Shown: positions 1 to 64,000 of the stretch, piece by piece | Layout: every line of letters begins with the position of its first letter | How positions within the stretch are numbered: the stretch's first letter is position 1 | NCBI GenBank assembly: GCA_902592345.1 | Contig: CACJEE010000002.1 | Span: 37,749 to 101,748, forward strand | Length of the DNA: 64,000 nt | DNA from: an uncultured Alphaproteobacteria bacterium | GTDB taxonomy: Bacteria > Pseudomonadota > Alphaproteobacteria > HIMB59 > GCA-002718135 | Direction: 5' to 3' | Program-made: the position numbers and the translations under genes | The notes under the pieces: generated by a model | What the model saw: only the letters and a program-made list of their open reading frames with translations | What the model was told of the DNA's origin: nothing | Database searches by the model: none

Positions 1-3367
<3,367 letters not shown>

Positions 3368-3370
3368 TAA

Positions 3371-4486
3371 TTAAACTCTCATAGGCATTAGAACGTATAT
3401 TAAATCAGGATTAGTTTTTTCCTTTGCAATGATAGGAGATGAATTATCCATAAACGATAATTGTATTTCATTTTCTTTAAGATTTTCTAGCATGTCCATT
3501 ATATATTTAGCATTAAAACCAATCTCAATTTCTTTACCTTCATAATCAGCTTCAATATCCTCTGTAGCACTGCTATTATCTTTATTGAATGTACTTAAGT
3601 TAACCAAATTTTTGAAAAGTTTAAATTTAATTACTGGAGATTTTTCATTAACAATTGTGCTTACTCTATCAACTGCAGAAAGGAGGTTTAATCTATTAAC
3701 AATTAAATTTTCATTATTATTTTTCGGAATCACTCTCTTATAATCTGGAAAAGTTCCATCTATAAGTTTCGATATTAAAATCAACTTACCTATATAAAAA
3801 ATTATTTTATTTGAATTAATTTCTATATGAATATCATCAGAGTTTTCTGATAAAAGTTTGTATAGCTCATTTATTGTTTTTTTTGGAATAATTACTCCGT
3901 TAATATCGTCAATTTTTGTGGAATTAGAAATTGAGAGTTTAGCTAACCTATGACCATCTGTTCCAACAAAAGTTAACATACTTTTATCATTTTCATTATT
4001 AATACTAAAATACAAACCATTAAGAAAATATCTTGTCTCTTCATTTGAAATCGCAAATTTTGTTTTATCTATCAAATTAAATATATTCTCTGCTTTAGTT
4101 GTTAATTTATTTCCCTCAATTTTAGATTCTATTAATGGAAAATCTTCCTTTGGCAAACATGCTAGAGAAAACTTAGAAACTCCTGACCTTAAGGTTAATA
4201 TTTTTCCATCATTTGAAATAATTTCTATTTTACTTTGATCATGAAGTTTTTTTATTATATCATATATTAACTGCGCATTAATTGTTGTTGCCCCTTCCTC
4301 AATTACCTCACAATTGATATTTTCTTTTATTGAAATATCCATATCGGTTGAAGACATTGTTAACTCATTATTTTTAGCTTCTATTAGAATATTAGATAGA
4401 ATAGGTAATGCATTTTTTCTATCAACAATACTTTGCAAATGGGTAAGTGATCTAAAAATAGTTTTTTTTTCAATTACAAACTTCAT
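3371..4486 (-). CDS. dnaN: DNA polymerase III beta sliding clamp
   Basis: 371 aa ORF directly downstream of dnaA. Three-domain clamp length, C-terminal ...YVLMPMRV. Confidence 0.93.
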   Translation of the reverse strand: MKFVIEKKTIFRSLTHLQSIVDRKNALPILSNILIEAKNNELTMSSTDMDISIKENINCEVIEEGATTINAQLIYDIIKKLHDQSKIEIISNDGKILTLRSGVSKFSLACLPKEDFPLIESKIEGNKLTTKAENIFNLIDKTKFAISNEETRYFLNGLYFSINNENDKSMLTFVGTDGHRLAKLSISNSTKIDDINGVIIPKKTINELYKLLSENSDDIHIEINSNKIIFYIGKLILISKLIDGTFPDYKRVIPKNNNENLIVNRLNLLSAVDRVSTIVNEKSPVIKFKLFKNLVNLSTFNKDNSSATEDIEADYEGKEIEIGFNAKYIMDMLENLKENEIQLSFMDNSSPIIAKEKTNPDLIYVLMPMRV

Positions 4487-4510
4487 TAAACAAATATAAA
4501 TAAATTTATA

Positions 4511-5905
4511 TTAAGAGTCTATAAGTCTTTTAAGAAGTTCAATATCTTCATTGAAACTTATATCTTGTAGTTTTAATTCTTCTATTTTTTTAACTGCATG
4601 CATTACTGTTGTATGATCTCTTCCACCAAATTTTCTACCAATTTCTGGTAAAGATCTGGAAGTAATTGATTTTGCTAAATACATTGCAATTTGTCTAGGT
4701 CTTGCTACTGAACGTGATCTTCTTGGAGAGTGCATATCAGTAATTCTAATATTATAATGTTCAGCAACTTTTTTTTGAATTTCTTCAATTGTAATTTTTT
4801 TATTTGAAGATTTTAGTAAATCTTGGAGAACCGTCTGAGCAGTTTCAATAGTAATTTCTGTACCTACTAATGTAGCATGAGCTACCAATCTATTGAGGGC
4901 GCCTTCCATTTCTCTAACATTCGAAATTATCCTGTGCGATAAAAATTCAAGTACTTTAGGAGGAATTTCAACTCCTCTTTTTTGAGCCTTTTCAATTAGT
5001 ATTCCAAGTCTGAGCTCATATGTTGTTGGATGTATATCTGCGACTAAACCACAGCCTAATCTTGATTTTAATCTATCTTGAACACCATCTAAATCAGAAG
5101 GTGATTTATCAGCAGAAATAACTATTTGTTTGTTTTGTTCTATTAATGCATTAAATGTATGGAAAAATTCCTCTTGTGTATTATCTTTACCACTTATAAA
5201 TTGCACATCATCTATCATTAAAACATCAATAGACCTGAATTGTTCTTTAAAAGCTGAAGTATCTTTATATCTTAAAGCACGCACAAACTGATACATAAAC
5301 TTTTCAGCAGATAAATAGATAACTTTTCTATCGGGTTGTTGTTGTTTAATTTTCCACCCGATGGCATGCATAAGATGAGTTTTTCCTAAACCAACTCCAC
5401 CATATAGAAAGAGAGGATTAAAAGAAACTTCATCTGCTTCTGCAACTCTCTCTGAAGCTGCAAAAGCTAATTCATTTGGCTTGCCAACTACAAAATTTTC
5501 AAATGTAAATCGTGGATCTAAGGGTGCGCCAAACTCATTAGGATATGATGAGTTTTGGCTTGTCCTAATATCCATCGATGATTTCCAGTGATTATCATTA
5601 CTTTTTACTGTTCTAGCAGTGCCTGGGACTATTCTCCCTCCAGTTGGTTTTACAACAAACTTAATAACATCTATTTTTTGAGAATAATTCTTTGATTCAA
5701 TTTTTATTTTATCAGAGTAATTATTTACTATCCAATCTCTTAAAAATTTAGTTGGTAAAGACAGTGTGATTGTATCATTATCAACCGATACATAGTTTAA
5801 ATGTTTCAACCAATTATTATATGCACTTTCTCCTACTGTTTTCTTTAAATCTTTTTTTAAAGAGGCCCATTTAGTTTCATTAAATTCTTCAGTTGGATTC
5901 TGCAT
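4511..5905 (-). CDS. dnaA: Chromosomal replication initiator DnaA
   Basis: AAA+ Walker A GGVGLGKTHLMHA, Walker B LMIDDVQF, C-terminal DNA-binding GGRDHTTVMHA. Confidence 0.97.
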   Translation of the reverse strand: MQNPTEEFNETKWASLKKDLKKTVGESAYNNWLKHLNYVSVDNDTITLSLPTKFLRDWIVNNYSDKIKIESKNYSQKIDVIKFVVKPTGGRIVPGTARTVKSNDNHWKSSMDIRTSQNSSYPNEFGAPLDPRFTFENFVVGKPNELAFAASERVAEADEVSFNPLFLYGGVGLGKTHLMHAIGWKIKQQQPDRKVIYLSAEKFMYQFVRALRYKDTSAFKEQFRSIDVLMIDDVQFISGKDNTQEEFFHTFNALIEQNKQIVISADKSPSDLDGVQDRLKSRLGCGLVADIHPTTYELRLGILIEKAQKRGVEIPPKVLEFLSHRIISNVREMEGALNRLVAHATLVGTEITIETAQTVLQDLLKSSNKKITIEEIQKKVAEHYNIRITDMHSPRRSRSVARPRQIAMYLAKSITSRSLPEIGRKFGGRDHTTVMHAVKKIEELKLQDISFNEDIELLKRLIDS

Positions 5906-6068
5906 TAGCCCCCTAATAGTAGTTGATTTTTTTTCAATAAATTTTACGTAAAAAAATCAAAGCCGTAAAACTATAACCGTAAATTATAATCACCAATTAT
6001 AATAAAGATAATCAATACTCTTTACGCATTTTAATCAAGAATAAAAGAGAAAAAATTAAAAAAAAAAA

Positions 6069-6329
6069 TTAATTTTTTTTGATTTGATTTGATAACGAGG
6101 ATAACTTTCGGGACATATATTGTTTTTTCAATATCCCTTTTTTAACGGCTTTAGCCATGATTGAGTTAATCACTTGCAGAGATTTAGTTGCTTCTTTGGA
6201 ATTATCAGCTTTTAGAGATTTGGTAAATTTATTTAGATTAGTTCTAATTTTACTTAAATATTGAGAATTAACAGTATTTTTAACTTTAGATTGAATTGAT
6301 CTTTTTCTAGCTGATTTATGATTAGCCAT
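6069..6329 (-). CDS. rpsT: 30S ribosomal protein S20
   Basis: 86 aa basic protein starting MANHKSARKR. rpsT-dnaA adjacency is typical of Alphaproteobacteria. Confidence 0.95.
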   Translation of the reverse strand: MANHKSARKRSIQSKVKNTVNSQYLSKIRTNLNKFTKSLKADNSKEATKSLQVINSIMAKAVKKGILKKQYMSRKLSSLSNQIKKN

Positions 6330-6378
6330 TAAAAAAGCCTATAAATTTTATAAATTTAAAGTCAACTTTAATATTAAA

Positions 6379-7188
6379 TCATTTTTGTATCTTAGGGCAA
6401 AAAAAAGTAGAACGCCCATACAATACTTCTTTTTTTATAACGAAACCTTTGATTCTCTGCCCTTCTCTTCCATATACTTTAAAATTATTTTGAAAATTGC
6501 CTAAAGTACCGTCTGGAGACACATAATCGCTAATAGATGAGCCCCCATGCTTAATTGCTTTTCTTAATATTTTTCTTATAGATTTAATAATTGTATCAAT
6601 ATGGTACTTTTTTAAACTATTTCCTTTTCTTAATGGAGATATTTTTGCATCAAACAATATTTCAGAGGCATAGATATTGCCAATACCTGATACTATATAT
6701 TGATTTAGTAAAAGTTGTTTTATCAAAACTTCTGATTTACAAAACTTATGGTACAAATATTCTGTTGAGAGATTTTTATCTAAGGCGTCAATGCCCAATT
6801 TTTTAATATATCTGATATTATTTATTTTATCTGACTCAACTATATCAATAAACCCAAATCTTCTAGGATCATTATAAATTAATTTAATATTATTAAATTT
6901 AAACACTAAATGATCATGATTTTTTATTGGTATATTAATTTTTATAATTTTTAATCTACCGGACATACCTAAATGAATAATTACACTCATAGAGTTGTTA
7001 AAATCTATAATCACATACTTAGCTATCCTCCTCAATTTTATAATTTTATAATTTATTATTTTTTTTAATTCCAAATGAGGTATTGAATACCTAAGTTTTT
7101 TTGAATGGATATCAAGATTAATGACTTTTTTATTTTTTAATATATTTAAGCTCTTAATAGTGGTTTCTACTTCAGGTAATTCAGGCAT
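6379..7188 (-). CDS. mutM: Formamidopyrimidine-DNA glycosylase (Fpg/MutM) with degenerate zinc finger
   Basis: Catalytic N-terminus MPELPEVE, H2TH region, C-terminal VYGREG...RSTFFCPKIQK that retains only 1 of the 4 usual zinc-finger Cys. Confidence 0.9.
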   Translation of the reverse strand: MPELPEVETTIKSLNILKNKKVINLDIHSKKLRYSIPHLELKKIINYKIIKLRRIAKYVIIDFNNSMSVIIHLGMSGRLKIIKINIPIKNHDHLVFKFNNIKLIYNDPRRFGFIDIVESDKINNIRYIKKLGIDALDKNLSTEYLYHKFCKSEVLIKQLLLNQYIVSGIGNIYASEILFDAKISPLRKGNSLKKYHIDTIIKSIRKILRKAIKHGGSSISDYVSPDGTLGNFQNNFKVYGREGQRIKGFVIKKEVLYGRSTFFCPKIQK

Positions 7189-7191
7189 AAA

Positions 7192-7920
7192 ATGAGTAAA
7201 ATATCAAATTTTGGTTATACAAAGGTCACAATTAAAGAAAAAACAAAATTAGTTCAAAAAGTTTTTTCAGATGTTGCTTTTAATTACGACTTAATGAATG
7301 ATGTAATGAGTTTTGGAGCTCATAGACTGTGGAAAAGTAAATTTATAGATATAGTTAATCCTACTTATAGTGATAAAATTATTGATGTTGGATCAGGTTC
7401 AGGAGACTTAGTTTTAGAAATTCAAAAGCGATATTTAAATGCAAAAATAGATATTGTTGATCTAAATAAAGAAATGCTTGAAGAAGGAAGAAAACGTATA
7501 AAAAAAGGTAATGTAAGTTTCTATAAACAAAATGCTGAAAGTTTAAGCTTTGCTAATAATAGCTATGACAAATATGTTGTTTCTTTTTGCTTAAGAAATA
7601 TATCAGATATTGACAAATCACTCAAAGAGGCTTTTAGGATATTAAAACCTGGTGGACAATATTATTGTCTGGAGTTTAGTAGACCAAATTCTTTTATTAT
7701 CTCAAATATTTATTCATATTATAAATCAAATCTAATTCCTGCTTTTGGAAAGATATTTTCTAATAATCGAGATGCTTATAATTATCTAAGTGAAAGTATT
7801 GATATGTTCCCAAGCCAAGAAGATCTTAAAGAAAAAATGGGTTATGCAGGTTTTAAATCAGTAAAATTTATAGACCTATTTGATGGAATTGTATCAATTC
7901 ACACAGGTTATAAATATTAG
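7192..7920 (+). CDS. ubiE: Ubiquinone/menaquinone biosynthesis C-methyltransferase
   Basis: UbiE signature VFSDVAFNYDLMNDVMSFGAHRLWK, SAM motif I VGSGSGD. Confidence 0.93.
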   Translation: MSKISNFGYTKVTIKEKTKLVQKVFSDVAFNYDLMNDVMSFGAHRLWKSKFIDIVNPTYSDKIIDVGSGSGDLVLEIQKRYLNAKIDIVDLNKEMLEEGRKRIKKGNVSFYKQNAESLSFANNSYDKYVVSFCLRNISDIDKSLKEAFRILKPGGQYYCLEFSRPNSFIISNIYSYYKSNLIPAFGKIFSNNRDAYNYLSESIDMFPSQEDLKEKMGYAGFKSVKFIDLFDGIVSIHTGYKY

Positions 7921-9098
7921 TGAAGATACTTTTTATTATTACAGGGTCAATTGCTGTATCAAAATGTTATGATATATTAAGTGCATTAAAAAAAAATAAA
8001 ATTGAAGTAAATTGTTTAATAACAAATAACGCAAAAAAATTACTAAATACTTTAAAAATAAAGAAAAATATTTCTGGTAAAATTTATACTGAAGCAAGTG
8101 AAAAAAAAGAAAAGATGCTTCACATTAATTTATCAAGAAAAAATGACTTAATAGTAGTGTGTCCTTCAACAGCTAATACAATAGCGAAATTTGCAAACGG
8201 CTATGGTGATAATTTAGCTTCAACAACTTTGCTAGCTGCAAATAAATCCATAATTTTTATTCCAGCTATGAATTCAATGATGTGGAATAATCCTTTAAAT
8301 AAAAAAAACGTCAAATATCTTAAATCGATAGGTGTAGATTTTATTGGACCTAAAATTGGGAGACTGAAATGCGGTGAATATGGAATGGGCAGAATAGAGG
8401 ATGTTAAAAATATTGTAAGTATGTTGATTTCTAGAGTGGAGACAAATAATCAGTTTATAAATAAAAAATGTCTTATAACTGCAGGACCCACTATAGAAGA
8501 TATCGATCCTGTAAGATATATCTCAAATTATTCCTCAGGAAAGCAAGGTTATGAAATTGCTAATCAACTAGCAAGAAAGGGTGCAGATGTAATTTTGATT
8601 TCAGGACCAACAAATATTCAACCTCCTTCGAATGTAAAAATAATCAAGGTTAGAACTGCGGATGAAATGCTGATTCAAACAAATAAATATAATAAAAAAA
8701 TAGATATTGCAGTATTTTGTGCTGCTGTAGCAGATTTTAAAATAAGAAAAATAAGTTCAAAAAAAACAAAAAAAGACAAATTAAAATCACTAAAATTAAT
8801 AAAAAATATTGATATTCTAAAAAAAATTTCAACTCAAAAAAAAAATAGGCCTAAATATATTGTAGGTTTTTCGGCTGAAACGGATAATAAAATATTAGCC
8901 AAAAGAAAACTAAAAGAAAAAAATTGTGATATGATAGTGTATAATAAAATAAGCAAAAAAAATAAAGTTTTTGGATTAGATGAAAATAAAATTTCTGTTT
9001 TGACAAAAAATAAAATTATAAATTATGCAAAATCTTCAAAATTCAAATGTGCTACTTTAATTATAGATTCTATTTATAATGAAATAAAAAATAAATGA
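7920..9098 (+). CDS. coaBC: Bifunctional phosphopantothenoylcysteine decarboxylase / synthetase
   Basis: N-terminal flavoprotein domain (ITGSIAVSK, PAMNSMMW) and C-terminal DFP domain (ITAGPTIEDIDPVRYISNYSSGK). GTG start overlaps the ubiE stop by 1 nt. Confidence 0.9.
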   Translation: MKILFIITGSIAVSKCYDILSALKKNKIEVNCLITNNAKKLLNTLKIKKNISGKIYTEASEKKEKMLHINLSRKNDLIVVCPSTANTIAKFANGYGDNLASTTLLAANKSIIFIPAMNSMMWNNPLNKKNVKYLKSIGVDFIGPKIGRLKCGEYGMGRIEDVKNIVSMLISRVETNNQFINKKCLITAGPTIEDIDPVRYISNYSSGKQGYEIANQLARKGADVILISGPTNIQPPSNVKIIKVRTADEMLIQTNKYNKKIDIAVFCAAVADFKIRKISSKKTKKDKLKSLKLIKNIDILKKISTQKKNRPKYIVGFSAETDNKILAKRKLKEKNCDMIVYNKISKKNKVFGLDENKISVLTKNKIINYAKSSKFKCATLIIDSIYNEIKNK

Positions 9099-9838
9099 CT
9101 TACTCAGACTTAGAATATGAATTATTTTCTAGACAGTTTATTTTAAAAAATTTTAATGAAGAAAATATATTAAAATTACATAACTCTAAAATAGTGATAG
9201 TTGGACTTGGGGGAATAGCTTGCCCTCTAGCACAATATTTAGTTTCATCTGGTGTGAAAAATTTAACTTTTTTTGATGGTGATATGATTGAAAAAAGCAA
9301 CTTAGGTAGACAAATATTATATACTTTAGAAGATCTAGGGAAATATAAAACTTTAGTTGCAAAAGATAAACTATTAAAAACAAATCCACATTGCAATATA
9401 ACTGCCTACCCAGAATATTTAAGACAAGAAAATTTAAATTTATTATTAAGCGCAGACATAATAATAGATACAACTGATGATTGGCATACTTCAAAATTAA
9501 TTAACAAATTTTGTTTACAGAACTCGTTAAAATATATTTTTTCATCAGCAATTAATTATAATATTCAAATATGTCTTTTTGATAATAAAAAAAATCACGT
9601 TTGTTTAAATTGTTTGTTTCCAAACGAAGAAGATGCAGATTTACCAAGATGTGATACTGTTGGAATTTCTAGTATTTGTGCTGGTATTGCTGGATTAGTA
9701 ACGGCTCAAAAAACATTAAATACTTTATTAAATACTATAGATGAAAATAATATCTTAACATTAATTAATACTTCAGATTTCACTATAAGTAATATTATCA
9801 TAAAAAATAATGTTAATTGTGTGTTAAATAATAGTTAA
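9095..9838 (+). CDS. ThiF/MoeB/HesA-family E1-like adenylyltransferase
   Basis: FSRQ motif, nucleotide-binding [16 protein letters not shown], Cys pairs CLNC and PRCD. 4-nt overlap with coaBC. Confidence 0.8.
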
Positions 9839-9879
9839 CTTATAATGTATTATCATTTAAGACCTTACTTATTATCACT

Positions 9880-10389
9880 ATGAAACAAAATTCCTTTTCT
9901 TATGAGCAACTAATCGATTGTGCAAATGGAGATTTATTTGGAAAGGGTAATGCGCAACTACCATCCCCACCTATGCTAATGTTTGATAGAATTACAAATA
10001 TTAATGAAACAGGTGGTTTATTTAAAAAAGGTGAGATTGTTGCTGAATTAGACATTAGACCTGATCTTTGGTTTTTTGAATGTCACTTCAAGAAAGATCC
10101 TGTAATGCCTGGATGTCTAGGTTTAGATGCAATGTGGCAATTGGTTGGTTTTTATCTTGGATGGTTAGAACAACCAGGTAAAGGTAGGGCTCTTGGTGTT
10201 GGTGAGGTAAAATTTACAGGGCAAGTTTTAGATACAATAAAAAAAGTAACTTACCATATTTCTCTTAAAAGATTAATTCTTAGAAAATTAATTTTAGGAG
10301 TAGCTGATGGCATTCTTAAAGCAGATGGTGAGCCCATATATGAAGCTAAAGATATGAAAGTTGGGCTTTTTCAATCTGATAATAAATAA
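9880..10389 (+). CDS. fabA: 3-hydroxydecanoyl-ACP dehydratase/isomerase
   Basis: [31 protein letters not shown] active-site region, 169 aa. Confidence 0.93.
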
Positions 10390-10391
10390 TA

Positions 10392-11612
10392 ATGAAAAGA
10401 GTTGTTATAACAGGCCTAGGTATTGTCTCATGTATTGGTAATGATGCAGAAACTGTAACTAATAATTTAAAAAACTTAAATTCTGGTATTTCTTCTGCCC
10501 CCGAATATGAAGAGTTTTCATTTAGAAGTCTCGTACATGGTAAGCCAAATATAAATTTAGAAGAAAATATTGATCGTCGTCTTTTGCGTTTTATGGGTGA
10601 TGGTGCAGCATTTAATTATATAGCAATGAAAAATGCAATTGAAGATTCTGGATTAGAAGAGAAAGATGTATCCAATGAAATGACAGGTATAATTGTTGGG
10701 TCTGGAGGTCCATCAACTATGAATTTATATAAAGCATCTGAGTTGGGAAAAAATAGCGGCTCTAAGAAAGTTGGGCCTTTTATGGTGCCAAGAAGTATGT
10801 CTAGCACAAATTCTGCAACTCTAGCTACTCCATTCAAAATCAAAGGGGTAAATTATTCAATTACCTCTGCTTGTTCAACAAGCTCCCATTGCATTGGAAA
10901 TGCATATGAACTCATTCAAATGGGTAAACAAAATATAGTATTTGCGGGAGGTGGAGAAGAGTTACATTGGACTTTATCGATACTTTTTGATGCAATGGGT
11001 GCTCTTTCATCAAAGTATAATGATAATCCATCAGTGGCTTCTAGAGCATATGATTCTGAAAGAGATGGTTTTGTAATTTCTGGTGGTGGTGGAACATTGG
11101 TACTTGAGGAGCTTGACCATGCAAAAGCAAGAGGTGCTAAAATATATGCTGAAATTACAGGATATGGTGCTACTTCTGATGGATACGATATGGTGCAACC
11201 ATCTGGAGAAGGTGCTGAAAGATGCATGAAAATGGCAATAAAAAATATCAGAGGTAAGGTGGATTATATAAATTCACATGGCACGAGTACCACAATAGGA
11301 GACTTAAAAGAATTGGAAGCAATAAAAAAAGTATTTGGTAATAATATACCAAAAATTAGTTCAACTAAATCATTAACTGGACACTCCTTAGGAGCAACAG
11401 GTGTTCATGAAGCAATATATTCTCTTTTGATGATGAATAATAATTTTCTAAGTGGTTCGGCAAATATAAATTCATTAGATGATAAAGCAAAAGATCACAA
11501 TATTATTTTAAAAACTGAACAAAATGATAAAATTGAAAATATACTTTCAAATAGCTTTGGTTTTGGGGGTACAAATGCAACACTGTTAATGTCTCGATAT
11601 AATAATGATTAA
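10392..11612 (+). CDS. fabB: 3-oxoacyl-ACP synthase I
   Basis: KAS fold with [13 protein letters not shown] and GHSLGATG motifs. Directly follows fabA. Confidence 0.9.
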
Positions 11613-12375
11613 AGGTAAAAAAGGTCTCATTATTGGTATCGCTAATGATCATTCAATTGCTTGGGGTATTGCTAAACAATTACATGCAAATGGTGCTGAA
11701 CTAGCTATTACCTATCAAAATGATACATTGTTAAAAAGAGTTAAACCTCTAGCAGATAAAGTGAATTCAAATATTTTGATTGAATGCGATGTAAATAACG
11801 AAAATAATTTACAAAATACAGTCAATCAAATTAATAAAGGATTTGGTAAAATCGATTTCATTATTCATGCTGTCGCTTATTCTGATAAAAATGAATTAAA
11901 TGGTCGGTATCTAGATACTTCTAAAGATAATTTTATTAATAGCTTATCTATATCTTGCTATTCCTTTACAAGAATTGCAAAATTATTCCAACCCATAATA
12001 AATAATGGAGGAAGCTTAGTCACATTAAGTTTTCATGGAGCAAATAAAGTTATGCCAAATTATAATGTGATGGGAGTAGCTAAGGCAGCTCTTGAAGCAA
12101 GTGTTAAATATTTAAGTGTTGATTTAGGCGATCAAAATGTAAGAGTTAATGCAATTTCTGCAGGACCAATGAGAACACTTGCTGGAGCAGCAATTGCTAA
12201 TGCAAGAGATGTTTTTAATTATACAAGTAAGAATTCTTCCTTAAAAAGAAATGTAAATCTAGAAGAATTAGGTAATTCAGCACTTTATTTAGTTAGTGAT
12301 TTATCTTCAGCGATAACTGGGGAGATTCATTATGTTGATTGCGGTTTTAATATTGTTGGAATGCCAAAAAATTAA
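11605..12375 (+). CDS. fabI: Enoyl-ACP reductase (NADH)
   Basis: 256 aa SDR-like, [14 protein letters not shown]-terminus, [11 protein letters not shown]. Overlaps the fabB end. Confidence 0.9.
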
Positions 12376-13118
12376 AAATATTCACTAGGATCATCAACAA
12401 ATATACTAGTAACATTATTGCTCCATAAGTTTTGAGCTTGTGATTCTGTAATGTTATTATTAGAATACACTGTTACTTGAATATTATTTTCAATAAATTG
12501 GTTGATCATAGAGTTATTAAAACAATTTAAGTTAATACCACAACTAAAAAAATTATATTTTTTACAAATATCAATAGTTTCGTTGATATTAACTTTATTA
12601 AAATCATCATTTAAAAAACCACATAGTAAATGTGGTGCACTGTCTTTTAAACTTACACAACTTAAAAGATCAAAGCTTGAAAAATAAATCTTATCGTTTG
12701 AGGTTTGTTGAACTTCTTGTAATACTTTTTTTACGTTTAATTCTTCATAGTTTTTATTTGGTTTAAGTTCAATATTTAAATATTTTTGTTTTTTTTTAAC
12801 TAAATCTAAAATACTCCTTAAACTTGGAACTTTAATTTCTGTTTTTGATTTATAAAAATAATAACCAGCATCAAGTTTATTTATTTCATCAAATGTATAA
12901 TCACAGACTAATCCAAATCCATCTGTGGTTCTATCTAAAGTATCATCGTGGAGTAATAGAGGGATGCAATCCTTACTAATTTTTACATCTATTTCAACAC
13001 ACTCTAGACCAAGGTCAAAAGCTGTTAAAATTGACTCAAAAGTATTTTCGGGTTTTAAGTCTTTTACCCCTCTATGACCAATTAGTTTTGGTAGAAGAAA
13101 GTTACTATTCAGCCTCAA
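12372..13118 (-). CDS. Glycerophosphodiester phosphodiesterase (cytoplasmic, UgpQ-like)
   Basis: GDPD motifs [36 protein letters not shown]. No signal peptide. Confidence 0.85.
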
Positions 13119-15189
13119 CTTCTTTCATTGAAAGCTTAACTTTTCCTCTGCCATCTACGTCAAGAACTTTTACTTTGACAATATCGCCTTCATTTATGAC
13201 ATCACTTACTTTCTCGACTCTTTCATTTTTTAGTTGACTAATATGAACTAAACCATCTTTTGAGCCCATGAAATTTACAAATGCACCAAAATCCATGAGT
13301 TTTACAACCTTACCTTCATAGATCTTTCCAATTTCAGGCTCTTCTACAATGCCTTTGATCCATTCTATAGCATCAGTACCAGATTTTGCATCTACAGCAG
13401 CAACACTTACTAGACCTTCATCATCAATTTCAATTTTAGCACCAGTAGTTTCACTAATTTCTCTTATTACTGCGCCACCTTTACCAATTACTTCTCGTAT
13501 TTTATCTTTGTGTACATGAAACGTAGTAATTGTTGGGGCATATTCAGAAATTTTTTCTTCGGGTTCTTCAATTGCTTTTGCCATTTCACCTAAAATATGA
13601 ATTCTGCCTTCTTTGGCTTGCTCAAGAGCTTCTTTCATAATAGCCGATGTAATGCTGGTAATTTTAATATCCATTTGCAAAGACGTTATCCCGTCTTTTG
13701 TTCCAGCAACTTTGAAATCCATGTCACCTAAATGATCTTCATCACCAAGAATATCTGACAAAACAACGTAATCATCATTTTCTTTGATTAAGCCCATAGC
13801 AATACCAGCAATTGGTTTTTCAATTGGGACACCAGCATCCATTAATGACATAGAAGTTCCACAAACTGTAGCCATAGAACTTGAGCCATTAGATTCTGTT
13901 ATCTCAGATACAACTCTGTAAGTGTATGGAAATTTGTCGTTAGATGGCAACATTGGATGAATTGCTCTCCATGCTAATTTACCATGACCAACCTCTCTTC
14001 TGCTTGTTGAACCAACTCTTCCAACCTCTCCAACTGAATATGGAGGAAAATTATAATGAAGCATAAAATTTTCTTTATATTCACCCTCTATAGCATCAAT
14101 TCTTTGTTCATCCATTCCTGTCCCAAGAGTTGTAACTACCAAGGCTTGTGTTTCTCCTCTAGTAAACAATGCTGATCCATGTGTACGACTCAATACACCA
14201 GTTTCACACACAATAGGTCTTACTGTCTTAGTATCACGTCCATCTATTCGGGTTCCTGTTTTAAGAAGCTCGCCTCTAACAATATCCTTTTCAACTGACT
14301 TAATAGCATCTGACACAATTACAGCCGTAAGTGTTTCACTTACATATTTTTCTTCAATTTCACTCTTAATATCTTTTAATTTTTCTACACGTTTTTGTTT
14401 TTCTGTTACTTGATAAGCTTCACTAAACTTGCTTGCATATTCATCAGAAATTAATTTAGGAAAATTAGCAATATCACTATCTTTTTCTGGAATATCCCAT
14501 GGTTCTTTTGCGGCCTTTTTAGCTAGTGATATTATTGCATCAATAACTGGTAAGTACGACTCCTGACCTAGAACTACAGCTTCTAGCATTTTTTCTTCAC
14601 TTAATTGGTGCGCTTCAGATTCAACCATAAGAACCCCATTTTTAGTCCCAGCAACAACTAAATCTAATTTTGAATTTTTTATTTCTTGAATTGTTGGATT
14701 AACGACAAGTTTATCATCTACTAAACCTATTTTTGTAGCCCCTAATGGGCCCATAAATGGTAGACCAGATAATGTTACCGCTGCACTAGTAGCTATTAAT
14801 GCAACAATATCCGAATCATTTTCTTGATCATGTGATAATACTGTACAGGTAACCTGAGTTTCATTTTTAAAATCTTTGTGAAATAATGGTCTAATTGGTC
14901 TATCAATTAATCTGCAAATCAATGTTTCTTTTTCTGTTGGCCTTGCTTCTCTTTTAAAAAAACCACCTGGAATTTTACCTACTGAATAAAATTTTTCCTG
15001 GTAGTTTACTGTTAATGGAAAAAAATCCATATCAGGTTTTACTTGCTTAGCTGCAACAACATTTGTCATTACAGTTGTTCCACCATAAGTAACAACAACT
15101 GATGCATCAGCTTGTCTTGCGATTTTTCCAGTTTCAATTGTTAGGGTTTTGCCTGCCCATTCTAATTCTACTTTTTTTACTTCAAACAT
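13105..15189 (-). CDS. pnp: Polynucleotide phosphorylase
   Basis: 694 aa with two RNase PH domains plus KH and S1 domains. rpsO lies upstream. Confidence 0.97.
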
Positions 15190-15218
15190 CTTTTTTCTCT
15201 TTTCTTTTTCAACTTAAA

Positions 15219-15491
15219 CTAACCTCTAATATTTAGTTCTTTTATTAATTTCATATATTTTTCATTATCTTTTTTAGAAAGATAAAATAATAATTTTTTT
15301 CTGTTATTTACTAAAGCAACAAGTCCTCTTTTCGAATGATTGTCATGTTTATGATTCTTAAAATGCTCTATCAAATTGTTTATTCTTTCAGTTAAAACTG
15401 CAATTTGAACCTCTGTCGAACCTGTATCTTTATCGTTAATGGAAAATTTACTAATTAAATCTTTTTTAACTTCTTTTTTTATCGACATCAT
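15219..15491 (-). CDS. rpsO: 30S ribosomal protein S15
   Basis: 90 aa, [35 protein letters not shown]. Confidence 0.95.
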
Positions 15492-15496
15492 AACTC

Positions 15497-16405
15497 CTAT
15501 GTTAAAACTTTATTTGGTTGAAACAAATCTCCACTTAATTTGCCAAAGGAAATAATATTTCCCTTATTTGATAAAAAAACTAATTCTTTTTTATCTGAAT
15601 TTAATGGTTTTTTTATTAATTTATTCTTATTAATAAAAATTGATTTACCTAAGGAAAGATCATTTAGATCATCCCTTTCTTCAACTTCATAAGCCAAGAT
15701 GTCGTCCAGCATAGATATTGAAGAGTGGATAAAATTAAATTCGAACTCGCTTTGCCCTATTTTTAGAAGATCGTCCAGCAAAATTGTTGAATTTTCTGTA
15801 AAATTACCAACTTTAGTCCTTTTAAGCTCAATTACATGACCATATGTCATTAATTGATGAGCTATATCTCTTGCAAGACTTCTTACATAAAAACCTTTGC
15901 CACACTCAATTGAAAAGTTTGATGTATTATTACTTGAGTTAAGATGAAAGATTGATTTTAAATATACTTTTTTTGAATTTAATGAAAAGTTTTTTTTTGC
16001 ACGTAAAATAGCATAAGCTCTTCTTCCATTTACTTTTGTAGCAGAGGCCTTTGGAGGCACTTGATCTATATAGCCTAAAAATAAATTAATTATTTTATTT
16101 ATTTCATCAACATTTGGAATTTTATTACTAACATTTACTACCTCACCCTCTGAGTCATCAGTTGTTGTCTGCACTCCCCATTTTAATTTAAAATTATATT
16201 TTTTTGAATTAGCGCTAACAAATGGAATTAATTTGGTAGTCTTATTAATAGCAATTGGCAATATACCTTCGGCATTAGGATCCAATGTGCCAGCATGTCC
16301 TATTTTTTTAATATTAAATTTTTTTTTAATTTTATATATTGTTGAAAAAGAACTTATTCCAACTGGTTTATATATATTTAACCAACCTTGTTTTTTTTCA
16401 TCCAT
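15497..16405 (-). CDS. truB: tRNA pseudouridine-55 synthase
   Basis: GHAGTLDP catalytic motif. Conserved rbfA-truB-rpsO-pnp order. Confidence 0.92.
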
Positions 16406-16778
16406 CTAAATCTCTAGAAACATTTTTATTTAAAAGTAATTTTTCAATCTTCTCAGCCTCATCAAAAGAATCATCTAAATAAAAATTTATTTTTGGTGTA
16501 AATTTAGAGTTTAATTTTGCTCTAGATAAGAATTTCTGAAAAATGTACTTCTGCTCATTCAATGCCTTAACTATTTTTATCTTATTTTCTCCACCTAATG
16601 GCATTAAATAAATATTTGCAATTCTAAGATCTTTACTCATTTTTACATATGAAATTGTAATAGAGGTAGTTTCAAAATTAAAATTATAAAAATCTTCAAC
16701 TAATAGGCACTCACTAATTAAAGACCTAATTAATTCACTAAATCTCATTTGCCTTTGTGAAGACATTTGATTACTCAT
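16398..16778 (-). CDS. rbfA: Ribosome-binding factor A
   Basis: 126 aa between infB and truB, with RbfA-like KH fold sequence. Confidence 0.85.
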   Translation of the reverse strand: MSNQMSSQRQMRFSELIRSLISECLLVEDFYNFNFETTSITISYVKMSKDLRIANIYLMPLGGENKIKIVKALNEQKYIFQKFLSRAKLNSKFTPKINFYLDDSFDEAEKIEKLLLNKNVSRDLDG

Positions 16779-16793
16779 ATATAAATTTATACT

Positions 16794-19025
16794 TTACAAT
16801 TTTCTTTCTGTTTTGATTTCTTGATAGGTTTCAATAATATCACCAATTTTAATATCAGAATAATTTTCAATCATAAGCCCGCATTCAAATCCGCTTTTAA
16901 CTTCTTTTACTTCTTCCTTAAATCTTTTCAAACTAGCTAAACCGCCTGTATGAATTACAACATTATCTCTTAATAATCTAATTTGTGAATTTCTTGAAAC
17001 AATTCCATCCTTAACCATACATCCAGCAATGTTTCCAATTTTTGAAATACTAAAGATTTCTCTAATTTCAACATTACCGGTAATTTTTTCTGAAATGTCT
17101 GGCGTAAGAAGCCCTGATAATAAATTTTTAACATCATCTATCAACTCATATATTATTGAATAATATTTCATATCAACACCATCTCGTTTTGCAGCATCTC
17201 TTGCATGAGGTAATGCTCTAACATTAAATCCAATAATGAATCCTTTACTTGAATTAGCGAGAGCTACATCACTCTCAGTAATTGCCCCTACACCTTTATG
17301 AACAACAGTAACTTCAACCTCGCTAGTTGATAATTTTATTACAGAACTCTCAATTGCTTCTGCAGATCCCTGCACATCAGCTTTTATAATAATTGGCAAA
17401 GATGATGCCTTACCTTGGTTAATTTGCTCAAACATTTCTTCTACGTTTGATTTTACTACTTTATTTTTTTTAATTTGTAGTTTTTTAAAACGATATTCAG
17501 CTATTTTTCTAGCTATAGCTTCACTTTCAACAACAATAAAATCATCCCCTGCTAGGGGGTTAGAATCAAATCCTAAAACCTCAACTGGTGTAGAAGGTAG
17601 AGCTTCTTTAATATTTTTTCCATTATCATCTACAAGAGCTTTTACTTTGCCCCATTCAGATCCAGATACAAATATATCACTTACCTTTAAGGTTCCTTTT
17701 TGAACTAGTACAGTAGCTACAGAACCTCGTCCTTTTTCTAATTTAGACTCTATTATTGAGCCTCTAGCTGCTCTGTTAGGGTTGGCTTTTAAATTTAAAA
17801 TATCAGCTTGTAGAAGAATTGCTTCTTTAAGTTTATCTAAATTAGTTTTTTTAATAGCAGAAACCTCAACATCTAAAACATCTCCACTTAGCTTTTCTAC
17901 AACTATTTCTTGAGTTAATAAATCCTGCCTAACTTTTTGAACATCTATATTAGGTAAATCAATTTTATTTATTGCAACAATTATAGGAACATTTGCTGCT
18001 TTAGCATGTGCAATTGACTCAATTGTTTGAGGTTTCAGACTATCATCAGCTGCCACCACTAGAATAACAATATCAGTTGTTTTAGCACCTCTTGCTCTCA
18101 TATTGGAAAATGCTGCATGTCCAGGTGTATCTATAAAAGTAATTTTTTTATCTTTTTCTCCAATTTGATATGCTCCAATATGTTGTGTTATTCCTCCTGA
18201 TTCTCCAGCAACTACATTTGAACTTCTAAAAGCATCTAATATACTTGTTTTTCCATGATCAACATGTCCCATAATAGTAACAACTGGAGCTCTAGAAACT
18301 AAGCTTTCTTCTGGATCCTTAAAATCTTCTATATCTTTTAATAAATCATCATCTTTAACTCTAAATGATTTATGACCTAACTCTGAAACTACCAGTTCTG
18401 CGGTATCAGCATCTAAAGATTGTGCAGCGTTTGCCATTACTCCCATTTTCATTAAAGATTTTACAACATCAGCAGTTTTTTCTGCCATTCTATTGGCTAG
18501 CTCTTGTACTGTGATTATTTCTGGAATAAAAACTTCTCTTGATATTTTATTACTATCATTTTGCTCCTTAGATTGAAGTTTTTCTTTTTCTCTGGCTCTT
18601 TTAATTTTGGCTAAGCTAGGAAATCTATCGTATTCCTGCTCTTCTTGTTCAAGAATTTTTTTTGCATCAATTTTACTAAAATCATTATCATTAGGTTTTA
18701 GGGTTGATTTTTTTGGTTGTTGTTTTTTTTGTTCAGGATTTTTTTTATTTTTATTTTCAAAAGTTTTATTTTTATTTACTGGAGTAAAATTTGTATTTAT
18801 TTGATTTGGAGAAGATCTAAAAGAAGAAGATCCTCTATAATTAGATTGTGATGTTGAAGAACTTTTTTGTTGATTGTTTTTATTTCTAAATACAATTTGA
18901 ATTGTTTTTTTATTTCCTGCAGATTTAGGTTTTTCTCCACTAGGGCCCAAGTTCTTCCTAATTTGCATTCTTCCAGTAGAAGATAATTTTAATGGCTTGT
19001 TTTTGTTGTCTTTACTTTTATCCAA
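16794..19025 (-). CDS. infB: Translation initiation factor IF-2
   Basis: GTPase motifs GHVDHGKTS, DTPGH, NKID. K/N/Q/S-rich low-complexity N-terminus. Confidence 0.97.
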   Translation of the reverse strand: MDKSKDNKNKPLKLSSTGRMQIRKNLGPSGEKPKSAGNKKTIQIVFRNKNNQQKSSSTSQSNYRGSSSFRSSPNQINTNFTPVNKNKTFENKNKKNPEQKKQQPKKSTLKPNDNDFSKIDAKKILEQEEQEYDRFPSLAKIKRAREKEKLQSKEQNDSNKISREVFIPEIITVQELANRMAEKTADVVKSLMKMGVMANAAQSLDADTAELVVSELGHKSFRVKDDDLLKDIEDFKDPEESLVSRAPVVTIMGHVDHGKTSILDAFRSSNVVAGESGGITQHIGAYQIGEKDKKITFIDTPGHAAFSNMRARGAKTTDIVILVVAADDSLKPQTIESIAHAKAANVPIIVAINKIDLPNIDVQKVRQDLLTQEIVVEKLSGDVLDVEVSAIKKTNLDKLKEAILLQADILNLKANPNRAARGSIIESKLEKGRGSVATVLVQKGTLKVSDIFVSGSEWGKVKALVDDNGKNIKEALPSTPVEVLGFDSNPLAGDDFIVVESEAIARKIAEYRFKKLQIKKNKVVKSNVEEMFEQINQGKASSLPIIIKADVQGSAEAIESSVIKLSTSEVEVTVVHKGVGAITESDVALANSSKGFIIGFNVRALPHARDAAKRDGVDMKYYSIIYELIDDVKNLLSGLLTPDISEKITGNVEIREIFSISKIGNIAGCMVKDGIVSRNSQIRLLRDNVVIHTGGLASLKRFKEEVKEVKSGFECGLMIENYSDIKIGDIIETYQEIKTERKL

Positions 19026-19047
19026 TTTAAACTCTTATTTATTTATA

Positions 19048-20568
19048 TTAATCAAACCAGTTCTTACGGGCTTCCATAATCATTTTATTTGCTAACTCCT
19101 CTTCAACATCAAGTGATTTGAATATCCCCTCTTCTTTATCAATAAGTTCAAATGTTGCTAGTTCTGCAAAATCATTTAATGTTAAAATATCTTCCTTAGC
19201 TAATATAGCAAGCATGGGAATAGTCATTCCTTCAATATTTTTTAGCGTTTCATCTTTTATTTTTTCGTTAACCAGCTCTATATTATTTTCCTCTAATTCT
19301 TTAAGATAATTTTTAGATCTTGAAATAATTTCACTTGCTAGGTCAGTATCAAATCCTTCAATTTTTTCAAGATTTTCGAGATTTTCTGTAGCTATTGAGT
19401 TTACTGATACATAGCCTTCTGTCACTAACAGTTGAGCTATTACATCTTCAACATCTAAAACTTCTGACAACATGCTGCTTTTATCTTTGAATTCTTGCTG
19501 TCTTCTCTCGGATTCCTCTTCTTCTGTTAGAATATCAATTTCTAAATTTGTTAAACTAGATGCAAGTTTAACATTTTGTCCTTTTCTTCCAATTGCCAAA
19601 CTTAATTGCTCATCAGGAATAACAACTTCAACTTTGTTTTTTTCTTCATACAGAAAGATTTTGCTAACTTCAGCTGGAGCAAGAGCATTTGCTAAAAATG
19701 TTGCTTGATTTTCTGACCAGGTAACAATGTCAATTTTTTCACCCTGTAACTCATTTACAACAGCCTGAACTCTTGATCCTCTCATTCCCACACAAGCACC
19801 AACTGGATCTATTGTTGAATCTTCTGTGTAGATACTTATTTTTGCTCTAGAGCCAGGATCTCTTGCTACACTCTTTACTTTAATAACTCCCTCATAGATT
19901 TCGGGAACTTCTTGAGTAAATAATTTTGCAACAAACTGCGGATGGGTCCTTGATAGAAAAACTTGGTAACCTTTTAGGTCATTCTTAACTTCATATATAT
20001 AAGCTCTAACCCTATCACCATTTTTAAATGTTTCTCTCGGAATTAGTTCTTCTCTTTTTATTATTGCTTCACTTTTCCCCAAATCAACAATTAAATTTCC
20101 AAATTCTATTCTCTTTACAATTCCAATAGCTACTTCACCAATCTTATCTTTATATTCCTCATATTGTTTTGATTTATCAGCTTCTCTAACTTTTTGAATA
20201 ATTACTCCTTTTGCATTTTGAGCTGCAACACGCCCTAAATCAATAGGTGGGAGATCTTTAGTTATAAACTCACCAATAGAAACATCAGATTTAATCTTTT
20301 GAGCATCGATAAGTAAAATCTCTTTAGCTTGTTCATCTGAATAATTCTCAACTACTGTAAGAAATGATTTTAAATTTATGTCTCCTGTATTACGATCAAT
20401 ATGTACCCTTATGTCTCTTTCATTACCATACTTTACGCGGGCAGATTTTTCTAATGCTTGTTCCATTGCTGAGTAAACTGACTCTTGATCTATATTTTTT
20501 TCTTGAGCAACATTATTTGCTACTTGAAGCATTTCTTCTCTAATTACTTTAATTTTTTGTTTTGCCAT
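19048..20568 (-). CDS. nusA: Transcription termination/antitermination factor NusA
   Basis: S1 and KH domains plus acidic C-terminal repeats. Start moved to MAKQKIKVIREE (ATG at 20568) because the 11-codon extension in the ORF track runs through a terminator hairpin. Confidence 0.93.
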   Translation of the reverse strand: MAKQKIKVIREEMLQVANNVAQEKNIDQESVYSAMEQALEKSARVKYGNERDIRVHIDRNTGDINLKSFLTVVENYSDEQAKEILLIDAQKIKSDVSIGEFITKDLPPIDLGRVAAQNAKGVIIQKVREADKSKQYEEYKDKIGEVAIGIVKRIEFGNLIVDLGKSEAIIKREELIPRETFKNGDRVRAYIYEVKNDLKGYQVFLSRTHPQFVAKLFTQEVPEIYEGVIKVKSVARDPGSRAKISIYTEDSTIDPVGACVGMRGSRVQAVVNELQGEKIDIVTWSENQATFLANALAPAEVSKIFLYEEKNKVEVVIPDEQLSLAIGRKGQNVKLASSLTNLEIDILTEEEESERRQQEFKDKSSMLSEVLDVEDVIAQLLVTEGYVSVNSIATENLENLEKIEGFDTDLASEIISRSKNYLKELEENNIELVNEKIKDETLKNIEGMTIPMLAILAKEDILTLNDFAELATFELIDKEEGIFKSLDVEEELANKMIMEARKNWFD

Positions 20569-20578
20569 AATATTTACC

Positions 20579-20602
20579 AAAAAAAAGGCGGGAAATCCCA
20601 CC
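20579..20602 (-). terminator. Intrinsic terminator/attenuator hairpin immediately upstream of nusA
   Basis: Minus strand reads GGTGGG-ATTT-CCCGCC followed by T8. It is about 10 nt before the nusA ATG and downstream of the trmB stop. Confidence 0.65.
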
Positions 20603-20655
20603 TCTTAAACGTTAACTTTTTTAACCCTATAGTCAAAATTAAGTAAAACTCAAGC

Positions 20656-21297
20656 TTATAATTTCTTTAACTTTACATAAAATGGTTTGAGTCCATTTTC
20701 TAAGGCTTTTTTATAATATTTGGTCTCAGGTAATATTTCTGAATCATATTCCCACTCAGATTTACTTTGATTCACCCATAAAAAATCTGCCTTTACTTCA
20801 TATATTGTTCTGAGAATGTGAGAAATATATGATTTTGAGTCAGAAGCTATATTTATTGTTGCTCCATATTTAAGATATGTTTTTATTTTATCAAAAAAAT
20901 ATTTATCAATTAATCTTCTTTTAAAATGTTTTTTCTTTGGCCATGGATCTGGATACAATATCCAAACCTCAGAAAGTGAATTTTTGCTACAGTACTCATC
21001 AATCATTTGATGAACATTGCCCTGATAAATATATATATTATCTAATTGTTCTCTTTGTGCTTTTTTAAATAGACTATTCAGTCCATCAATATATTTTTCA
21101 CAAGATATAACTATTTTATTTTTATCCTTTTTTGCTATTTTAATTGTACTTTCTCCAAAGCCTGAACCAATATCTAAAATATTGTATTTTGTATGGTCAA
21201 TGTTGATTAATTTTATTTTTAAAAAGGAATAATTATCTTTATTTTTTTTTCTACCTTTTGTTCTTCCGTATAATCTATAAGTTGTATTATTTATCAT
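20656..21297 (-). CDS. trmB: tRNA (guanine-N7)-methyltransferase
   Basis: DIGSGFGES SAM motif, YPDPWPKKKHFKRRL. Confidence 0.9.
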   Translation of the reverse strand: MINNTTYRLYGRTKGRKKNKDNYSFLKIKLINIDHTKYNILDIGSGFGESTIKIAKKDKNKIVISCEKYIDGLNSLFKKAQREQLDNIYIYQGNVHQMIDEYCSKNSLSEVWILYPDPWPKKKHFKRRLIDKYFFDKIKTYLKYGATINIASDSKSYISHILRTIYEVKADFLWVNQSKSEWEYDSEILPETKYYKKALENGLKPFYVKLKKL

Positions 21298-22744
21298 ACC
21301 TATAATTATACTTAAAAAAAATAAAATTAAAAAAAATAATAAATATTAAATAAAATATTAAAATATTATGAATGACACCAAAATATATTGTATCTTTGAT
21401 TTCTATTAAATGTTTAAAGCTATTTTTTGTATTAAGCTTAGTAAAATTTAATAGTGTACCATTATTATCGATAATAGCGGATATACCATTATTTGATACT
21501 CTTAATAAATATTTGTTTGAAATCAACGCACGCATTCTTGCATGATAAAAATGTTGATAGGGACCTAATGTATTCCCAAACCAAGAATCATTTGTAATAT
21601 TTATAAGTATATTAATTTCCTTTTCATTAATTTTTCTTAAAATTTTGTTAAAAATTATCTCATAACAAATAACAGGCAAAATGTTAACTTGATCACTAGA
21701 TTTAATAATTCTTTCCTTAGTTCCTGGTGTGTAATCAACATTTCCAGAAATATTCTCCAGAAATTTTAAATATGCACGAAATGGAAGAAATTCACCAAAT
21801 GGAACGAGTATTTGTTTATCAAAAATTTGTACATTATCTTGTTCTAAAAATAAAAAAGAGTTGTAAAATTTATTTTTATCTATTTTTGTAGCTCCAATTA
21901 TTACTTTTGTATTGTCTTTTATATGTTTCAAAATCTCAATTGAATTGATATCTGATATTAAGTATGGGTAATTATTTTCAGCAAAAATTATATATTCTGC
22001 ATTTGAATTTTTAATTTTATTAATAATATCTGTGTGTATTGAATTCTTATCGAATTTATTAATAGGTGAAAAAATTTGAAATATTTCTAAGCTAATTTCT
22101 TTATTTTGCTTTACGTTATTAAAGTTAAAATTAAAAAATAAAAAAATAAAAACCAACAAAAAAGGTAGATGAATAATAGTTAAATATTTTTTTATATTTT
22201 TACAGTTTTGGGAGTAGATAAGTACAAAAGGTAAAATATATATTAATATAATAAAATAACTTGCAATATATGTTCCAAAATATTTTAAAAAATAAAAACC
22301 TACTAAATTATTGGATAAAATAAGTGAATAAGTTATCCAGGGAAAACCATATAATATATTTGCAATAAAAAACTCTATTAACAAAAATATAAAAGGTGTG
22401 AAAATTATTAATAAATAAATTTTGTTAAAATATTTATAAATGGTAAATCCTAAACCAAAAAATATTGATAAAATAATAGGAAGTATTAAGCCTATCATTG
22501 AGAAATTCTTAGTTTCTTCATTCATTAAAAACGGATTTTGAATCCAGAACAATAAAACTAATAAAAAACCTAAACCATAAAAAAATCCTACAGAAAAATA
22601 ATAAAATAGATTTTGCTTAATAGAAATTTTACTCAATAAATTAATTAAATAAGGAAATATAACAAATCCTAAAGGCATCATAAAAAAAGGAGGGAATAAT
22701 AATGCGGATAAGACTCCTAAGATAAAAAATTTGAATAAAATCAA
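21287..22744 (-). CDS. lnt: Apolipoprotein N-acyltransferase
   Basis: Polytopic N-terminal membrane domain plus C-terminal CN-hydrolase domain (ICYEIIF). Conserved corC-lnt neighbourhood. Confidence 0.88.
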   Translation of the reverse strand: MILFKFFILGVLSALLFPPFFMMPLGFVIFPYLINLLSKISIKQNLFYYFSVGFFYGLGFLLVLLFWIQNPFLMNEETKNFSMIGLILPIILSIFFGLGFTIYKYFNKIYLLIIFTPFIFLLIEFFIANILYGFPWITYSLILSNNLVGFYFLKYFGTYIASYFIILIYILPFVLIYSQNCKNIKKYLTIIHLPFLLVFIFLFFNFNFNNVKQNKEISLEIFQIFSPINKFDKNSIHTDIINKIKNSNAEYIIFAENNYPYLISDINSIEILKHIKDNTKVIIGATKIDKNKFYNSFLFLEQDNVQIFDKQILVPFGEFLPFRAYLKFLENISGNVDYTPGTKERIIKSSDQVNILPVICYEIIFNKILRKINEKEINILINITNDSWFGNTLGPYQHFYHARMRALISNKYLLRVSNNGISAIIDNNGTLLNFTKLNTKNSFKHLIEIKDTIYFGVIHNILIFYLIFIIFFNFIFFKYNYRYDK

Positions 22745-23595
22745 TTAAGTATTTTTCTAATTTGTACAGTTATAATTTTTCTTTCATTTGCTTTTAAAAC
22801 TTTTATGTTAACAATGTTATCAATATTAAACTCTTCATTGGCTTTAGGTATTCTATTAATCTTTGAAAAAACTAAACCTCCAACAGTTTCTACTTCATCT
22901 TCATCAGCAAAATCTAAATTTATTTTAAAATATTTTTCTAAATCTTCAACCCTATACGATGCATGTACTTCAATCCTATGTTTCTCTTTTTTAATAATTT
23001 CTTCATCTATATCTTCTGCATCATGCTCATCTTCAATTTCTCCAACTATTTCTTCAACCAAATCTTCAATTGTAACTAAGCCATCAACTCCACCAATACC
23101 ATCAACTACAAGTGCAATATGAATTCTTGATGTTCTCATTCTTTTTAAAAGTTCTAAAATAGGAGATTTTGGAGCTACATATAAAACCTCACGAAGTATA
23201 GTTTTTAAGCTGAAGTCATTTTTATTTATTTTAATAAAGTCTTTAACATGAAAAAAACCAATAATATTATCAAGATTGTTTTCGTAAACTGGAAGTCTGG
23301 AGTGTGACTCCTCTTTGATAATATCAAAAATTTGATTATAATCTTTTTTATTATCAACTGAAATAATCTCACCTCTTGGAACCATAACATCTTCCACACT
23401 TGTATTTTCAAGTTGTAGAATGTTTTTGATCAAATTTTTTTCATTATTATCATCACTGCTATTTAATTTATCATCATCACTAACTTCATTAGCAATTAAA
23501 TTTAAAATTTCTTCTTTAGAAGAGTCATTATTTAATAATTTTCTTATTAACCAACTTTTCCAAATACTAAGTTTTTCTTTATTATCTTGATTCAT
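22741..23595 (-). CDS. corC: CBS-pair / CorC_HlyC domain protein (CorC/YbeX family)
   Basis: Two CBS repeats plus a C-terminal transporter-associated domain. Conserved phoH-ybeY-corC-lnt cluster. Confidence 0.85.
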   Translation of the reverse strand: MNQDNKEKLSIWKSWLIRKLLNNDSSKEEILNLIANEVSDDDKLNSSDDNNEKNLIKNILQLENTSVEDVMVPRGEIISVDNKKDYNQIFDIIKEESHSRLPVYENNLDNIIGFFHVKDFIKINKNDFSLKTILREVLYVAPKSPILELLKRMRTSRIHIALVVDGIGGVDGLVTIEDLVEEIVGEIEDEHDAEDIDEEIIKKEKHRIEVHASYRVEDLEKYFKINLDFADEDEVETVGGLVFSKINRIPKANEEFNIDNIVNIKVLKANERKIITVQIRKILN

Positions 23596-24074
23596 ATCAA
23601 ATAAGGATTTTCTATATCCAAATACATTAAAATTTTTTCTTCTAGTTTTTTCATCTTTAGAAACTCAGATTTTTTTTTATGATCATATCCATTAACATGC
23701 AAAAAACAATGAATTATTAGATGCGTTATATGATCATAAAAATTTACTAGATTTTTTTTTGCATCTTTTGTTATGGTTTCTGCTGCAAAAAATATATCAC
23801 AATAAGTTTCATTTTCATTTTTATTATTTTTTATACAATTTACAAAAGTTAACACATCTGTAGTTTTATTCTTTTTTCTATATGCTTTATTAATATTTTT
23901 AATTTTTTTATCATCTACAAAAATTAAATTTAAAATATAAGTGTTATTTTTTTTAAAATCTAATTCATTAATTTTAATTATACTTTTAACAATTTCTTTT
24001 ATTTTTAACATTCTTTTTGACCAATGGTTTGATTTACAAAAATAATTAGTTTGAATTTTTATCTTCATATGCAT
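23592..24074 (-). CDS. ybeY: Endoribonuclease YbeY
   Basis: Zinc motif HLIIHCFLHVNGYDH. The start is uncertain because it overlaps the phoH end. Confidence 0.88.
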   Translation of the reverse strand: MHMKIKIQTNYFCKSNHWSKRMLKIKEIVKSIIKINELDFKKNNTYILNLIFVDDKKIKNINKAYRKKNKTTDVLTFVNCIKNNKNENETYCDIFFAAETITKDAKKNLVNFYDHITHLIIHCFLHVNGYDHKKKSEFLKMKKLEEKILMYLDIENPYLI

Positions 24075-24999
24075 TAATGATTTTTCTTACGACTTCGTGT
24101 CTGATAACATCTCTTTGATCTAATTCAATAAAACCTATATCATCAATATTTTTAAGTTTTATTGAAGCTTCTATTAAACCTGATTCATTTTTTGATATTA
24201 AATCAATTTGAGTATTGTCTCCAACAACAACCATTTTACTATTTTTGCCAAGTCTTGTAAGGAACATTTTCATTTGAATTTTAGTAGTATTTTGTGCTTC
24301 ATCCAAGATAATGTAACAGTCTTCTAAGGTTCTTCCGCGCATAAAAGCTATTGGGGCAATTTCTATTGTATTGTTTGCTATTTTTTTTTCCACTTGATCA
24401 TAGGGCATCATTTCATAAAGAGCATCATAAATTGGCCTTAGAAAAGGATCAACTTTCTCCTTCAAGTCTCCTGGTAAAAAACCAAGTTTTTCTCCTGCTT
24501 CTACAGCTGGCCTTGATAAAATAATTTTTTTTACAAGTCCTTGTTGCAGTGACGCAACTGCTTTGGCCACTGCTAGAAAAGTCTTACCTGTACCGGCTGG
24601 ACCATAAGCAAAAACAATATCTTTTGAATTAAGCAATTGAAAATAATTTTTTTGATTTTGAGAACGAGGCATTATTTTTCTTTTTTTTGTTTGAAAGAAA
24701 AGATTCATATTTTCCTCTGGATCTATTTCTAATATTTTCATACTTCTAGTTTCCATAATTTTATCTTCATCAATATAAAGACCTTTTTTTGCTTGTTCAA
24801 ATAATAATAAAATTTCTTCTCTTGTATCTTTAATAGATGATTTCGTTCCAATAATTTTTATTTTATTACCTCTATATTTAATTTGTACATTGTTAATTTT
24901 TTCTAATATTTGAATATTTTTATCATTTACTCCAAAAAGATTTGGAAGATAATTATTATCACTTAACTCAATATCTAAAGAATAATTTAAATCACTCAA
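24046..24999 (-). CDS. phoH: PhoH-like ATPase (YbeZ)
   Basis: Walker A GPAGTGKTFLA, Walker B ILDEAQN. Confidence 0.92.
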   Translation of the reverse strand: MSDLNYSLDIELSDNNYLPNLFGVNDKNIQILEKINNVQIKYRGNKIKIIGTKSSIKDTREEILLLFEQAKKGLYIDEDKIMETRSMKILEIDPEENMNLFFQTKKRKIMPRSQNQKNYFQLLNSKDIVFAYGPAGTGKTFLAVAKAVASLQQGLVKKIILSRPAVEAGEKLGFLPGDLKEKVDPFLRPIYDALYEMMPYDQVEKKIANNTIEIAPIAFMRGRTLEDCYIILDEAQNTTKIQMKMFLTRLGKNSKMVVVGDNTQIDLISKNESGLIEASIKLKNIDDIGFIELDQRDVIRHEVVRKIINAYEDKNSN

Positions 25000-26303
25000 A
25001 TTGAACTCTCTAAGGCAAAATCAGTAGAATTTAATATTTTTACATTCTTAATTGTATTAATTAGATTATTGTCACTTTTAGCAAAAACACTCTGATTATA
25101 TATCGATCTACCAATATACTGATTTTGATGTCTCCCTTTTTTTTCAAATAATATTTCCATGTTTGTTCCTATAAAAGACTTATTATAATTTTTTTGTTGT
25201 TCTTTCAAAAGTGATTGTAATGCACTTAATCTTGCTTTTTTATCTGCTAGTGTGACATTATCTTTTTTTTGTGCAGGAGTACCAGGCCTTTGACTGTACA
25301 TAAAAGAATAGGCAATGACAAACTCAACATCATTTACAAATTTCATCGTCTCTTCAAAATCTTTATCTGTTTCATTTGGATACCCTACAATAAAATCAGA
25401 TGAAAGAGCTATATCAGATCGTTCCTCCCTAAGCTTCTCAACAATCTTTCTATAAAAATCAACTGTATGTTTTCTATTCATATCTTTTAAAACTTTATCT
25501 GAACCTGATTGTATAGGAAGATGTAAAAAAGGCATTAGTTTCGTATTTGTTTTATGAGTTTCAATAAGTGAATCAGTCATATCTATAGGATGCGAAGTCA
25601 TGTATCTAATTCTTGAGAGTTTTTCAATTTCACTCACTTTATTAACTAAATATGCTAAATCTTTTGATTTACCATCTTCACCTATCCCATGATATGCATT
25701 TACATTTTGACCTAAAAAAATAATTTCTTTTACACCTTGATTTACATATTTTTCAATTTCAATTAAAATATCACTTACTGGTCGAGAAAATTCTGGCCCT
25801 CTAGTGTAAGGAACAACACAAAATGAGCAGAACTTATCACACCCTTCTTGAATTGAAACAAATTCTGAAACCCCTCCTGAGGAATTGTATAATAAATTTT
25901 TAAATTTCTCATTTTGAGTAAATTCATCACTTACAATACGATCACTTGTATCTAACATGTCTGGCAAGTTATGGTATGATTGAGGCCCAACAACAAAATC
26001 AACTGATGGCGCTCTTTTTTTTATTTCTTTTCCTTCTGCTTGGGCTACACACCCTGCAACAACTAATTTAAAATTATCTTTCGATTCGTTTTTTTTTATT
26101 TTATTTATTCTACCAATATCTGAATAAACTTTTTCAGCAGCTTTCTCTCTAATATGACAAGTATTCAAGACAACCAAATTAGCATCTTTAGGATCTTCTG
26201 CTATTTCATATTCTTTGTTTCTAAATAAATCTAAAATTCTATTAGAATCATAAACATTCATTTGACAGCCATAAGACTTAATATAAATTTTATTTTTTTT
26301 CAT
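24996..26303 (-). CDS. miaB: tRNA-2-methylthio-N6-dimethylallyladenosine synthase
   Basis: N-terminal GCQMN, radical-SAM CDKFCSFC, C-terminal TRAM domain. Confidence 0.93.
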   Translation of the reverse strand: MKKNKIYIKSYGCQMNVYDSNRILDLFRNKEYEIAEDPKDANLVVLNTCHIREKAAEKVYSDIGRINKIKKNESKDNFKLVVAGCVAQAEGKEIKKRAPSVDFVVGPQSYHNLPDMLDTSDRIVSDEFTQNEKFKNLLYNSSGGVSEFVSIQEGCDKFCSFCVVPYTRGPEFSRPVSDILIEIEKYVNQGVKEIIFLGQNVNAYHGIGEDGKSKDLAYLVNKVSEIEKLSRIRYMTSHPIDMTDSLIETHKTNTKLMPFLHLPIQSGSDKVLKDMNRKHTVDFYRKIVEKLREERSDIALSSDFIVGYPNETDKDFEETMKFVNDVEFVIAYSFMYSQRPGTPAQKKDNVTLADKKARLSALQSLLKEQQKNYNKSFIGTNMEILFEKKGRHQNQYIGRSIYNQSVFAKSDNNLINTIKNVKILNSTDFALESSI

Positions 26304-26305
26304 TC

Positions 26306-26776
26306 CTAATAAGTTTTGCTCATTGCAAAAGCATCAATTTTCTTATTATTGATAAGAAAATAATTTTTTCTTGTATAAATAGTTTTAAATTTCATTCTTG
26401 TATAAAATGCAATTCCTTCTGAATTATTTTTTGAAACTTCTAGATAAATTTTTTTCAAATGACTGTTATTTTCTTTAATTTTACTTATTAGTTGTGTGCC
26501 TAAACCTTTTTTTCGAAAATGCTTACTAACATATATTAGTAATATCTCATATTCTGCTATTTTTTCAATATTAAATAAATTCCCTATTATAAAAGAAATT
26601 AGAGTTTCATTGTAAAATGCTCCAAATGATAGGTTTGTATCTTTGTTAAATTGATTAATAATCTGATTTGAAGACCATCCCATATTTAAAAAATTTTCAT
26701 AGTTTTTTCCTTCATTGAAAATAAGATTATTAAAATGATTACTATCGTTATTAGTTAGTTGTTGATAATTTATCAA
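26306..26776 (-). CDS. rimI: GNAT acetyltransferase, RimI-like
   Basis: GNAT motif A RKKGLGTQL. Downstream of tsaB, as is usual for rimI. Confidence 0.7.
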   Translation of the reverse strand: MINYQQLTNNDSNHFNNLIFNEGKNYENFLNMGWSSNQIINQFNKDTNLSFGAFYNETLISFIIGNLFNIEKIAEYEILLIYVSKHFRKKGLGTQLISKIKENNSHLKKIYLEVSKNNSEGIAFYTRMKFKTIYTRKNYFLINNKKIDAFAMSKTY

Positions 26777-27378
26777 TTGAGTATGCTATTATTTGAAATG
26801 TAAATAGGTTTAATAATTAAGTTTTTATTAAATTCCAATTTCTCCAAGTTTTCTAATACATGCATTTTAATTGAAAACATTTTAGACTTAATTTTGTTAT
26901 CTGTAAATTTAGGTAAGCCAAGATTATAAAAAATATAAGAAATTAATTCAGGAATTACAAAGTTTTGGTTCTCAATCTTTACATTAATATATTCTGAATT
27001 TTTTTGGTATAAGAAAAATTTTTGGTTATTTGAAGACTCGAAATATATTCCTATTTGCTTATTATTATCAGATAGATACTTATAAATAGTTTTAGTAGAT
27101 ATAACGGCGACTGGCAAATCCATTGACTGACTTAAACCTGCTATAAAAGATGCTCCAACTCTTAATGCAGTATATGAGCCAGGGCCTATAGTAATAATTA
27201 ATTTTTTTAATTTTTTTGACAGATTATAATCATTATCTATCTGCAGGTATGTGGGAATTAGTAAGTCACTGAGTTTTTGATCAGTTTTATTTGTTATTTT
27301 AATGGAATCTATAATTTTTTTATCATTAATTAAGTGAAATTCTGATATTGGTGAAGCTACATCTAAAAAAAGGAACAT
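26773..27378 (-). CDS. tsaB: tRNA t6A biosynthesis protein TsaB
   Basis: GPGSYTALRVGASFIAGL motif, 201 aa. Confidence 0.85.
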   Translation of the reverse strand: MFLFLDVASPISEFHLINDKKIIDSIKITNKTDQKLSDLLIPTYLQIDNDYNLSKKLKKLIITIGPGSYTALRVGASFIAGLSQSMDLPVAVISTKTIYKYLSDNNKQIGIYFESSNNQKFFLYQKNSEYINVKIENQNFVIPELISYIFYNLGLPKFTDNKIKSKMFSIKMHVLENLEKLEFNKNLIIKPIYISNNSILN

Positions 27379-27381
27379 CGA

Positions 27382-28395
27382 ATGTTTATTTTAAAAATAT
27401 TATTTATTTTTTTTATATCTTTAAACATATCTTCTTCCTATGCAAGTAACATTAAAAATTCAGCAGTTGTGTTTATGTATCATAAATTTGGAGTTTCTAA
27501 ATATCCTTCTACTAGTGTTACAATAGATCAATTCGATGCCCACTTAAAAGAATTTTCAAAAAAAAAATATTCGATAAAGTCGGTTGAATTTATAATGGAT
27601 ACAATAATTAATGATGGTAATCTTCCTGATAATACTATTGGAATTAGTGTAGATGATGCAGATAGATCATTTTATGAAGTAGGTTGGCCTAAATTAAAAG
27701 ATAGAGGTTTTCCTGTTACACTTTTTGTTAATACATCAACAATTCATGAAAATAATAAAAATTACTTAAATTGGAATCAAATTAGAGAACTTAGAGATGA
27801 GGGGGTATCAATAGGTGCTCACTCTCATAGTCATTATCATATGTCTGATTTATCGATTGATGAAGTACGAAATGAAATAGAAATTTCAAATAATATTTTC
27901 CTTAATGAGTTAGGTGATATACCTCCTCTTTTTGCTTTTCCTTATGGTGAAGCAAATGAAGAAATTATAAATTTGTTAAAAGAATATAAATATAAGGTTG
28001 CTTTTGGTCAGCACTCTGGTGTTATAAACGAAACATCAAATCTATATTATTTACCTAGATTTTCTCTCAATCAAAGATATGGGGAAATTGATCGTGTAAA
28101 ATTTGCAGCTAATGCAAAAGGATTGGGTATTTATGATTTTATACCAACTGATCCTAGTATTAAAGATAATCCACCTTTCATTGGTTTTTCATTACTTGAT
28201 GAAAAATTAGCTCCTTCTCTTGATTGTTTTATTTTTGACAGTAAGGGTCAAGTGGAAAAGGAAATATTCAAATTTAATGAAAGAATAGAAATTAGGCTCC
28301 AAAGAAAATTAACCAAAGGTCGATCAAGAGTAAATTGTACAGCTAAAGGTAAAGATGGTTTCTGGCGCTGGTTTGGACACCAGTTTTATTTATGA
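27382..28395 (+). CDS. Secreted polysaccharide deacetylase (NodB homology)
   Basis: Signal peptide, ISVDDADRSF, GAHSHSHYH. Confidence 0.8.
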   Translation: MFILKILFIFFISLNISSSYASNIKNSAVVFMYHKFGVSKYPSTSVTIDQFDAHLKEFSKKKYSIKSVEFIMDTIINDGNLPDNTIGISVDDADRSFYEVGWPKLKDRGFPVTLFVNTSTIHENNKNYLNWNQIRELRDEGVSIGAHSHSHYHMSDLSIDEVRNEIEISNNIFLNELGDIPPLFAFPYGEANEEIINLLKEYKYKVAFGQHSGVINETSNLYYLPRFSLNQRYGEIDRVKFAANAKGLGIYDFIPTDPSIKDNPPFIGFSLLDEKLAPSLDCFIFDSKGQVEKEIFKFNERIEIRLQRKLTKGRSRVNCTAKGKDGFWRWFGHQFYL

Positions 28396-29403
28396 GTTAT
28401 TTATTGAGTAATTAAACGAATCAAATTTATTAAACTGATTAGCATCAATTATTGAATTAATTGTTTTAATATAATTTACATCAGCAGCATATGAGTCGAG
28501 TTCTTCAATCAATAACTTTAAATTACTAAAGTTATTTTTCTCTCTCATAATCTTTCTCACTTCCCTGAAATCTTTATAAGCATAGTGAGAATTAAGGTTA
28601 TTAAAGTATGATTGAACACTTTTATTTACTGAGTCAAATGATTTAACTAGATGTTTTTCTCCCTCTTCTCTTAAAAGAGGGACAACTCCATCAGAAAAAT
28701 CATAGGTATATTCTCCAAATAGAGCATTAAATTCTCTTGCAAATCTAGAGGTTCCCCAACCACTTTCATTTGCAGCTTGAGCAAGTACGATAGAATTTGG
28801 AATAACATCAACGCGGTATAACAATTCATTTACTAAATCATATTTGTGCCTATCATTAGTTTTTATTCTATATTTTTTTGAAATTTTGTATAAAAAATCC
28901 AAGTCAGCTTTTGATAAAGTATTATTATTATCCAAAAAAATTTTCATATTTTCTAACTTAGATCTTTCTAATAAAATATTTTGATTTTCATATGAAATTA
29001 AAGGAAGTAGAGTTTTTACAAAATCTTTTTTAGATTTAGAAAGATAATCTAAATCAATTTCATTTATATTGAGGTTTGCAATGTTAAAATTTGGCTTTTC
29101 ATTTATAAATTCTATTATATTTGGATTTATTGGCTTCTTTTTTATAGAAACTATAAATTTGTTTTTTAAGTTAATATTATTTTTTTCATCAAAAATTTTC
29201 TTTTGTGAATATAACCTATTAACTGTGTATGAATCATAAGTACTGCAGTAATTTAAAACATAGTCATCAAGTATTGATTTAACTTCGTATACAATATTTA
29301 TTTTTTCACCTTTATTATTATTCTCAAAAGCAATAGATGTTATTGATATTATTAAGAGTAAACAGCCACTTATAGTGCTTAAACCTAAAAGCTTATGCAT
29401 CAA
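28390..29403 (-). CDS. Glucosaminidase-domain protein (Bax/FlgJ-like muramidase)
   Basis: N-terminal TM/signal, LAQAANESGWGTSRFAREFNALFG glucosaminidase motif. Confidence 0.75.
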   Translation of the reverse strand: MMHKLLGLSTISGCLLLIISITSIAFENNNKGEKINIVYEVKSILDDYVLNYCSTYDSYTVNRLYSQKKIFDEKNNINLKNKFIVSIKKKPINPNIIEFINEKPNFNIANLNINEIDLDYLSKSKKDFVKTLLPLISYENQNILLERSKLENMKIFLDNNNTLSKADLDFLYKISKKYRIKTNDRHKYDLVNELLYRVDVIPNSIVLAQAANESGWGTSRFAREFNALFGEYTYDFSDGVVPLLREEGEKHLVKSFDSVNKSVQSYFNNLNSHYAYKDFREVRKIMREKNNFSNLKLLIEELDSYAADVNYIKTINSIIDANQFNKFDSFNYSINNS

Positions 29404-29959
29404 CTGGCCTTACTTCTTGAACTTCAGGAATATAATGCTTTAACATATTTTCTATTCCCATTTTAAGAGTAGCAGTCGAACTAGGACACCCTGAGCATGC
29501 TCCTTGCATTTTTAAATATACTACACCATCTGCGAAATCATCATAAATAATGTCTCCTCCATCCATAGCTACAGCTGGTCGGACTCTTGTATCAAGAAGC
29601 TCCTTTATTTGCTTAACAATGTCAGAGTCATCCTCATTTGTTTGAAGACTTTTTTTCGCTTCTTTCTCGTCTTCTTTTTCAACTGTTTTATCTTCAGAGT
29701 TAAAGTGATCAATAATACCTCCTAAGACAGTAGGTTTCATAACCTGCCACTCGTATGCATCACTTTTGGTTATTGTGATGAAATCACTACCAAAAAATAC
29801 TCCTGAAACCCCTTCTATTGCAAACAATCTTCTTGCAAATGGAGAATCCCCAGCTTCATCAATATTTTGATAAAAGGCTGTTCCTTCTTCCATAACCACT
29901 TTCCCAGGTAAAAATTTGAGAGTTTGGGGGTTTGGTGTTTGTTCAGTTTGTATAAACAT
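29393..29959 (-). CDS. Nfu/NifU-like Fe-S cluster scaffold/carrier
   Basis: Nfu_N start MFIQTEQTPNPQTLKFLPG plus C-terminal NifU CxxC (GACSGCPSS). Confidence 0.85.
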   Translation of the reverse strand: MFIQTEQTPNPQTLKFLPGKVVMEEGTAFYQNIDEAGDSPFARRLFAIEGVSGVFFGSDFITITKSDAYEWQVMKPTVLGGIIDHFNSEDKTVEKEDEKEAKKSLQTNEDDSDIVKQIKELLDTRVRPAVAMDGGDIIYDDFADGVVYLKMQGACSGCPSSTATLKMGIENMLKHYIPEVQEVRPVDA

Positions 29960-30030
29960 ATTGTCCTTATATAGTTATTAATATGACTTTCGTATGAAAA
30001 TTGATTAAAAAAATTCAAAAATTTGGGATA

Positions 30031-31041
30031 TTATTGGCTAAAAAAGCCAATTATTTCATAAATTTTTGATAATACTGGATTTGCAATGTTAATAGCGCGA
30101 TCTTTACCGTTACTAATTATTGTGTCTAAATATTTCTCATCTTTCATTAACTTATTCATCTCCAAAGAAATAGGGGATAATTTAGAGGATGCAAGTTCTC
30201 CTAAATCTTTTTTAAATTGAGAAAATTCTTTTCCTGCATAATTATCAACTACATCTTTTACATCTAAATCATTTAAAGCAGCATAAATAGTTAAAAGGTT
30301 AATAGCCTCAGGTCTTTTTTTAGCTTCTTCTATATTTTCAGGCAAAGGTAGTGGATCTGTTTTTGCTTTTTTTATTTTTTTTACAATCTCCTCTTCACTA
30401 TCAGATAACATAATTCTAGAATAATCTGATGGATCTGATTTACTCATTTTTTTTAAACCATCACGTAAACTCATTACTCTAGTTGCTTCACCTAAAATGA
30501 GAGGTTCAGGGATAGGAAATATATCTGTGTTAAAATCACTATTAAATTTTTGTGCAATGTCTCTTGTTAATTCTAAGTGCTGTTTTTGATCTTCACCGAC
30601 AGGAACATGTGTAGCTAAATATATTAAAATATCTGCTGCCATTAAGGTTGGGTAAGAAAATAATCCCACCGATACATTTTCACTATTCTTACCAGCTTTA
30701 TCTTTAAATTGTGTCATGCGGTTAAGCCATCCCATACGTGCAACACAATTAAAGATCCATGCTAATTGTGCGTGTTGTGGAACTTGCGACTGTACAAATA
30801 ATGTATTTTTTTCTGGATCAATACCAGAGGCAATAAATGCTGCTGCTACCTCTCTTGTTTTTTGTTTCAATAGTTTTGGATCTTGCCAAACTGTAATAGC
30901 ATGTAGGTCAACAACACAGAAAAAACATTCAAATTCTTTTTGAAGAGATACAAAGTTTTTAATTGCACCCAGATAATTGCCTAGATGCAAATCACCGGAA
31001 GGTTGAACACCTGATAAAATTCTTTTGGTAACTTTGTCCAT
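30031..31041 (-). CDS. trpS: Tryptophan-tRNA ligase
   Basis: Class I motifs GDLHLGNY and KMSKS, 336 aa. Confidence 0.95.
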
Positions 31042-31042
31042 A

Positions 31043-32590
31043 TTATTTTTTCAAATAGTTTTTAATATCAGTAATTGTTATGATTTTTAATATAAATATT
31101 ATTATCCCATAAATTACTGCAGTGATAATAATAGTAAGCACCAAATAGAATATATTATTTAGAATATCCACTGAATATAATTGAGCAAAAAAGAAAATTT
31201 CTAAATACCGGATAGTAAAAACAAGTATAATTAAGGATAGTAGTAATTTGAGTATATTGGTTAAAAAATGACCATCCAAATCTATGCTTTGTCTACCGAT
31301 CAGTATAATAAAAAGTAAAAGAGCGTTTACCCAAGCACTAATGGCTGTTGCCAAGGCTATTCCCATCTCTCTCATTGTGCTTATTAATGCAAGGGATAAA
31401 ACAATATTGGTAATCACACTGATGATTGAAATATACAAGGGAGTTTTTGTATCTTCTCTCGCAAAAAAACAAACAATCAAAACTTTAATCAGTACATATG
31501 CTGGAAGACCAAGAGCAAAATATCCAAGAACATTAGAGGTATAAAGAGTATCTTCTTTGGTAAAGGCACCCCTCTCAAATAAGATATGAACAATAGGTAA
31601 GGATAAAATATATAAACCAATAGCGGATGGGATAGATATTAATAATGCAAATTCCAAAGATCTATTTTGTAATTTCTTTGTCATCTCATTATTATCTGAC
31701 TTAATAGCTTTTGATAAACCCGGTAATAAAACTATACCAAGGGCAATACCAAATATTGCCAAAGGTAATTGATTCAAACGATCTGCATAATACAAATGAC
31801 TTATTGCTCCAATAGGAAGAAAAGAGGCAATGATTGTTCCGATAATAATATTTAATTGGATAACTCCGGACCCAATAACTCCTGGAATAAATAATCTAAA
31901 AAATTTTCGTAACCTCTCATTCAACTCTGGAAATTTTAATTTAGGTTTATAAAAAGATAAAGTTGATCGGTACAAAAATAAAAACTGTCCAATTCCTCCT
32001 ATTAAAACACCGATCGACAGAGCATGACCAGCAGAACTTACATACGGTGTAATAATATAAAGAGAGAGAATAAAACTGATATTTAAAATAGCAGGAGCAA
32101 AAGCACCTGCAGCAAATCGTTCATGCACATTGAGGATTGAAGTAAAGTGTGCAGCTAAGGAAATAAAAATTAAATATGGAAAAATTATTTTCCCAAAATA
32201 GACAGCTAAATCAAAAGCTTCACTATTTATAGGAAAACCTGGTGCCAGTATTTGTATAATATAGGGCATCCCAAAAAAGAAAATGATAGTTAAACCCACC
32301 GTAACAAAAAGTAATAATGACATGGTGTTCTCCACAAAATCCGCTGCTTCATGATCATCTTTAGAATCAATCACAATGCCTGAGAAAACAGGGACTAGTG
32401 CAGCGCTATAAGCACCTTCTGCCAAAACACGCCGAAAGAAATTAGGAATACGAAAAGCTACAAAGAACGCATCTGCTGTTACGGTCGATCCAAGAAAACG
32501 TGCAATTAATATGTCACGAACAAAGCCTAAAATCCTACTAAGGAGCGTATAAAAACTAACAGTAAAAAATGACCTAAAGAGTGACTGCAT
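31043..32590 (-). CDS. murJ: Lipid II flippase MurJ (MviN)
   Basis: 515 aa polytopic protein, N-terminal [19 protein letters not shown]. Confidence 0.9.
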
Positions 32591-32735
32591 TATCTAATTT
32601 TATATTGTGATGAGTGATTTGTATAAATTTTATTTGTGTCCCAATTTAGTTGAAAAGCACTAAATCTATTGTTTTTTTATAATCTCATTCAAATATATCC
32701 TTGAAAATATAGATTTGATTAGTATTAAGAATGTT

Positions 32736-32819
32736 ATGAAAAATGAAAATCCTAACCCACCTAAGTGTGGCTGTAGCTGTAGCTGTTGTTGTACTTGTGA
32801 AGGTGGAGGGTGTTGTTAG
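32736..32819 (+). CDS. Candidate 27-aa cysteine-rich microprotein (metallothionein-like): MKNENPNPPKCGCSCSCCCTCEGGGCC
   Basis: ATG..TAG ORF translated by hand, below the ORF-track cutoff. 9 Cys, all TGT. G+C-rich patch inside an AT-rich spacer. The stop codon lies inside a hairpin. No strong SD. Confidence 0.4.
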   Translation: MKNENPNPPKCGCSCSCCCTCEGGGCC

Positions 32820-32841
32820 ATTAACACCCTAAAGTTCCACC
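32802..32841. terminator. Two-tier hairpin shared by the convergent micro-ORF and znuA
   Basis: GGTGGA-GGGTGTT-(8 nt loop)-AACACCC-taaagt-TCCACC. A T-rich tail is present on the + strand only. Confidence 0.5.
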
Positions 32842-32859
32842 TTCTTAAATTATTTAATA

Positions 32860-34029
32860 TTAACAACCTTTAAGTTCATTACCTAAATTACTTATCAATT
32901 TAAAGTAAAGATCTTTATCAGAATTAATATTTGCTCCAAGAGGATCAAAGACACCCGTTTTGATATTAGTGTCCTCTGCAATTGTTGAAATAATCTTTGG
33001 ATTAAATTGAGGTTCAGAGAAAATACAATTAATTCCCCTGTCTTTAATTACATCCTGAATTTCATCAATTTGTTTAGCCCCAGGTAAAACATCAGTATTT
33101 AATGTTAACGCTCCTGCTGCCCTGACACCAAAACGCTCTTCAAAATATTGATACGCATCATGGAACACAACAAATTTTGCGTCCTTATTAATATCTTTAC
33201 TGACATCTTTAATCAGTTGATCAAGTGCAATAATTGTTGCCTCAGCATTAGCTTCATATTTATCCTTATTCGCGGGATCTAAATCACCTAATTCGTGAGC
33301 AATTTCGTGAACCATTTCTTTGGCATTACTTGGATCTAACCATATGTGAGCATCAAACTCTCCATGGTTATGGCCTTCATGTCCAGCATGATCATCGTGA
33401 TCGTCGTGGTCGTCATGGTCTGCGTGATCATCGTGATCATCGTGATCTTCATCATGGTCTTCATCGTGATCATCATGGTCGTCGTGATCATCGTGATCGT
33501 CGTGATCGTCGTGATCATCATGGTCATCATGGTCATCATGATCGTCGTGATCTTCATCATGGTCATCGTGATCGTCGTGGTCGTCATGGTCATCATGGTC
33601 ATCATGGTCATCACCATGGTCATCGTGATCGTCATGATCATCATGGTCACCATAGATACTTTCTTCTCTAAATTTTAACTTTTCAATGCTGTCAACTTCC
33701 ATAAACTCAACAACTTCAGCATTTTTAACAATGGACTCAAGAGGTCTTTCCATAAAAGTTTCAATGCCTTCACCAACCCAAAATATAATATCAGCTTCTT
33801 CAAGAAGTTTTGCATGAGAAGGTTTTAACGTAAAGCTATGTGGAGATGTACTGCCTTCAATTATTAATGACGGTTCACCAACACCATCCATAACATTCGC
33901 AATTAATGAATGTAGAGGTTTTATAGTGGTAACAACTTTTATTTCTGCTCGTACAGGCGCTGTAGCAATAAGCAAAAAAGAGAAAATTGTTACTTTTAAT
34001 AAGTTTAGTAGATAATTATTCTGTTTCAT
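32860..34029 (-). CDS. znuA: Zinc ABC transporter substrate-binding protein ZnuA with giant His/Asp loop
   Basis: Cluster A-I SBP. Signal peptide MKQNNYLLNLLKVTIFSFLLIATAPVRA. Start set at ATG 34029, because the longer track ORF would cover the Zur box. Confidence 0.9.
   Translation of the reverse strand: MKQNNYLLNLLKVTIFSFLLIATAPVRAEIKVVTTIKPLHSLIANVMDGVGEPSLIIEGSTSPHSFTLKPSHAKLLEEADIIFWVGEGIETFMERPLESIVKNAEVVEFMEVDSIEKLKFREESIYGDHDDHDDHDDHGDDHDDHDDHDDHDDHDDHDEDHDDHDDHDDHDDHDDHDDHDDHDDHDDHDEDHDEDHDDHDDHADHDDHDDHDDHAGHEGHNHGEFDAHIWLDPSNAKEMVHEIAHELGDLDPANKDKYEANAEATIIALDQLIKDVSKDINKDAKFVVFHDAYQYFEERFGVRAAGALTLNTDVLPGAKQIDEIQDVIKDRGINCIFSEPQFNPKIISTIAEDTNIKTGVFDPLGANINSDKDLYFKLISNLGNELKGC
33358..33650 (-). 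repeat. Coding low-complexity repeat: ~100 residues of (D-D-H)n in ZnuA
   Basis: Imperfect 9-bp periodic gat/gac-cat/cac DNA. Translation GDHDDHDDHDDHGDDHDDH...DDHAGHEGHNHGE. Confidence 0.9.
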
Positions 34030-34068
34030 ATTATTTCTTTTCAGATATAGGTTTGTTAAATTAAAAAG

Positions 34069-34083
34069 TGTTATAATATAACA
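34069..34083. promoter_or_regulatory. Zur box in the znuA | znuC divergent promoter
   Basis: Perfect 7-1-7 palindrome TGTTATA-A-TATAACA. It matches the core of the proteobacterial Zur consensus (ATGTTATAnTATAACAT) as recalled. Confidence 0.75.
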
Positions 34084-34103
34084 TATCAAATTGTAAACAG
34101 AAA

Positions 34104-34844
34104 ATGGATCAAAATAAATTACTAGTTAAATTAGAAAATGCAGGTGTCTATAGGTCTTCTAAATGGCTTGTAAGAGGTATTTCTCTTGAAATAAATCAAG
34201 GTCAAATTGTAACGCTTATTGGACCCAATGGTTCTGGAAAAACAACTACAGCCAAAATGATTTTAAATATTTTGAATACAGATGAAGGTCTTGTGAAAGG
34301 AAATGCCAATAAGATGGCATACGTTCCTCAGAAAATTAATATTGATTGGACGATGCCTCTGCGTGTCATTGATTTTATGAAAATCACAAGCAGCCTTAAT
34401 AATACTCAGATCACTGAGTCCTTAGTTATGACAGGCGTAGATAAATTACTTTATAATCAAATCCATAGTTTGTCAGGTGGTGAATTTCAACGTGTGTTAA
34501 TTGCAAGAGCGATAGCAAAAAAACCAGATCTATTAGTATTAGATGAACCTGTTCAGGGAGTTGATTTTAATGGGGAGATAGCCCTCTATAATCTTATCAA
34601 AGAAATTTCTGTTAACTTAAATTGTGGTATCTTATTAATTTCGCATGATATGCATTTTGTCATGTCTACTACCGATCACGTTATCTGTTTAAATGGACAT
34701 ATATGTTGTTCTGGATCACCAAGCAATGTTGTAAAAAATCCAGAGTATATAAAATTATTTGGTGAACATAACTCAGAGACCTTATCTTATTATCAACATC
34801 AACACGATCATTCACACAATCATGATGGAAGTATATCTAAATAA
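34104..34844 (+). CDS. znuC: Zinc ABC transporter ATP-binding protein
   Basis: Walker A GPNGSGKTT, LSGGEFQR, LVLDEP. His-rich C-terminal tail YYQHQHDHSHNHD. Confidence 0.9.
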   Translation: MDQNKLLVKLENAGVYRSSKWLVRGISLEINQGQIVTLIGPNGSGKTTTAKMILNILNTDEGLVKGNANKMAYVPQKINIDWTMPLRVIDFMKITSSLNNTQITESLVMTGVDKLLYNQIHSLSGGEFQRVLIARAIAKKPDLLVLDEPVQGVDFNGEIALYNLIKEISVNLNCGILLISHDMHFVMSTTDHVICLNGHICCSGSPSNVVKNPEYIKLFGEHNSETLSYYQHQHDHSHNHDGSISK

Positions 34845-35647
34845 TGTTTGATGATTTTTTTATTCGCGCATTAATTGCAGGTATAGGCATTGCTATTGTA
34901 ACTGGCCCTCTTGGATGTCTAGTGATATGGCGAAGGCTCTCATATTTCGGCGATACTTTATCACACTCAGCCTTACTCGGTGTGACATTAGCTTATGCTT
35001 TTAGTATTAATATATCTCTATCAGTATTTATCATATCTGGAACAGTGGCATTACTTCTACTCAGTTTACAAAAAAGAACAAAGTTAGCGGGAGACTCATT
35101 ACTTGGGCTTCTTGCGCATTCAACTCTAGCGATAGGTCTTGTATTAATTGGTTTTCTATCCTCTATTCGTTTTGATTTAATGGGATTATTATTTGGAGAT
35201 ATATTGGCCGTCACTGTTGAAGATATTTTTATTGTTTGGTTTGGTGGATTAATCATTTTAGGAATATTATTTTACATTTGGAAATCAATATTTGCCGCGA
35301 CTGTTAATTATGATTTAGCAGCTGCTGAGGGAATGAAGCCGGATCTATCTAATTTTATTTTTACTCTACTTCTTGCTGGTGTAATTGCTATTTCGATAAA
35401 AATGATTGGGGCCTTACTTATAACAGGCTTACTTTTAATACCTGCTGCTACGGCAAGAAGCTTAAGCAGTAATCCACGTCAAATGGTTATACTATCAATT
35501 TTAGTAGGAATTATCTCAGTAATATTGGGTTTATTTAGTTCGTTAGAGCTTAATACAGCCTCAGGTCCATCAATCATTGTTGCCGCATTAGTGTTATTTA
35601 TTCTTTCATTAATATCATTTAAAAGAAGCGGCGCATTGCAAAAATGA
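34844..35647 (+). CDS. znuB: Zinc ABC transporter permease
   Basis: 267 aa ABC-3 family permease. 1-nt overlap with znuC. Confidence 0.9.
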   Translation: MFDDFFIRALIAGIGIAIVTGPLGCLVIWRRLSYFGDTLSHSALLGVTLAYAFSINISLSVFIISGTVALLLLSLQKRTKLAGDSLLGLLAHSTLAIGLVLIGFLSSIRFDLMGLLFGDILAVTVEDIFIVWFGGLIILGILFYIWKSIFAATVNYDLAAAEGMKPDLSNFIFTLLLAGVIAISIKMIGALLITGLLLIPAATARSLSSNPRQMVILSILVGIISVILGLFSSLELNTASGPSIIVAALVLFILSLISFKRSGALQK

Positions 35648-35670
35648 AAACAATTTGATATCTAAATAGT

Positions 35671-36069
35671 ATGGCTCTTTCAGCAGAAAAATTAACAAAC
35701 AACCAACAAACGGTTCTAGATTTATTAGAAAAATCAAAAGAACCATTAAAAGCATATGCCATTCTTTATGATACACAAAAAAAAGGAATTAAAGCGCCAC
35801 TTCAAGTCTACAGAGCTTTAGATAAGCTCATTGAAATTGGTAAGGTTCATAAAATAGAGAGTAGAAATTCCTATATGGCTTGTGAGCATAAAAATTGTAA
35901 CTCATCGACATCTACATCTTTTTTAATTTGTGAAACATGTGATCAGGTGAGTGAATTAAAACAAAAGAATTTACCTTCCTATTTTGCAAAACAAAGCGAG
36001 CAGGCTGATTTTAAATACGCAAAACATAATTTAGAAATTTATGGTACTTGTAAAGATTGTACTAAATAG
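35671..36069 (+). CDS. zur: Fur-family zinc uptake regulator
   Basis: 132 aa winged-helix N-terminus, Cys pairs CEHKNC, CETC and CKDC. Follows znuCB. Confidence 0.8.
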   Translation: MALSAEKLTNNQQTVLDLLEKSKEPLKAYAILYDTQKKGIKAPLQVYRALDKLIEIGKVHKIESRNSYMACEHKNCNSSTSTSFLICETCDQVSELKQKNLPSYFAKQSEQADFKYAKHNLEIYGTCKDCTK

Positions 36070-36148
36070 ATAAAAAAATTATAAATAATAATAATATTTG
36101 TTCTAGCCGAATCGATTTTTGAAACTTAATTGGTTGGCAAATATTAAA

Positions 36149-37108
36149 ATGGATTTAACTTTAGTTTATACTGTAATTGGTTTTAGTCTTGCCGCCTATT
36201 CAGTTGTGGCAAATGACTCTGTTCAAACTCTTGGTACTTTTATGGCTTCCAATCAACGCTTCAAATGGTATTGGTTGGCAACTGCTGCTTCTGCAGTTTT
36301 AGCTTTCACATTAATTTATGGATGGAATGTTAATGATGGTGATATTACTTTTGGACGTTTAAATAAAATCCCTTATCAAACAATCCAATGGTATCACGCT
36401 GGCGCTCCTTTAATACTTGTTATACTTACAAGAGTAGGAATTCCTGTCTCTACAACCTTTCTCGTACTATCTGCTTTCGCCTCTACGGTTGTTCTTGAAA
36501 AAGTTTTGATGAAATCAGTTGTTGGTTATGGTTTAGCAGCTATGGTTGCTTATCTTGTATGGATATGTGTAAGTTATTTTATTAATGAAAAATTTGATAA
36601 GGTAAATGAGAAGCACCGCAGAGCTTGGGTAATCGGACAATGGTGTACAACTGGATTTCTGTGGTACACATGGCTTAGTCACGATGTTGCCAACATTGCT
36701 GTATTTCTTCCACGTCAGTTGCCTGTCAATTTATTAATCCTATGTATTGTTTTATTAAGTGTTCTTCTTTTTTATATTTTTTGGGATCGAGGAGGACGTA
36801 TTCAAAAGATTGTCTATTCGAAAACAGGTACGCGGTACACCAGGTCTGCAACTATTATTGATTTTATTTATGCAATAATACTCCTCTACTTCAAACAATA
36901 TAATGACATTCCAATGTCAACTACTTGGGTCTTCGTCGGTTTATTATGTGGTAGAGAGTTAGCAATAGCTACAATGAATAAAGAATATAAACTTCGGTAT
37001 GTTTTCCCTTTAATTGGAAAAGATTTTTTAAAAATGATTTTTGGATTATCTGTTTCTGTTGGAATTGTTCTATCCATTCATTATATTTTTATTCCAAACG
37101 GATTTTAA
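36149..37108 (+). CDS. Divergent PiT/PHO4-like membrane transporter
   Basis: Polytopic, with two degenerate PiT signature repeats (VANDSVQTLGTF and SHDVANIAVF). ATG 36149 preferred over the TTG at 36119 used in the track. Confidence 0.5.
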   Translation: MDLTLVYTVIGFSLAAYSVVANDSVQTLGTFMASNQRFKWYWLATAASAVLAFTLIYGWNVNDGDITFGRLNKIPYQTIQWYHAGAPLILVILTRVGIPVSTTFLVLSAFASTVVLEKVLMKSVVGYGLAAMVAYLVWICVSYFINEKFDKVNEKHRRAWVIGQWCTTGFLWYTWLSHDVANIAVFLPRQLPVNLLILCIVLLSVLLFYIFWDRGGRIQKIVYSKTGTRYTRSATIIDFIYAIILLYFKQYNDIPMSTTWVFVGLLCGRELAIATMNKEYKLRYVFPLIGKDFLKMIFGLSVSVGIVLSIHYIFIPNGF

Positions 37109-37115
37109 AGAATAC

Positions 37116-37601
37116 CTACTTTTTCTTTTGTAATTCCTTTTTTAATTTAGGCCAATCATCATCACTTAGAATATAGCCAACACATTTTTTAGAACCACAT
37201 TTACAAATATGTTCTTCAAAATCACTATCAAATGGGTAGCCATAATTATAGGTTAATTCTGTATATTTTTTTATTCTCTTTATTGAGGATATCCAAATTT
37301 CATTATTTGTTATTTCAACCTCACAATTTGGATCACACGAATGATTAATGAATCGAGCATAATTACGAGCAACACCTCCATCAATGTCATATTTTTTATT
37401 TAATTCAAAAACATAAACCATGCCGTTTTTTTTATTTTTTTGTGCTTTTTTAATTTGTTTATCTGCTCTTTTATCACCTTCTTTTTTTGTTACCTTATCA
37501 CCAATATATTGAATAACTTGTTCAGCTTTTTTTATATCACGGTTCGCAAATAGCCCTGAACCGTGTAGTGATGATTTTTTTTTATACCATGATTTTTTCA
37601 T
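37116..37601 (-). CDS. SET-domain protein (putative lysine methyltransferase)
   Basis: GSGLFA, FINHSCDPNC, ELTYNY and post-SET CKCGSKKC. Confidence 0.85.
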   Translation of the reverse strand: MKKSWYKKKSSLHGSGLFANRDIKKAEQVIQYIGDKVTKKEGDKRADKQIKKAQKNKKNGMVYVFELNKKYDIDGGVARNYARFINHSCDPNCEVEITNNEIWISSIKRIKKYTELTYNYGYPFDSDFEEHICKCGSKKCVGYILSDDDWPKLKKELQKKK

Positions 37602-37650
37602 AGGGATTTCTTAAATAGATTTAATGTTAATACAAGTATTAATAATTAAA

Positions 37651-37884
37651 CTAAGCAATAAGAAAATAGTTATAATAACCAATTGCAAACAACGGTAACT
37701 GTAATCCAAAATTAGTTAATAATGCCTTATCCTTTGTAATATATCCAGCAACAGACCAACCAATAGCGCCAAGACCATGACTAAAAATATTTAATGGATA
37801 ATAATTTAAATTTGTCAGTAAAATTCCAAACAAAATTAAACCTGTGCTTAACCATTTTAATTGATTTAATGAAATAATATTCAT
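37651..37884 (-). CDS. Small (77 aa) three-TM membrane protein, unknown function
   Basis: Three hydrophobic segments. 49 nt upstream of the SET gene on the same strand. Confidence 0.5.
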   Translation of the reverse strand: MNIISLNQLKWLSTGLILFGILLTNLNYYPLNIFSHGLGAIGWSVAGYITKDKALLTNFGLQLPLFAIGYYNYFLIA

Positions 37885-37955
37885 TTTTTCTCCCTATAAT
37901 TAATTATAAAATTTTAAATTTTATATATAGCAAAATTTTAAAAAACTATGAATTT

Positions 37956-37972
37956 GTAACAAAATTGCAACA
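37956..37972 (+). promoter_or_regulatory. Candidate Pho-box-like direct repeat upstream of DUF47-pit
   Basis: GTAACA-N5-GCAACA, hexamers at 11-bp phasing, about 40 bp upstream of the start at 38011. Confidence 0.3.
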
Positions 37973-38010
37973 TTGCTTTATTTTTTATTTAAAAGTTCTA
38001 TAAGCGCCCG

Positions 38011-38673
38011 ATGTTTGGATTAAAAAGTAGCTCTTTATTTAGTGATACAAAAAAACTTGAGCGAGAAATTGATGGGTTTGTTGATATTCTCTCGGAGGTT
38101 GGCTTAGTATTTAAAAATATTGTTCCAACTTATCTTAGCCATTCTGCGAACGGTAAATTTGATGAAATGGTTGAAAAAGTTAAAGAAATGGAGAGTAAAG
38201 CAGATAAAATTACCAAAGAAGTGGAACACACCTTATATGAGGAAACACTCATCCCTGATGCACGAAGTGATGTGTTACGTCTTCTCGAGCATATGGATGA
38301 ATTAATTGGTATGTACCAAGGGAATTGTTATCACTTCTCTATTCAAAAACCAAATTTTCCAAAAGAGTTTCATCAAGATCTTATCGAATTAACAGAAACA
38401 GTTGTTAATTGTGTAGAAGCTTTATGCTTAACAGTACGTTCGTTTTTCCGTGATATTAAAAGTGTGCGTGATAACGGACATAAAGTTACCTTTTATGAAA
38501 AAGAATCAGATATAAAATTTAGTGCCTTAGCACGAAGAATTTTTGATTCCGAACTTCCTTTAGATCAAAAAATGCATCTTCGATATTTTGTTGAAAAAAT
38601 TGATCGTATTTGTGATCAAGCAGAAGATATTGCTGATGAAGTTCAGATCTATGCAATTAAACGATCCGTTTAA
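38011..38673 (+). CDS. DUF47 / PhoU-like Pit accessory protein
   Basis: 220 aa helical protein of the type paired with PiT transporters. 6 nt upstream of the pit gene. Confidence 0.8.
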   Translation: MFGLKSSSLFSDTKKLEREIDGFVDILSEVGLVFKNIVPTYLSHSANGKFDEMVEKVKEMESKADKITKEVEHTLYEETLIPDARSDVLRLLEHMDELIGMYQGNCYHFSIQKPNFPKEFHQDLIELTETVVNCVEALCLTVRSFFRDIKSVRDNGHKVTFYEKESDIKFSALARRIFDSELPLDQKMHLRYFVEKIDRICDQAEDIADEVQIYAIKRSV

Positions 38674-38679
38674 TAACTA

Positions 38680-39732
38680 ATGGATATCTCCATCATTATT
38701 TTTCTCTTAGGTGGATTATTTCTTGGGTGGTCTTTGGGGGCAAATGATGCGGCAAATGTTTTTGGAACAGCAGTTGGAACACGAATGGTGCAATTTAAAA
38801 CTGCTGCTATTGTGTGTAGTATTTTTATTATACTCGGTGCTATCATTAGCGGGGCTGGAACAACTGAAACTTTAGGTAAGTTAGGTTCCATCAATGCGCT
38901 GCCTGGTGCTTTTGCTGCTTGTGTTGCTGCAGGAATATCTGTGTACATCATGACAAAAGCTGGTTTACCTGTATCCACAACTCAAGCTATTGTTGGTGCT
39001 ATTGTTGGATGGAATTTATACACGGGATCAGCAACTAATATAAAAGTTCTCATTACAATTTTAGGAACGTGGGTATTATGTCCAGTCATTGCAGGACTAA
39101 TCGCCATGGGCTTTTTTACCCTAACAAAAAATTTTATTTTAAAGAGAAAATTACATATTCTAAGACTAGATGCATATACACGAACAGCTCTTTTATTAGC
39201 AGGTGCTTTTGGTGCATACAGTTTAGGGGCGAACAATATTGCTAATGTGATGGGTGTATTTGTTCCTATATCACCGTTTACAGATATTTCCATTTCTAGT
39301 TTTTTTGTTTTTAGCTCGAAGGAGCAATTATTTTTACTTGGGGGATTAGCTATTGCGGTTGGAGTTTTTACCTATTCTAAAAAAGTTATGTTCACTGTGG
39401 GTAATGATTTATTAAAGATGTCACCTGTTGCCGCTTTTATTGTTGTTATTTCGCACTCTATAGTTTTATTTTTATTTGCCTCTCAGGGTATTAGTAATTT
39501 TTTGCAGTCAATTAATTTACCTTCTATTCCCTTGGTTCCCGTTTCAAGCTCACAGGCTGTTGTCGGTGCTGTGATTGGAATTGGTCTATTAAAAGGAGGA
39601 AAAGAAGTGCAGTGGTCTATAGCAGGGAAAATTACAATTGGTTGGTTTATACTGCCAATTATTGCAGCACTAATTTCGATTTTTTTACTGTTTATTCTTA
39701 AAAATATTTTTAACTTAAGTGTTTTTATTTAA
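38680..39732 (+). CDS. pit: Inorganic phosphate transporter, PiT family
   Basis: Canonical GANDAANVFGTAVGT and GANNIANVMG repeats, 350 aa polytopic. Confidence 0.9.
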   Translation: MDISIIIFLLGGLFLGWSLGANDAANVFGTAVGTRMVQFKTAAIVCSIFIILGAIISGAGTTETLGKLGSINALPGAFAACVAAGISVYIMTKAGLPVSTTQAIVGAIVGWNLYTGSATNIKVLITILGTWVLCPVIAGLIAMGFFTLTKNFILKRKLHILRLDAYTRTALLLAGAFGAYSLGANNIANVMGVFVPISPFTDISISSFFVFSSKEQLFLLGGLAIAVGVFTYSKKVMFTVGNDLLKMSPVAAFIVVISHSIVLFLFASQGISNFLQSINLPSIPLVPVSSSQAVVGAVIGIGLLKGGKEVQWSIAGKITIGWFILPIIAALISIFLLFILKNIFNLSVFI

Positions 39733-40252
39733 TTCTATTATAATTTAAAATAAATTTTTCCTGTTCCTCTGTTTCAATTGCACCTTTTCTTTTTGCTCTA
39801 ACTATTTCTATTGCTTTTTTATTATCTTCACCAAATTCAATCAATAGAATGGCGGCGATGGTTCCTGAGCGTCCTTTTCCACCCATACAATGAATAACTA
39901 TATTTTTTCCCTCTATTAAATCATTTTTTAATAATACTTTTGTTGTTTCCCATTTTTCATTAAATTGACGGTCGGGCGCTTTTAAATCTTCAATAGGCAT
40001 ATGTGTCCATTTTAAATTTTTAGCGTATATAGAACGAACAAAATTTTTTTTATCACACAGTTTTTCAAATTCTGAATCTTCAACTAAGCTTAAAATAGTA
40101 TTGCAGCCTAGATTATTAAAGTTATTTAAATCTTCTAAAAAAATACTTTCACTATAAGTAACTTCTGTTCCTTTTCTTCCAGGAAAACATGTAAGAAAAA
40201 TTTTTCCCTTAACATCTCTTGGTTGCACAAAGTCATACGCCAATTTATCCAT
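39725..40252 (-). CDS. Cys-based (dual-specificity/PTP-like) phosphatase
   Basis: HCX5R(S/T) loop VIHCMGGKGRSGT. 8-nt convergent overlap with pit. Confidence 0.75.
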   Translation of the reverse strand: MDKLAYDFVQPRDVKGKIFLTCFPGRKGTEVTYSESIFLEDLNNFNNLGCNTILSLVEDSEFEKLCDKKNFVRSIYAKNLKWTHMPIEDLKAPDRQFNEKWETTKVLLKNDLIEGKNIVIHCMGGKGRSGTIAAILLIEFGEDNKKAIEIVRAKRKGAIETEEQEKFILNYNRIK

Positions 40253-40272
40253 AATAGTATTTTGTATTAATA

Positions 40273-41976
40273 TTATTTAGTATCAAGAATATTGTATCGC
40301 CACGCTTGTGTTTTACGCAATACTTTTTTTGTAATAATTGTATGGGTAAGCCTCACAGCAACAGAAACATAAACTATTAACATCGCCATTGCAGCAGCTT
40401 TAGCGACTTCTCCCTGTTCATCTAAATGAATAGCAGACACAGATGCAAGAGTAGTATCATAGGAATAAAGGAAGATTACCCCGGACACGGTAGTCATCGC
40501 ATTAACAAATAAATAAATAGAAACATCAAAAATAGGTGGCAGACAAACAGGTAGGGTTACACGCCAAAACATTTTATAAATCGGAATTTTTAAAGACAAA
40601 GAAACAGATTCAAATTCTTTATCCATTTGCTTTAAAGCAGTAATCGCTGTCAAATGAGAGACTGTATAGAAATGAACAATTGTGTTTACAACCAAGATAA
40701 TCATTGTTGCATAAATAAAATTTAGAGGATTATCTTTTGCGTTAAAGAAAAATATATAAGCTAATCCTAATACCAACCCTGGTACAGCCATTGGCATAAG
40801 TGCAAAAAATTGAACTGTATTTCTATATCCTTCATTAATTCTTAATTTTTCAATTAAGTAGGAGCCAACAAAAATAATAATGGTGCCAAAAATTGCTGTA
40901 TAAAATGACAATTCAACTGAATTATAAAAAGAATCCCAGCCAAGTCCTGCTACTTGGAAGTCATAATTTTTTAACGTAAAATTTAAGTTATAAGGCCAAT
41001 ATTTAACTATTGCTCCAAATTGTGCCATCCCTATCATTAATATGATGATTAATGCTAAGGCTGAACAGAATCCAAGCATGATCATATCAACCTTGAAGTG
41101 TTTCTTCGGTTTGAAAACAACTGATCTAGCCGTGAGTAAAGAGATTTGTTTTTTTCTTGAATAACGATCAATAAAAAAAGCTATCATTGCAGGAACTAAT
41201 AGTACCATAGAGATGACTGCGCCCATTTGAAAATTTTGCATCCCAACAACTTCTTTATAAATATCAGTTGCTAAAACATTATAGTTTCCTCCTATAACTT
41301 TAGGAACACCAAAGTCGGTAAACACTTGAGTAAAAATGACAAAGGCCGTACTAATGATTCCGTATCTTGCCCCCGGAATAGTGATGGTAAAAAATGCTCT
41401 AAGCTTAGATGTTTTTAAAACATCTGCCGCTTCATACAAACGTGAATCAGATAATGATAAAGAAGTTGTCAAAATAATAAGTGCATGAGGAAAAGTCCAA
41501 TAGACAGAAGCCATAATGATACCAATAGGTCCATAAATTGATTTTCCTAACAACACTTCTTTTAAAACACCTTGGTTACCAAACCAATACACAAGAGCTA
41601 TCGCAGCAAGAATGGATGGACTTAATAAAGGAATTAAAGCTACTAATTTAAAAAAACCTTTAAAAGGCATGCAGGTTCTTGTTAGGGCATAAGAAAATAA
41701 AAATGCCAAGACAACAACAATTACAGTGGAACAGATAGCGACAAATAAACTATTATAAAGTGATTGAAATAATGCGGGTTCTTGAAGATACAAGTTATAG
41801 TTTGTAAGACCAATGAATTCACCATCTTTATTTTGTAAACTTTTTGAAATTAAAGCCCCTAGAGGTAAAACTAAAAATAATAAAAAAAGAATAATATAGG
41901 AAATGAGCATAAATAGCCCAACTCGATCACTTGAATCTTTACCTCTACGTATATCTGCAAATTTGAATAAACTCAT
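40273..41976 (-). CDS. Fused two-domain ABC permease, Fe(III)/2-aminoethylphosphonate type
   Basis: 567 aa, about 12 TM, two BPD-type halves. Operon with the ATPase. Confidence 0.8.
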   Translation of the reverse strand: MSLFKFADIRRGKDSSDRVGLFMLISYIILFLLFLVLPLGALISKSLQNKDGEFIGLTNYNLYLQEPALFQSLYNSLFVAICSTVIVVVLAFLFSYALTRTCMPFKGFFKLVALIPLLSPSILAAIALVYWFGNQGVLKEVLLGKSIYGPIGIIMASVYWTFPHALIILTTSLSLSDSRLYEAADVLKTSKLRAFFTITIPGARYGIISTAFVIFTQVFTDFGVPKVIGGNYNVLATDIYKEVVGMQNFQMGAVISMVLLVPAMIAFFIDRYSRKKQISLLTARSVVFKPKKHFKVDMIMLGFCSALALIIILMIGMAQFGAIVKYWPYNLNFTLKNYDFQVAGLGWDSFYNSVELSFYTAIFGTIIIFVGSYLIEKLRINEGYRNTVQFFALMPMAVPGLVLGLAYIFFFNAKDNPLNFIYATMIILVVNTIVHFYTVSHLTAITALKQMDKEFESVSLSLKIPIYKMFWRVTLPVCLPPIFDVSIYLFVNAMTTVSGVIFLYSYDTTLASVSAIHLDEQGEVAKAAAMAMLIVYVSVAVRLTHTIITKKVLRKTQAWRYNILDTK

Positions 41977-41984
41977 ATACCTAA

Positions 41985-43058
41985 TTATGTTGAATAAATA
42001 CGAGCATCTTCTCTAGAAAAATATAGATTCATTTCTTTATTCAAATCTAATTCAATTTTTCTTGCAGTAGCACTTGGGACATCAACAATAATTAATTCAT
42101 CTGTAATATTAATTGCTTCAAAATACACTCGTTGAAAAGATCCTAAAAACTCAACTTCTTTAATTGTTCCTGGAATCATATTGTCATCCTGATTGCTTTG
42201 CTTAAACTGAATGTCCTCAGGTCTAATTGCTAATTGAACAGAATCATTTGCTTTAAAATTTCCTATCTCACAATTTATCTCTATTTGATTACATTTTACT
42301 TTGTTTGAACTATTAATAATCGCAGGGATAAAATTCATACTGCCAATAAAAGAAGCTATAAAAGGAGAATTTGCTTTTGTATAAATTTCACTTGGTGTTC
42401 CTGATTGAATTATTTCCCCATCTTTCATTACGAAGATTCTATCCGCCATTGTTTGTGCTTCTTCTTGATCATGGGTAACCATAATAGTTGTTACACCAAG
42501 CTTTCTTTGCAAATCTCGTATTTGTTTTCTTAAAAAAACCCTAACCTTTGCATCCAAGGCAGATAAAGGTTCATCTAATAATAACAATCCTGGAGAGGTT
42601 GCTAAAGCTCTAGCTAAGGCGACACGTTGTTGCTCACCACCAGATAGCTGACTTGGATATTTTAATGCATGTTCAGTTAAATTAACTAAACTTAATAATT
42701 CATCTACTCTTTTTTTTATATCTGCTTTTTTCCATTTATTATTTATCAAACCATAAGATATATTTGAAAAGACAGACAGATTTGGAAACAAGGCATAAGA
42801 CTGAAAGACGATTCCAAAATCTCTATTTGATGGAGGCTCATTTGATATATTAATATTTTTTTGAATAACAGATCCTGTACTTTGAGTTTCTAATCCGGCT
42901 ATACATCTTAGTAAAGTTGTTTTGCCACAACCTGAAGGACCAAGAAAGCAAACAAATTCACCTTCTTGAATATTTATATCAATATTTTTTATTGCTTCAA
43001 AATTTCCGAATGATTTTGATAAATCTTTAACTTCAAGATATGTGTTATTATTCTGCAT
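41985..43058 (-). CDS. ABC transporter ATP-binding protein (PotA/FbpC/PhnT-like)
   Basis: GPSGCGKTT, LSGGEQQR, LLLDEP, C-terminal TOBE-like domain. Confidence 0.9.
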   Translation of the reverse strand: MQNNNTYLEVKDLSKSFGNFEAIKNIDINIQEGEFVCFLGPSGCGKTTLLRCIAGLETQSTGSVIQKNINISNEPPSNRDFGIVFQSYALFPNLSVFSNISYGLINNKWKKADIKKRVDELLSLVNLTEHALKYPSQLSGGEQQRVALARALATSPGLLLLDEPLSALDAKVRVFLRKQIRDLQRKLGVTTIMVTHDQEEAQTMADRIFVMKDGEIIQSGTPSEIYTKANSPFIASFIGSMNFIPAIINSSNKVKCNQIEINCEIGNFKANDSVQLAIRPEDIQFKQSNQDDNMIPGTIKEVEFLGSFQRVYFEAINITDELIIVDVPSATARKIELDLNKEMNLYFSREDARIYST

Positions 43059-43139
43059 AAAATCAAATAAAGTTTAAGTAAATTTATCATAGTTATAACT
43101 TGTTATACGCAAAATTATATTGAAATTTACTAATAACTG

Positions 43140-43167
43140 TTAACAAATTTTTAATATATGCTTAACA
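43140..43167 (+). promoter_or_regulatory. Candidate Pho box: three hexamers at 11-bp phasing, followed by TTGACA
   Basis: TTAACA-N5-TTAATA-N5-TTAACA, then TTGACA at 43171-43176, in the divergent spacer of the AEP-type transporter. Confidence 0.35.
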
Positions 43168-43220
43168 TGATTGACATATTTATAATTAATAAATGTAAAA
43201 TTTTAACGGGAGGTAATTAT

Positions 43221-44264
43221 ATGTTCTTAATTAAAAAAACATTTAAAACGTTAAGTACTGTTTTAATTTTTTTATCTTTATCAACATTTAGTCAGTTATC
43301 AAATGCTGGTGAGCTATTGGTTTACTCAAGTACTGATGCAGATAATTTAAAACATTACATGGATGAATTTCAAAAACAACATCCTGATATTAAAGTAAAT
43401 GTTGTGCGTGAATCAACAGGTACAATGGCTGCTAAAATGATGGCAGAAAAAGATAATCCTCAAGCAGACTTTTTATTTGAAATGGCAGCTACTGTTGCTC
43501 TCAATATGGAAGCAGAAGGTATGTTTGTAGAATATACGCCAAAGGGAATGGATGCGATTGATCAACGATATGTTGATAACACTGATCCTGTTACCTGGGT
43601 TGGAAACTATGGTTGGGCTGGTTGCATTTGTTGGAATAGAATAGAAGCAGAAAAACATGGTCTACCAAAACCTACAAGTTGGGCTGAGTTAACAAATCCA
43701 ATTTATAAAGGTCACATTTCTATGCCTAATCCTGCATCATCTGGTACAGGCTTTTTGGATGCCTCTAGTTGGATTCAAATATGGGGTGAAGATAAAGCAT
43801 GGGAATACATGGATGCTCTTCATGAAAATATAGGTGTATATACTCACTCTGGTTCTAAGCCTTGTAAACAAGCTGGTTCAGGTGAATTTGCCATTGGTAT
43901 TTCTTGGCCAGGTAGAGCGATTAAAGTTATCAAAGCTGGTGCACCAATTGATATGATCATACCTGATGAAGGAATAGGTTGGGAAATGCAAGTGGTAGCA
44001 ATAATGGAAGGCACAGATAATCTGGAAGATGCTAAAACATTAATGGATTGGACTTTAGGTGATGGTATGAAATTGTTTGGCGAAAGACAATCAATTATTG
44101 CTGACCCATCAAAAGTAACGAAAGATCCAGAACTGCCAGATTTTTATGATGAAGTACAAGCTAAGTTAATTAATAATGACTTTGTTTGGGCTGCTGCAAA
44201 TAAAGATCGTATCGTTGCTGAATGGAAAAAAAGATACGACGGAAAAACTGAGCCGAAAAGTTAA
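43221..44264 (+). CDS. Periplasmic substrate-binding protein, 2-aminoethylphosphonate/Fe(III) family
   Basis: Start moved to ATG 43221, preceded by GGGAGG, which gives signal peptide MFLIKKTFKTLSTVLIFLSLSTFSQLSNA. Also LVYSSTDAD and NPASSGTGF motifs. Confidence 0.8.
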   Translation: MFLIKKTFKTLSTVLIFLSLSTFSQLSNAGELLVYSSTDADNLKHYMDEFQKQHPDIKVNVVRESTGTMAAKMMAEKDNPQADFLFEMAATVALNMEAEGMFVEYTPKGMDAIDQRYVDNTDPVTWVGNYGWAGCICWNRIEAEKHGLPKPTSWAELTNPIYKGHISMPNPASSGTGFLDASSWIQIWGEDKAWEYMDALHENIGVYTHSGSKPCKQAGSGEFAIGISWPGRAIKVIKAGAPIDMIIPDEGIGWEMQVVAIMEGTDNLEDAKTLMDWTLGDGMKLFGERQSIIADPSKVTKDPELPDFYDEVQAKLINNDFVWAAANKDRIVAEWKKRYDGKTEPKS

Positions 44265-44287
44265 TTTTCTATTTAAATTATAATTAT

Positions 44288-44314
44288 GGGGATGTTTACA
44301 TCCCCATTTTTTTT
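44288..44314 (+). terminator. Rho-independent terminator after the SBP gene
   Basis: GGGGATG-TTTA-CATCCCC followed by A+T8. Confidence 0.8.
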
Positions 44315-44317
44315 ACA

Positions 44318-45160
44318 ATGAGTGAAACTGGAATTTTTTTACTAATCCTTTTTGCAGCATTACTTCATGCTAGTTGGAATATAATAATTAAATCAATTAC
44401 GGACTCTCAAGTAGCAATGTCCTGGAAAATGCTAATTCAAAGCATAGTATTCTTTCCCATTTTATTTTTTGTGCCTATTCCTGAAGGTATAACCTGGTTT
44501 TATTTAATTTTATCGCTTCTATTACATAGTACTTATTTTTTAATTTTAGGAAGCATGTATAATAAAGGAGATATAACTATAATTTATCCTGTCTTTAGAG
44601 GTTTTGCGCCTGTTTTTGTTACAATCTTATCAGTTATTTTTTTACAAGATTATATAAGCATAAAAGGTTTCATTGGAATAAGCATTGTTGTTTTTGGATT
44701 ACTTTTATTAACAAGGGAAAATTATAAAAATAAATTAAATATCAAACTTCTAATTATTTCTTTATTTGTATCCATTATAATTGCCCTCTATACTTTTACA
44801 GATGGAGCAGGAGTAAGAAGTTCTGCTAATGCATTTAGTTTTATTGTATGGAATTTTTTTTTAGGTGGCTGGCTTACTATTAGTTACGTTTATTTAACAA
44901 ACAAAAGTGGTTTATTTAAATTAAAATTAAACCAATTTGTACTAATAACAATTGCTTCTGTTATGTCTTTTACTGCTTATGGTATAATTATATGGAGTAT
45001 GAATCATCAACCAATTGCTTACGTATCTTCTATTAGAGAGTCTAGTATAATTATGGCGTCATTAATTAGTTTTATATTCCTGGGTGAAAAAATTAGGAAA
45101 ATTAGACTAATCTCAGCAGTAATATTTTTCGTTGGTGTTTATTTTATATTTAATTCTTAA
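44318..45160 (+). CDS. EamA/DMT-family transporter (paralog 1)
   Basis: 280 aa, 10 TM. Collinear with the partial ORF at 63164 (PIAYVSSIRESSII). Confidence 0.8.
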   Translation: MSETGIFLLILFAALLHASWNIIIKSITDSQVAMSWKMLIQSIVFFPILFFVPIPEGITWFYLILSLLLHSTYFLILGSMYNKGDITIIYPVFRGFAPVFVTILSVIFLQDYISIKGFIGISIVVFGLLLLTRENYKNKLNIKLLIISLFVSIIIALYTFTDGAGVRSSANAFSFIVWNFFLGGWLTISYVYLTNKSGLFKLKLNQFVLITIASVMSFTAYGIIIWSMNHQPIAYVSSIRESSIIMASLISFIFLGEKIRKIRLISAVIFFVGVYFIFNS

Positions 45161-45169
45161 ATTATTTTA

Positions 45170-45727
45170 CTAAGAATTTGCTTGGAACGAATTTTCTACA
45201 TACTTTCGAAAATGCTCAACTGAAGGTGTTTTTTTATTTAATATTTTTGCCTGATCATCAAGGCGTCTCATTTCCACCGCTTCTTTCATTTGTGGTTTAT
45301 TAATAAATTCTTCCGCTTCTTGTTTAGAAAAAATACCACCTTGCACTTTTAAAGATATTTTTGATGCTCCTGATAATTCATCATAATATCCGTCTTCAAC
45401 TGCTGCAAGATATCGCTTTGATGCAACGTGTGCTCTAATCGGGAGTGTTACCTCTTCCCCAAAATATTTTGATAAGTAATCCGCTCCTAAATCTTCATGA
45501 ACACCATCTTTTCCTTGGTGAATGGGATCATTATCTTCATATAAAAGATGACCAATATCATGAAGCAAAGCTGCTGTTATAAAAGCATCTGATTTACCAT
45601 GTTGCTCTGCTAATTCCGCGCATTGAAGGGCGTGCTCTAATTGTGTTACAGCCTCATTGCCGTATTGAATATCGGAACCTTTTTTTTCTAATAATTCAAG
45701 TAAGTAGTTAACAATGTTATCTGACAT
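45170..45727 (-). CDS. phnZ: HD-domain diiron oxygenase, PhnZ-like
   Basis: 185 aa. YGNEAVTQLEHALQCA...LLHDIGH...HVASKRYL closely parallels the PhnZ sequence as recalled (YIGEAINQLEHSLQCA...LLHDLGH...HVAAKRYL). Confidence 0.72.
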   Translation of the reverse strand: MSDNIVNYLLELLEKKGSDIQYGNEAVTQLEHALQCAELAEQHGKSDAFITAALLHDIGHLLYEDNDPIHQGKDGVHEDLGADYLSKYFGEEVTLPIRAHVASKRYLAAVEDGYYDELSGASKISLKVQGGIFSKQEAEEFINKPQMKEAVEMRRLDDQAKILNKKTPSVEHFRKYVENSFQANS

Positions 45728-45886
45728 AAAATATAATCTAAATTATAAAAATATTCATGTCTATAAAAAACCTTTTAAACCTTCAGCTTTCTAAAATATA
45801 TTTTTAAGATATATTGGACATTAATTTTTATATAATAGTTTTTTGTTGACCATTAGCAATTATACTTATTAAACATAAATATTAAA

Positions 45887-46651
45887 ATGAAATTAAAAAA
45901 TAAAAATGTAATTATTACAGGTGGTGCTTCGGGGATAGGAAAAGCAACTGCAGAATTATTTTGTAATGAAGGCGCAAAAGTTGCGATCATGGATATTAAT
46001 AAAGCTGAGGGAGAAAAGACAGTTAGTCAAATTAATTCAAATAATGAAAAGGCATTTTTCTTTCACACTGATTTAAGAAAATCTAGTGAAGTCAAAAAAT
46101 CAATTAATCAAATTTTAGATTTATTTGGAACACTCAATATTTTGTTTAACCATGCAGGAACAATAATAGTTAAGCCACTTCATGAATCTTCTGAAGAAGA
46201 TTATGATTATTTGATGGATATTAACGTTAGATCAGCCTTTCTTGTTTGCAATGAAGTAATTCCCTCAATGTTAAAAAATAAAGGGGGAAATATAATTATT
46301 ACTTCATCAATTGGAGGAGAAAAAGGCTTTGCTTTAGAATCCTTATACTGCATGACGAAGGGGGCTGTTTTACAATTAGCTAGATCAATTGCTGTTGAAT
46401 ATAGAGATCAGGGAATTAGATGTAATGCAATCTGTCCAGGATTTGTTAAAACTAATCACGGATTGAGAGAAATAAAAGAATTAGATGAGCAAGGACAAAA
46501 TTGGGATGAAAAAGATTTGCATTCTGTTCAGGGAAGAATATGTAAACCAGAAGAGATTGCTTCTGCGGTTTTATACTTAGCGTCTGATGATTCTAGTTTT
46601 GTTAATGGAACTGCTTTGTATGTTGATAATGGTTGGTATGCTAAAGGATAA
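45887..46651 (+). CDS. Classical short-chain dehydrogenase/reductase
   Basis: TGGASGIGKA, NHAG, S...YCMTK. 3 nt upstream of the ABC ATPase. Confidence 0.9.
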   Translation: MKLKNKNVIITGGASGIGKATAELFCNEGAKVAIMDINKAEGEKTVSQINSNNEKAFFFHTDLRKSSEVKKSINQILDLFGTLNILFNHAGTIIVKPLHESSEEDYDYLMDINVRSAFLVCNEVIPSMLKNKGGNIIITSSIGGEKGFALESLYCMTKGAVLQLARSIAVEYRDQGIRCNAICPGFVKTNHGLREIKELDEQGQNWDEKDLHSVQGRICKPEEIASAVLYLASDDSSFVNGTALYVDNGWYAKG

Positions 46652-46654
46652 CAA

Positions 46655-47665
46655 ATGAGTCTCTCACCTAAACTTATTTGTAAAAATGTTTGGAAATTAT
46701 ATGGAGATAATCCAAAAGAATTTTTAAAAAGTCACAATAATAATCCTGATAAAGAAATAATAAAAAAAAGTGGTTACATTCAAGCAATTCGAAATGCCTC
46801 ATTAGAAGTTTATGAAAATGAAATTCTAGTAATAATGGGTCTAAGTGGTTCAGGAAAATCTACTTTGGTTAGATGTATGTCAAGATTAGTTGATCCTACA
46901 ATAGGAGAAATTTTTTTTGAAAATATTGATATGGGAAAGTTATCAAAAAATGAATTAATAGAAATTAGAAGACATAAAATGGGTATGGTGTTCCAACACT
47001 TTGCACTTTTTCCTCACCGAACTGTTATAGAAAATATTGCTTTTCCTTTAGAAGTTCAAGGGATCAAAAGAAAAGAAAGAGAAAAGTCTGCTTTAGAAAT
47101 AATTGATCTAGTAGGATTACAAGGAAGAGAGAATTATTTTCCAAAAGAACTTTCGGGAGGTCAACAACAAAGAGTTGGTATAGGTCGTTCATTAGCTGTT
47201 AAACCAGAGTTATGGTTTTTAGATGAACCATTTTCTGCCTTAGACCCACTAATAAGGAAAGAGATGCAAAATGAGTTTTTAAAAATTCAAAACTCACTTA
47301 AAAAAACTATTATTTTTATAACTCATGATTTTGATGAAGCGATTAAATTAGCAGATAGAATCATTATTATGAATGAAGGAAGAATAGTGCAAATTGGAAG
47401 CCCTGAAGATTTAATTATGAAGCCTGCAGATGATTATGTAAAAGAATTTACTGAAGACCTTCCAAGAGAGAGGTTGTTATCTGTAAAAAGTATAATGGAC
47501 ACTAAAAAAGAGCCTAATAATTCTTCAACAGTTTATGAGGATGAAAAAATATTTTCAATTCTTGAAAAAGTTCTCTCTGAGGGTTCTGTTTCAGTTCTTG
47601 ATAAATCAAATAATATTATTGGCTCACTTAATAAAGAAACAGTCTCAAAATTTATTAATAATTAA
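46655..47665 (+). CDS. proV: Glycine betaine/quaternary-amine type ABC ATPase
   Basis: GLSGSGKST, LSGGQQQR, WFLDEP. Short CBS-like C-terminus. Confidence 0.85.
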   Translation: MSLSPKLICKNVWKLYGDNPKEFLKSHNNNPDKEIIKKSGYIQAIRNASLEVYENEILVIMGLSGSGKSTLVRCMSRLVDPTIGEIFFENIDMGKLSKNELIEIRRHKMGMVFQHFALFPHRTVIENIAFPLEVQGIKRKEREKSALEIIDLVGLQGRENYFPKELSGGQQQRVGIGRSLAVKPELWFLDEPFSALDPLIRKEMQNEFLKIQNSLKKTIIFITHDFDEAIKLADRIIIMNEGRIVQIGSPEDLIMKPADDYVKEFTEDLPRERLLSVKSIMDTKKEPNNSSTVYEDEKIFSILEKVLSEGSVSVLDKSNNIIGSLNKETVSKFINN

Positions 47666-47727
47666 ATATTATATAAATAATCTTTATACTTTTATAAAAA
47701 AATCTAAGAGCTATTGTGCGTTTTTAG

Positions 47728-47753
47728 TAGTTTTATTTAATAGTTTTATTTAA
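47728..47753. repeat. Perfect tandem duplication of 13 bp (tagttttatttaa x2)
   Basis: Read directly in the 119-bp proV-proX spacer. Confidence 0.9.
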
Positions 47754-47784
47754 TATTTTGTAAAATTTATTACTGGGAGGTACA

Positions 47785-48732
47785 ATGAAAATTCTTAAAA
47801 ATAAATTTAATATATTATTAAGTTTTATTTTTATTCTATTTGCACAAAATATATATGCAGTAGAATCAAAAGATCCAATTAAGCTAACTTTGCATGATTG
47901 GACAGGTCAATTGATTACAACTAATATTATGGCTGAAGTTCTTAAGGAAGCAGGCTACAATATAGAACTTGTTCCGGCAGATTATATTGCACAATTTGCA
48001 GGTCTTCAGACAGGCGATCTTCATGTAGCAATGGAAATGTGGGAAACAACTGGTCGTGATGCAATCGATGAGTATACTGCTGACGGAAGAGTAGTCAATG
48101 TAGGTAGTACAGGAATGGATGCAATAGAAGAATGGTGGTATCCTTCTTACATGAAAGAAAAATGTCCTGGACTTCCAAATTGGGAAGCTCTTAATGATTG
48201 TGCAGAAGCTTTTTCTACACCTGAAACATCTCCAAAAGGAAGATATTTGGGTGGACCAGTAACTTGGGGTGGTTATGATGATGAACGTGTTGAAGCGCTT
48301 GAGTTAGATTGGGAAGTAATTCATGCAGGAACCGATGGTGCTCTTTTTGGTGAATTAGAGTCTGCTTATCAGAGAAAAGCTCCAATAATGTTATGGGTTT
48401 ATGCTCCTCATTGGGCTCCATCAAAGTATGATGGAGAATTTGTAGAATTTCCACCATACACGACTGAGTGTTATACAGATCCGTCTTGGGGTATAAATAA
48501 AAATGCTGCTTATGATTGTGGTAAACCGAGAGGTCCTATTTGGAAAGTTGCTTCAAGCATGCTTAAAGATAAATGGCCAGGTGCTTACGATGCAGTAGAA
48601 GCATTTACACTTGATAGTAATGAAATGGGAAATCTGGTTGCAGCTGTTGATCTTGATGGCAATACTGTAGAAGCTGTTGTCGCAGAATGGATGGCTAACA
48701 ATAAAGATAGATGGGGTACTTGGATAAAATAA
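47785..48732 (+). CDS. proX: Glycine betaine-type (OpuAC/ProX family) substrate-binding protein
   Basis: Signal peptide. LTLHDWTGQLITTNIMAEVLKEAGY and EMWETTG. Trp-rich. Confidence 0.85.
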   Translation: MKILKNKFNILLSFIFILFAQNIYAVESKDPIKLTLHDWTGQLITTNIMAEVLKEAGYNIELVPADYIAQFAGLQTGDLHVAMEMWETTGRDAIDEYTADGRVVNVGSTGMDAIEEWWYPSYMKEKCPGLPNWEALNDCAEAFSTPETSPKGRYLGGPVTWGGYDDERVEALELDWEVIHAGTDGALFGELESAYQRKAPIMLWVYAPHWAPSKYDGEFVEFPPYTTECYTDPSWGINKNAAYDCGKPRGPIWKVASSMLKDKWPGAYDAVEAFTLDSNEMGNLVAAVDLDGNTVEAVVAEWMANNKDRWGTWIK

Positions 48733-48753
48733 CCCTTTAATCTTAATTTTTTA

Positions 48754-48781
48754 GGGGGATTTATATCCCCCTTCTTATTTT
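48754..48781 (+). terminator. Intra-operon hairpin/terminator between proX and proW
   Basis: GGGGGAT-TTAT-ATCCCCC followed by TTCTTATTTT. Confidence 0.75.
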
Positions 48782-48786
48782 ACAAT

Positions 48787-50775
48787 ATGCAGAAAAAAAA
48801 ATTATCAAACAAAATTATTTTTATTTCTCTAACTGTCTTAACTTTTTTTTTGTATTGGTATGGCAAAGAAATAGCAAACTACTTAGATAGTAAATGGCTA
48901 GTAAAGTATCCAAAGCATTATTCATTTCCTTTTGCAATTTATACTTCAACATTTGTTAAATGGTTAATTAATGATGCTAATTTTTGGCTATTTACTTTTA
49001 ATGATCTTACTCGTTTCTTTGCTTGGATTATAGAACAGCCTTACAATATAGTTTTAGCTATATTTTCTAAAGGAATATTAAAAGGACAAGGTCAAGATGC
49101 GATCCAAATCATGGAACCATTAAGTTGGATTTCAGTTGTTGGTATTTTTTTTACCCTTGCGCTTTATACAAGAGATAAGTTTTTAATAATACTTGTTGTT
49201 CTATCAATAGTTTATTTGGCTGTATTTGATCAATGGCAAAGTTCAATGATTACATTATCTTCAATAATTATTGCTGTACCAATTGGAGTTGTTCTAGGAA
49301 TATTATTAGGAATATTATCCTACAAGTCGAAAATTTTAGAAAAAATTATAACTCCAATATTAGACCTAATGCAAACAGTCCCGGTCTTTGCTTACTTAGT
49401 TCCCATACTTGTAATGTTTGGTTTTGGGCCAGTTTCTGCATTAATTGCAACCATAATATATGCAATGCCACCAATGGTGAGAACTACCCTTTTAGCACTT
49501 AACAGTATTGATCCACAATTAAAAGAGAGTGGGCTCATGTCTGGTTGCACAGAAAGACAATTAATGTGGAAGGTTCTGATTCCAGTATCTAAACCAACTT
49601 TACTTATAGGCGTCAATCAAGTGATTATGCTATCACTTAATATGGTTATCATAGCTTCTATGATAGGCGCAGGGGGATTAGGTTACGACGTATTGGCCTC
49701 TCTTAGAAGATTAGATATTGGAGGAGGTATAGAGTCAGGTATAGCTATCGTAGTTATAGCAATAGCTTTAGATCGCTTGAGTCAATCATTTGCAAACTTA
49801 CCCACTCTCTCAAAAAAAACACAGAAAACTTTTTTTACTAAATATAAAAAAATAATTTTCTTAATTTTTTATATAATTGGAATTTATATATTAGGTAATT
49901 TTTTTACTTTTTTTAAATTATTCCCTGAAGAGTTAATGATTAATACTTCATTATTTTGGGAAGAACTAGTTAAATATATAAATATAAATTATTTTGATAA
50001 TCTAGAGAGTTTCAAAATAACTCTATTAACTTTTTTCATGCTTCCAATAAAAAAATTCTTTTTAGGAATTCCCTGGCCATGGTTTATTTTTATTATTACA
50101 ATTATTGGATGGTATTTTGGAAAGACTAAATTAGCATTACTTTGTTTAATGATGTCAATTTTTATAGTGACAACTGGTCTTTGGGAAAAAGCGATGATTA
50201 CACTTTATTTATGTGGTTCAAGTGTAATAATAGCATCTATTATAGGAATTCCTCTAGGGATATGGGCAGGCTTAAGCAGCAGGGCAAATAAAATATTAAC
50301 TGCTTTTATTGATACTCTTCAAACTTTACCAAGTTTTGTTTACTTGATACCTGTTGTAATGCTATTTCGTGTAGGTGACTTTACAGCAATGATTGCTGTT
50401 ATACTTTATGCACTTGCTCCTGCTGTTAGATATACAGCTCATGGAGTAAAAAATATTAATAATCAAATTGTGGAGGCAGCGTTAATAAGTGGATGTTCTC
50501 AAAGACAGTTATTATTTAAAATTAGATTACCTTTAGCCTTGCCAGAAATTTTACTAGGTATTAACCAAACTATAATGCTTGCTTTATCTATGTTAGTTAT
50601 TACTGCATTAGTTGGAACTAGAGATCTTGGTCAAGAAGTTTACATAGGTTTAACTAAAGCAGATATAGGAAGAGGTTTGGTTGCCGGACTATGTGTAGCT
50701 TTTATATCTATAATTGCAGATAGAATAATTAAAGCTGGAAGCAATAATCTTAAAAATAAATATGGAATCAAATAA
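48787..50775 (+). CDS. proW: Fused tandem-duplicated betaine-type ABC permease
   Basis: 662 aa. Two homologous halves, each with DxxQTxPxFVYLxP and an EAA-like loop (SGCTERQLMWKV / SGCSQRQLLFKI). Confidence 0.85.
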   Translation: MQKKKLSNKIIFISLTVLTFFLYWYGKEIANYLDSKWLVKYPKHYSFPFAIYTSTFVKWLINDANFWLFTFNDLTRFFAWIIEQPYNIVLAIFSKGILKGQGQDAIQIMEPLSWISVVGIFFTLALYTRDKFLIILVVLSIVYLAVFDQWQSSMITLSSIIIAVPIGVVLGILLGILSYKSKILEKIITPILDLMQTVPVFAYLVPILVMFGFGPVSALIATIIYAMPPMVRTTLLALNSIDPQLKESGLMSGCTERQLMWKVLIPVSKPTLLIGVNQVIMLSLNMVIIASMIGAGGLGYDVLASLRRLDIGGGIESGIAIVVIAIALDRLSQSFANLPTLSKKTQKTFFTKYKKIIFLIFYIIGIYILGNFFTFFKLFPEELMINTSLFWEELVKYININYFDNLESFKITLLTFFMLPIKKFFLGIPWPWFIFIITIIGWYFGKTKLALLCLMMSIFIVTTGLWEKAMITLYLCGSSVIIASIIGIPLGIWAGLSSRANKILTAFIDTLQTLPSFVYLIPVVMLFRVGDFTAMIAVILYALAPAVRYTAHGVKNINNQIVEAALISGCSQRQLLFKIRLPLALPEILLGINQTIMLALSMLVITALVGTRDLGQEVYIGLTKADIGRGLVAGLCVAFISIIADRIIKAGSNNLKNKYGIK

Positions 50776-50796
50776 ATATTACTTTATTTGATCAAT

Positions 50797-51894
50797 ATGG
50801 ATAAAAAGTTATTAACTCCCGGACCTCTTACTACTTCACTGAGCACTAAAGAGGCAATGCTTCATGATTGGGGATCACGTGATCAAAAATTCATCGATCT
50901 AAATCAATCTATTCGTGACTCATTAATTAAGTTAATTGATGGGGAAGGCAATTATCAATGTGTGCCTATGCAAGGAAGTGGAACATTTGCTGTTGAATCG
51001 ATGATTAGTTCACTAACACCAAAAGATGCTAACATTTTAATTTTAATTAATGGTGCTTACGGTCAACGAATGAAAAAAATGTGTGCGTACTTAAATAGAA
51101 ATATGATTGACTATGAAGTAGCTGAACATGAGCCTCATAATATGAGTAAATTAGAAGAGATTATTGATGCTAATAAGCAGCTTACTCACGTTTTTGCTGT
51201 TTATTGTGAAACTACATCAGGAATCCTAAACCCTATCAATGATATTGCTGATTTAGTTAAGAAAAAAAACTTATCTTTATTTATAGATGCGATGAGTGCC
51301 TTTGGTGCTCTTCCTCTTAGTAGTAAAGATATTACTTTTGATGCTGTTGCAGCTTCATCTAATAAATGTTTAGAGGGCGTTCCTGGTGTTGGATTTATTT
51401 TAATGAAAAATAATGTGATTGAAAAAGCAAAAGGGAACTGTCATTCATTAAGTTTGGATTTGTATGATCAATGGACAGCAATGGAGCAAAATAAACAATG
51501 GCGCTTTACACCACCTACACATGTATTAGCCGCATTCAATCAAGCAATTACTGAACATCAAAATGAAGGTGGAATTGAAGGGCGACACAAAAGATATAAA
51601 AATAATTGTAAAATCATATGTGATGGAATGAAAGAGATTGGCTTTGAACAACTCTTACCTGATGAGTTGCAAGCACCAATTATCATAACTTTTAAACAAC
51701 CAAGTGATCCAAACTTTAATTTTCAAAAATTTTACAATGCTCTTAGTGATAAAGATTTTCTAATTTATCCTGGAAAATTAACTGTCGCTGATACTTTTCG
51801 TATTGGATGTATTGGTAATTTAAATGAACAAGATATGAGAGATACACTTACAGCTGTTAAAGAGGTAATCAACGATTTAAAGATAAGTTTATGA
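50797..51894 (+). CDS. phnW: 2-aminoethylphosphonate-pyruvate transaminase
   Basis: Class V aminotransferase with PhnW-like N-terminus KLLTPGPLTTSLSTKEAMLHDWGSRD. ATG 50797 preferred over TTG 50788. Confidence 0.87.
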   Translation: MDKKLLTPGPLTTSLSTKEAMLHDWGSRDQKFIDLNQSIRDSLIKLIDGEGNYQCVPMQGSGTFAVESMISSLTPKDANILILINGAYGQRMKKMCAYLNRNMIDYEVAEHEPHNMSKLEEIIDANKQLTHVFAVYCETTSGILNPINDIADLVKKKNLSLFIDAMSAFGALPLSSKDITFDAVAASSNKCLEGVPGVGFILMKNNVIEKAKGNCHSLSLDLYDQWTAMEQNKQWRFTPPTHVLAAFNQAITEHQNEGGIEGRHKRYKNNCKIICDGMKEIGFEQLLPDELQAPIIITFKQPSDPNFNFQKFYNALSDKDFLIYPGKLTVADTFRIGCIGNLNEQDMRDTLTAVKEVINDLKISL

Positions 51895-52529
51895 GTAGTT
51901 CAGATGCGGTTGAAATTCCTTTAATTAAAGCTACCAATGAAGCACTTAAAGGGTATGGGTATTTAATCGACTCATATGAAAATAATGATATTGAAATTGT
52001 CACTTGGCCCAAACAGGGTTGGCGTGAAATTGATGAAGGTACAGGCAATGAAGGTGGGAGTACAGAGGGATCTTTCGATGCTTGGTGGGAAGGAAGTACA
52101 CTGTTCGGACAAAATAATGCTGTTCAACATAACAGCGACTATGAAGTAGACGGAAAATACATACTTGGTCATTCCTTACCCCCTGATAGTGAAGCTACAA
52201 CAAAATACATACCGCCAAAAAATATTTATATTTGGCATGTTAATTATCATCCTGATGGTGGACAGCTTTTTTATCCATCAACAAAAAGTCCTTTTATTTC
52301 ACCTTTAGCCTTACCAGGAGATGATGTGCAAGTTGGTGATTTTAAAGCTTTTTATTTTGATGGTTCGCAAGGGTTATACATTCATCCTAACATATGGCAT
52401 GAAGGAGTTTTCCCAATCGAAGAAAAATGCTCTTTTCAGGGTCGGCAAGGCAAAGTGCATGCAAGAGTGAGTATTGATTTACAAAAAGAATTTAAGAAAT
52501 ATATTTTTTTTAAAACTTCTTTAAAATAA
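51891..52529 (+). CDS. Cupin-fold protein, ureidoglycolate lyase (AllA)-like
   Basis: HPDGGQLFYP and NIWHEG motifs resemble the AllA family. ATGA overlap with the phnW stop. Confidence 0.55.
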   Translation: MSSSDAVEIPLIKATNEALKGYGYLIDSYENNDIEIVTWPKQGWREIDEGTGNEGGSTEGSFDAWWEGSTLFGQNNAVQHNSDYEVDGKYILGHSLPPDSEATTKYIPPKNIYIWHVNYHPDGGQLFYPSTKSPFISPLALPGDDVQVGDFKAFYFDGSQGLYIHPNIWHEGVFPIEEKCSFQGRQGKVHARVSIDLQKEFKKYIFFKTSLK

Positions 52530-52533
52530 ATAT

Positions 52534-53640
52534 TTATTTTTTTTCAATAACAAAAATTTCATTATTAAAATAAAGACCTTTGTTTTTAGTAACTATTTTT
52601 TGTACAACATCTTCGTAATTTTTAGATTTTTCCACTTTCATCACTTTATCATCATCTATTTGATTAACATAAATAGATGCATTCCAAGCTGAAAATATTA
52701 AAGAGGTTGCTATGCTCCCACTTAGTTCATTGGGTAAAGCTCTAAGCTTACATTTAATAATCTTTTTATCTTTAAAATTTAATTTAGCTAATAAATTTTT
52801 ATCTAAATTTTTTTTCAAATAGTGAATTATAGAATTGCTTAATGAAGGAAATGGATTTTCTTTTGGCCAGATTTTTTTTATAATTTTATTAGCTGGATCA
52901 TTCCCTGAGGCGTGAATAGTTAATAATTTCCCTTTAGGTTTTAGAGCATCAATCATAGGGCGTATGACATATTTTACTTTTTTTTCTGCTGAAATTCTTG
53001 ATCTATAAGGTTGTGAAGCAATTATTAGATCAAATTTATTTGCACCATTATTTATTCTGGGAATTAATTCATGCACATTAAATTCTTGATCTTCTCTATA
53101 TATAATCATTACTGATGGCTCTTTATAAGTTGGATTGCCATTTTTTTTATTAATTTCAATATTCCATTTTTTTTCTAAAAAAGAATTTTGACTTCTTAAT
53201 TGTTCTGCAAAATCAAGTGAGGTATCTCCTTTAAGCTTAACAACATGCCAATTAATCTTCTTCTGTTTTGTGGGATTATTAGATTTTAGATTTGCTGCTT
53301 CTGCATAATGCAGGTTTGATATAACAAATACTGTATTTTTGTGTTCAACAAATCTATCTGGTAATTTTTCTAAACCAAGTCTTACATCCTCTATACTAAT
53401 TTCCTTTGTAGAAACAAAAAGAGGTATATTTGGTTTTGCTTCATGACATTGTCTCATTACATTCATTAATAATGATCCGTCACCCATGCCTGCATCAAAT
53501 ATTTTAATGCCAGGTTTTGTTGGTTTAATTTTATTTATGTGAGGACGAATGAAATCAGCAATCTGATTTTTTTCATTAGTTGTTGTAACAAACAGCAAAT
53601 ATTTTTGCCTGTTATCATAAAATCTAAAATTTTTTTTCAT
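52534..53640 (-). CDS. Class I SAM-dependent methyltransferase-like protein, unknown substrate
   Basis: Motif I IFDAGMGDGS and an acidic post-I region. Last gene of the 55838->52534 operon. Confidence 0.6.
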   Translation of the reverse strand: MKKNFRFYDNRQKYLLFVTTTNEKNQIADFIRPHINKIKPTKPGIKIFDAGMGDGSLLMNVMRQCHEAKPNIPLFVSTKEISIEDVRLGLEKLPDRFVEHKNTVFVISNLHYAEAANLKSNNPTKQKKINWHVVKLKGDTSLDFAEQLRSQNSFLEKKWNIEINKKNGNPTYKEPSVMIIYREDQEFNVHELIPRINNGANKFDLIIASQPYRSRISAEKKVKYVIRPMIDALKPKGKLLTIHASGNDPANKIIKKIWPKENPFPSLSNSIIHYLKKNLDKNLLAKLNFKDKKIIKCKLRALPNELSGSIATSLIFSAWNASIYVNQIDDDKVMKVEKSKNYEDVVQKIVTKNKGLYFNNEIFVIEKK

Positions 53641-53641
53641 T

Positions 53642-54754
53642 CTAAAACAATCCCATTAGTTTAGCAGACGAGATAAAAGCATCTTTATTCCCAATAAAAT
53701 TTTTACCTCTTTCACCTAAGAAAGCATCATCTACAATATTATTCCACTCTTGAACAGGAACTTTTATTTCATTTAAGTTTAATGGAACTTCCAAAGAGCG
53801 CATAAATTCACTTAATTTTAAAGATGAATTTTCTAAATTATCATTAAAGATTAATTGTAATCTTTCTTCAGCAATTTTATCTATTCCAATCATGCTTCTA
53901 GTAACAATCGGAAGGGTAAATGAACAAGCAATACCATGTTGAATACCATAATTTAGAGTAATTGGATAAGACAAGTTATGAGCAATAGCAGTTTTAGTAT
54001 TTGAAAATGCTAATCCTGCATGCACACATGCACGCGCAATATTAGCACGTAATTCAATATTTTTTAAATCTTTTGCTAGTAATGGTAAATTTTCTAAAAC
54101 CAATTTTGATGCTTGAATTGCATGTGATGCTGAAACTGGATTAGCGTTAACATTCCATATACTCTCCATCGAGTGTGACAATGCATCTAAACCAGTTGAA
54201 ATTGTAAGACCAAGAGGTTTGTCAATCATAATTGACGGATCAATAATTGCTTTTTCTGCGTAAAGTGTTTTATGTGCTAAAGAAAGTTTGTTATTTTTTT
54301 CTTTATCCCAGATTGTAGCCCAACAAGTAAGTTCACTAGACGTGCCAGATGTCGTAGGAACAGCAATAATTTTAATAGGATTTTCAACTTTCGGATTTTT
54401 TTTATTTCTTACAAAATCAGTTAAGTATTCCTGTTTATCTCTAAAAGCAGCAATGGCTTTTGCTGTATCCGTTACAGAACCTCCACCAATAGCTAAAATA
54501 TAATCAACAGTTTTATCAATTGAGGCAAATTTATTTTGAAGTTCTAATATATCTTTATAGTCTGGGTTAGGTTGAACATCTGTCATAATAGACAGTGGTG
54601 GATTAGAGGAAGAACTCAATTCATCACTATATTTTTTAAAAATTTCTTCTGGGTGAGTAATAATTATATAGGATTTATTTTTAAGTGCTGAATGTACTTC
54701 TTTAAATTTATTTTCACCAAATATAATCTCTACCGGATTATAGTAACTCCACAT
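53642..54754 (-). CDS. Iron-containing alcohol dehydrogenase, phosphonate-associated type (putative phosphonoacetaldehyde reductase / 2-HEP dehydrogenase)
   Basis: MWSYYNPVEIIFG start, GGGSVTD, Fe-ADH His cluster (LSHSMES, AHNLSYP). Confidence 0.78.
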   Translation of the reverse strand: MWSYYNPVEIIFGENKFKEVHSALKNKSYIIITHPEEIFKKYSDELSSSSNPPLSIMTDVQPNPDYKDILELQNKFASIDKTVDYILAIGGGSVTDTAKAIAAFRDKQEYLTDFVRNKKNPKVENPIKIIAVPTTSGTSSELTCWATIWDKEKNNKLSLAHKTLYAEKAIIDPSIMIDKPLGLTISTGLDALSHSMESIWNVNANPVSASHAIQASKLVLENLPLLAKDLKNIELRANIARACVHAGLAFSNTKTAIAHNLSYPITLNYGIQHGIACSFTLPIVTRSMIGIDKIAEERLQLIFNDNLENSSLKLSEFMRSLEVPLNLNEIKVPVQEWNNIVDDAFLGERGKNFIGNKDAFISSAKLMGLF

Positions 54755-54758
54755 TTTG

Positions 54759-55838
54759 TTAAATTGATTTTGCAGCTTTTGACAAAATTGTCATTTTTTC
54801 AATTGCTTGCTCTCTTGTAAAGAATCCTAAACCACAATCTGGGGCAGCAATTAAACGATGCTCATCAATATGTTCTAAAGAGTCTTTCATTCGAGTTCTC
54901 ACTTCCTCTACAGACTCCATTCTGCTTTTAGCAATATCAATAAATCCAAAAATAACTTTTGTTTTTTTAAATTTTTCTAAAAGATTTAAATCATTATGTC
55001 TGTGAGAGTCTTCTAGAGATACTTCATCAATAGTAGAGTCATCAACTAAAGTAGCAATTCTATCATATGCATCTAAGTCTGCTTTTTTATATCCTTCAGA
55101 GTCAAGACAGTTTGGATAACCACAACAGATGTGACAAACCCTTTGCACATCTTTAGGGATTCCGTGCATCATTCTCTCTAAGTTCTCCATGCCATATGTA
55201 TTAGCTTCTTCTGGTTTTCTTGCAAAAACCGGTTCATCAATTTGAATATATTTACAACCAGCATCAACGAGTGCTTTTATTTCTTCGTTTAGAGCTAATG
55301 CTAAATCAAAACCCAGTTTTTTAAGATCATCATAATAGTTGTTTGCAATTGAGTCGGTTATTGTCATAGGACCAGGAAGAGTAATCTTTACCGGATTTTT
55401 AGTAAATTGTTGAGCGCTTTTCCAGTCTAATGGCATGCGTATCTCTTTACTTGAAACTGGACCAATTATTGTTGGAACACTTGCTTCAAAAGCTCCTTGT
55501 CTTACTGACTTATGAGTTACTTCTTCAAAGCTTATATTATTTAGAAAACGACATTGGTGAAAAACATAACTTTCTCTTCTTACTTCCCCATCTGTTGGTA
55601 TATCAATACCGGCATTAACTTGATCTATTATAACTTCTTTAATTGCATCTAAAAATAAGTTTTCTACATCATCACCAGCTTTCTCTATTGCTTTTTCGTA
55701 GGCACCAGGTGACCAATTTGCCAATAATCCTTTAGCAGCTTTTTTTTCTTCTTCAGATTTAGTACCTAAAAACCAATCATTAATAGGAGTATTTTTTGGT
55801 TTTGGATAAGCGCCGATGGTAGTTGTAATTAGAGGCAT
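54759..55838 (-). CDS. Core MetE-like (cobalamin-independent methionine synthase C-terminal domain) zinc methyltransferase
   Basis: 359 aa single (beta/alpha)8 domain. Zinc-ligand pattern CHICC ... LED ... PDCGL is intact. Confidence 0.78.
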   Translation of the reverse strand: MPLITTTIGAYPKPKNTPINDWFLGTKSEEEKKAAKGLLANWSPGAYEKAIEKAGDDVENLFLDAIKEVIIDQVNAGIDIPTDGEVRRESYVFHQCRFLNNISFEEVTHKSVRQGAFEASVPTIIGPVSSKEIRMPLDWKSAQQFTKNPVKITLPGPMTITDSIANNYYDDLKKLGFDLALALNEEIKALVDAGCKYIQIDEPVFARKPEEANTYGMENLERMMHGIPKDVQRVCHICCGYPNCLDSEGYKKADLDAYDRIATLVDDSTIDEVSLEDSHRHNDLNLLEKFKKTKVIFGFIDIAKSRMESVEEVRTRMKDSLEHIDEHRLIAAPDCGLGFFTREQAIEKMTILSKAAKSI

Positions 55839-55862
55839 AATATATTCTCCGTTGATTCTTAC

Positions 55863-55893
55863 AAATAAAACAGCGGCTTTTATAAAGCCGCTG
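55863..55893 (-). terminator. Strong hairpin + U-tract between the SBP gene and the MetE-like gene
   Basis: Minus strand: CAGCGGCTTT-ATA-AAAGCCGCTG followed by TTTTATTT. Confidence 0.8.
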
Positions 55894-55924
55894 CAATAAA
55901 ATGTTAATAATTAATCAATCTTTT

Positions 55925-57178
55925 TTATAAAAGATCGTTTATTTCTTCCATCATCTCTTCTTGAAGATCGCCCATATCATCAGCACTACCAGTAGCAATT
56001 TCCTCAGTGTAATCATAGATTACTTGAGTGATTGCTAGTCCGTTTTCACCAGGATATGCAAACCAATCTGCTAAGAGTGGAAGTTGATCAACTGCAGTAA
56101 GTTTATTTGGATTTGCACTATAGAAATCACCTAATAAATCATTAGCTGCTTTGTTTGGTGGAACATAACCAGTAGTTTCAGCAACTAATGCTGCGCCAAT
56201 ACCTGAAGTAATAAACTTCAAGAATGTCCAAGCCGCGTCTACTCTTGCAGGATCATCAGATGTAGAAGTTAGCATTGCTGCATTTCCACCTGCTGGTAAT
56301 CTTGCTGGAGTTCCATTATTTACACCTGCCATTCCAGGGAATGGAGCTGTCTTAAGGACGAAATCTGCTTTTGCTGCATTTACTGAACCTAAACTTGAAG
56401 TTGACCAGAACATCATACCAATAGTGCCTGCATTAAATGCAGCTTGACCATCAGCAATTGAATAGTTAGGCATATTACATCCGCTCATAATATCATGCAT
56501 TTGTTGTAAAGTTGCTAAACCAGCATCTCCGCCTAAGTTAACTTTTCCATCTTCAACAATTTTAACATTTTGAGTATGCATTAATGCTTGGTGGAACCAG
56601 TTACCTGTAATGTTCCAACCGAAATATAAAGTTCCACTTCCAGCTGCTTCTAATTTTCCACAAGCATCAATAACTTCATCCCAGTTAGTTGGAATGCTAT
56701 CTATGCCTGCTGCAGCTAATAAATCCATGTTATAGTATCCTACAGGAGTTGATACAGAAAATGGTAAACCATAAACCTCTCCTCCAAATGTTGAAAGACT
56801 TAACATTGCAGAATGGTAACCGTCTTTTTCAAAATCAGCTTCTTTTGCAATGAATGGTTCTAAAGATTTTGCAATACCTTTATCTACTAGAGGAGCTTGT
56901 CTGTTAAGACCCTGCATTGTAACATCAGGTAGATTACCAGAAGTTGCTTCTCTTAAAATTGTAGCAGTTGCATCTTCATAGTTTTCGTAAGTTGCTCTAA
57001 ACTTTACTTGAATATCTGGATGTGCTTTTTCAAACTCTGGCATAATAGCTTGATAAGTAACATCAAATAAACCTGAGTAAGGATAAGCTACTTCTATTTC
57101 TATAGACTTCGCTGAATTAACTGAACCATAAAAACCAAAAGCTAATATGGCTGCTAATCCTGTAATTAATTTTTTCAT
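55925..57178 (-). CDS. Family-1 (CUT1, UgpB/sugar-type) ABC substrate-binding protein
   Basis: Signal peptide MKKLITGLAAILAFGFYGSVNSA, 417 aa, strong GGAGG RBS. Confidence 0.8.
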   Translation of the reverse strand: MKKLITGLAAILAFGFYGSVNSAKSIEIEVAYPYSGLFDVTYQAIMPEFEKAHPDIQVKFRATYENYEDATATILREATSGNLPDVTMQGLNRQAPLVDKGIAKSLEPFIAKEADFEKDGYHSAMLSLSTFGGEVYGLPFSVSTPVGYYNMDLLAAAGIDSIPTNWDEVIDACGKLEAAGSGTLYFGWNITGNWFHQALMHTQNVKIVEDGKVNLGGDAGLATLQQMHDIMSGCNMPNYSIADGQAAFNAGTIGMMFWSTSSLGSVNAAKADFVLKTAPFPGMAGVNNGTPARLPAGGNAAMLTSTSDDPARVDAAWTFLKFITSGIGAALVAETTGYVPPNKAANDLLGDFYSANPNKLTAVDQLPLLADWFAYPGENGLAITQVIYDYTEEIATGSADDMGDLQEEMMEEINDLL

Positions 57179-57318
57179 CTAATCCTCCCAATTATATTTA
57201 AAAATTGTAGTTTTTTTAACATGAAGATAAAAATCAATTACTATTTATTTCCAATAATTTTTAAAAAAAATGTATTTTTTCCACAGAATGATAAATTCTT
57301 ATATAAAAACTAAGGTTT

Positions 57319-58758
57319 TTACCAAGGTAGGGAGAAAGTCTTCACATTAGTAAAGCTCTTCATCGCCTCAATAACACCCTCTTTGTATCCCAATCCCGAG
57401 TCTTTAATTCCCCCAAAAGGAGACATTTCAATTCTATATCCAGGTACTTCCCAAATATTGACAGTTCCAACATTTAAGTTTTGAATATATTTTTTTGCTC
57501 TCATAAAATTATTAGTGCACACGCCTGAAGATAATCCAAAAGCAGTTGAATTTGAGATCTTGATGACAGATTCATCATCATTGGGAACGCGTATAATTGG
57601 AATAACAGGTCCAAAAGTTTCTTCCAATACTAATTCACTTTTAGGATCAACATTATCAATTACTATAGGAGGCAATAACGCCCCTTTTCTTCCAGGATGA
57701 TATAAAATTTTCGCACCATCTGCTTCTGCCATAGAAACTCTTTTATCAAATAGTTCAGCTGCTTGAGCATTAACAACGGTACCTAAATCAGTTTCCATGC
57801 TCATTGGATCTCCAAACTTAATTTTTTTAGCTCTTTCCAAAGCCATTTCAACAAACTGATCAGCAATTTTTTCTTGAACAAGAATTCTTTTAACTGCAGT
57901 ACAGCGTTGTCCTGAATTTTTTGTTGCACCAGTTACTGCTAATTCAACAGCTTTCTTTAAATCATCTGAATCTAAATCATTTAAAACAATTAGGGGATCA
58001 TTTCCGCCAAGTTCAAGAACAGTTCTTTTGTATCCTGCCTGTTCAGCAATTAGTTTTCCAACACCAACACTTCCCGTAAAAGTAATAAGATCAATATTGG
58101 GATTTTTTATCATTTCTGAACCGATATCTTGTGGCCATCCTGTAACAACAGAAAACATTTCTGGTGGTAGACCAGCTTCATACAAAACATCCGCAAGAAC
58201 CATTGCTGTTAATGGAGTTAACTCTGTCTGTTTGCAAACTGTACAATTATTCGTTGCAATAGAAGGTGCAATTTTGTGAGCCACCATATTTAAAGGGTGA
58301 TTAAATGGTGTTATTGCCGAAATAGCTGTTAATGGTTCTCTTATTGTAAATATCTTTCTAGCTTTACCGTGTGGAGTTAAATCACATGAAAAAATTTCTC
58401 CATCATCATATATACACAATTGTGCTGTTAAAGAAAAAACATCAAATGCTCTGCCGACTTCATACAATGAGTCTTGTTTTGAAATTCCAAGTTCTAAGGT
58501 AATAATATCAGAAATCTCTTCTTTTCTCTTTACAAGTACTTCAGCTGCAGTTTGAAGTATTTTTTGTCTTTCATATCGTGTAAGCTTTGATTGATAATTT
58601 GCTGCAATTTCAAGGGCCTGTCTTGCATGTTCAGCATTTCCTGCAGGAACCGTACCAATGACTTCACCCGTAAAAGGATACTCAACATCAATTGTTTTTT
58701 CAAAAGTTACTTTTTTGCCAGCAATTCGCATAGCTTCATTAATCATTTTCTTTTCCAT
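57319..58758 (-). CDS. phnY: Aldehyde dehydrogenase, phosphonoacetaldehyde dehydrogenase-like
   Basis: ALDH motifs ELGGNDP and catalytic Cys in GQRCTA. TAATG overlap with phnA. Confidence 0.8.
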
Positions 58759-59999
58759 TACAGAGCTCCATTAATTGCATAGTAGAATGCATCATAATTA
58801 TATAACTGTTTTTCATTATTGTAATTTTGTATTTTTAGATTTGATATAAAAGGCACTTCTCGCTCATGCAAACCACCATGAGAACGTAAAGGTTCATTTA
58901 ATCCAGAAAGATTATGTTTATCTTCCGATGATCCAATGGTCATAAATTCTGAGGACATACATATTATATCACCCATTCGATCAGGTGGTAGATTGTATGT
59001 ATTGCAACCTTCGTCTTTGGTTAACACTACCTCTATATCCTTAATTTCTTTAATTGATTTTATAACGTCATTAACTTTAGTTTTATCTTCAAGATAAATT
59101 GTTGCAAATGAACCTAATGATCCATGATGAACAACATAAGGATCAGTTATTGGTAAAATAACTTTTACTACATTTGGTTCAAATTTTTTATCCAGATAGT
59201 CTTGTAAAAAAATTGCATTGGGTGAACCATCGTCTTTTGATTTAGGTTTCATACCATGATCAGCCGTAATAATTATTGATACATCACCCTTATTTAAAAG
59301 GCCAATATATTTATCAAACATAGCATAAAACTTATTAGCCACTTCATTTCCTGGTGCATACTTATGTTGAATATAATCTGTTGTAGATAAGTACATTATA
59401 TTTGGTTTAAATTCCTCAAGTAGTTTTACTCCAGCTGCCATGACAAATTCGGAAAGACCTTGAGAGTATACTTCCGGTACAGGCATTCCTAACCATTCAT
59501 TAACATTATCAATACCATTATGTTCTTTTGTTGCCTGATCAGATTTTTCCGCCGAAAAACATATTGCTCGATTATCATCAAATCCTAAACCATTTCCCAA
59601 AAGAGTTCTAAGTTTATCTTTTGCAGTAACAAGAGCAATCTTTGATCCAGAATTATAAAATTTTTCAAATATTGTTGGCGCACGCATATATTTTGGATCA
59701 TTCATCATTACTTCTTCCCCTGTTTCAGGAGTGTAAAAGAAATTACCACATATGCCGTGAACAGAGCTAGGTTGCCCTGTTACAATTGATATATTATTTG
59801 GATTTGTAAAACTTGGGATAGCACTATGAACAAGTAAACTTTGTCCATTAGAAATTAATGCATCAATATTAGGTGTAAGATTTAGTTTTGATGCCTCTTC
59901 AAGATACTCTTTTTGGCTTCCATCAAGACAAATAACTATAGCTGTCTTAGAAAATGTGCTTGGATATTCTCTGTTATTAATTACTAAATTTTCAGACAC
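58758..59999 (-). CDS. phnA: Phosphonoacetate hydrolase
   Basis: Alkaline-phosphatase superfamily. Long collinear identity to Pseudomonas PhnA as recalled: [59 protein letters not shown]. Confidence 0.92.
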
Positions 60000-60152
60000 A
60001 ATGATTAATATATAATTTAAAAATTGAATTTATAGTTATATGTTCCTTAAACTCAATAATAATTTATGTTTTTGTTCATAAAATTTAGATAAAAATGAAA
60101 TAAATTTATTTTAAAAAATCATAAAATTTAATACAAAGTATATATAAAAAAA

Positions 60153-60160
60153 GGGGGGGG
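60153..60160 (+). promoter_or_regulatory. G8 homopolymer forming the Shine-Dalgarno region of the CUT1 ATPase gene
   Basis: aaGGGGGGGGtcaaATG, 4 nt before the start at 60165. Confidence 0.85.
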
Positions 60161-60164
60161 TCAA

Positions 60165-61298
60165 ATGGGCACAATATCACTTAAAAATATTTCAAAATCA
60201 TTTGGATCTACCCAGGTATTAAAAGATCTAAACGTAGATATAATAGAAGGTGAATTTTTAACATTAGTTGGTCCATCTGGTTGTGGCAAATCTACCTTAC
60301 TTCGAATTATAGCAGGTCTTGAGCAACAAACTTCTGGTGATGTTTTAATTGATAATAAAAATGTAAACAGAATTAGAGCTAGTGAAAGAGACCTAGCAAT
60401 GGTGTTTCAGTCTTATGCTCTGTATCCTCATCTCACAGTAAGAAGAAATTTAGAAACCCCTCTTAGACTTAGAGATTATAGTACATTTGAAAGATTACCT
60501 TTAATTGGAAATTTGTCTCCAAATAAGAAACAAAAAACAGAATCTATAAATCAATTAGTCAGTAAAACTTCTGAGACACTTAAAATCTCTGAGCTACTTG
60601 ATAGAAAGCCAGGTCAACTATCTGGTGGTCAAAGACAGAGAGTAGCTCTTGGTAGAGCAATGGTGAGAGAGCCTGTTGCATTTTTGATGGATGAGCCTCT
60701 GTCAAATTTAGATGCGGCACTTAGAGTTCATATGAGATCAGAGTTATCAGAGCTTCACAATTCTCTTAAAACTACATTTGTTTATGTAACACATGATCAA
60801 GCTGAAGCATTAACAATGTCTTCTCGTATGGCTGTTATGATTGATGGAAATTTATTACAGCTTGATACCCCTCAAGAGGTATATGATAACCCTTCATCGC
60901 TAAGTGTGGCTCAATTTGTAGGAAGTCCTAAAATTAATATTTTTAAAGGTTCATCAGATTCAAATGGAACTGTAAGCCTACTAAATCTCACCTTAAAAAG
61001 AAAAAGTTCAGAATCAAATCTAGAGCTAAATATTGGTATTAGACCTGAACATTTAGAAATTACAAATCAAAGTGATGAAAATACTTTTAGTGCAACAGTT
61101 TCTTATAGAGAGAATTTAGGGTCAGATATTTTCTTTCATGTAAATACAGAAGATGGAATGAATAGAATAATTGTTAGAGGTATACCGCAATTAACACATG
61201 AGATTTCTAGTGGTTCAAAAGTAAACATTAGAAGAGTTTCTAATAAAGCTTTATTATTTAATAAAGAAGGAAAAAGGGTTCAATTTAATAATGCATAA
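60165..61298 (+). CDS. CUT1 ABC ATPase (UgpC/MalK-like)
   Basis: GPSGCGKST, LSGGQRQR, FLMDEP, C-terminal TOBE-like domain. Confidence 0.88.
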   Translation: MGTISLKNISKSFGSTQVLKDLNVDIIEGEFLTLVGPSGCGKSTLLRIIAGLEQQTSGDVLIDNKNVNRIRASERDLAMVFQSYALYPHLTVRRNLETPLRLRDYSTFERLPLIGNLSPNKKQKTESINQLVSKTSETLKISELLDRKPGQLSGGQRQRVALGRAMVREPVAFLMDEPLSNLDAALRVHMRSELSELHNSLKTTFVYVTHDQAEALTMSSRMAVMIDGNLLQLDTPQEVYDNPSSLSVAQFVGSPKINIFKGSSDSNGTVSLLNLTLKRKSSESNLELNIGIRPEHLEITNQSDENTFSATVSYRENLGSDIFFHVNTEDGMNRIIVRGIPQLTHEISSGSKVNIRRVSNKALLFNKEGKRVQFNNA

Positions 61299-62247
61299 TT
61301 CTAAAGCACATATTTGGTTTATTGCGCCTGCAATAATATTAATGATTATTATATTAATTTTTCCTTTATTTCTTGCAGGTGGAATTTCTTTTACTGATTA
61401 TAATTTAGGTAATAAATCTCTTGAATGGATAGGACTTGAAAATTATGAAAAAATGTTTTCAAGAAAAACATATGTAAAAATGATTTGGGCTACGGCAACT
61501 TATGTAATTGTTGTAGTTCCTATCTCCGTTGTACTTGGTTTGTGTGCTGCTATGCTCTTAAATTCACTTAGGTTTGGAGCTGATATTTATAAAACAATTT
61601 TCTTTCTTCCTGTTATGGCGACTCTTCTTGCTATGGCCATTGCATGGGAATTCACTCTTCACCCAACACTTGGTATAGTAAATAGTTTTTTAGCTAATGG
61701 TTGCGGAGGTGTAAGAGAATTTATTCTTGGTTTTCATTGGTTACCATGGGTTGACTCACAACAAAGCTGGTATCACGTAGCATGTGCAAATAATATGGAT
61801 TTTCCTTATTGGCTGAAGCAAAAAAATACAGCAATTTGGACAATATGTTTTATAGGAATTTGGCAAGCATTTGGTTTTAATATGGTTTTATATTTAGCAG
61901 GCCTTACAGGTATACCTCGAGAATTATATCACGCAGCAGAAATGGATGGTGCTAAATCAACCTGGGAACAATTTAAACTTGTAACTTGGCCAATGCTTGG
62001 ACCCACAACTTTGTTTGTAGTAACAATTACAACAATTAGAACATTTCAAGTTTTTGATACAATTGAAATACTTACTAAGGGTGGCCCATCTAAAACTACC
62101 TACGTTATGATGTATGCAATTTTTGAAAAAGCTATCCAACAAAACTTAACGAGTATAGGAGCGGCTATTACTGTTGTCTTTATTGGTTTCATATTGATAT
62201 TAACTTTTTTCCAGAGATATATCATTGAGAAGAGGGTTCATTATTAA
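61291..62247 (+). CDS. CUT1 ABC permease (UgpA-like)
   Basis: 6 TM, EAA loop AAEMDGAKSTWEQFKLVTWPML. Confidence 0.82.
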   Translation: MHNSKAHIWFIAPAIILMIIILIFPLFLAGGISFTDYNLGNKSLEWIGLENYEKMFSRKTYVKMIWATATYVIVVVPISVVLGLCAAMLLNSLRFGADIYKTIFFLPVMATLLAMAIAWEFTLHPTLGIVNSFLANGCGGVREFILGFHWLPWVDSQQSWYHVACANNMDFPYWLKQKNTAIWTICFIGIWQAFGFNMVLYLAGLTGIPRELYHAAEMDGAKSTWEQFKLVTWPMLGPTTLFVVTITTIRTFQVFDTIEILTKGGPSKTTYVMMYAIFEKAIQQNLTSIGAAITVVFIGFILILTFFQRYIIEKRVHY

Positions 62248-63140
62248 TGCAAGCTAAACAATATATTGGTGAAAGTTGGAAACATGGCATTTTAATAATT
62301 GGAGCAATCCTTGTTTTACTTCCATTTTATATGATGGTTTCAATGTCACTAAAATCTCAACAAGAGATTCAATCAATTTCTGGAGGTTTAATAGGAGCGC
62401 AAGAAGTTCAAACATTTCCAGTTTGTGTCAAAACTGGTTATTCCGAAGAAACATGTACGACAAAGCCTTATATTTATAATTACTGGTTTGCTTTTGAAAA
62501 AGCCCCTATTCCTAGATACTTAATGAATGGAGTTATAGTAACTTTATCAATTTTTATAATTCAAGTTCTTGTCGCCTTACCTTGTGCTTATGCGCTTGCC
62601 AAACTTCGGTTTTATGGACGGGAATTTGTATTTTCTATGGTATTATTTTGTCTTCTAATACCAGTGCACGGCATTGCACTTCCTCTTTATGTAATGCTAG
62701 CCCAGGCCGGGCTCGTTGATACCTATTCCGCCTTAATACTCCCCTGGACAATATCTGTATTTGGCATTTTTCTGATGCGGCAATTTTTTATGACAGTTCC
62801 AGATGAATTAATTGACGCCGCCAGAATGGACGGCATGGGAGAATATTCTATAGTTTGGAAAGTAATGTTGCCAACTGCAATACCTGCCTTGCTTGCCTTT
62901 GCAATATTCTCAGTTGTAGCCCATTGGAATGATTATTTCTGGCCACGTATGGTTATAACTGGCAATAGAGATCTATTTACTCCGCCTCTTGGAATTAGAG
63001 AATTTAGAGGTGGAATAGATAGTGATGAATTTGGACCAATGATGGCATCAATTGTTACTGTCACAGTTCCTTTAATTGTTGCGTTCATAATTGCACAAAA
63101 AAGATTTATTGAAGGAATTACGCTAACAGGGATGAAGTAA
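62247..63140 (+). CDS. CUT1 ABC permease (UgpE-like)
   Basis: 6 TM, EAA loop AARMDGMGEYSIVWKVMLP. Confidence 0.82.
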   Translation: MQAKQYIGESWKHGILIIGAILVLLPFYMMVSMSLKSQQEIQSISGGLIGAQEVQTFPVCVKTGYSEETCTTKPYIYNYWFAFEKAPIPRYLMNGVIVTLSIFIIQVLVALPCAYALAKLRFYGREFVFSMVLFCLLIPVHGIALPLYVMLAQAGLVDTYSALILPWTISVFGIFLMRQFFMTVPDELIDAARMDGMGEYSIVWKVMLPTAIPALLAFAIFSVVAHWNDYFWPRMVITGNRDLFTPPLGIREFRGGIDSDEFGPMMASIVTVTVPLIVAFIIAQKRFIEGITLTGMK

Positions 63141-63163
63141 AATAGTTAAGTCATTCATATTGC

Positions 63164-64000
63164 ATGCCTGACTATTTTTTATTTTTACTTTTATTAATTG
63201 CAGCTTTATCTCATGCGCTCTGTCATAGTATTCTTAAATACAATAAAAATCCTCTAGGAATTTTAGGTATAACATCTATTTTTGAGATAATTATTTTTAC
63301 CCCTCTTGTATTAACAGTTCCTTTTCCAACACCTTATATTTGGATATTAATTATAACATCTGCTCTGCTACATGGTTTTTATAGATTGCTCGTTATCTTT
63401 TCATATAATTATGGGGACCTGTCTTTTATCTATCCTATCGCAAGAGGAAGCTCATCTTTATTGCTTGCAATAATAAGTTTAATTTATCTAACTGATAAAA
63501 TTTCTTTATGGGGATTTATTGCAATCATGATCGTATGTATGGGTTTATTTTTAATTTCTTACTCCGATAGATTAAAATTTAATTATTCTGCTTTTGGTTT
63601 AGGTGTTTTAACAGCTATTATGATAACGACTTATACGTTAGTTGATGGAATTGGTGTTAGACACTCCTCAAACCCCTACAGCTTTTTATATTGGATGCTT
63701 TTATTAAACGGTACTCCAGCACTTATTGCTTCTTTCTTTTTTAAAAATAATGGTCTTCGAATAGTAAATAAAAATCTGGTTTTAACAGGGGTTGCTTTTG
63801 GCATTCTTGCTCCGTTAGCCTATGGATTAGCTGTTTGGTGTATGCAATTTTTGCCAATTGCCTACGTCTCTTCGATACGGGAAATCAGCATCATATTTGC
63901 CGCTCTGATTGGTTTAATTCTATTGAAGGAAAAAACAGCTTCTAAAAGAATAATACCCTCGATATTTGTGGTTATAGGAATATCCATTCTCTACTTTCAA
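63164..64000 (+). CDS. EamA/DMT-family transporter (paralog 2, 3' end cut by window)
   Basis: Hand-translated ATG at 63164: MPDYFLFLLLLIAALSHALCHSILK... open for 279 codons to the window end. Collinear with 44318..45160. Confidence 0.75.
   Translation, partial: MPDYFLFLLLLIAALSHALCHSILKYNKNPLGILGITSIFEIIIFTPLVLTVPFPTPYIWILIITSALLHGFYRLLVIFSYNYGDLSFIYPIARGSSSLLLAIISLIYLTDKISLWGFIAIMIVCMGLFLISYSDRLKFNYSAFGLGVLTAIMITTYTLVDGIGVRHSSNPYSFLYWMLLLNGTPALIASFFFKNNGLRIVNKNLVLTGVAFGILAPLAYGLAVWCMQFLPIAYVSSIREISIIFAALIGLILLKEKTASKRIIPSIFVVIGISILYFQ

What the first reader, a model, noticed from the sequence alone, without database searches (positions are those of the whole stretch)
32736..32819. Unannotated 27-codon Cys9 micro-ORF (minimal metallothionein candidate) beside the zinc-uptake locus
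Hand translation gives MKNENPNPPKCGCSCSCCCTCEGGGCC. Nine of the last 17 residues are Cys, in CxCxCxCCCxC...CC spacing with no aromatic residues. This composition resembles the smallest known metallothioneins, such as the ~25-aa, 7-Cys fungal Cu-MT, rather than the ~55-aa bacterial SmtA/BmtA type. The ORF is a local G+C-rich patch in an otherwise very AT-rich 269-bp spacer and ends inside a stable hairpin. It lies about 40 bp from the 3' end of znuA. It is too short for the ORF track and would be missed by standard gene callers. A thiolate-cluster metal buffer would be notable in an organism that also depends on reduced sulfur. Alternatives are a small RNA, a (TGT)n-like simple repeat, or a Cys-sensing leader.
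Basis: partly seen in the sequence, partly recalled or inferred. Interest (0 to 1): 0.8.

Follow-up and report, generated by a model that had tools for sequence, protein, structure and literature searches.

The report
Conserved 27-residue nine-cysteine micro-protein gene
A tiny gene that annotation misses, encoding a 27-amino-acid peptide with nine invariant cysteines, is conserved under strong purifying selection in about 110 genomes of the abundant ocean bacterial order HIMB59/AEGEAN-169. It most likely makes a minimal metallothionein-like metal-binding peptide, but metal binding is untested.

Summary
Window 32736-32819 (+) reads MKNENPNPPKCGCSCSCCCTCEGGGCC*. It is a 43% GC island in a 22% GC spacer, 40 bp from the znuA stop, and its end lies in a hairpin.

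It is a real coding gene. About 111 species-level genomes of order HIMB59 carry it in two subfamilies:
- A, 27 aa, family GCA-002718135 (the window's type).
- B, 26 aa, MDNNKPKPDCGCSCSCCCTCGDGCCQ, family HIMB59.

Variable sites fall mostly on third codon positions. dN/dS is about 0.03-0.16 in regions the search patterns did not constrain. Serine codons are AGY in A and TCN in B. All nine Cys are kept in 65 of 69 hits found by an N-terminal anchor alone. No RNA structure is conserved.

It is monocistronic, with a promoter-like site ending 5-11 nt before the ATG, so the mRNA may be leaderless. It has no co-oriented downstream gene, so it is not a leader peptide.

In subfamily A it always converges on the 3' end of the zinc cluster (znuA, or znuA-COG0523-WD40-DUF1636). 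In B it does not. No Zur box precedes it. It has no detectable homologue in Pfam, NCBIfam, PDB or 1.84 billion protein representatives.

It meets the compositional definition of a metallothionein. The function is inferred, not shown.

The parts
32736..32819 (+). Micro-gene: 27 codons plus TAG, MKNENPNPPKCGCSCSCCCTCEGGGCC. A 10-residue polar, proline-rich N-terminus is followed by a 17-residue domain with Cys at positions 11, 13, 15, 17, 18, 19, 21, 26 and 27.
   Evidence: Searches give the sequence. It is conserved in about 111 genomes. Third-position variation and dN/dS of 0.03-0.16 come. An N-anchored, pattern-free test found 65 of 69 hits with all 9 Cys.
32701..32728 (+). Promoter-like site: TTGAAA (32701-32706), 16-nt spacer, TATTAA (32723-32728). 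It ends 7 nt before the ATG, which implies a leaderless or nearly leaderless mRNA with no Shine-Dalgarno sequence (inferred).
   Evidence: Read directly. An equivalent TTGnnn-16/17-TAnnnA site ends 5-11 nt before the ATG in every unrelated upstream context of both subfamilies. The strict consensus scan did not report it, because the last base of the -10 hexamer is A.
32799..32844 (.). GC-rich hairpin whose 5' arm is codons 22-27 plus the stop. It is probably a bidirectional terminator shared by the micro-gene and the convergent znuA.
   Evidence: It is present only where znuA is the direct neighbour (and in L005, with compensatory changes). It is absent where WD40 or DUF1636 is the neighbour, and those genomes have Asp (GAT) instead of Gly (GGG) at residue 25.
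32860..34029 (-). znuA, the periplasmic zinc-binding protein, convergent with the micro-gene. It carries a (DHD)n loop of about 100 aa.
   Evidence: Pfam ZnuA, E = 2.9e-55; ORF list.
34069..34083 (.). Palindrome TGTTATAATATAACA in the znuA/znuC divergent promoter region, a likely Zur operator (inferred). No comparable site precedes the micro-gene.
   Evidence: A related palindrome lies upstream of the Fur-family gene in L007.
34104..36069 (+). znuC (34104-34844), znuB (34844-35647) and a Fur-family regulator, probably zur (35671-36069). These are the rest of the zinc-uptake locus.
   Evidence: Pfam ABC_tran, ABC-3 and FUR.
31043..32590 (-). murJ, divergent from the micro-gene. This neighbour is variable: in most relatives the upstream gene is pirin instead.
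   Evidence: Pfam MurJ; context table.

Best explanation
Window 32736-32819 is an independent, monocistronic, protein-coding micro-gene. It is a single-copy gene shared by both families of the order HIMB59 (AEGEAN-169). It is transcribed from its own promoter, which ends 5-11 nt upstream of the ATG, so the mRNA is probably leaderless. In the window it ends at a hairpin shared with the convergent znuA.

The product is a cytosolic 27-residue peptide. Its nine invariant cysteines (CxCxCxCCCxC, a Gly-rich hinge, then CC) most likely wrap one metal-thiolate cluster. The stoichiometry could be M(II)3Cys9, like a vertebrate MT beta-domain, or a Cu(I)4-6 cluster, like the Neurospora mini-MT. The peptide would then act as a minimal metallothionein that buffers or stores Zn, or sequesters Cu or Cd.

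Shown: the ORF, its conservation, selection on the amino-acid sequence, its stand-alone architecture and its linkage to the zinc cluster in one family. Inferred: the promoter and leaderless start, translation itself, metal binding, and which metal is bound.
For: Coding status:
- Two subfamilies occur in about 111 species-level genomes.
- Variable columns by codon position are 5/5/22 in A and 1/3/22 in B.
- Pooled dN/dS is 0.045 and 0.043, and 0.03-0.16 in regions the search patterns did not constrain.
- Between A and B the Cys domain is saturated at synonymous sites (pS 0.89) while pN is 0.16. Both Ser codons switch from AGY to TCN.
- The frame is intact in 66 of 68 N-anchored hits.
- No RNA structure is conserved: consensus -0.3 kcal/mol with 2 pairs. 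There is no Rfam hit.

Stand-alone gene: in every context the upstream gene is divergent and the downstream gene convergent. A promoter-like site is present in all contexts.

Metallothionein-like features: 33% Cys in CxC and CC motifs, no aromatic residue or His, about 2.7 kDa, and all 9 Cys plus G12 and G23 invariant. The size and cysteine spacing are comparable to the 25-residue, 7-Cys, Cu6 Neurospora MT (PMC7614390). Nine Cys also form the Zn3Cys9His cluster of a Pseudomonas MT (PMC7387436).

Zinc link: in all resolvable subfamily A contexts (about 70) the gene abuts the 3' end of znuA or of znuA-COG0523(CobW)-WD40-DUF1636. This holds even though the upstream neighbour changes between murJ and pirin.
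Against: - No transcript, peptide or metal-binding data exist.
- There is no homology to any MT family or to anything else.
- No Zur box or other recognisable metal-sensor operator precedes the gene.
- In subfamily B the neighbours are a methyltransferase, a proteasome-type hydrolase, a circularly permuted ATP-grasp enzyme and SulP, none of them zinc genes.
- The zinc linkage in A could be a single inherited synteny rather than functional coupling.
- The promoter motifs lie in AT-rich DNA, where such hexamers are common.
- The dN/dS values are pooled over phylogenetically non-independent pairs of a 27-codon gene.
Confidence: 0.5

Rival explanations
1. It is a real translated micro-protein whose cysteines serve something other than metal buffering. 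Options include a thiol redox buffer or ROS scavenger for a high-light surface-ocean organism, a sulfur or persulfide carrier or store, or a small Fe-S or other cofactor-binding peptide.
For: The evidence for coding status is the same as for the best explanation. No metal-sensor operator is present. Subfamily B has no metal-gene neighbours. AEGEAN-169 is abundant in ultra-oligotrophic, high-irradiance gyre surface water (abstract of PMC11366302).
Against: All nine Cys positions and the Gly hinge are strictly invariant. That fits a defined cluster geometry better than bulk thiol content. There is no CxxC redox motif and no ferredoxin-type spacing. The zinc-cluster linkage in subfamily A would be left unexplained.
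Confidence: 0.2
2. It is the precursor or substrate of a peptide-modifying system (RiPP-like or peptide-tagging). In subfamily B genomes this could be the circularly permuted ATP-grasp and NTN (proteasome-type) hydrolase genes next to it.
For: In about 30 subfamily B loci the gene is convergent with a proteasome-family gene that sits beside a CP_ATPgrasp_2 gene. Cys-rich short peptides are typical RiPP cores (my own knowledge).
Against: In subfamily A no modifying enzyme is nearby; the neighbours are pirin, SpoU, murJ and the zinc cluster. The 10-residue N-terminus is too short for a usual leader. The B neighbours are on the opposite strand, and in some B loci other genes (C16, SulP) are inserted on the upstream side. 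No radical-SAM, MNIO, YcaO or lanthipeptide enzyme was seen in any context.
Confidence: 0.07
3. It is a cis-acting regulatory ORF: a Cys-codon-rich leader whose translation senses Cys-tRNA charging and controls the overlapping hairpin, and so read-through antisense to znuA.
For: Nine Cys codons in 17 and a hairpin overlapping the stop codon look like an attenuator.
Against: No co-oriented downstream gene exists in any of about 111 contexts. The hairpin is absent in most contexts, with z of about +0.4 to +0.7. The non-Cys residues (NPNPPK, G12, S14, S16, T20, G23) are also under purifying selection. A and B share the peptide but not the flanks.
Confidence: 0.03
4. It is not a gene: a chance ORF in a (TGY)n-like simple repeat, a non-coding RNA, or just the znuA terminator region.
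For: The ORF is very short, is not called by gene finders, and overlaps a terminator-like hairpin. An alternative-frame ORF (32743-32832) is also open.
Against: dN/dS is about 0.04, third-position variation dominates, and the Ser codon family switches between subfamilies. No RNA structure is conserved and there is no Rfam hit. The alternative frame loses its ATG in the common Gln4 variants, and the observed variation falls on its second codon position. The element is conserved where its flanks are unalignable (L028).
Confidence: 0.02

Closest known systems
Fungal single-domain Cu-metallothionein (Neurospora crassa MT1: 25 residues, 7 Cys, Cu(I)6)
   Same: It is a single mini-domain of about 25 residues, rich in CxC motifs interspersed with Gly and Ser, with no aromatic residue or His and no signal peptide (PMC7614390 for size, Cys count and metal).
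   Different: The window peptide has nine Cys rather than seven, a CCC triplet and a C-terminal CC pair, and a Pro-rich N-terminal tail. It is bacterial. The metal it binds is unknown.
Bacterial metallothioneins of the SmtA/BmtA/Pseudomonas type (Pfam Metallothio_Pro)
   Same: These are bacterial cytosolic Cys-rich metal buffers. Nine Cys form the Zn3-4 cluster in SmtA and PflQ2 MT (PMC7387436). In marine cyanobacteria they belong to zinc homeostasis (PMC3323870, title and abstract only).
   Different: They are about twice as long, use His ligands, and have a zinc-finger-like fold with aromatic residues. There was no Pfam or NCBIfam match even at E <= 10. No SmtB-type repressor gene lies adjacent here.
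Beta-domain of vertebrate metallothionein (about 30 residues, 9 Cys, M(II)3Cys9)
   Same: The Cys count (9) and domain size match, and CxC motifs are present. This makes an M3S9 cluster stoichiometrically plausible (my own knowledge; for the alignment).
   Different: There is no homology (E = 0.13). The vertebrate domain never occurs as a free-standing gene product, and the Cys spacing differs.
Mycobacterial MymT (Cu(I)-binding small MT)
   Same: It is a small bacterial Cys-rich peptide that gene annotation overlooked until it was studied functionally, and it protects against copper (PMC7387436).
   Different: MymT is about 53 residues (my own knowledge) and contains His. It has no sequence relationship to the window peptide and comes from a different phylum.

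Membership tests
Metallothionein (operational definition) | Low molecular mass (below about 10 kDa) | tested here: met
   27 residues, about 2.7 kDa.
Metallothionein (operational definition) | High Cys content arranged in CxC, CC or CxxC motifs | tested here: met
   9 of 27 residues (33%) are Cys, arranged CxCxCxCCCxC...CC. All 9 are invariant in 65 of 69 hits found without constraining the core.
Metallothionein (operational definition) | Aromatic residues absent or scarce | tested here: met
   No F, Y, W or H in either subfamily consensus.
Metallothionein (operational definition) | High metal content bound in metal-thiolate clusters | not testable with these tools
   Needs the peptide itself, studied by ESI-MS, ICP-MS, UV or 113Cd NMR.
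Any established MT sequence family (Pfam and NCBIfam MT models; PDB MT chains) | Significant sequence or profile match | tested here: not met
   Pfam and NCBIfam gave 0 families at E <= 10. PDB phmmer gave 0 hits at E <= 10. Exhaustive phmmer over 1.84e9 representatives found only the family itself.
Bacterial SmtA/BmtA-type MT | About 55 residues with His co-ligands and a zinc-finger-like fold | tested here: not met
   27 residues, no His, no Metallothio_Pro match.
Transcription-attenuation leader peptide | A co-oriented regulated gene downstream, plus conserved alternative terminator and antiterminator structures | tested here: not met
   The downstream gene is convergent in all contexts. The hairpin is present only in znuA-adjacent contexts. 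No structure is conserved.
RiPP precursor | A co-localised maturase conserved across family members, and a leader peptide long enough for recognition | tested here: inconclusive
   There is no modifying enzyme near subfamily A. A CP ATP-grasp and an NTN hydrolase lie near subfamily B, but on the other strand. The N-terminal part is only 10 residues.
Zur regulon member | A Zur operator palindrome in the promoter | tested here: not met
   The only Zur-like palindrome in the locus is at 34069-34083, between znuA and znuC. None lies upstream of the micro-gene.

The most novel reading that the evidence does not exclude
The peptide is the smallest bacterial metallothionein yet found and founds a new MT family. 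It would be a free-standing single-cluster Cys9 domain, translated from a leaderless mRNA. It would be a core gene of the whole order HIMB59/AEGEAN-169 and would work with the ZnuABC/COG0523 zinc system as the cell's zinc (or Cd/Cu) buffer. It would then contribute to trace-metal quotas of an abundant oligotrophic-ocean bacterioplankton group.
Probability: 0.4. Interest if true: 0.8.

Novelty: new variant of a known kind. Interest (0 to 1): 0.68.

Why it matters
Only two bacterial metallothioneins have had their biological function investigated (PMC7387436). None is known from marine heterotrophic bacterioplankton.

This 26-27-residue Cys9 peptide is kept under strong purifying selection in streamlined genomes of about 1.4-1.9 Mb (PMC10734472 Table S1). 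The order can reach several percent of cells in gyre surface waters (PMC11366302 abstract). A conserved gene of this kind implies an important function that every annotation pipeline misses, because the ORF is below gene-caller length cut-offs.

If it binds metal, it gives a directly testable handle on how these cells buffer Zn, Cd or Cu at picomolar free-metal levels. The test needs only a synthetic 27-mer. It would also be a minimal natural scaffold for metal-thiolate cluster chemistry.

Independent of function, it is a clean example of a core micro-protein hidden in an intergenic spacer, with its 3' codons doubling as a terminator arm.

Tried and rejected
- Rfam at a permissive threshold over 32000-33500 gave only chance-level eukaryotic snoRNA and miRNA hits.
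- The consensus promoter/terminator scan found nothing at the ORF. The promoter-like site was found by eye and then checked across contexts.
- Pfam, NCBIfam and PDB sequence searches of the peptide returned nothing.
- The search for homologous proteins refuses queries under 40 aa. The 51-aa stop-to-stop translation recovered only mis-started calls of the same family. The exhaustive representative search gave the same result.
It was tightened.
- The metagenome scan for further subfamilies, requiring a residue before Cys1 whose second codon base is not A, returned only repeat junk.
- Viral contigs gave 0 hits.
- I tested for Zur-box regulation. The apparent half-site AATGTTAT overlapping the start codon is not conserved in relatives.
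- My early impression that the ORF travels with murJ rather than znuA was wrong. The context table shows the opposite.
- The alternative-frame hydrophobic ORF 32743-32832 was rejected.
- The look-up of encoding contigs returned only GOS DNA metagenome contigs, so it gave no expression evidence.
- Literature searches for the motif, for SAR11 metallothionein and for smallest or minimal metallothionein found nothing relevant.
- Structure prediction was not attempted. The peptide is under the 30-aa limit, and AlphaFold does not model metal clusters.
- I did not determine whether the two cultured strains (HIMB59, LSUCC0245) carry the gene.

Full report
**1. The observation**

Window 32736-32819 (+) reads ATG...TAG and translates to MKNENPNPPKCGCSCSCCCTCEGGGCC.
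- Nine of the last 17 residues are Cys. There is no aromatic residue and no His.
- The ORF lies in the 269-bp spacer between murJ (31043-32590, -) and znuA (32860-34029, -). It is antisense to both, divergent from murJ and convergent with znuA.
- Its stop ends 40 bp from the znuA stop.
- It is 42.9% GC, against 21.6% for the rest of the spacer.
- Codons 22-27 and the stop form the 5' arm of a hairpin at about 32799-32844 (-25.7 kcal/mol, z = -4.4).
- From the window's codon composition, a run with at least 9 Cys codons in 17 is expected about 3.5e-5 times.

Every factual element of the finding is confirmed.

**2. It is conserved, and as a protein**

I fetched murJ loci from one-genome-per-species collections, which does not bias for the ORF. 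The ORF was intact upstream of murJ in 15 relatives and frameshifted in one low-coverage MAG (L009). The intact set includes L028, whose MurJ is only 70% identical and whose flanks cannot be aligned.

A degenerate DNA scan for the Cys core then found 117 stretches, about 111 distinct contexts. Nearly all are marine single-cell genomes. They fall into two subfamilies:
- A, 27 aa: MKN[QE]NPNPPKCGCSCSCCCTCEG[GE][GD]CC.
- B, 26 aa: MD[NTS]NKPKPDCGCSCSCCCTCG[DE]GCC[QSN].

The evidence for selection on the amino-acid sequence is as follows.
- Among 38 (A) and 27 (B) unique DNA versions, variable columns by codon position are 5/5/22 and 1/3/22.
- Pooled Nei-Gojobori dN/dS is 0.045 and 0.043.
- The core pattern constrains part of the sequence, so I repeated the test on regions each search left free. 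A scan anchored only on the N-terminal ten codons returned 69 stretches. Of these, 65 keep all nine Cys, one has C11F plus E22K, one has S16G plus T20A, two have single-base frameshifts near the 3' end in G runs, and one is cut by the locus edge.
- In that N-anchored set, codons 11-27 give dN/dS 0.035, with variable columns 3/3/14. The N- and C-terminal parts of the core-anchored sets give 0.03-0.16.
- Between A and B the Cys domain is saturated at synonymous sites (pS 0.89) while pN is 0.16. Both serines use AGY in A and TCN in B. That switch preserves the amino acid but not the nucleotides.
- RNAalifold finds no shared structure: -0.3 kcal/mol, two pairs, no covariation. Rfam has nothing.
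- The overlapping alternative-frame ORF (32743-32832) is a by-product of (TGY)n. Its ATG disappears in the common Gln4 variants, and the observed variation falls on its second codon position.

**3. Who has it**

Table S1 of PMC10734472 gives the taxonomy.
- Subfamily A genomes (for example AG-447-P14, whose MurJ is 98% identical to the window's, and AG-893-E11) belong to GTDB order HIMB59, family GCA-002718135, genus AG-337-I02.
- Subfamily B genomes (AG-404-P08, AG-917-M08, AG-390-I07, AG-337-P20) belong to order HIMB59, family HIMB59.

The gene therefore spans both families of the order known as AEGEAN-169 or former SAR11 subclade V (PMC10308909). It is not Pelagibacterales in the strict sense.
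- Each genome shows one copy.
- By a by-eye cross-tabulation, about 41 of 66 genomes with a murJ locus also show the gene somewhere. These are mostly partial single-cell assemblies (completeness 55-93% for the six genomes read from Table S1), so that fraction is compatible with a core gene.
- Nothing with this core turned up in viral contigs.
- Outside these two subfamilies, the metagenome scan found only repeat artefacts.
- In about 15 billion predicted proteins, only nine entries contain the peptide. All were called from spurious upstream starts or extended by a frameshift. The family is effectively invisible to annotation.

**4. Anatomy and context**

In all contexts the upstream gene is divergent and the downstream gene convergent, so there is no co-oriented gene to regulate.

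Subfamily A:
- The downstream partner is always the 3' end of the zinc cluster. It is either znuA itself, as in the window, or DUF1636 or WD40 at the end of znuA-COG0523(CobW)-WD40-(DUF1636).
- The upstream partner changes between murJ and pirin-SpoU-petAB.
- In the window the cluster continues with a palindrome TGTTATAATATAACA (34069-34083, likely a Zur box), then znuC, znuB and a Fur-family gene.
- No such palindrome precedes the micro-gene.

Subfamily B:
- The neighbours are a SAM methyltransferase (or an unknown gene plus SulP) upstream.
- Downstream are a proteasome-type hydrolase and a circularly permuted ATP-grasp gene.

Promoter: a sigma-70-like pair, TTG(A/T)(A/T)N, 16-17 nt, TA(T/A)(T/A)NA, ends 5-11 nt before the ATG in every context, although the upstream sequences are unrelated. 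In the window it is TTGAAA at 32701-32706 and TATTAA at 32723-32728. Together with the lack of a consistent Shine-Dalgarno sequence, this suggests a leaderless mRNA. That is an inference from AT-rich DNA, not a demonstration.

Hairpin: the GC-rich hairpin over the stop codon exists only where znuA is the direct neighbour, and in L005 with compensatory changes. Those genomes have Gly25 (GGG). Where WD40 or DUF1636 is the neighbour, residue 25 is Asp (GAT) and there is no stable hairpin (z of about +0.4 to +0.7). The hairpin is therefore a local terminator, probably bidirectional and shared with znuA, that happens to overlap the coding sequence. It is not a defining part of the element.

**5. 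What it most likely does**

The product has four notable features:
- a polar, Pro-rich 9-10-residue N-terminus;
- a 17-residue block with nine invariant Cys;
- invariant Gly12 and Gly23, and a Gly/Asp/Glu hinge before the terminal CC;
- no signal peptide and no hydrophobic segment.

This meets every compositional criterion of a metallothionein. It is closest in format to single-domain mini-MTs such as Neurospora MT1 (25 residues, 7 Cys, six Cu(I); PMC7614390). Nine thiolates match the M(II)3Cys9 stoichiometry of the vertebrate beta-domain (my own knowledge). They also match the nine Cys of the Zn3Cys9His cluster of a Pseudomonas MT (PMC7387436).

Strict conservation of each Cys position argues for a defined cluster rather than generic thiol content. 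The persistent position at the edge of the zinc-uptake and COG0523 cluster in one family points to Zn. The CxC-rich, His-free composition is more typical of Cu(I)-thioneins. I cannot decide the metal.

Against the MT reading:
- There is no homology to any MT family.
- There is no metal-sensor operator.
- There are no zinc neighbours in subfamily B.
- The A-family synteny may be one inherited arrangement rather than functional coupling.

I put about 0.95 on a real, translated, selected micro-protein gene and about 0.5 on the full statement that it acts as a minimal metallothionein.

**6. Rivals**

- A thiol redox, sulfur-carrier or cofactor peptide (0.2) is not excluded.
- A RiPP-like substrate of the ATP-grasp and NTN-hydrolase genes seen next to subfamily B (0.07) is unlikely, because subfamily A has no such neighbours.
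- A Cys-sensing leader (0.03) contradicts the context and hairpin results.
- A non-coding element (0.02) contradicts the selection results.

**7. Novelty and verdict**

No paper in the searchable library mentions the motif, or a metallothionein in SAR11 or HIMB59. Only two bacterial MTs have had their biological function investigated (PMC7387436). Getz et al. describe AEGEAN-169 as differing from SAR11 in trace-metal transport (PMC10308909).

This is a new, order-wide micro-protein family. If it binds metal it would be a new MT family and the smallest in bacteria, so I rate it a new variant of a known kind. Interest is substantial (0.68), because it is unexpected, conserved in an abundant ocean lineage, and directly testable with a synthetic 27-mer. 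The function remains inferred.

Noticed in passing
window 33330-33680 (within znuA, - strand): ZnuA carries an unusually long (about 100 aa) His/Asp-rich (DHD)n loop encoded by a triplet-repeat tract. Its length varies among relatives: the cluster median is 336 aa, against 389-412 aa here. The repeat also creates three spurious ORFs of over 100 aa in other frames.
   Followed up: partly
window 34069-34083: A perfect palindrome, TGTTATAATATAACA, lies in the short znuA/znuC divergent intergenic region and is a likely Zur operator. A Fur-family gene (35671-36069) follows znuCB. L007 has TGTAATGTTATAACATTACA in front of its Fur-family gene, in the position where other genomes have the micro-ORF.
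   Followed up: partly
window 32591-32660 (- strand, upstream of murJ): The 60-70 nt directly upstream of murJ (TTATACAAATCACTCATCACAATATAAAAT...) are conserved even in relatives with only 70% MurJ identity and otherwise unalignable spacers. The stretch contains a promoter-like TATACA-17-TAAAAT, but the conservation is stronger than a promoter alone would need.
   Followed up: no
loci L096, L185, L253 and about 30 others (subfamily B): The micro-gene is convergent with a proteasome-family (NTN hydrolase) gene next to a circularly permuted ATP-grasp type 2 gene. This is a gene pair of a predicted peptide-ligase system, and no link to the peptide is shown.
   Followed up: partly
subfamily A loci, e.g. 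L213, L227, L195: Downstream of znuA many genomes carry COG0523 (CobW/CobW_C), a WD40 beta-propeller protein and DUF1636. A bacterial WD40 protein embedded in a zinc/COG0523 cluster is unusual.
   Followed up: no
window 32799-32819 and relatives: Residue 25 is Gly (GGG) where the coding sequence doubles as the arm of the znuA-side hairpin. It is Asp (GAT) where no hairpin exists. This is an amino-acid polymorphism that tracks an overlapping RNA or DNA structure.
   Followed up: partly
L236 (AG-337-F02) and L009/L298 (casp150-mb.224): Two genomes have single-base indels in G runs near the 3' end of the ORF. One is annotated in NCBI as a 47-aa protein (P0008). These may be assembly errors or real pseudogenes.
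   Followed up: no
window 37116-37601 (- strand): A 161-aa SET-domain protein (Pfam SET, E = 2e-23) is encoded in this streamlined bacterial genome.
   Followed up: no

Follow-up and report, generated by a model that had tools for sequence, protein, structure and literature searches.

Several described systems resemble parts of the locus analysed here. 2-Aminoethylphosphonate (AEP) is degraded by the PhnWAY pathway, served by the AepXVW importer, and PhpC-class enzymes of phnY-phnA clusters without phnW convert 2-hydroxyethylphosphonate (HEP) to phosphonoacetaldehyde (PAA) (Piazza et al. 2026, PMC13576164). Two-step oxidative cleavage of the C-P bond is carried out by PhnY*/PhnZ, TmpA/TmpB and GmPhnY*/PhnZ1. 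Further likenesses are to the TmoXWV TMAO importer of SAR11 and roseobacters, the ureidoglycolate lyase AllA (PF04115), and MetE with its single-barrel form, 'core MetE'.

The window is a stretch of 64,000 nt from an uncultured Alphaproteobacteria bacterium (GCA_902592345.1 CACJEE010000002.1:37749-101748), of which about 28 kb (36149-64000) are considered here. This 28-kb region is a SAR11 (Pelagibacterales) patchwork of phosphonate import and degradation modules that are inherited separately, and most of the modules are of known kinds. As a whole it is probably best explained as a modular phosphonate-utilisation locus of separately inherited units, with the enzyme and importer roles proposed below. 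Two credible leads to new enzymes emerge, the AllA-like cupin and the cassette of a UgpB-like transporter with a MetE-like protein; both are without a described role, yet recur beside phosphonate genes in many bacteria.

Gene content and the cleavage routes

The profile scan covered ORFs of at least 80 aa between 32.8 and 64 kb, and the ten largest ORFs of the first 32 kb, all ten of which are housekeeping genes. Profile and structure comparison recovered every gene class of the initial annotation at its assigned place, among them the three ABC importers (AEP-type, betaine-type and Ugp-like) and the two DMT proteins; the start given there, 36149, is the first ATG within the ORF at 36119-37108. 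The genes are:

36119-37108, +, divergent PiT-like membrane protein, left flank (PHO4 22.5 bits, below the cut-off of 33.7)
37116-37601, -, SET-domain protein, left flank (PF00856 83 bits)
37651-37884, -, 77-aa predicted membrane ORF within an apparent 409-bp gap
38011-39732, +, PhoU_div (DUF47) regulator and PiT-family permease (PF01865 77 bits; PF01384 194 bits)
39725-40252, -, Cys-based (CX5R) DSP/PTP-type phosphatase (PTP-SAK 61 bits; motif HCMGGKGRS)
40273-44264, permease and ATPase -, SBP +, AepXVW/PhnS2T2U2 AEP ABC importer (3/3 above equivalog cut-offs)
40273-41976, -, PhnU2, of the permease/ATPase set of AepXVW (NCBIfam equivalog 763 bits, cut-off 593)
41985-43058, -, PhnT2 (NCBIfam equivalog 488 bits, cut-off 458)
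43158-44264, +, PhnS2, the SBP (NCBIfam equivalog 408 bits, cut-off 393)
44318-45160, +, DMT/EamA paralog 1, phn_DUF6 type (TIGR03340 152 bits, below cut-off)
45170-45727, -, PhnZ/TmpB-type HD-domain (MIOX-like) C-P oxygenase (TIGR03276 206.9 bits, just under the cut-off of 214.6)
45887-46651, +, classical SDR oxidoreductase, first in a rare importer cassette (adh_short_C2 215 bits)
46655-50775, +, TmoXWV-like (betaine/TMAO-type) importer: ProV-like ATPase, OpuAC-type SBP, fused permease
50788-51894, +, PhnW, AEP:pyruvate transaminase (NF010006 521 bits, cut-off 296)
51891-52529, +, AllA-fold cupin with a Ureidogly_lyase match (AF2 pLDDT 82.5; AllA 2bdr/1xsq, E 1e-8)
52534-53640, -, class I SAM-methyltransferase-fold protein, 368 aa, last gene of the phnA operon
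53642-54754, -, PhpC-type group III (Fe/Zn) alcohol dehydrogenase, Fe-ADH (TIGR03405 366 bits, cut-off 424; next family 160)
54759-55838, -, single-barrel MetE-like Zn alkyltransferase (Meth_synt_2 117 bits; 3rpd, E 7.5e-46)
55925-57178, -, UgpB-like (CUT1) SBP (SBP_bac_1/8; UgpB 62 bits against a cut-off of 411)
57319-58758, -, PhnY, PAA dehydrogenase (equivalog 792 bits, cut-off 636)
58758-59999, -, PhnA, phosphonoacetate hydrolase (equivalog 468 bits, cut-off 408)
60165-63140, +, UgpC/A/E-like ATPase and two permeases, divergent from phnA
63164-64000, +, DMT/EamA paralog 2, phn_DUF6 type, running past the window end (EamA 56 bits; TIGR03340 116 bits)

Family membership identifies AepXVW as the predicted importer of AEP, PhnW as the transaminase expected to convert AEP to PAA, PhnY as the dehydrogenase predicted to oxidise PAA to phosphonoacetate, and PhnA as the predicted source of acetate and phosphate from phosphonoacetate. 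All six proteins exceed their curated equivalog cut-offs, in agreement with the complete PhnW-PhnY-PhnA hydrolytic route that had been proposed, and the SBP has the pfam13343 match that is the defining trait of AepX (PMC8316502). Rhodobacterales and Sinorhizobium show comparable clustering of these genes (PMC8316502); the window differs in that phnW and phnY-phnA, the latter two overlapping by 1 nt, lie in separate operons, that few genomes of this SAR11 lineage carry the aepXVW insertion, and that a LysR regulator is lacking. DMT paralog 1, which accompanies aepXVW, is 38% identical to paralog 2.

The oxidative PhnZ-type enzyme of the initial annotation is borne out by near full-length alignment with PhnZ and TmpB and by identical histidine/aspartate motifs. 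By family membership it is predicted to cleave 1-hydroxyalkylphosphonates oxidatively; it is equidistant from both solved structures (TmpB 6npa, 120 bits; PhnZ 4mlm, 117 bits). Unlike the two-step systems, neither the window nor any SAR11 locus has a 2OG hydroxylase partner: none occurs among ORFs of at least 80 aa in 32.8-64 kb, tblastn of the whole window for a TmpA-like gene was negative, and no SAR11 locus compared has such a gene. PhnZ may take phosphonates that are hydroxylated before uptake. A further difference is the Cys-phosphatase, which usually lies directly downstream of phnZ (adjacency in 63/65 loci).

The TmoX-like SBP (47785-48732) shares about 45% identity with TmoX of R. pomeroyi and matches TmoX 4xz6 with an E value of 7e-66. 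Of the aromatic box, four positions remain, together with the Glu, and the fused-permease ABC layout is the same, whereas three pocket residues are changed (F106>G, F220>W, W222>Y; PMC8918994). The cassette also differs from TmoXWV in lying between the SDR gene and phnW rather than with tdm, and in occurring in only about three genomes; the SDR gene is found only with TmoXWV-like genes (loci L067/L163 and L085/L165). Importer and SDR together would take up a methylammonium-type compound.

The proposed HEP module and the AllA-fold cupin

The Fe-ADH is probably a PhpC-type HEP dehydrogenase, judging from its gene context and the literature, and would turn HEP into PAA. All six enzymes listed in the initial annotation as having no described role are present, and for the Fe-ADH that description is outdated by the published PhpC-type role (PMC13576164). 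With the Fe-ADH as HEP dehydrogenase, the minus-strand operon and the divergent ugpCAE genes would form a self-contained HEP module. The unit resembles the PhpC-type clusters in combining a group III ADH, phnY-phnA and a transporter without phnW, and a second SAR11 lineage has exactly such a unit alone. It differs in that the Fe-ADH is below the TIGR03405 cut-off and in the added UgpB-like ABC importer and MetE-like gene; the main text of PMC13576164 contains neither UgpB nor MetE terms and does not mention SAR11.

The MetE-like protein shares with MetE and 'core MetE' the C-terminal catalytic barrel and the His-x-Cys, Glu, Cys zinc site (invariant H-x-C, E/D and C). Unlike MetE, it has no N-terminal folate barrel, scores 199 against 392, under all methionine-synthase cut-offs, and has its gene linked to those of an ABC importer and to phnY/phnA. 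The ugpCAE-like genes always occur with the UgpB-like SBP and MetE-like genes, and the five-gene cassette (ugpC-A-E-B-like plus MetE-like) recurs at 53-70% identity in Hyphomicrobiaceae, Methyloligellaceae and Gammaproteobacteria, accompanying phnY/phnA, PhoU_div-PiT or aepXVW outside SAR11. Searches found no phosphonate neighbours for many MetE-like genes at 52-55% identity, and DMGDH-like and BHMT-like genes beside MetE-like/PiT at loci L197 and L200 point to general methyl-group metabolism for some of them. In the module, the UgpB-like importer would bring in an HEP conjugate, which the Zn-dependent MetE-like transferase would unmask, possibly with a thiol such as homocysteine as acceptor of an alkyl or methyl group.

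The cupin shares with AllA the cupin fold and keeps its H-P-x-G-x-Q and W-H core. It differs in an N-terminal extension of about 50 residues, in its identity of 15-18% and equivalog score of 34 against a cut-off of 230, and in lying near phosphonate genes with no purine or allantoin genes nearby. Its gene overlaps phnW by 4 nt, which suggests translational coupling. Outside SAR11, 7 Rhodobacterales/Rhizobiales genomes have it in third position of a tmpA-tmpB operon (TmpA 600 bits, TmpB 362 bits), and elsewhere it adjoins phnW, aepXVW or a HAD+DAO pair. Of the 48 cupin loci L113-L160, 35 showed nothing clearly phosphonate-related up to 8 kb from the cupin, and in one clade its neighbours are peptidase M20 genes. 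The cupin, as yet uncharacterised, thus turns up repeatedly, though not always, with aminophosphonate genes; it would be a cofactor-light lyase or isomerase acting on 1-hydroxy-2-amino(alkyl)ethylphosphonates, in a role like that of PbfA or PbfF. A wider substrate range converging on PAA, as had been proposed, is documented for the Fe-ADH class (PMC13576164), and conservation across orders and classes makes a similar part plausible for two others, the cupin and the MetE-like protein.

Inheritance, transcription and nutrient role

About 100 SAR11 single-cell genomes define a core of PhoU_div-PiT, Cys-phosphatase-phnZ, phnW-cupin and MTase-like-phnY-phnA, with its order kept in about 70 genomes. 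Module counts rest on 80 MTase-anchored genomes, with denominators of 65-67 loci. The full HEP module (ugpCAE, divergent from phnA-phnY-ugpB-like-MetE-like-Fe-ADH) is present in 55/67 genomes, aepXVW+DMT in 2/65 loci plus locus L241, and the SDR+TmoXWV-like cassette in 1/66 loci, the three varying independently of one another. A second SAR11 lineage carries the HEP module alone (13-15 genomes), and the window's full combination was found in none of the other genomes compared. The region is thus a mosaic and not one co-inherited island.

Contigs from four marine metatranscriptomes represent all genes of the locus. Their depth is highest at SBP genes, the UgpB-like SBP topping the region (90-1000), and they cross the phnW/cupin and ugpB-like/MetE-like junctions. 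Each SBP gene is followed by a stem-loop (44288-44305 for the aepX-type, 48754-48771 for the TmoX-like and 55871-55893 for the UgpB-like gene).

The MTase-like protein has no Pfam or NCBIfam match in the profile search; its predicted fold (AF2 pLDDT 75.5) best matches histamine N-methyltransferase (E 8e-9), and its FDAGMGDG motif is invariant. In other SAR11 lineages a gene 72% identical to it belongs to a metY-esterase operon surrounded by core genes, so clustering alone does not tie the gene to phosphonates, contrary to the use of clustering as an argument for a coordinated system, and its phosphonate link is weak.

That the 28 kb form one coherent, co-inherited and co-regulated phosphorus-starvation island, with the six extra enzymes in a single system, is unlikely. 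Close packing (gaps mostly <160 bp), shared orientation blocks, the conserved core order and the representation of every gene in transcripts favour it; against it stand the independent variation of the cassettes, whose full combination no other genome compared has, the HEP module found alone elsewhere, the metY-operon copy of the MTase-like gene and at least five separate transcription units, among which no common Pho-box-like motif was detected. Co-regulation by phosphate is not supported, E. coli-type Pho boxes showing no enrichment in the locus. That the MTase-like, SET, Cys-phosphatase and SDR genes, perhaps with the cupin, have no part in phosphonate metabolism and were brought alongside by genome streamlining is rather doubtful. 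The metY-esterase copy, the often non-phosphonate contexts of cupin relatives at 50-57% identity and the tiny intergenic spaces throughout SAR11 speak for such packing, but independent lineages of other orders repeatedly place the cupin with tmpAB, phnZ, phnW and aepXVW, phnW and the cupin are transcribed together, the phosphatase follows phnZ almost throughout, and in a Methyloligellaceae genome (L284) the Ugp-like/MetE-like cassette is preceded, at a distance of about 1.1 kb and on the same strand, by a 42%-identical MTase-like homolog.

Rather than phosphorus scavenging, the locus may possibly serve mainly nitrogen, carbon or methyl-group acquisition, the PiT permease exporting surplus phosphate and the MetE-like and MTase-like proteins harvesting methyl groups for methionine. 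Expression of aepX is largely phosphate-independent, and cells that grow on AEP for nitrogen export phosphate (PMC8316502); the locus contains PiT and not Pst, as it does in other orders and classes, and the DMGDH-like and BHMT-like neighbours and the Pho-box result point the same way. Phosphate is, however, the defining product of PhnA and PhnZ, HEP has no nitrogen, and earlier studies, cited in PMC3448164, describe SAR11 phosphonate traits as enriched where phosphate is low in the water. The nitrogen, carbon or methyl-group explanation presumes a sulfur- and methyl-dependent SAR11 cell in which aminophosphonates are mineralised regardless of phosphate. A sulfonate (isethionate/sulfoacetaldehyde) identity of the HEP-type module is highly improbable and was rejected on scores: sulfonate-pathway models do match (SafD 332 bits on PhnY, SarD 124 bits on the Fe-ADH), but PhnY and PhnA exceed the cut-offs of their own phosphonate models, and the phosphonate-specific model scores three times SarD on the Fe-ADH.

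PhoU_div-PiT and the left flank

Two PiT systems had been proposed. The second stands, the permease proper (38680-39732, PHO4 194 bits) lying just after PhoU_div, while the first (36119-37108) is under the family threshold, its likeness to the second (25% identity) being confined to the N-terminal 110 aa. Among 36 SAR11 loci with PhoU_div-PiT, 31 also have the phn core; only L192-L194 clearly lack it, and the remaining two are short or have aepXVW instead. Outside SAR11, PhoU_div-PiT adjoins MetE-like, phnW or aepXVW genes. The pair would move the phosphate set free.

The divergent PiT-like gene (86-91% identity) adjoins the island in SAR11 loci reaching that far, and the SET-domain gene is kept beside PhoU_div. 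The latter and the 77-aa ORF are missing from the initial annotation; at the place equivalent to this ORF, locus L242 has a 75-aa DUF6552 gene, a match of position.

Gene content and modular arrangement of the phosphonate region

The window has a G+C content of about 30%, and its first 32 kb contain core genes (recF, dnaA, coaBC, fabF, pnp, infB, nusA, lnt, miaB and murJ), which are followed by znuA, znuCB and zur. All ORFs of at least 80 aa from 36.1 kb to the window end were scanned against Pfam and NCBIfam. The scans confirmed the gene content listed in the initial annotation, from which two genes had been omitted:

37116-37601, minus strand: SET-domain protein of 161 aa (83 bits) at the left flank of the locus, 77-91% identical to its counterparts there in SAR11 genomes
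37651-37884, minus strand: hydrophobic membrane ORF of 77 aa, within the apparently intergenic 409 bp that precede PhoU_div

In the related contig L242, a DUF6552 gene of 75 aa stands where the latter ORF would be.

Curated equivalog cut-offs were passed by six proteins, namely PhnU2, PhnT2, PhnS2, PhnW, PhnY and PhnA. The complete hydrolytic route noted earlier holds, as PhnW (521 bits against a cut-off of 296), PhnY (792 against 636) and PhnA (468 against 408) are all present, with a predicted conversion of 2-aminoethylphosphonate (AEP) to phosphate and acetate. The genes phnA, phnW, phnY and phnZ are known in Pelagibacterales, to which 45% of marine phnZ sequences belong (PMC9381506). PhnU2, PhnT2 and PhnS2 correspond to AepXVW, described by Murphy et al. 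(PMC8316502) as an importer of 2-aminoethylphosphonate, the substrate-binding protein (SBP; a pfam13343, SBP_bac_6 match) scoring 408 against 393, the ATPase 488 against 458 and the fused permease 763 against 593. Family scans also recovered the three importers (AEP-type, betaine-type and Ugp-like) and two DMT paralogs of the initial annotation. The third importer is of the UgpB/CUT1 family, its score with the UgpB model (62) being far below the cut-off of 411, and the DMT proteins are 38% identical and of the 'phosphonate-associated DUF6' type. Of the two PiT systems proposed, the one with a PhoU_div partner is solid, while the upstream 'PiT' is a distant, sub-threshold relative. The Cys-phosphatase carries the CX5R motif, and the SDR is a generic classical one.

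Relatives of the methyltransferase-like (MTase-like) protein were found in 118 species-level genomes, and all window proteins were mapped onto the 80 loci kept, nearly all of them from SAR11 single-cell genomes. The common order is DMT < ugpE ugpA ugpC / phnA phnY ugpB-like MetE-like Fe-ADH MTase-like / cupin phnW / phnZ Cys-phosphatase / PiT PhoU_div / SET / PiT-like. Of 67 loci, 55 contain the ugpB-like/MetE-like/Fe-ADH block; Fe-ADH alone is kept in two, and phnY directly abuts the MTase-like gene in 10. Insertion of aepXVW with the first DMT gene between phnZ and the phosphatase gene was recorded in 2 of 65 loci and also in L241, and that of the SDR and TmoXWV-like cassette between phnZ and phnW in 1 of 66, with a second genome recovered via other anchors. 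The full gene combination of the window is absent from every other genome retrieved. Of the mosaics seen, that of the window is accordingly the richest, and the initial view of positions 36149-64000 as one conserved 28-kb unit does not hold, since its cassettes vary separately. No exact matches to the proteins of the upstream genes of the window were present in the genome collection searched. Among 36 PiT-anchored SAR11 loci, the phn core is present in 31 and clearly absent in three only, which assigns the left part of the region to the variable unit as well.

The cassette counts reveal presence/absence polymorphism among close relatives, the flexible-island behaviour for which the initial annotation had proposed a check. 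No Rfam family (tRNA or other RNA element) exceeded the threshold in the whole window, no integrase or transposase domain was detected in the Pfam-scanned ORFs of the region, and the GC fraction of the region (0.319) as compared to the flank (0.287) displays no compositional break. The substrate-specific phosphonate genes of SAR11 form a kit of interchangeable modules, which explains strain-level differences in usable phosphonates. SAR11 is described in PMC8918994 as the most abundant oligotrophic bacterioplankton group, with about 30% of marine surface-water cells, and according to 10.1101/2020.11.04.368217 about one-fifth to one-quarter of the phosphorus bound in marine dissolved organic matter of high molecular weight is in phosphonates. 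The module map, the SAR11 2-hydroxyethylphosphonate (HEP) route with its importer and MetE-like partner, the orphan SAR11 PhnZ and the recurrent cupin linkage are new here. Earlier work has characterised AepXVW, TmoXWV and the HEP dehydrogenases of PhpC type.

The probable HEP module, its MetE-like partner and the MTase-like gene

The genes concerned are the following:

52534-53640, minus strand: MTase-like gene
53642-54754, minus strand: Fe-ADH gene
54759-55838, minus strand: MetE-like gene
55925-57178, minus strand: gene of the UgpB-like SBP

Six enzymes of the region, Fe-ADH and the cupin among them, had initially been listed as lacking a described role. For the cupin this stands, a literature search having returned no described link of PF04115-type proteins with phnZ or phnW, whereas the gene class of Fe-ADH now has a described role, because PhpC-type alcohol dehydrogenases of degradative phnY-phnA clusters, usually without phnW, oxidise HEP to phosphonoacetaldehyde (PAA), as reported in a 2026 paper (PMC13576164). 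Fe-ADH scores best with TIGR03405, the model of phosphonate-associated iron-ADHs (366 bits against a cut-off of 424), far ahead of the next family (160). It shares an operon with phnA-phnY in a unit without phnW, as in the published PhpC-type clusters (PMC13576164). When an alignment of MetE-like proteins was used as query of the genome collection, a second SAR11 lineage (∼70% identity) was found to carry the module in 13 full loci and two fragments (L281-L295), in the order ugpE-ugpA-ugpC / phnA-phnY-ugpB-like-MetE-like-Fe-ADH, phnW, the cupin gene, phnZ and the MTase-like gene all being absent within 9 kb. The HEP module can thus stand by itself, and it would extend the recently described HEP route to SAR11, with a dedicated importer and a MetE-like partner. 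A sulfonate pathway for such a module was ruled out by the family scores. The ugpC-like gene has a G8 run (60153-60160) as its ribosome-binding region, in a genome of otherwise 30% G+C; the run before this gene measures 4 to 7 G in 53 related genomes.

The MetE-like protein (359 aa) consists of a single catalytic barrel with intact zinc ligands, H236-x-C238, E276/D277 and C335 being invariant, whereas MetE has two barrels including a folate-binding N-domain; its best score with the MetE methionine synthase models (199) is below the cut-off of 392. A five-gene cassette of ugpC, ugpA, ugpE, the ugpB-like gene and the MetE-like gene occurs at 53-70% identity in Hyphomicrobiaceae, Methyloligellaceae and several Gammaproteobacteria. 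Outside SAR11 it is accompanied by PhoU_div-PiT and phnY/phnA in two loci (L313 and L237) and by aepXVW in another (L320). A Zn-ADH N-terminal domain gene stands in L237 where Fe-ADH would be, and a 42%-identical MTase-like gene accompanies the cassette in L284. The MetE-like gene is also divergent from PhoU_div-PiT in genomes of Nitrospira, where the arrangement adjoins phnW, Acidiferrobacterales and Chromatiales. The transporter and its MetE-like companion thus make up a conserved pair that is linked with PAA-processing genes. On the simplest reading, the cargo of the UgpB-like importer would be a HEP derivative, which the zinc transferase would convert to HEP.

The MetE-like enzyme may instead have a broader methyl-transfer role, as many homologues of 52-55% identity showed no phosphonate neighbours in the searches made and some lie near DMGDH-like or BHMT-like genes. 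An Acidiferrobacterales locus (L197:3037-11868) carries a homocysteine-S-methyltransferase fused to a class I methyltransferase on one side of the MetE-like/PhoU_div-PiT trio and a DAO-GcvT (dimethylglycine-dehydrogenase-like) protein on the other; in a Nitrospira locus (L200:3701-10638) the same trio is followed by an ORF of similar size. These contexts link the trio to methyl-group metabolism.

The 368-aa MTase-like protein has no family match. Its model, of moderate confidence (pLDDT 75.5), displays a class I SAM methyltransferase fold (247 Foldseek matches at E ≤ 1e-3, the best being histamine N-methyltransferase, HNMT), and the glycine-rich motif I FDAGMGDG is invariant. A gene of 72% identity is the last of a metY-like/esterase/MTase operon in seven or more further SAR11 genomes, where the operon lies between rplM-rpsI and ctaA, the esterase matching generic carboxylesterases only and giving no functional clue. 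This counterpart argues in part for an unrelated role, which the initial annotation had named as evidence against its proposal. The MTase-like gene is the weak link of the locus, and its role in phosphonate metabolism is possible from its operon position here and from the L284 case. In loci L073-L080 (e.g. L075:7842-11110) genomes whose flanking core genes hom, asd, rpsI, rplM, ctaA and plsX show only 65-72% identity share metY-like, esterase and MTase-like genes of 83-95% identity, which hints at recent exchange of the unit between SAR11 lineages.

The cupin and the PhnZ-type and TmoX-like neighbours

The proteins considered are encoded as follows:

45170-45727: HD-domain, PhnZ-type protein
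51891-52529, plus strand: cupin

The predicted structure of the cupin is a confident model (pLDDT 82.5), and structural comparison places it closest to the ureidoglycolate lyase AllA (Foldseek E 1e-8, TM up to 0.73). In the profile alignment the AllA core H-P-x-G-x-Q and W-H are kept; however, the cupin is about 50 residues longer than AllA, its AllA equivalog score is 34 against a cut-off of 230, and it lies in a phnW/phnZ rather than the purine-catabolic context expected of AllA. A search of 50%-identity cluster representatives yielded 690 clusters of relatives, and a locus scan with a 10-sequence alignment yielded 48 loci (L113-L160), the majority outside SAR11. In seven Rhodobacterales/Rhizobiales genomes (L136:5233-8609 of Leisingera daeponensis, L123, L128, L138, L141, L145 and L148) the cupin, 50-57% identical to that of the window, is the third same-strand gene of a tmpA-tmpB-cupin series behind a LysR gene. 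TmpA (600 bits) and TmpB (362 bits) of L. daeponensis both exceed their equivalog cut-offs; in a 2023 review, tmpAB is presented as an operon of two genes that serves to cleave trimethyl-AEP (PMC10574752).

Elsewhere, the cupin accompanies phnW with or without phnY/phnA (L113, L115, L146), aepXVW (L132), or phnZ, aepX and a TmpA-like gene (L159). It is flanked by a HAD hydrolase and a DAO-type oxidase in L126, and in L122 and L160 it lies before a pfam02826 dehydrogenase, the family of the 1-hydroxy-AEP racemase PbfF. Clear phosphonate genes lie within 8 kb of the cupin in about a quarter of the 48 loci; the remainder are heterogeneous, one Sneathiella clade adjoining peptidase M20 genes. The thread common to the phosphonate contexts is 2-amino(alkyl)ethylphosphonates and their 1-hydroxy forms, and the cupin is therefore proposed, with low confidence, as a lyase or isomerase of AllA type with compounds of this kind as substrates.

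Alignments of the HD-domain protein with PhnZ (4mlm) and TmpB (6npa) span almost all of it, with identical histidine/aspartate motifs; its di-iron ligand positions are taken to be those of these structures. It scores just below the TIGR03276 cut-off (206.9 against 214.6), and 161-162 against 300 with the TmpB and PhnZ1 models. Absence of a PhnY* hydroxylase, as remarked initially, was corroborated: none of the ORFs scanned between 32.8 and 64 kb has the dioxygenase domain of a 2-oxoglutarate hydroxylase partner, and tblastn with TmpA was negative in the whole window and in all SAR11 loci. A PhyH-type PhnY* is possible elsewhere in the genome, outside the scanned ORFs. Replacement of the missing hydroxylase by the cupin is also possible, and is weakened by the coexistence of the roseobacter cupin with TmpA.

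The OpuAC-type SBP is a TmoX relative, matching 4xz6 at E 7e-66 with ∼45% identity. On comparison with the TmoX pocket residues of PMC8918994, four aromatic-box positions (equivalents of W55, W102 and W177 among the kept residues) and glutamate E131 are kept, and three positions are changed (F106>G, F220>W and W222>Y). The TMAO transporter TmoXWV adjoins TMAO demethylase genes, whereas the cassette of the window has the SDR and phnW as neighbours. Identity of the SDR with the racemase PbfF was rejected, as PbfF belongs to pfam02826 and is no SDR. At 48162-48194, within the TmoX-like SBP gene, contigs of all four metatranscriptomes diverge from the window at the same two points, a sign that this segment varies in natural populations or that a related paralog is present there.

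Two new parts of phosphonate catabolism are tentatively put forward, as a possibility somewhat short of an even chance. The cupin would be a general companion of aminophosphonate pathways (tmpAB, phnZ, phnW, aepXVW), acting without PLP or NAD on 1-hydroxy-2-amino(alkyl)ethylphosphonates, and the UgpB-like importer with the MetE-like zinc transferase would take up and unmask conjugated or methylated HEP.

Expression, regulation and genomic surroundings

All genes are matched at ≥90% identity by contigs of four marine metatranscriptomes, and single contigs bridge the phnW/cupin and ugpB-like/MetE-like junctions. Contig depth, a poor measure of expression with DNA carry-over possible, is highest for the three SBPs (ugpB-like, 90-1000; TmoX-like, 40-240; aepX, 22-54). 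The phosphonate locus is genuine and expressed, and is a mosaic whose general kind is known, with two credible leads to new biochemistry. Both leads, the cupin and the UgpB-like/MetE-like cassette, are conserved, expressed and uncharacterised, their small soluble proteins are apt for direct biochemistry, and their substrates could reveal the phosphonates actually circulating in seawater. If the unmasking proposed for the UgpB-like/MetE-like pair is true, its top contig depth points to abundant, so far unrecognised marine phosphonate species.

A G+C-rich stem-loop (about −14 to −16 kcal mol−1) follows each SBP gene (44288-44305, 48754-48771 and 55871-55893), which fits differential transcript abundance within operons and, with the highest contig depth of the SBPs, suggests attenuation inside operons. 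The searches gave no sign of regulation by phosphate: a search for the E. coli-type Pho box (CTGTCAT-N4-CTGTCAT, ≤3 mismatches) gave 8 matches against 5 expected, none in a promoter region, and k-mers shared among the intergenic regions were only AT-rich noise.

The beginning of the window carries the following features:

2279-3367: recF (Pfam)
3371-4486: ORF between recF and dnaA
4511-5905: dnaA (Pfam)

A 470-bp gap follows dnaA, and the GC skew changes sign near 6 kb. The stretch 2279-6378 is probably the replication origin, so that the phosphonate region begins only ∼30 kb away. Directly upstream of the latter, at 32860-36069, are znuA (divergent), znuC, znuB and a Fur-family regulator (probably Zur), all holding the same position in L165, a related genome. 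A metal, likely zinc, is needed by PhnA, by the MetE-like enzyme and by enzymes of the Fe-ADH class.

What the first reader, a model, noticed from the sequence alone, without database searches (positions are those of the whole stretch)
45170..45727. Orphan PhnZ-like HD oxygenase without a PhnY*/TmpA-type hydroxylase partner
The protein parallels PhnZ almost motif for motif. That includes the Y-x-x-E pair ahead of the first His (YGNEAVTQLEH), which in PhnZ contacts the substrate and the amino group as I recall. In known pathways, a 2OG/Fe(II) dioxygenase (PhnY* or TmpA) encoded next door makes the 1-hydroxy-phosphonate substrate for PhnZ/TmpB-type enzymes. No such gene is present in the 18 kb to the right or the 9 kb to the left. 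Its neighbours are a DMT transporter (convergent) and a divergently transcribed SDR + betaine-type importer operon. Three explanations are possible: 1-hydroxy-2-aminoethylphosphonate (or an N-methylated analogue) is imported ready-made, another enzyme here generates the hydroxylated substrate, or the partner lies elsewhere.
Basis: partly seen in the sequence, partly recalled or inferred. Interest (0 to 1): 0.7.

Follow-up and report, generated by a model that had tools for sequence, protein, structure and literature searches.

The report
Lone PhnZ oxygenase in SAR11 phosphonate island
This is a real PhnZ-type iron oxygenase gene in a marine SAR11 bacterium that never has its usual hydroxylase partner next door, but it sits inside a larger phosphonate-degradation gene island, and this "lone PhnZ" layout has already been described in other bacteria.

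Summary
Window 45170-45727 (minus strand) encodes a 185-aa PhnZ/TmpB-family HD-domain oxygenase with all six iron ligands and the YxxE loop. No TauD- or PhyH-type hydroxylase was found in the 64-kb window or in about 110 related SAR11 loci. As a control, 77 of 80 PhnY*-type loci from other phyla have a PhnZ gene directly adjacent.

"Orphan" is misleading, though. The conserved SAR11 core is PhnZ divergent from phnW plus an AllA-like cupin gene. The SDR and betaine-type importer are a rare inserted cassette.

Lone phnZ in phnWAY clusters is published (Zangelmi 2021: 24 of 75 clusters, never together with pbfA). It is read there as a branch for ready-made (R)-1-hydroxy-2-aminoethylphosphonate, and that is my best explanation (about 0.55, untested).

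Two things are new. The SAR11 enzyme forms its own clade, 38-39% identical to both PhnZ and TmpB. The AllA-like cupin also follows tmpA-tmpB in Roseobacter-group and Rhizobiales genomes.

Verdict: a new member of a known kind, of moderate interest.

The parts
45170..45727 (-). PhnZ-like HD-domain diiron oxygenase (185 aa), the finding itself
   Evidence: TIGR03276 206.9 bits. PDB TmpB and PhnZ at E 1e-33. Ligands H32, H56, D57, H77, H100, D157 and Y22/E25 are conserved. Metatranscriptome contigs cover 45251-45689.
50788..51894 (+). PhnW, 2-aminoethylphosphonate:pyruvate transaminase. In most SAR11 relatives it is the gene directly divergent from PhnZ.
   Evidence: NF010006 520.7 bits (cut-off 296) and TIGR02326 478.7 bits. 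Synteny.
51891..52529 (+). AllA (ureidoglycolate lyase)-like cupin, 212 aa ('UGLl'). Its start overlaps the phnW stop by 4 nt. Function unknown.
   Evidence: Pfam PF04115 42.8 bits. Profile versus PDB AllA 1xsr at E 3e-10. The AF2 model's top Foldseek hits are AllA structures. It follows phnW in SAR11 and follows tmpA-tmpB in 7 non-SAR11 loci.
52534..53640 (-). Conserved hypothetical protein, 368 aa, with a SAM-methyltransferase-like DAGMGDG motif ('MTl'). Present in nearly all SAR11 versions of the island.
   Evidence: No Pfam or NCBIfam hit. 4678 homologues, unnamed. The AF2 model is unusable, pLDDT 47.
57319..58758 (-). PhnY, phosphonoacetaldehyde dehydrogenase (not the dioxygenase PhnY*)
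   Evidence: TIGR03250 792.2 bits, cut-off 635.65.
58758..59999 (-). PhnA, phosphonoacetate hydrolase
   Evidence: TIGR02335 468 bits, cut-off 407.55.
53642..54754 (-). PhpC-type (Fe-ADH family, pf00465) alcohol dehydrogenase, probably a 2-hydroxyethylphosphonate dehydrogenase
   Evidence: TIGR03405 365.7 bits, below its cut-off of 423.7. Pfam Fe-ADH. The function of degradative PhpC homologues is described in PMC13576164.
40273..44264 (.). PhnU2 (40273-41976, -), PhnT2 (41985-43058, -) and PhnS2 (43158-44264, +): a 2-AEP-type ABC importer
   Evidence: TIGR03262 762.9 bits, TIGR03265 488.2 bits and TIGR03261 408 bits, all above their cut-offs. PhnS2 is strongly represented in metatranscriptome contigs.
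44318..45160 (+). EamA/DMT membrane protein, convergent with PhnZ
   Evidence: Pfam EamA. TIGR03340 phn_DUF6 151.7 bits, below its cut-off of 288.
45887..50775 (+). Inserted cassette: SDR oxidoreductase (45887-46651), ProV-type ATPase (46655-47665), OpuAC-type binding protein (47785-48732) and fused ProW-type permease (48787-50775)
   Evidence: The cassette is present only in the window, L011, L012, L085 and L086, and is absent between PhnZ and phnW in the other SAR11 loci.
54759..57178 (-). Optional cassette: MetE-like protein (54759-55838) and a UgpB-like binding protein (55925-57178)
   Evidence: Pfam Meth_synt_2 and SBP_bac_8. Present in many but not all SAR11 loci.
38011..40252 (.). Conserved left border of the island: PhoU_div (38011-38673, +), PHO4/Pit-type phosphate transporter (38680-39732, +) and a DSP/PTP-like phosphatase (39725-40252, -)
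   Evidence: Pfam. These lie directly beside PhnZ in most SAR11 loci.

Best explanation
The gene encodes a stand-alone PhnZ-type mixed-valent Fe(II)/Fe(III) HD-domain oxygenase. It works as an accessory branch of a SAR11 phosphonate-scavenging island.

Inferred mechanism, by homology with PhnZ and TmpB. The C1-hydroxyl and phosphonate of an (R)-1-hydroxy-2-aminoethylphosphonate-type substrate bind Fe1. Tyr22 of the YxxE loop leaves Fe2 and Glu25 swings in to contact the amino group. O2 binds Fe2 and abstracts the C1 hydrogen. The C-P bond is then cleaved, giving phosphate plus glycine.

The enzyme does not depend on a hydroxylase. Already-hydroxylated phosphonate (R-HAEP) from the environment enters through the island's importers and is cleaved directly. 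In parallel, AEP goes PhnW -> PhnY -> PhnA, and 2-hydroxyethylphosphonate enters through the PhpC-type dehydrogenase. PhnZ would thus fill the role that the lyase PbfA fills in other phnWAY clusters.

Shown here: family membership, conserved catalytic residues, conserved gene context, absence of a local hydroxylase, and presence of the gene in metatranscriptome contigs. Inferred: the substrate, the products and the cofactor state.
For: Family and active site:
- E 1.7e-61 to TIGR03276 and full-length matches to solved TmpB and PhnZ.
- H32, H56, D57, H77, H100, D157, H60, K104, R105, S122, Q129, R154 and K161 are invariant or nearly so across 144 family sequences. Y22 and E25 are present. Q29 and C36 match PhnZ rather than TmpB, which has M and G there.

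Context:
- PhnW, PhnY, PhnA and PhnS2T2U2 all score above curated cut-offs.
- 74 of 80 SAR11 loci have phnW next to PhnZ. The six without it are cut by a contig end or by the 10-kb limit.

No hydroxylase:
- Pfam scan of the window.
- TauD and PhyH HMMs against six-frame ORFs of the window and L001-L117 gave only one weak PhyH-like hit, in L117, which lacks PhnZ.
- None of the 80 best PhnY*-type loci in GTDB species genomes is from SAR11.
- Control: 77 of 80 PhnY*-type loci have PhnZ adjacent, 76 of them on the same strand.

A PhnZ without a hydroxylase is a viable design: PhnZ domains occur fused to an MFS transporter (P0395) and to DUF5690 (P0370) with no dioxygenase domain.

Literature:
- 24 of 75 phnWAY clusters carry phnZ, 17 carry pbfA and none carries both. 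PhnW/PhnX process R-HAEP poorly (PMC8154272).
- GOS metagenomes show PhnZ in 9.4% of genomes against PhnY* in 1.6% (PMC3266647).
- No class-III aminotransferase (PbfA-like) was found in the window.

Expression: a near-identical 439-nt metatranscriptome contig covers the gene.
Against: No biochemical data exist for this clade. It is only 38% identical to PhnZ and 39% to TmpB, and it falls below the curated cut-offs of all three NCBIfam models, so its substrate could differ. How much R-HAEP occurs in seawater is unknown. Only +/-8-10 kb was inspected in relatives, so a hydroxylase elsewhere in the genome is not excluded. Three conserved neighbours of unknown function (the AllA-like cupin, MTl and, in this strain, the SDR) could supply or alter the substrate. 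Contigs from metatranscriptomes can contain DNA carry-over.
Confidence: 0.55

Rival explanations
1. A different substrate. The SAR11 clade cleaves another 1-hydroxyphosphonate, such as hydroxymethylphosphonate (like G. maris PhnZ1), 1,2-dihydroxyethylphosphonate (giving glycolate), or 1-hydroxy-2-(trimethylammonio)ethylphosphonate taken up by the betaine-type importer (giving glycine betaine).
For: The clade is equidistant from PhnZ (38%) and TmpB (39%) and branches separately in the family tree. It scores 162 and 161 bits against the PhnZ1 and TmpB models. In this window an OpuAC/ProVW importer is divergently adjacent. Published PhnZ homologues differ in specificity (PMC10574752, PMC8316502).
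Against: The scores are far below the 300-bit cut-offs for PhnZ1 and TmpB. Q29 and C36 match PhnZ, not TmpB. The betaine-type cassette is absent from most SAR11 loci that keep the enzyme. E25, which contacts the amino group in PhnZ and TmpB, is retained.
Confidence: 0.17
2. An unconventional local partner. A conserved neighbour makes or conditions the 1-hydroxy substrate. Candidates are the AllA-like cupin co-translated with PhnW, the MTl protein, or in this strain the SDR (for example as a redox racemase analogous to PbfF).
For: PhnZ, phnW, the cupin gene and MTl travel together in essentially all SAR11 loci. The same cupin family directly follows tmpA-tmpB in 7 loci from Leisingera, Ruegeria, Amylibacter, Hoeflea and Rhizobiaceae. 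It sits beside phnW or phnS2T2U2 in other phyla. Aminotran_5, TauD and HD are among its most recurrent neighbours. There is a precedent for an NAD-dependent HAEP racemase (PMC12366243).
Against: The cupin's fold and motifs are those of a lyase (AllA), not a 2OG or PhyH hydroxylase. It also occurs without any PhnZ (L117, L119, L127, L156) and in unrelated contexts, with 128 neighbour families. It is absent from all 80 PhnY*-PhnZ loci. The SDR is a rare insertion. PbfF belongs to another family (pf02826).
Confidence: 0.15
3. Partner elsewhere. A PhnY*- or TmpA-type hydroxylase is encoded at a distant locus, so the organism runs the classical two-step oxidative pathway on AEP.
For: Only +/-8-10 kb was examined in relatives. 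SAR11 genomes do encode other PhyH- and TauD-superfamily proteins (general knowledge, not tested here).
Against: Canonical pairs are almost always adjacent and co-oriented, in 77 of 80 loci, and are even fused. No SAR11 locus appears among the 80 best of more than 455 PhnY*-type matches. Ocean metagenomes hold several-fold more phnZ than phnY* (PMC3266647). The island already has a complete PhnW-PhnY-PhnA route for AEP.
Confidence: 0.1
4. Not an oxygenase. It is an HD-domain phosphohydrolase, or an inactive remnant.
For: HD domains are mostly hydrolases. The TIGR03276 score is marginally under its cut-off.
Against: The full six-ligand diiron motif, the YxxE loop and the invariant K104, R105, S122, Q129 and R154 are all intact. 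The gene is conserved at 70-99% identity across more than 100 SAR11 genomes. Thousands of environmental copies exist. It is present in metatranscriptome contigs.
Confidence: 0.03

Closest known systems
PhnZ of uncultured bacterium HF130_AEPn_1 (PDB 4MLM/4MLN/4N6W), (R)-1-hydroxy-2-aminoethylphosphonate dioxygenase
   Same: Same length class and HD fold. E 1.4e-32 over residues 5-184. All iron ligands and the YxxE loop are shared, and Q29 and C36 are identical.
   Different: Only 38% identical. PhnZ is encoded right next to the PhyH-type dioxygenase PhnY*, as seen in 77 of 80 such loci. The SAR11 gene never is.
TmpB of Leisingera caerulea (PDB 6NPA), (R)-1-hydroxy-2-(trimethylammonio)ethylphosphonate oxygenase
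   Same: Best PDB hit, E 1.1e-33, 39% identical. The YxxE loop and ligands are shared. tmpB is followed by the same AllA-like cupin family that accompanies the SAR11 gene.
   Different: TmpB is paired with the TauD/GBBH-type hydroxylase TmpA. NF049941 scores 161 bits against a 300-bit cut-off. TmpB has M and G where the SAR11 protein and PhnZ have Q29 and C36.
Lone phnZ genes inside phnWAY / phnWX clusters (Zangelmi et al. 2021, PMC8154272, Table 1)
   Same: The same architecture: PhnW, PhnY and PhnA plus phnZ, with no PhnY* and no pbfA. It is read as a separate outlet for R-HAEP.
   Different: That survey covered complete genomes of cultured bacteria. The SAR11 clade, its invariant cupin and MTl neighbours, and its divergent phnZ/phnW promoter region were not described there.
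[quoted passage not shown]
   Same: Probably the same physiological role: widening a PhnW-based cluster to take R-HAEP. It is mutually exclusive with phnZ in clusters (PMC8154272).
   Different: An unrelated PLP enzyme. It is O2-independent and yields phosphonoacetaldehyde plus ammonia rather than glycine plus phosphate. It is absent from this window.
GmPhnZ1 / Prochlorococcus MIT9301 PhnZ (hydroxymethylphosphonate dioxygenase)
   Same: Same family. NF052439 gives E 1.1e-47.
   Different: 162 bits against a 300-bit cut-off. Those enzymes are paired with a methylphosphonate hydroxylase (PMC6581173, PMC10574752).

Membership tests
[quoted passage not shown] | Full-length sequence homology to structurally solved PhnZ and TmpB | tested here: met
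   6npa at E 1.1e-33 (residues 3-179) and 4mlm at E 1.4e-32 (residues 5-184).
[quoted passage not shown] | Six-residue diiron motif H...HD...H...H...D | tested here: met
   H32, H56-D57, H77, H100 and D157 align with columns that are invariant or nearly so in 144 family sequences.
[quoted passage not shown] | Mobile YxxE substrate-gating loop ahead of the first His (PMC8177086) | tested here: met
   Y22-G-N-E25 aligns with Y24/E27 of PhnZ and Y30/E33 of TmpB.
[quoted passage not shown] | Score at or above the curated cut-off of NCBIfam TIGR03276 | tested here: inconclusive
   206.9 bits against a cut-off of 214.6, with 175 of 179 profile positions aligned. The score is marginally below.
[quoted passage not shown] | Fe(II)/Fe(III) cofactor and O2-dependent C-P cleavage of a 1-hydroxyphosphonate | not testable with these tools
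   Needs purified protein, EPR or Mossbauer spectroscopy and activity assays.
PhnY*/PhnZ two-enzyme oxidative AEP pathway | PhyH-type 2OG/Fe(II) dioxygenase PhnY* encoded with PhnZ | tested here: not met
   No PhyH hit in the window or in SAR11 loci L001-L116. Control: the two genes are adjacent in 77 of 80 PhnY*-type loci.
TmpA/TmpB TMAEP pathway | TauD/GBBH-type hydroxylase TmpA adjacent, and TmpB equivalog score | tested here: not met
   The TauD HMM finds nothing in the window or SAR11 loci. NF049941 scores 161.3 bits against 300.
Hydroxymethylphosphonate dioxygenase PhnZ1 | Equivalog score for NF052439 and a paired methylphosphonate hydroxylase | tested here: not met
   162.1 bits against 300. 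No hydroxylase is present.
phnWAY hydrolytic AEP cluster with accessory lone phnZ (PMC8154272) | PhnW, phosphonoacetaldehyde dehydrogenase PhnY and PhnA clustered with phnZ | tested here: met
   PhnW 520.7 bits, PhnY 792.2 bits and PhnA 468 bits, all above cut-off, within 15 kb of the gene. The arrangement is conserved in SAR11.
phnWAY hydrolytic AEP cluster with accessory lone phnZ (PMC8154272) | pbfA absent when phnZ is present | tested here: met
   No class-III aminotransferase family was found among the window ORFs scanned.

The most novel reading that the evidence does not exclude
The AllA-like cupin (window 51891-52529) is an undescribed, recurrent enzyme of aminophosphonate catabolism. 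It is translationally coupled to PhnW beside PhnZ in SAR11, and it is the third gene of tmpA-tmpB operons in Roseobacter-group and Rhizobiales bacteria. By analogy with ureidoglycolate lyase, which eliminates a leaving group from a carbinol carbon to give an aldehyde, it would catalyse a new lyase step on an alpha-hydroxy- or aldehyde-bearing phosphonate. That step would feed or complement the HD oxygenase. If so, the very abundant SAR11 'phnZ' would mark a three-component pathway (PhnW / cupin / PhnZ) distinct from PhnY*Z.
Probability: 0.2. Interest if true: 0.7.

Novelty: new member of a known kind. Interest (0 to 1): 0.4.

Why it matters
Marine surveys use phnZ as a marker for 2-AEP degradation. 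One survey ranks it as the dominant route, with 45% of marine phnZ sequences coming from Pelagibacterales (PMC9381506). Another finds canonical PhnY*Z almost absent (PMC8316502), and a review notes that the two estimates cannot be reconciled (PMC10574752).

Here the SAR11 gene is consistently hydroxylase-less and sits beside a complete PhnW-PhnY-PhnA route. So in SAR11, phnZ counts probably report scavenging of pre-hydroxylated phosphonates, with glycine as a useful by-product for a glycine-requiring organism. They probably do not report AEP oxidation. This would explain the excess of phnZ over phnY* in ocean metagenomes, and it implies that (R)-HAEP-like compounds are a real component of marine dissolved organic phosphorus.

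The island also offers two conserved proteins of unknown function (the cupin and MTl) as testable candidates for new phosphonate chemistry.

Tried and rejected
- Hidden hydroxylase in the cupin: rejected. The AF2 model (pLDDT 79.5, though only one of five models was good) matched AllA lyases and generic cupins, not TauD or PhyH folds.
- Hidden hydroxylase in MTl: unresolved. The AF2 model was too poor to search (pLDDT 47), so no fold search was run.
- SDR as the published HAEP racemase PbfF: rejected. PbfF belongs to pf02826, not to the SDR family.
- Rearrangement specific to this genome: rejected. The hydroxylase is absent in about 110 SAR11 loci.
- PhnY*-type genes in SAR11: none among the 80 best of more than 455 matches.
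- Pho box or other shared motif in the roughly 95-160-nt PhnZ/phnW intergenic region: I saw only AT-rich conserved stretches and did not pursue them.
- Family tree: the NJ tree of 144 sequences is star-like. I use it only to say that the SAR11 clade is not nested in the PhnZ-HF130 or TmpB clades.
- Key structural papers were not available: Rajakovich 2019, van Staalduinen 2014 and Worsdorfer 2013. Residue roles beyond those given in PMC8177086 therefore rest on alignment only.
- One align call failed because I supplied wrong coordinates. It was repeated correctly.
Full report
**What is at the coordinates.** An ATG-to-stop ORF occupies exactly 45170..45727 on the minus strand and encodes 185 aa.
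- Pfam HD: E 5.5e-9.
- NCBIfam TIGR03276 'phosphonate degradation HD-domain oxygenase': E 1.7e-61, 206.9 bits over 175 of 179 positions, 7.7 bits under the curated cut-off.
- NCBIfam models for hydroxymethylphosphonate dioxygenase PhnZ1 and for TmpB: 162 and 161 bits, against cut-offs of 300.
- Solved structures, matched end to end: TmpB 6npa at E 1.1e-33 and PhnZ 4mlm at E 1.4e-32.

In an alignment of 144 family sequences the six iron ligands (H32, H56, D57, H77, H100, D157) fall in invariant or nearly invariant columns. H60, K104, R105, S122, Q129, R154 and K161 are also conserved, and Y22/E25 align with the YxxE loop of PhnZ and TmpB.

The window has about 30% G+C, and its relatives are all Pelagibacterales (SAR11) single-cell or metagenome-assembled genomes. 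Around the gene lies a phosphonate island:
- PhnU2, PhnT2 and PhnS2, a 2-AEP-type ABC importer, all above cut-off
- an EamA/DMT protein
- the PhnZ-like gene
- an SDR, followed by a ProV/OpuAC/ProW importer
- PhnW (520.7 bits)
- an AllA-like cupin whose start overlaps the phnW stop
- a conserved hypothetical protein ('MTl')
- a PhpC-type Fe-ADH
- a MetE-like protein and a UgpB-like binding protein
- phosphonoacetaldehyde dehydrogenase PhnY (792 bits)
- phosphonoacetate hydrolase PhnA (468 bits)

The gene is thus 'orphan' only with respect to a hydroxylase. The complete PhnW-PhnY-PhnA route for 2-AEP is present. Degradative PhpC homologues have recently been shown to oxidise 2-hydroxyethylphosphonate to phosphonoacetaldehyde (PMC13576164).

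**Is a hydroxylase really absent?** Every sizeable ORF of the 64-kb window was scanned against Pfam. The left half is housekeeping: recF, dnaN, dnaA, fpg, ubiE, coaBC, fab genes, pnp, truB, infB, nusA, lnt, phoH, miaB, trpS, murJ, znuABC and a Fur-family gene. No TauD, PhyH or 2OG-Fe(II) family appears anywhere.

I then built two HMMs. One was TauD/GBBH-type, from TmpA homologues and from TauD-PhnZ fusion proteins. The other was PhyH-type, from PhyH-PhnZ fusion proteins. Both recovered their positive controls strongly. Against six-frame ORFs of the window and 117 loci (nearly all SAR11) they gave a single weak hit. It was PhyH-like, E 2e-6, in L117, a divergent Pelagibacteraceae locus that lacks PhnZ.

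A reverse search with the PhyH domain returned Poribacteria, Planctomycetota (including Gimesia), Latescibacterota and Actinomycetota, but no SAR11 among the 80 best of more than 455 matches. In those control loci a PhnZ-family ORF lies directly adjacent in 77 of 80 cases, on the same strand in 76. Adjacency is therefore the rule for the canonical pair, and its absence in SAR11 is meaningful. A hydroxylase elsewhere in the genome cannot be formally excluded, because only +/-8-10 kb was visible.

**What is conserved around the gene.** Mapping the window's proteins onto 80 SAR11 loci found through PhnZ, and 37 found through the cupin, shows one core arrangement: PhoU_div - PHO4 - DSP-type phosphatase | PhnZ, divergent from phnW-cupin | MTl | (Fe-ADH - MetE-like - SBP, optional) | PhnY - PhnA.

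phnW is next to PhnZ in 74 of 80 loci. The other six are cut by a contig end or by the 10-kb limit. The DMT plus PhnS2T2U2 block is a second optional insertion. The enzyme's function therefore cannot depend on the SDR or the betaine-type importer, although in this strain they may widen what enters the cell.

**Where the protein sits in its family.** A full-library search found 3253 clusters (at 50% identity) with E <= 1e-3. The SAR11 form is its own cluster (P0361, 72% identical), and everything else is at most about 51% identical. It is 38% identical to PhnZ and 39% to TmpB, which are 35% identical to each other. In a poorly resolved NJ tree it branches apart from both. At two positions near the YxxE loop it matches PhnZ (Q29, C36) rather than TmpB (M, G). 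That is a hint, not a proof, of a primary-amine substrate.

Domain fusions in the family are informative:
- PhnZ fused to TauD+GBBH_N or to PhyH, the known partnerships
- PhnZ fused to an MFS transporter or to DUF5690, with no dioxygenase domain
- PhnZ fused to a Zn-ADH
- PhnZ fused to HAD hydrolases

The transporter fusions show that a PhnZ acting on an imported, ready-made substrate is a viable design.

**Comparison with the literature.** Zangelmi et al. 2021 surveyed 19,425 complete genomes. They found 75 phnWAY clusters, of which 24 carry phnZ, 17 carry pbfA and none carries both, and only 7 phnY*Z clusters. They also showed that PhnW/PhnX process (R)-HAEP poorly, and they read phnZ in such clusters as a dedicated R-HAEP outlet (PMC8154272). 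Piazza et al. 2026 draw a lone phnZ in a degradative cluster with the same reading (PMC13576164). The architecture found here is therefore a known kind.

Two things have not, as far as I could find, been stated. The first is that the very abundant SAR11 phnZ belongs to this lone class. Lockwood et al. 2022 count phnZ as the dominant 2-AEP catabolic gene, 45% of it from Pelagibacterales, without requiring phnY* (PMC9381506). Murphy et al. 2021 find canonical PhnY*Z nearly absent (PMC8316502), and a review flags the discrepancy (PMC10574752). The second is an explanation for older GOS numbers, PhnZ 9.4% against PhnY* 1.6% of genomes (PMC3266647), which fit a large hydroxylase-less population.

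**Expression.** Marine metatranscriptome assemblies contain near-identical contigs over the gene (for example 439 nt covering 45251-45689 with 2 mismatches), very abundant PhnS2, and the OpuAC-type gene. The caveat is that these are contigs, and DNA carry-over is possible.

**Most likely mechanism.** By homology, shown for the residues and inferred for the chemistry, the enzyme binds a (R)-1-hydroxy-2-aminoethylphosphonate-type substrate on Fe1. Tyr22 leaves Fe2 and Glu25 swings onto the amine. O2 is activated at Fe2, the C1 hydrogen is abstracted and the C-P bond is cleaved, giving phosphate and glycine.

In the island it runs in parallel with AEP -> PhnW -> PhnY -> PhnA and with HEP -> PhpC-type ADH -> PhnY -> PhnA. 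It fills the role PbfA fills elsewhere, with the bonus of glycine for a glycine-requiring organism (that requirement is general knowledge about SAR11, not tested here). I put this at about 0.55. The rivals are a different 1-hydroxyphosphonate substrate (0.17), an unconventional local partner (0.15), a distant canonical hydroxylase (0.10) and a non-oxygenase (0.03).

**The AllA-like cupin, a side finding.** The 212-aa protein co-translated with PhnW matches ureidoglycolate lyase by profile (E 3e-10) and shares its HPxGxQxFxP and YHxNxWH motifs. Its AF2 model hits AllA structures first. Homologues at 50-57% identity occur across many phyla.
- In seven loci (Leisingera x2, Ruegeria x2, Amylibacter, Hoeflea, Rhizobiaceae) the gene directly follows tmpA-tmpB on the same strand. 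The TmpB there is nearly identical to the 6npa sequence.
- In five others it is beside phnW.
- In one it precedes phnS2T2U2.
- Among 111 neighbouring ORFs the most recurrent families are LysR, Aminotran_5, TauD, HD and EamA. However, 128 families occur in all, including pyrimidine and hydantoin catabolic genes in Sneathiella.
- It is absent from all 80 PhnY*-PhnZ loci.

I found no paper describing it. It is a lyase-type fold, not a hydroxylase, so it does not obviously solve the 'missing partner'. It is nevertheless a good candidate for an undescribed accessory step in aminophosphonate catabolism.

**Verdict.** The interpretation needs re-framing: this is a lone PhnZ inside a conserved SAR11 phnWAY-type island. 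That is a new, uncharacterised clade of a known arrangement, with ecological relevance for how phnZ counts are read. Interest is moderate (0.40).

Noticed in passing
window 51891-52529 (+); L129, L135, L144, L147, L151, L155, L158 at about 8001-8600: An AllA (ureidoglycolate lyase)-like cupin is translationally coupled to phnW in SAR11. In Leisingera, Ruegeria, Amylibacter, Hoeflea and a Rhizobiaceae MAG it is the third gene directly after tmpA-tmpB. It also sits beside phnW or phnS2T2U2 in other phyla. I found no literature on it.
   Followed up: partly
window 52534-53640 (-): A conserved 368-aa hypothetical protein with a DAGMGDG (SAM-methyltransferase-like) motif is present in nearly every SAR11 copy of the island. 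It has no Pfam or NCBIfam match, 4678 unnamed homologues, and an AF2 model too poor to interpret (pLDDT 47).
   Followed up: partly
proteins P0370, P0395, P0398, P0378, P0484: PhnZ domains occur fused to an MFS transporter, to DUF5690, to a Zn-dependent alcohol dehydrogenase and to HAD hydrolases, in addition to the expected TauD- and PhyH-type dioxygenase fusions. This suggests further, undescribed PhnZ partnerships.
   Followed up: partly
L117:5662-6456 (-): A divergent Pelagibacteraceae locus (AG-365-F10) has PhnA, PhnY, PhnW and the cupin but no PhnZ. It carries a weak PhyH-like ORF (E 2e-6) about 1 kb downstream of the cupin gene.
   Followed up: no
window 45887-50775 and 40273-45160: The SDR plus betaine-type ABC importer, and the DMT plus PhnS2T2U2 block, behave as optional cassettes. 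They are inserted on either side of PhnZ in only a few SAR11 genomes, so the island is a hotspot of gene-content variation.
   Followed up: partly
window 43158-44264 (+): The PhnS2 binding-protein gene is by far the most represented part of the island in four marine metatranscriptome assemblies, with word depth up to about 236 against about 20 for PhnZ.
   Followed up: no
window 54759-57178 (-): A cobalamin-independent methionine-synthase-like (MetE-like) protein and a UgpB-like binding protein form an optional unit with the PhpC-type dehydrogenase between MTl and PhnY. The role of a MetE-like methyltransferase fold in a phosphonate island is unexplained.
   Followed up: no
window 36119-40252: The island's left border is a phosphate-handling block: a Pit-like protein, a SET-domain protein, PhoU_div, a PHO4-type transporter and a small dual-specificity/PTP-like phosphatase. 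In most SAR11 relatives the phosphatase gene is the immediate neighbour of PhnZ.
   Followed up: no
window 2279-5905 (-): recF, dnaN and dnaA lie here, so the window spans the chromosomal replication-origin region and the phosphonate island starts about 30 kb from dnaA.
   Followed up: no
window 32860-36069: A ZnuA/ZnuC/ZnuB-type metal ABC importer and a Fur-family regulator lie immediately left of the phosphate block.
   Followed up: no

Follow-up and report, generated by a model that had tools for sequence, protein, structure and literature searches.

An OpuAC-type importer in an optional block upstream of phnW in a Pelagibacterales phosphonate island

An ABC importer of the glycine betaine class lies directly upstream of phnW, the gene for 2-aminoethylphosphonate (AEP):pyruvate transaminase, in a 64,000-nucleotide stretch of DNA (hereafter the window) from a Pelagibacterales (SAR11-type) bacterium; its GC content is ~30%, and the genomes closest to it come from single Pelagibacterales cells. 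A first-pass annotation proposed that this importer takes up N-methylated aminophosphonates or phosphocholine-like compounds, and the question is what it carries and what its place beside phnW means. Ocean bacteria express few proteins more strongly than OpuAC-class binding proteins, which serve as markers of the dissolved compounds consumed, and methylated aminophosphonates are common natural products. The family of the window's binding protein (SBP) is abundant in the ocean, probably passes for a TMAO or betaine binder (TmoX/ProX) at the thresholds of survey HMMs, and has its best-conserved placement in one SAR11-type clade directly upstream of phnW. We found no importer for methylated aminophosphonates in the literature, and identifying the ligand of this SBP would either show a further way into the marine phosphonate cycle or add a new methylated-amine substrate. 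On balance we lean towards a reading in which the importer belongs to an optional block, takes up a small N-methylated compound without being specialised for phosphonates, and adjoins phnW as part of a mosaic island, not of a pathway dedicated to the pair.

Gene order and the surrounding phosphonate island

Six genes follow one another on the forward strand. They encode a classical SDR oxidoreductase of 254 aa (45887-46651; adh_short_C2, 1.8e-63), whose best PDB matches are generic SDRs; a ProV-type ABC ATPase of 336 aa (46655-47665; TIGR01186 proV, 337.2 bits against a cut-off of 326.6); an OpuAC-type periplasmic SBP with a signal peptide (47785-48732; PF04069 over residues 30-305, 9.5e-46, 156.9 bits against 21.2); a fused double ProW-type permease of 662 aa (48787-50775; two BPD_transp_1 stretches, TIGR03416 at 413.7 bits against 363); PhnW (50797-51894), which scores above both NCBIfam equivalog cut-offs (NF010006, 520.7 bits against 296; TIGR02326, 478.7 against 400.8); and a ureidoglycolate-lyase-like cupin of 212 aa (51891-52529; Ureidogly_lyase, 5.7e-11). 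The mechanical ORF of phnW opens at TTG 50788; we reset the start to ATG 50797, since homology with 10 related loci opens exactly there, and the gaps along the run are then 3, 119, 54, 21 and -4 nt, the last being the overlap of phnW and the cupin gene. The order, strand and spacing given by the first-pass annotation are confirmed by these reading frames, and its gene identities hold in the Pfam and NCBIfam scores. With a PF04069 SBP beside a ProV-subfamily ATPase and a ProW/ChoW-type permease, the importer belongs to the OpuAC/ProVWX class. Its ATPase matches only positions 1-296 of the 363 in the TIGR01186 profile, and it does not have the C-terminal CBS region in full.

The island around this run is equipped for AEP. 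A dedicated AEP-type importer lies upstream at 40273-44264, with PhnU2 and PhnT2 on the reverse strand and PhnS2 on the forward strand (TIGR03262 at 763, TIGR03265 at 488 and TIGR03261 at 408 bits, all over cut-off); the importer next to phnW is no duplicate of it, in line with the first-pass annotation. PhnY (phosphonoacetaldehyde dehydrogenase) and PhnA (phosphonoacetate hydrolase) are encoded on the reverse strand at 57319-59999 (TIGR03250, 792 bits against 636; TIGR02335, 468 against 408), and together with phnW they make up a complete PhnW-PhnY-PhnA route. The divergent PhnZ-like gene of the earlier description is also present (45170-45727, reverse strand). It encodes a PhnZ/TmpB-family HD-domain oxygenase that stays below every NCBIfam equivalog cut-off (TIGR03276, 207 bits against 215), is equidistant from TmpB (6NPA, 1.1e-33) and PhnZ (4MLM, 1.4e-32), and carries a Y-G-N-E motif that aligns with the YxxE loop. 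No PhyH- or TauD-type (2-oxoglutarate/Fe(II)) hydroxylase partner for it was found among the listed ORFs of at least 100 aa in 24996-63140 (26306-26776 and ORFs nested in larger genes set aside), and no DMGDH, Pbf or BHMT gene was found in the 64-kb window. A second copy of the importer, for which a check had been suggested, was seen neither in the window nor, for the five closest genomes (incomplete single-cell genomes), among the best 80 GTDB loci.

A block present in some strains and absent from others

Comparison of the window with a metagenomic strain (L101) by blastn shows that the same phosphorus island occurs with and without the importer. Homology runs over 43820-45755 at 98.9% and over 50797-56029 at 97.6%, so that the flanks are ~98% identical, and where L101 has a 69-nt spacer the window has an accessory block of 5,041 bp (45756-50796) comprising its own upstream region, the SDR, ATPase, SBP and permease genes and a 21-nt tail. 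The right breakpoint is the phnW ATG, and no direct repeats or mobile-element signatures were found at the block ends. The genes from SDR to cupin are not one fixed unit, and a presence/absence polymorphism at 98% flank identity illustrates how small modules build up SAR11 nutrient islands. The block separates the PhnZ-like gene from phnW within an island for phosphorus scavenging. Because an almost identical strain lacks it, we put a phosphonate-uptake role for the importer no higher than possible.

In block-free strains the PhnZ-like gene is the direct divergent neighbour of phnW, and the 69-nt spacer would serve as a promoter region of phnW-cupin's own, shared with phnZ. In the window, the last gene of the block ends 21 nt before phnW and the terminator scan gave no terminator-like site between permease and phnW; read-through from the block is therefore the probable source of phnW-cupin transcripts, and on this tight layout the proposed co-transcription appears likely. 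The same scan places a GC-rich hairpin followed by a T-rich tract 3' of the SBP gene (48753-48772, forward strand), which probably acts as an attenuator or stabilises the mRNA, so that SBP transcript is in excess. Metatranscriptome depth is high over the SBP gene, far above the other genes, and collapses after ~48700; it was taken from assembled contigs at least 90% alike, a limit at which relatives also contribute. These assembled contigs cover the SBP gene, phnW and the phnW-cupin junction, and none spans 50775-50797. No Rfam family reached its gathering score in the window, and hence the 119-nt and 160-nt spacers hold no known riboswitch.

The linkage to phnW, whose conservation had been named as a test, is upheld in part. 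Among 24 informative metagenomic phnW-cupin loci the importer lies upstream in four; the other 20 lack it, as does L101. The gene upstream of phnW is phnZ in 12 of these loci, a Pbf-like oxidoreductase in six, the permease in three, a choline-kinase-like (ChoK) gene in two, and in one a DMGDH gene that follows the importer. The cupin, by contrast, is a stable partner, found with phnW in nearly every related locus, and its relatives of 50-56% identity adjoin AEP genes in other lineages. The linkage stands in the clade whose SBPs are at least 94% identical: these are mostly placed upstream of phnW-cupin, with two species as exceptions (the sarcosine-oxidase context described below), and the order (ChoK)-SDR-ATPase-SBP-permease-phnW-cupin is kept across changes in both flanks. 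It is listed in 197 and 204 collection blocks and occurs with three downstream contexts, one with PhnX and another with PhnY-PhnA. Between the window and one such locus (L098), the SDR-to-cupin genes are colinear at 78% nucleotide identity with different flanks. Neighbours in the phnW-linked importer loci include PhnU2 and a TIGR03329 'putative aminophosphonate oxidoreductase' (602 bits).

Order conserved under changing flanks is how functional units behave, and it counts against a mosaic origin of the adjacency.

The same transporter also occurs away from phosphonate genes. In AG-447-O15 and AG-447-A02 the ATPase-SBP-permease core (window 46642/46664-50786, 88% nucleotide identity) is found in a sarcosine-oxidase context, flanked by SoxA/SoxB/Ldh_2 and by proline-racemase, creatinase-like, M20 and OCD genes, and the SDR too accompanies the importer in non-phosphonate contexts (L009, L018, L019). 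The AG-447 SBP is 98.7% identical to that of the window; four residues differ, three of them common to phnW-linked copies, and no substitution is specific to either context. The dominant layout in the best 80 GTDB loci is SBP-(ATPase)-permease-ChoK-like-DMGDH-like, and among the matches listed choline-kinase-like and DMGDH-like genes accompany over 90% of family members in other taxa, with no phosphonate genes close by; BHMT lies upstream in Pelagibacteraceae loci, and of 60 family loci outside the clade ~55 are free of phosphonate genes for 10 kb around. Canonical operons of the family do adjoin PhnS2T2U2 and cupin genes in one Rhodospirillales MAG and one Roseibium genome. Two loci (L158, L159) carry, in the absence of the importer, a choline-kinase-like gene (~60% identical to the canonical one) directly upstream of phnW and beside a Pbf-like oxidoreductase, and a further OpuAC-type transporter whose SBP is 46% identical lies nearby in L155-L158. 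A theme of choline to betaine to glycine fits these contexts only partially: BHMT, the DMGDH-like enzyme and SoxAB accord with it, but for the Fe-ADH and aldehyde dehydrogenase of L009 the top-scoring families are 4-hydroxybutyrate and succinic semialdehyde dehydrogenase and not GbsB/GbsA.

The binding protein and its pocket

TmoX (4XZ6) is by far the nearest solved structure to the window SBP (E 6.7e-66, 36.8% identity), and the sequence indicates membership of a highly conserved TmoX-related family, distinct from the characterised binders. Identity within the family is 68-99% across the sampled Alpha- and Gammaproteobacteria loci, together with contigs labelled Acidimicrobiia and Flavobacteriaceae. 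We found no measured ligand for any member in the literature. The pocket of TmoX is formed by W55, W102, F106, E131, W177, F220 and W222 (PMC8918994). In the alignment W55, W102, W177 and E131 are kept in the window SBP as W39, W86, W161 and E115, and the other three of the seven are changed (F106 to G90, which is followed by R91; F220 to W204; W222 to Y206). These residues are invariant across 11 family members of 71-94% identity. By alignment, W39, W86, W161, W204 and Y206 form a predicted aromatic cage for a methylated onium head; the largely kept cage, with the Glu that in TmoX hydrogen-bonds the ligand oxygen, would select a methylated ammonium (or sulfonium) head, and replacement of the cage Phe by Gly, with Arg next to it, points to a ligand that would be larger and end in a polar or anionic tail.

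The caveat that this might simply be the ProVWX betaine transporter on which SAR11 cells rely does not apply, since the SBP is neither SAR11_0797 nor SAR11_1302. SAR11_0797, the annotated ProX, has a C-terminal third unlike the window SBP: its last 118 residues, decoded from the synthetic gene in the literature, score 63 in local alignment, over 55 residues, as against 140 for SAR11_1302. Identity with TmoX is rejected on the pocket residues and the 36.8% identity, and the C-terminal part of SAR11_1302 has an F-x-W motif, aligns poorly and belongs to a different protein. SAR11_1336, the experimentally assigned SAR11 binder of glycine betaine and DMSP, is annotated as potD (spermidine/putrescine-type; PMC11485210); the window SBP matches Pfam OpuAC only, with no NCBIfam PotD match, and is set apart from it by this description. 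The differential scanning fluorimetry matches of SAR11_0797, choline-O-sulfate and phosphocholine, would have suited the phosphonate idea.

Candidate substrates and known systems

Uptake of a small N-methylated compound is the most likely job of the importer because a choline-kinase-like kinase recurs beside it, as do enzymes of predicted demethylating function (DMGDH-like, BHMT, sarcosine oxidase, Pbf-like oxidoreductase); the compound would be demethylated inside the cell. The importer appears not to be specialised for phosphonates. A narrower proposal, which we consider possible but doubtful, is that it takes up an N-methylated aminophosphonate or phosphocholine-like compound and that the block, as an accessory module, lets the AEP island handle more substrates. 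Candidates, held with the same doubt, would be 2-(trimethylammonio)ethylphosphonate (TMAEP), its dimethyl and monomethyl forms and the 1-hydroxy derivative, and the route, no firmer, would end at the PhnZ/TmpB-like oxygenase, or at PhnW-PhnY-PhnA once the compound is demethylated. The colinearity with L098 under different flanks and downstream contexts speaks for it, as do PhnU2 and the TIGR03329 oxidoreductase as neighbours, the choline-kinase-like gene beside phnW even where the importer is missing, the two other orders in which canonical operons adjoin PhnS2T2U2 and cupin genes, the Gly-Arg change with cage and Glu kept, and an HD oxygenase as near TmpB as PhnZ. The TIGR03329-type enzyme group includes members that oxidise N-methyl-AEP (PMC10590968), TmpA/TmpB is the sole TMAEP pathway we found described (PMC10590968, PMC10574752), and no TMAEP importer was found in the literature. 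Against the proposal stand the 98.7% identical AG-447 SBP, with no context-specific change at a locus lacking phosphonate genes, which leaves a phosphonate-specialised SBP unsupported; the absence of the block from a near-identical strain and from most phnW-cupin loci; and the family loci outside the clade, few of which among the matches listed have a phosphonate gene near. The window also has no evident route from a methylated AEP to a PhnW or PhnZ substrate, because a TmpA/PhnY*-type hydroxylase (in the ORFs scanned, 24996-63140), DMGDH, Pbf and BHMT are all absent; that a MetE-like gene could supply the conversion is a guess. Less probable again is the broadest form of the proposal, in which the OpuAC-type family would be the missing importer for N-methylated aminophosphonates (TMAEP and its hydroxylated or partly methylated forms) and the ChoK-like, SDR, DMGDH/Pbf-like and cupin proteins an undescribed route into PhnW/PhnZ-type C-P cleavage.

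We give little credence to uptake purely for osmoprotection, a glycine betaine/proline ProVWX role with no catabolic tie to the neighbours. Source annotations name a glycine betaine/proline binding protein and the ATPase exceeds the proV subfamily cut-off, but most of the proV C-terminal region is missing from it. In osmoregulated OpuA/ProV-type transporters this region of the ATPase holds the CBS domains. The surroundings of the family are moreover consistently catabolic (DMGDH-like, BHMT, sarcosine oxidase), and the window SBP is of neither the SAR11_1336 type (by description) nor the SAR11_0797 type; the former, PotD-type protein is the SAR11 betaine/DMSP binder, and the latter binds no betaine by ITC (PMC11485210; 10.1101/2023.02.16.528805, supplement). 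That the importer is the lineage's own TMAO-specific TmoXWV deserves about as little credence: the standing of TmoX of Ruegeria pomeroyi as by far the nearest solved structure, the conserved Glu that binds the TMAO oxygen, three of four cage Trp and the shared transporter layout favour it, but SAR11 TmoX is ~51% identical to TmoX (PMC8918994) and the window SBP only 36.8%, three of seven pocket residues differ, and SAR11_1302 with its F-x-W motif aligns poorly. The neighbours are ChoK-like and DMGDH-like, with no match to the C-terminal aminomethyltransferase half of Tdm in general scans (DUF1989 set aside), and related genomes carry the further OpuAC-type transporter with its 46% identical SBP.

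Reading the importer as one for a small N-methylated compound, we note its likenesses to several known systems. With TmoXWV (Ruegeria pomeroyi SPO1548; Pelagibacter HTCC1062 SAR11_1302) it shares an OpuAC-type SBP with four kept pocket residues, a fused double permease and a ProV-type ATPase; unlike TmoXWV, the family lies beside phnW-cupin or beside ChoK-like and DMGDH-like genes, and general searches, as opposed to Tdm-specific ones, showed no tdm. The OpuAC domain, proV-type ATPase, ProW-type permease and aromatic-cage principle are those of ProVWX/OpuA (E. coli ProX, B. subtilis OpuAC), although the match to OpuAC (2B4L) is remote (E 3e-11). As in the TmpA/TmpB system of Leisingera caerulea for TMAEP, a quaternary ammonium substrate that would suit a betaine-type importer, there is a PhnZ/TmpB-family HD oxygenase with a YxxE loop, here divergent to the block, but no TmpA- or PhnY*-type 2-oxoglutarate hydroxylase among the ORFs scanned. 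None of the AEP clusters we found described includes an OpuAC-type importer, SDR, choline-kinase-like gene or such a cupin. There is also a parallel with the hydrolytic AEP clusters (PhnW-PhnX or PhnW-PhnY-PhnA with accessory PbfA-D; importers AepXVW/PhnS2T2U2): PhnS2T2U2, PhnW, PhnY and PhnA are all encoded in the window, a TIGR03329 (Pbf-like) oxidoreductase or PhnX is added in related loci, and optional modules that widen substrate scope are established for the Pbf enzymes (PMC10590968).

Gene order within a phosphorus-acquisition island

Profile searches confirmed the identities of the six genes that the first-pass annotation had placed on one strand of the window, and all lie on the forward strand at the positions it had noted: a classical SDR (45887-46651), a proV-subfamily ATPase (46655-47665; TIGR01186, 337 bits against a cut-off of 326.6), a periplasmic binding protein (SBP) with an OpuAC domain (47785-48732; PF04069, 157 bits), a 662-residue permease with two ProW-type domains (48787-50775; TIGR03416, 414 bits), phnW (NF010006, 521 bits against a cut-off of 296) and a ureidoglycolate-lyase-like cupin of 212 residues (51891-52529). 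The mechanically called phnW ORF starts at a TTG at 50788, and homology with ten related loci begins precisely at the ATG at 50797; with this start the gaps are therefore 3, 119, 54, 21 and -4 nt, as annotated. The window is about 30% GC and its closest genomes are Pelagibacterales single-cell genomes.

These genes sit within a phosphorus-acquisition island, to the left of which are the core genes MurJ, TrpS, Nfu and MiaB and a Znu/Zur cluster. The island begins with PhoU_div, Pho4, a dual-specificity phosphatase, PhnU2, PhnT2, PhnS2 and an EamA protein, continues with a PhnZ-like HD oxygenase (reverse strand, divergent from the importer genes), the SDR and importer, phnW and the cupin, and ends with a 368-residue protein, a PsrA-like iron alcohol dehydrogenase, a MetE-like protein, a UgpB-like SBP, PhnY (TIGR03250, 792 bits), PhnA (TIGR02335, 468 bits), UgpC, UgpA and a UgpE-like protein. 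The ZnuA/ZnuC/ZnuB and Zur cluster (32860-36069) lies directly left of the island and is followed by PhoU_div, the Pho4-type phosphate transporter and the dual-specificity (PTP-like) phosphatase (38011-40252); the region is a metal-and-phosphorus acquisition neighbourhood.

The HD oxygenase (45170-45727, reverse strand) is equally close to TmpB (6NPA, 1.1e-33) and PhnZ (4MLM, 1.4e-32), has the YxxE loop, and in 12 related loci is simply divergent from phnW. A scan of ORFs between 24996 and 63140 found no partner 2-oxoglutarate hydroxylase of the TmpA/PhnY* type. The oxygenase may act on a hydroxylated phosphonate that is either taken up as such or made by an unrecognised enzyme. The cupin, which overlaps phnW by 4 nt and is paired with it in nearly all related loci, carries a strongly conserved His-rich motif, WHVNYHPDGGQLF ... 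GLYIHPNIWHEGVFP ... VHARVS, suggesting a metal site, and may be an undescribed enzyme of a phosphonate pathway. Cupin relatives of 50–56% identity adjoin PhnS2T2U2, an HD oxygenase or PhnW/PhnY in other lineages (L076 18427-19206, L164, L168, L173 and L178; L-numbers denote compared loci from GTDB genomes or metagenome contigs), and some of 70–74% identity stand alone (L132, L135, L147).

On the reverse strand, the 368-residue protein (52534-53640) has no match in Pfam, NCBIfam or the PDB; its FDAGMGDGS motif recalls motif I of SAM-methyltransferases, and many loci (L101-L113, L121, L122, L143, L148) keep the protein, at 66–98%, as the next gene after the cupin. Also on the reverse strand (53642-55838) are the PsrA-like dehydrogenase (TIGR03405, 366 bits, under the cut-off of 424) and the MetE-like protein, which is short (359 residues, Meth_synt_2); this pair is conserved in L016, L017, L101, L115 and L143.

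Presence and transcription of the importer block at phnW

Scanning metagenome contigs with the cupin as anchor returned a locus, L101, that matches the window at 43820-45755 (98.9% nucleotide identity) and 50797-56029 (97.6%) and lacks everything between. In L101 a 69-nt spacer between divergent phnZ and phnW stands in place of these 5,041 bp (45756-50796), which in the window hold the four genes for SDR, ATPase, SBP and permease together with the region upstream of them and a 21-nt tail. On the left, homology ends 28 nt upstream of where phnZ starts, and on the right it resumes at the phnW ATG; no direct repeats were found around the block ends. We conclude that these 5 kb are a discrete module, and an optional one.

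The upstream neighbour of phnW could be read in 24 loci. It is phnZ on the reverse strand in half of them (12), a TIGR03329-type (Pbf-like) aminophosphonate oxidoreductase in six, a permease in three, a choline-kinase-like (ChoK-like) gene in two, and in one, L136, a dimethylglycine-dehydrogenase-like (DMGDH-like) gene preceded by SDR-ATPase-SBP-permease. L158 is an island of the type seen in L098, without the block. These counts and L158 indicate that phnW-cupin is the stable pair, with the importer present at about one locus in six.

Within the region the sole convincing terminator-like element is a hairpin at 48753-48772, directly after the SBP gene, and the scan found none between permease and phnW. 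Both the region upstream of the SDR and the 119-nt spacer that precedes the SBP gene contain promoter-like sites, though shuffled sequence has such matches at least as often. Four marine metatranscriptomes gave contigs 10–100 times deeper over the SBP gene than over the ATPase, permease or phnW, although contigs needed only to be at least 90% alike to the window, so that relatives add to depth; the depth falls after ∼48700, coinciding with the hairpin. In one run the SDR, phnW and the phnW-cupin junction are each covered by contigs, and no contigs spanning 50775-50797 were seen in the metatranscriptomes. Read-through from the block into phnW is plausible, and the layout itself would force it: in block-free strains the phnW promoter lies in the 69-nt spacer, whose place the block takes.

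Identity of the binding protein and the neighbours of its family

The closest solved structure to the SBP, by a wide margin, is 4XZ6 (E 6.7e-66), the TMAO-binding protein TmoX of Ruegeria pomeroyi (PMC8918994), although identity to TmoX is only 36.8%. The TmoX pocket is formed by W55, W102, F106, E131, W177, F220 and W222 (PMC8918994); by alignment the equivalents here are W39, W86, G90, E115, W161, W204 and Y206, with R91 next after the glycine. Three of seven pocket residues are thus changed, one Phe having given way to Gly-Arg, whereas the Glu that binds the ligand oxygen is retained. The pocket residues are invariant across eleven family members of 71–94% identity from SAR11-type, other alphaproteobacterial and gammaproteobacterial sources.

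It had been cautioned that the importer might be merely the SAR11 ProVWX betaine transporter. Using the C-terminal 118 residues of SAR11_0797 (ProX) and SAR11_1302 (TmoX) of Pelagibacter HTCC1062, decoded from synthetic genes in the supplement of 10.1101/2023.02.16.528805, we found that the SBP matches neither, with local scores of 63 and 140 respectively over the decoded part; the TmoX-type F-x-W motif is present in SAR11_1302. The actual SAR11 binder of glycine betaine and DMSP is the PotD-annotated SAR11_1336, and by ITC SAR11_0797 did not bind betaine, choline-O-sulfate or phosphocholine (PMC11485210). The caution therefore does not apply: the SBP is distinct from the known betaine, TMAO and ProX proteins of SAR11 and is a member of a third family beside the two studied OpuAC-type SBPs of HTCC1062. 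The importer belongs to the betaine/choline/TMAO class, in a distinct TmoX-related family with an altered pocket. HIMB59 has a family member (AFS49529.1), and we found no measured ligand for the family in the literature.

Neighbours were read by tblastn of the window proteins and three proteins of locus L001 against the best 80 GTDB loci, among which the dominant layout is SBP-(ATPase)-permease-choline-kinase/APH-like-DMGDH-like, found in Rhodobacterales, Hyphomicrobiales, Rhodospirillales, Arenicellales, Granulosicoccus and others. Pelagibacteraceae have BHMT (reverse strand), SBP, permease, ChoK-like and DMGDH-like genes, with the ATPase not adjacent. The ChoK-like kinase, the canonical partner of the SBP family, reaches ∼150 bits, far under cut-off, against the model for GntI (pre-guanitoxin N-oxide kinase), and the DMGDH-like enzyme (810 residues) has DAO, FAO_M and GCV_T domains. 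Closer relatives show SDR-SBP-permease-ChoK (L009-L012, 84%), SDR-SBP-permease (L018, 89%) and SDR-ATPase-SBP-permease-ChoK-BHMT (L019, 90%), so the SDR travels with the importer independently of phosphonate genes. Every context but the window has an N-methyl-removing enzyme, be it DMGDH-like, BHMT, sarcosine oxidase (SoxAB) or Pbf-like; in the window none of these was found, only the MetE-like homocysteine methyltransferase homologue, which at a guess could parallel BHMT.

Linkage to phosphonate genes and the proposed substrate

Seen from the importer, the linkage picture is the reverse. P0139 and P0138 are abundant SBP variants from the cluster represented by P0001, which has 94% identity to the SBP of the window; they are listed in 197 and 204 collection blocks, and both occur in ChoK(+)-SDR-ATPase-SBP-permease-phnW-cupin. 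Upstream are PhnU2 and a Pbf-like oxidoreductase, and downstream one of three contexts: GlpCBA-like, GlpA-like with PhnX (TIGR01422, 291 bits), or PhnY-PhnA. The window is colinear with the P0139-bearing locus L098 over 45839-52513 (78% nucleotide identity), with amino acid identities of 85% (SDR), 89% (ATPase), 95% (SBP), 87% (permease), 81% (PhnW) and 65% (cupin), and its arrangement is common to three GTDB species (L015, L016, L017). The exceptions are AG-447-O15 and AG-447-A02 (L013, L014), which have only the ATPase-SBP-permease core in common (46642/46664-50786, 88% nucleotide identity), lying between SoxA/SoxB/Ldh_2 and genes for proline racemase, two creatinase-like M24, M20, two PALP and OCD (ornithine cyclodeaminase) proteins. 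Their SBP is 98.7% identical to that of the window, with four substitutions (I60V, S108T, E173G, T312N), three of which L015 and L016 share in their phnW-linked copies. No substitution among these copies marks a 'phosphonate' version, and the SBP shows no specialisation of its sequence in the phosphonate context. The gene set around the core in L013/L014 (1-20945) resembles ectoine or N-methyl amino acid catabolism.

A ChoK-like copy ∼60% identical to the Pelagibacteraceae one lies directly upstream of phnW in L158 and L159, with no importer, and adjoins a Pbf-like oxidoreductase. Two ChoK/APH-like genes lie between the TIGR03329 'putative aminophosphonate oxidoreductase' and phnW in L098 (1660-5042), L158 (3354-6890) and L159 (4591-6890), with or without the importer block; their best NCBIfam match is GntI (N-oxide kinase), at ∼150 bits. 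In L155, L157 and L158 a second OpuAC-type transporter (SBP 46%, permease 48% and ATPase 67–69% identical to the window) lies a few kb past the cupin, downstream of GlpC, so those genomes have at least two importers of this class. Outside the SAR11 clade the canonical operon adjoins phosphonate-importer genes in two of ∼55 loci, against a rough chance expectation of ∼0.3: in a Rhodospirillales MAG (L076) the genes after it are for a LysR protein, a cupin homologue with 50% identity and PhnS2 (525 bits), and in a Roseibium genome (L088) for PhnU2 and PhnT2. We read these two loci, the ChoK-like gene upstream of phnW, the N-methyl-removing enzymes of the other contexts and the equal closeness of the HD oxygenase to TmpB and PhnZ as hints that the connection is genuine.

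The importer most likely takes up a small N-methylated compound that carries a further polar or anionic group and would then be demethylated inside the cell. On that reading, its place upstream of phnW would go back to a single ancestral event that brought two modules together in a variable island, with later loss, trimming and recombination. In L136 the DMGDH-like gene is still between permease and phnW. That locus (1-8645) reads SDR-ATPase-SBP-permease-DMGDH-phnW-cupin, its DMGDH-like gene being 72% identical to the Pelagibacteraceae copy, and may represent a stage intermediate to the canonical operon and the arrangement seen in the window. The first-pass suggestion that the importer brings in methylated aminophosphonates or phosphocholine-like compounds we consider rather unlikely, although it draws some support from the way the order from SDR to cupin persists and from the AEP neighbours that recur. 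To our knowledge there is no known importer for methylated aminophosphonates. Ocean surveys probably mis-assign the SBP family, which is abundant. The system is no new kind of system; it is a newly found, uncharacterised member of a well-known transporter class.
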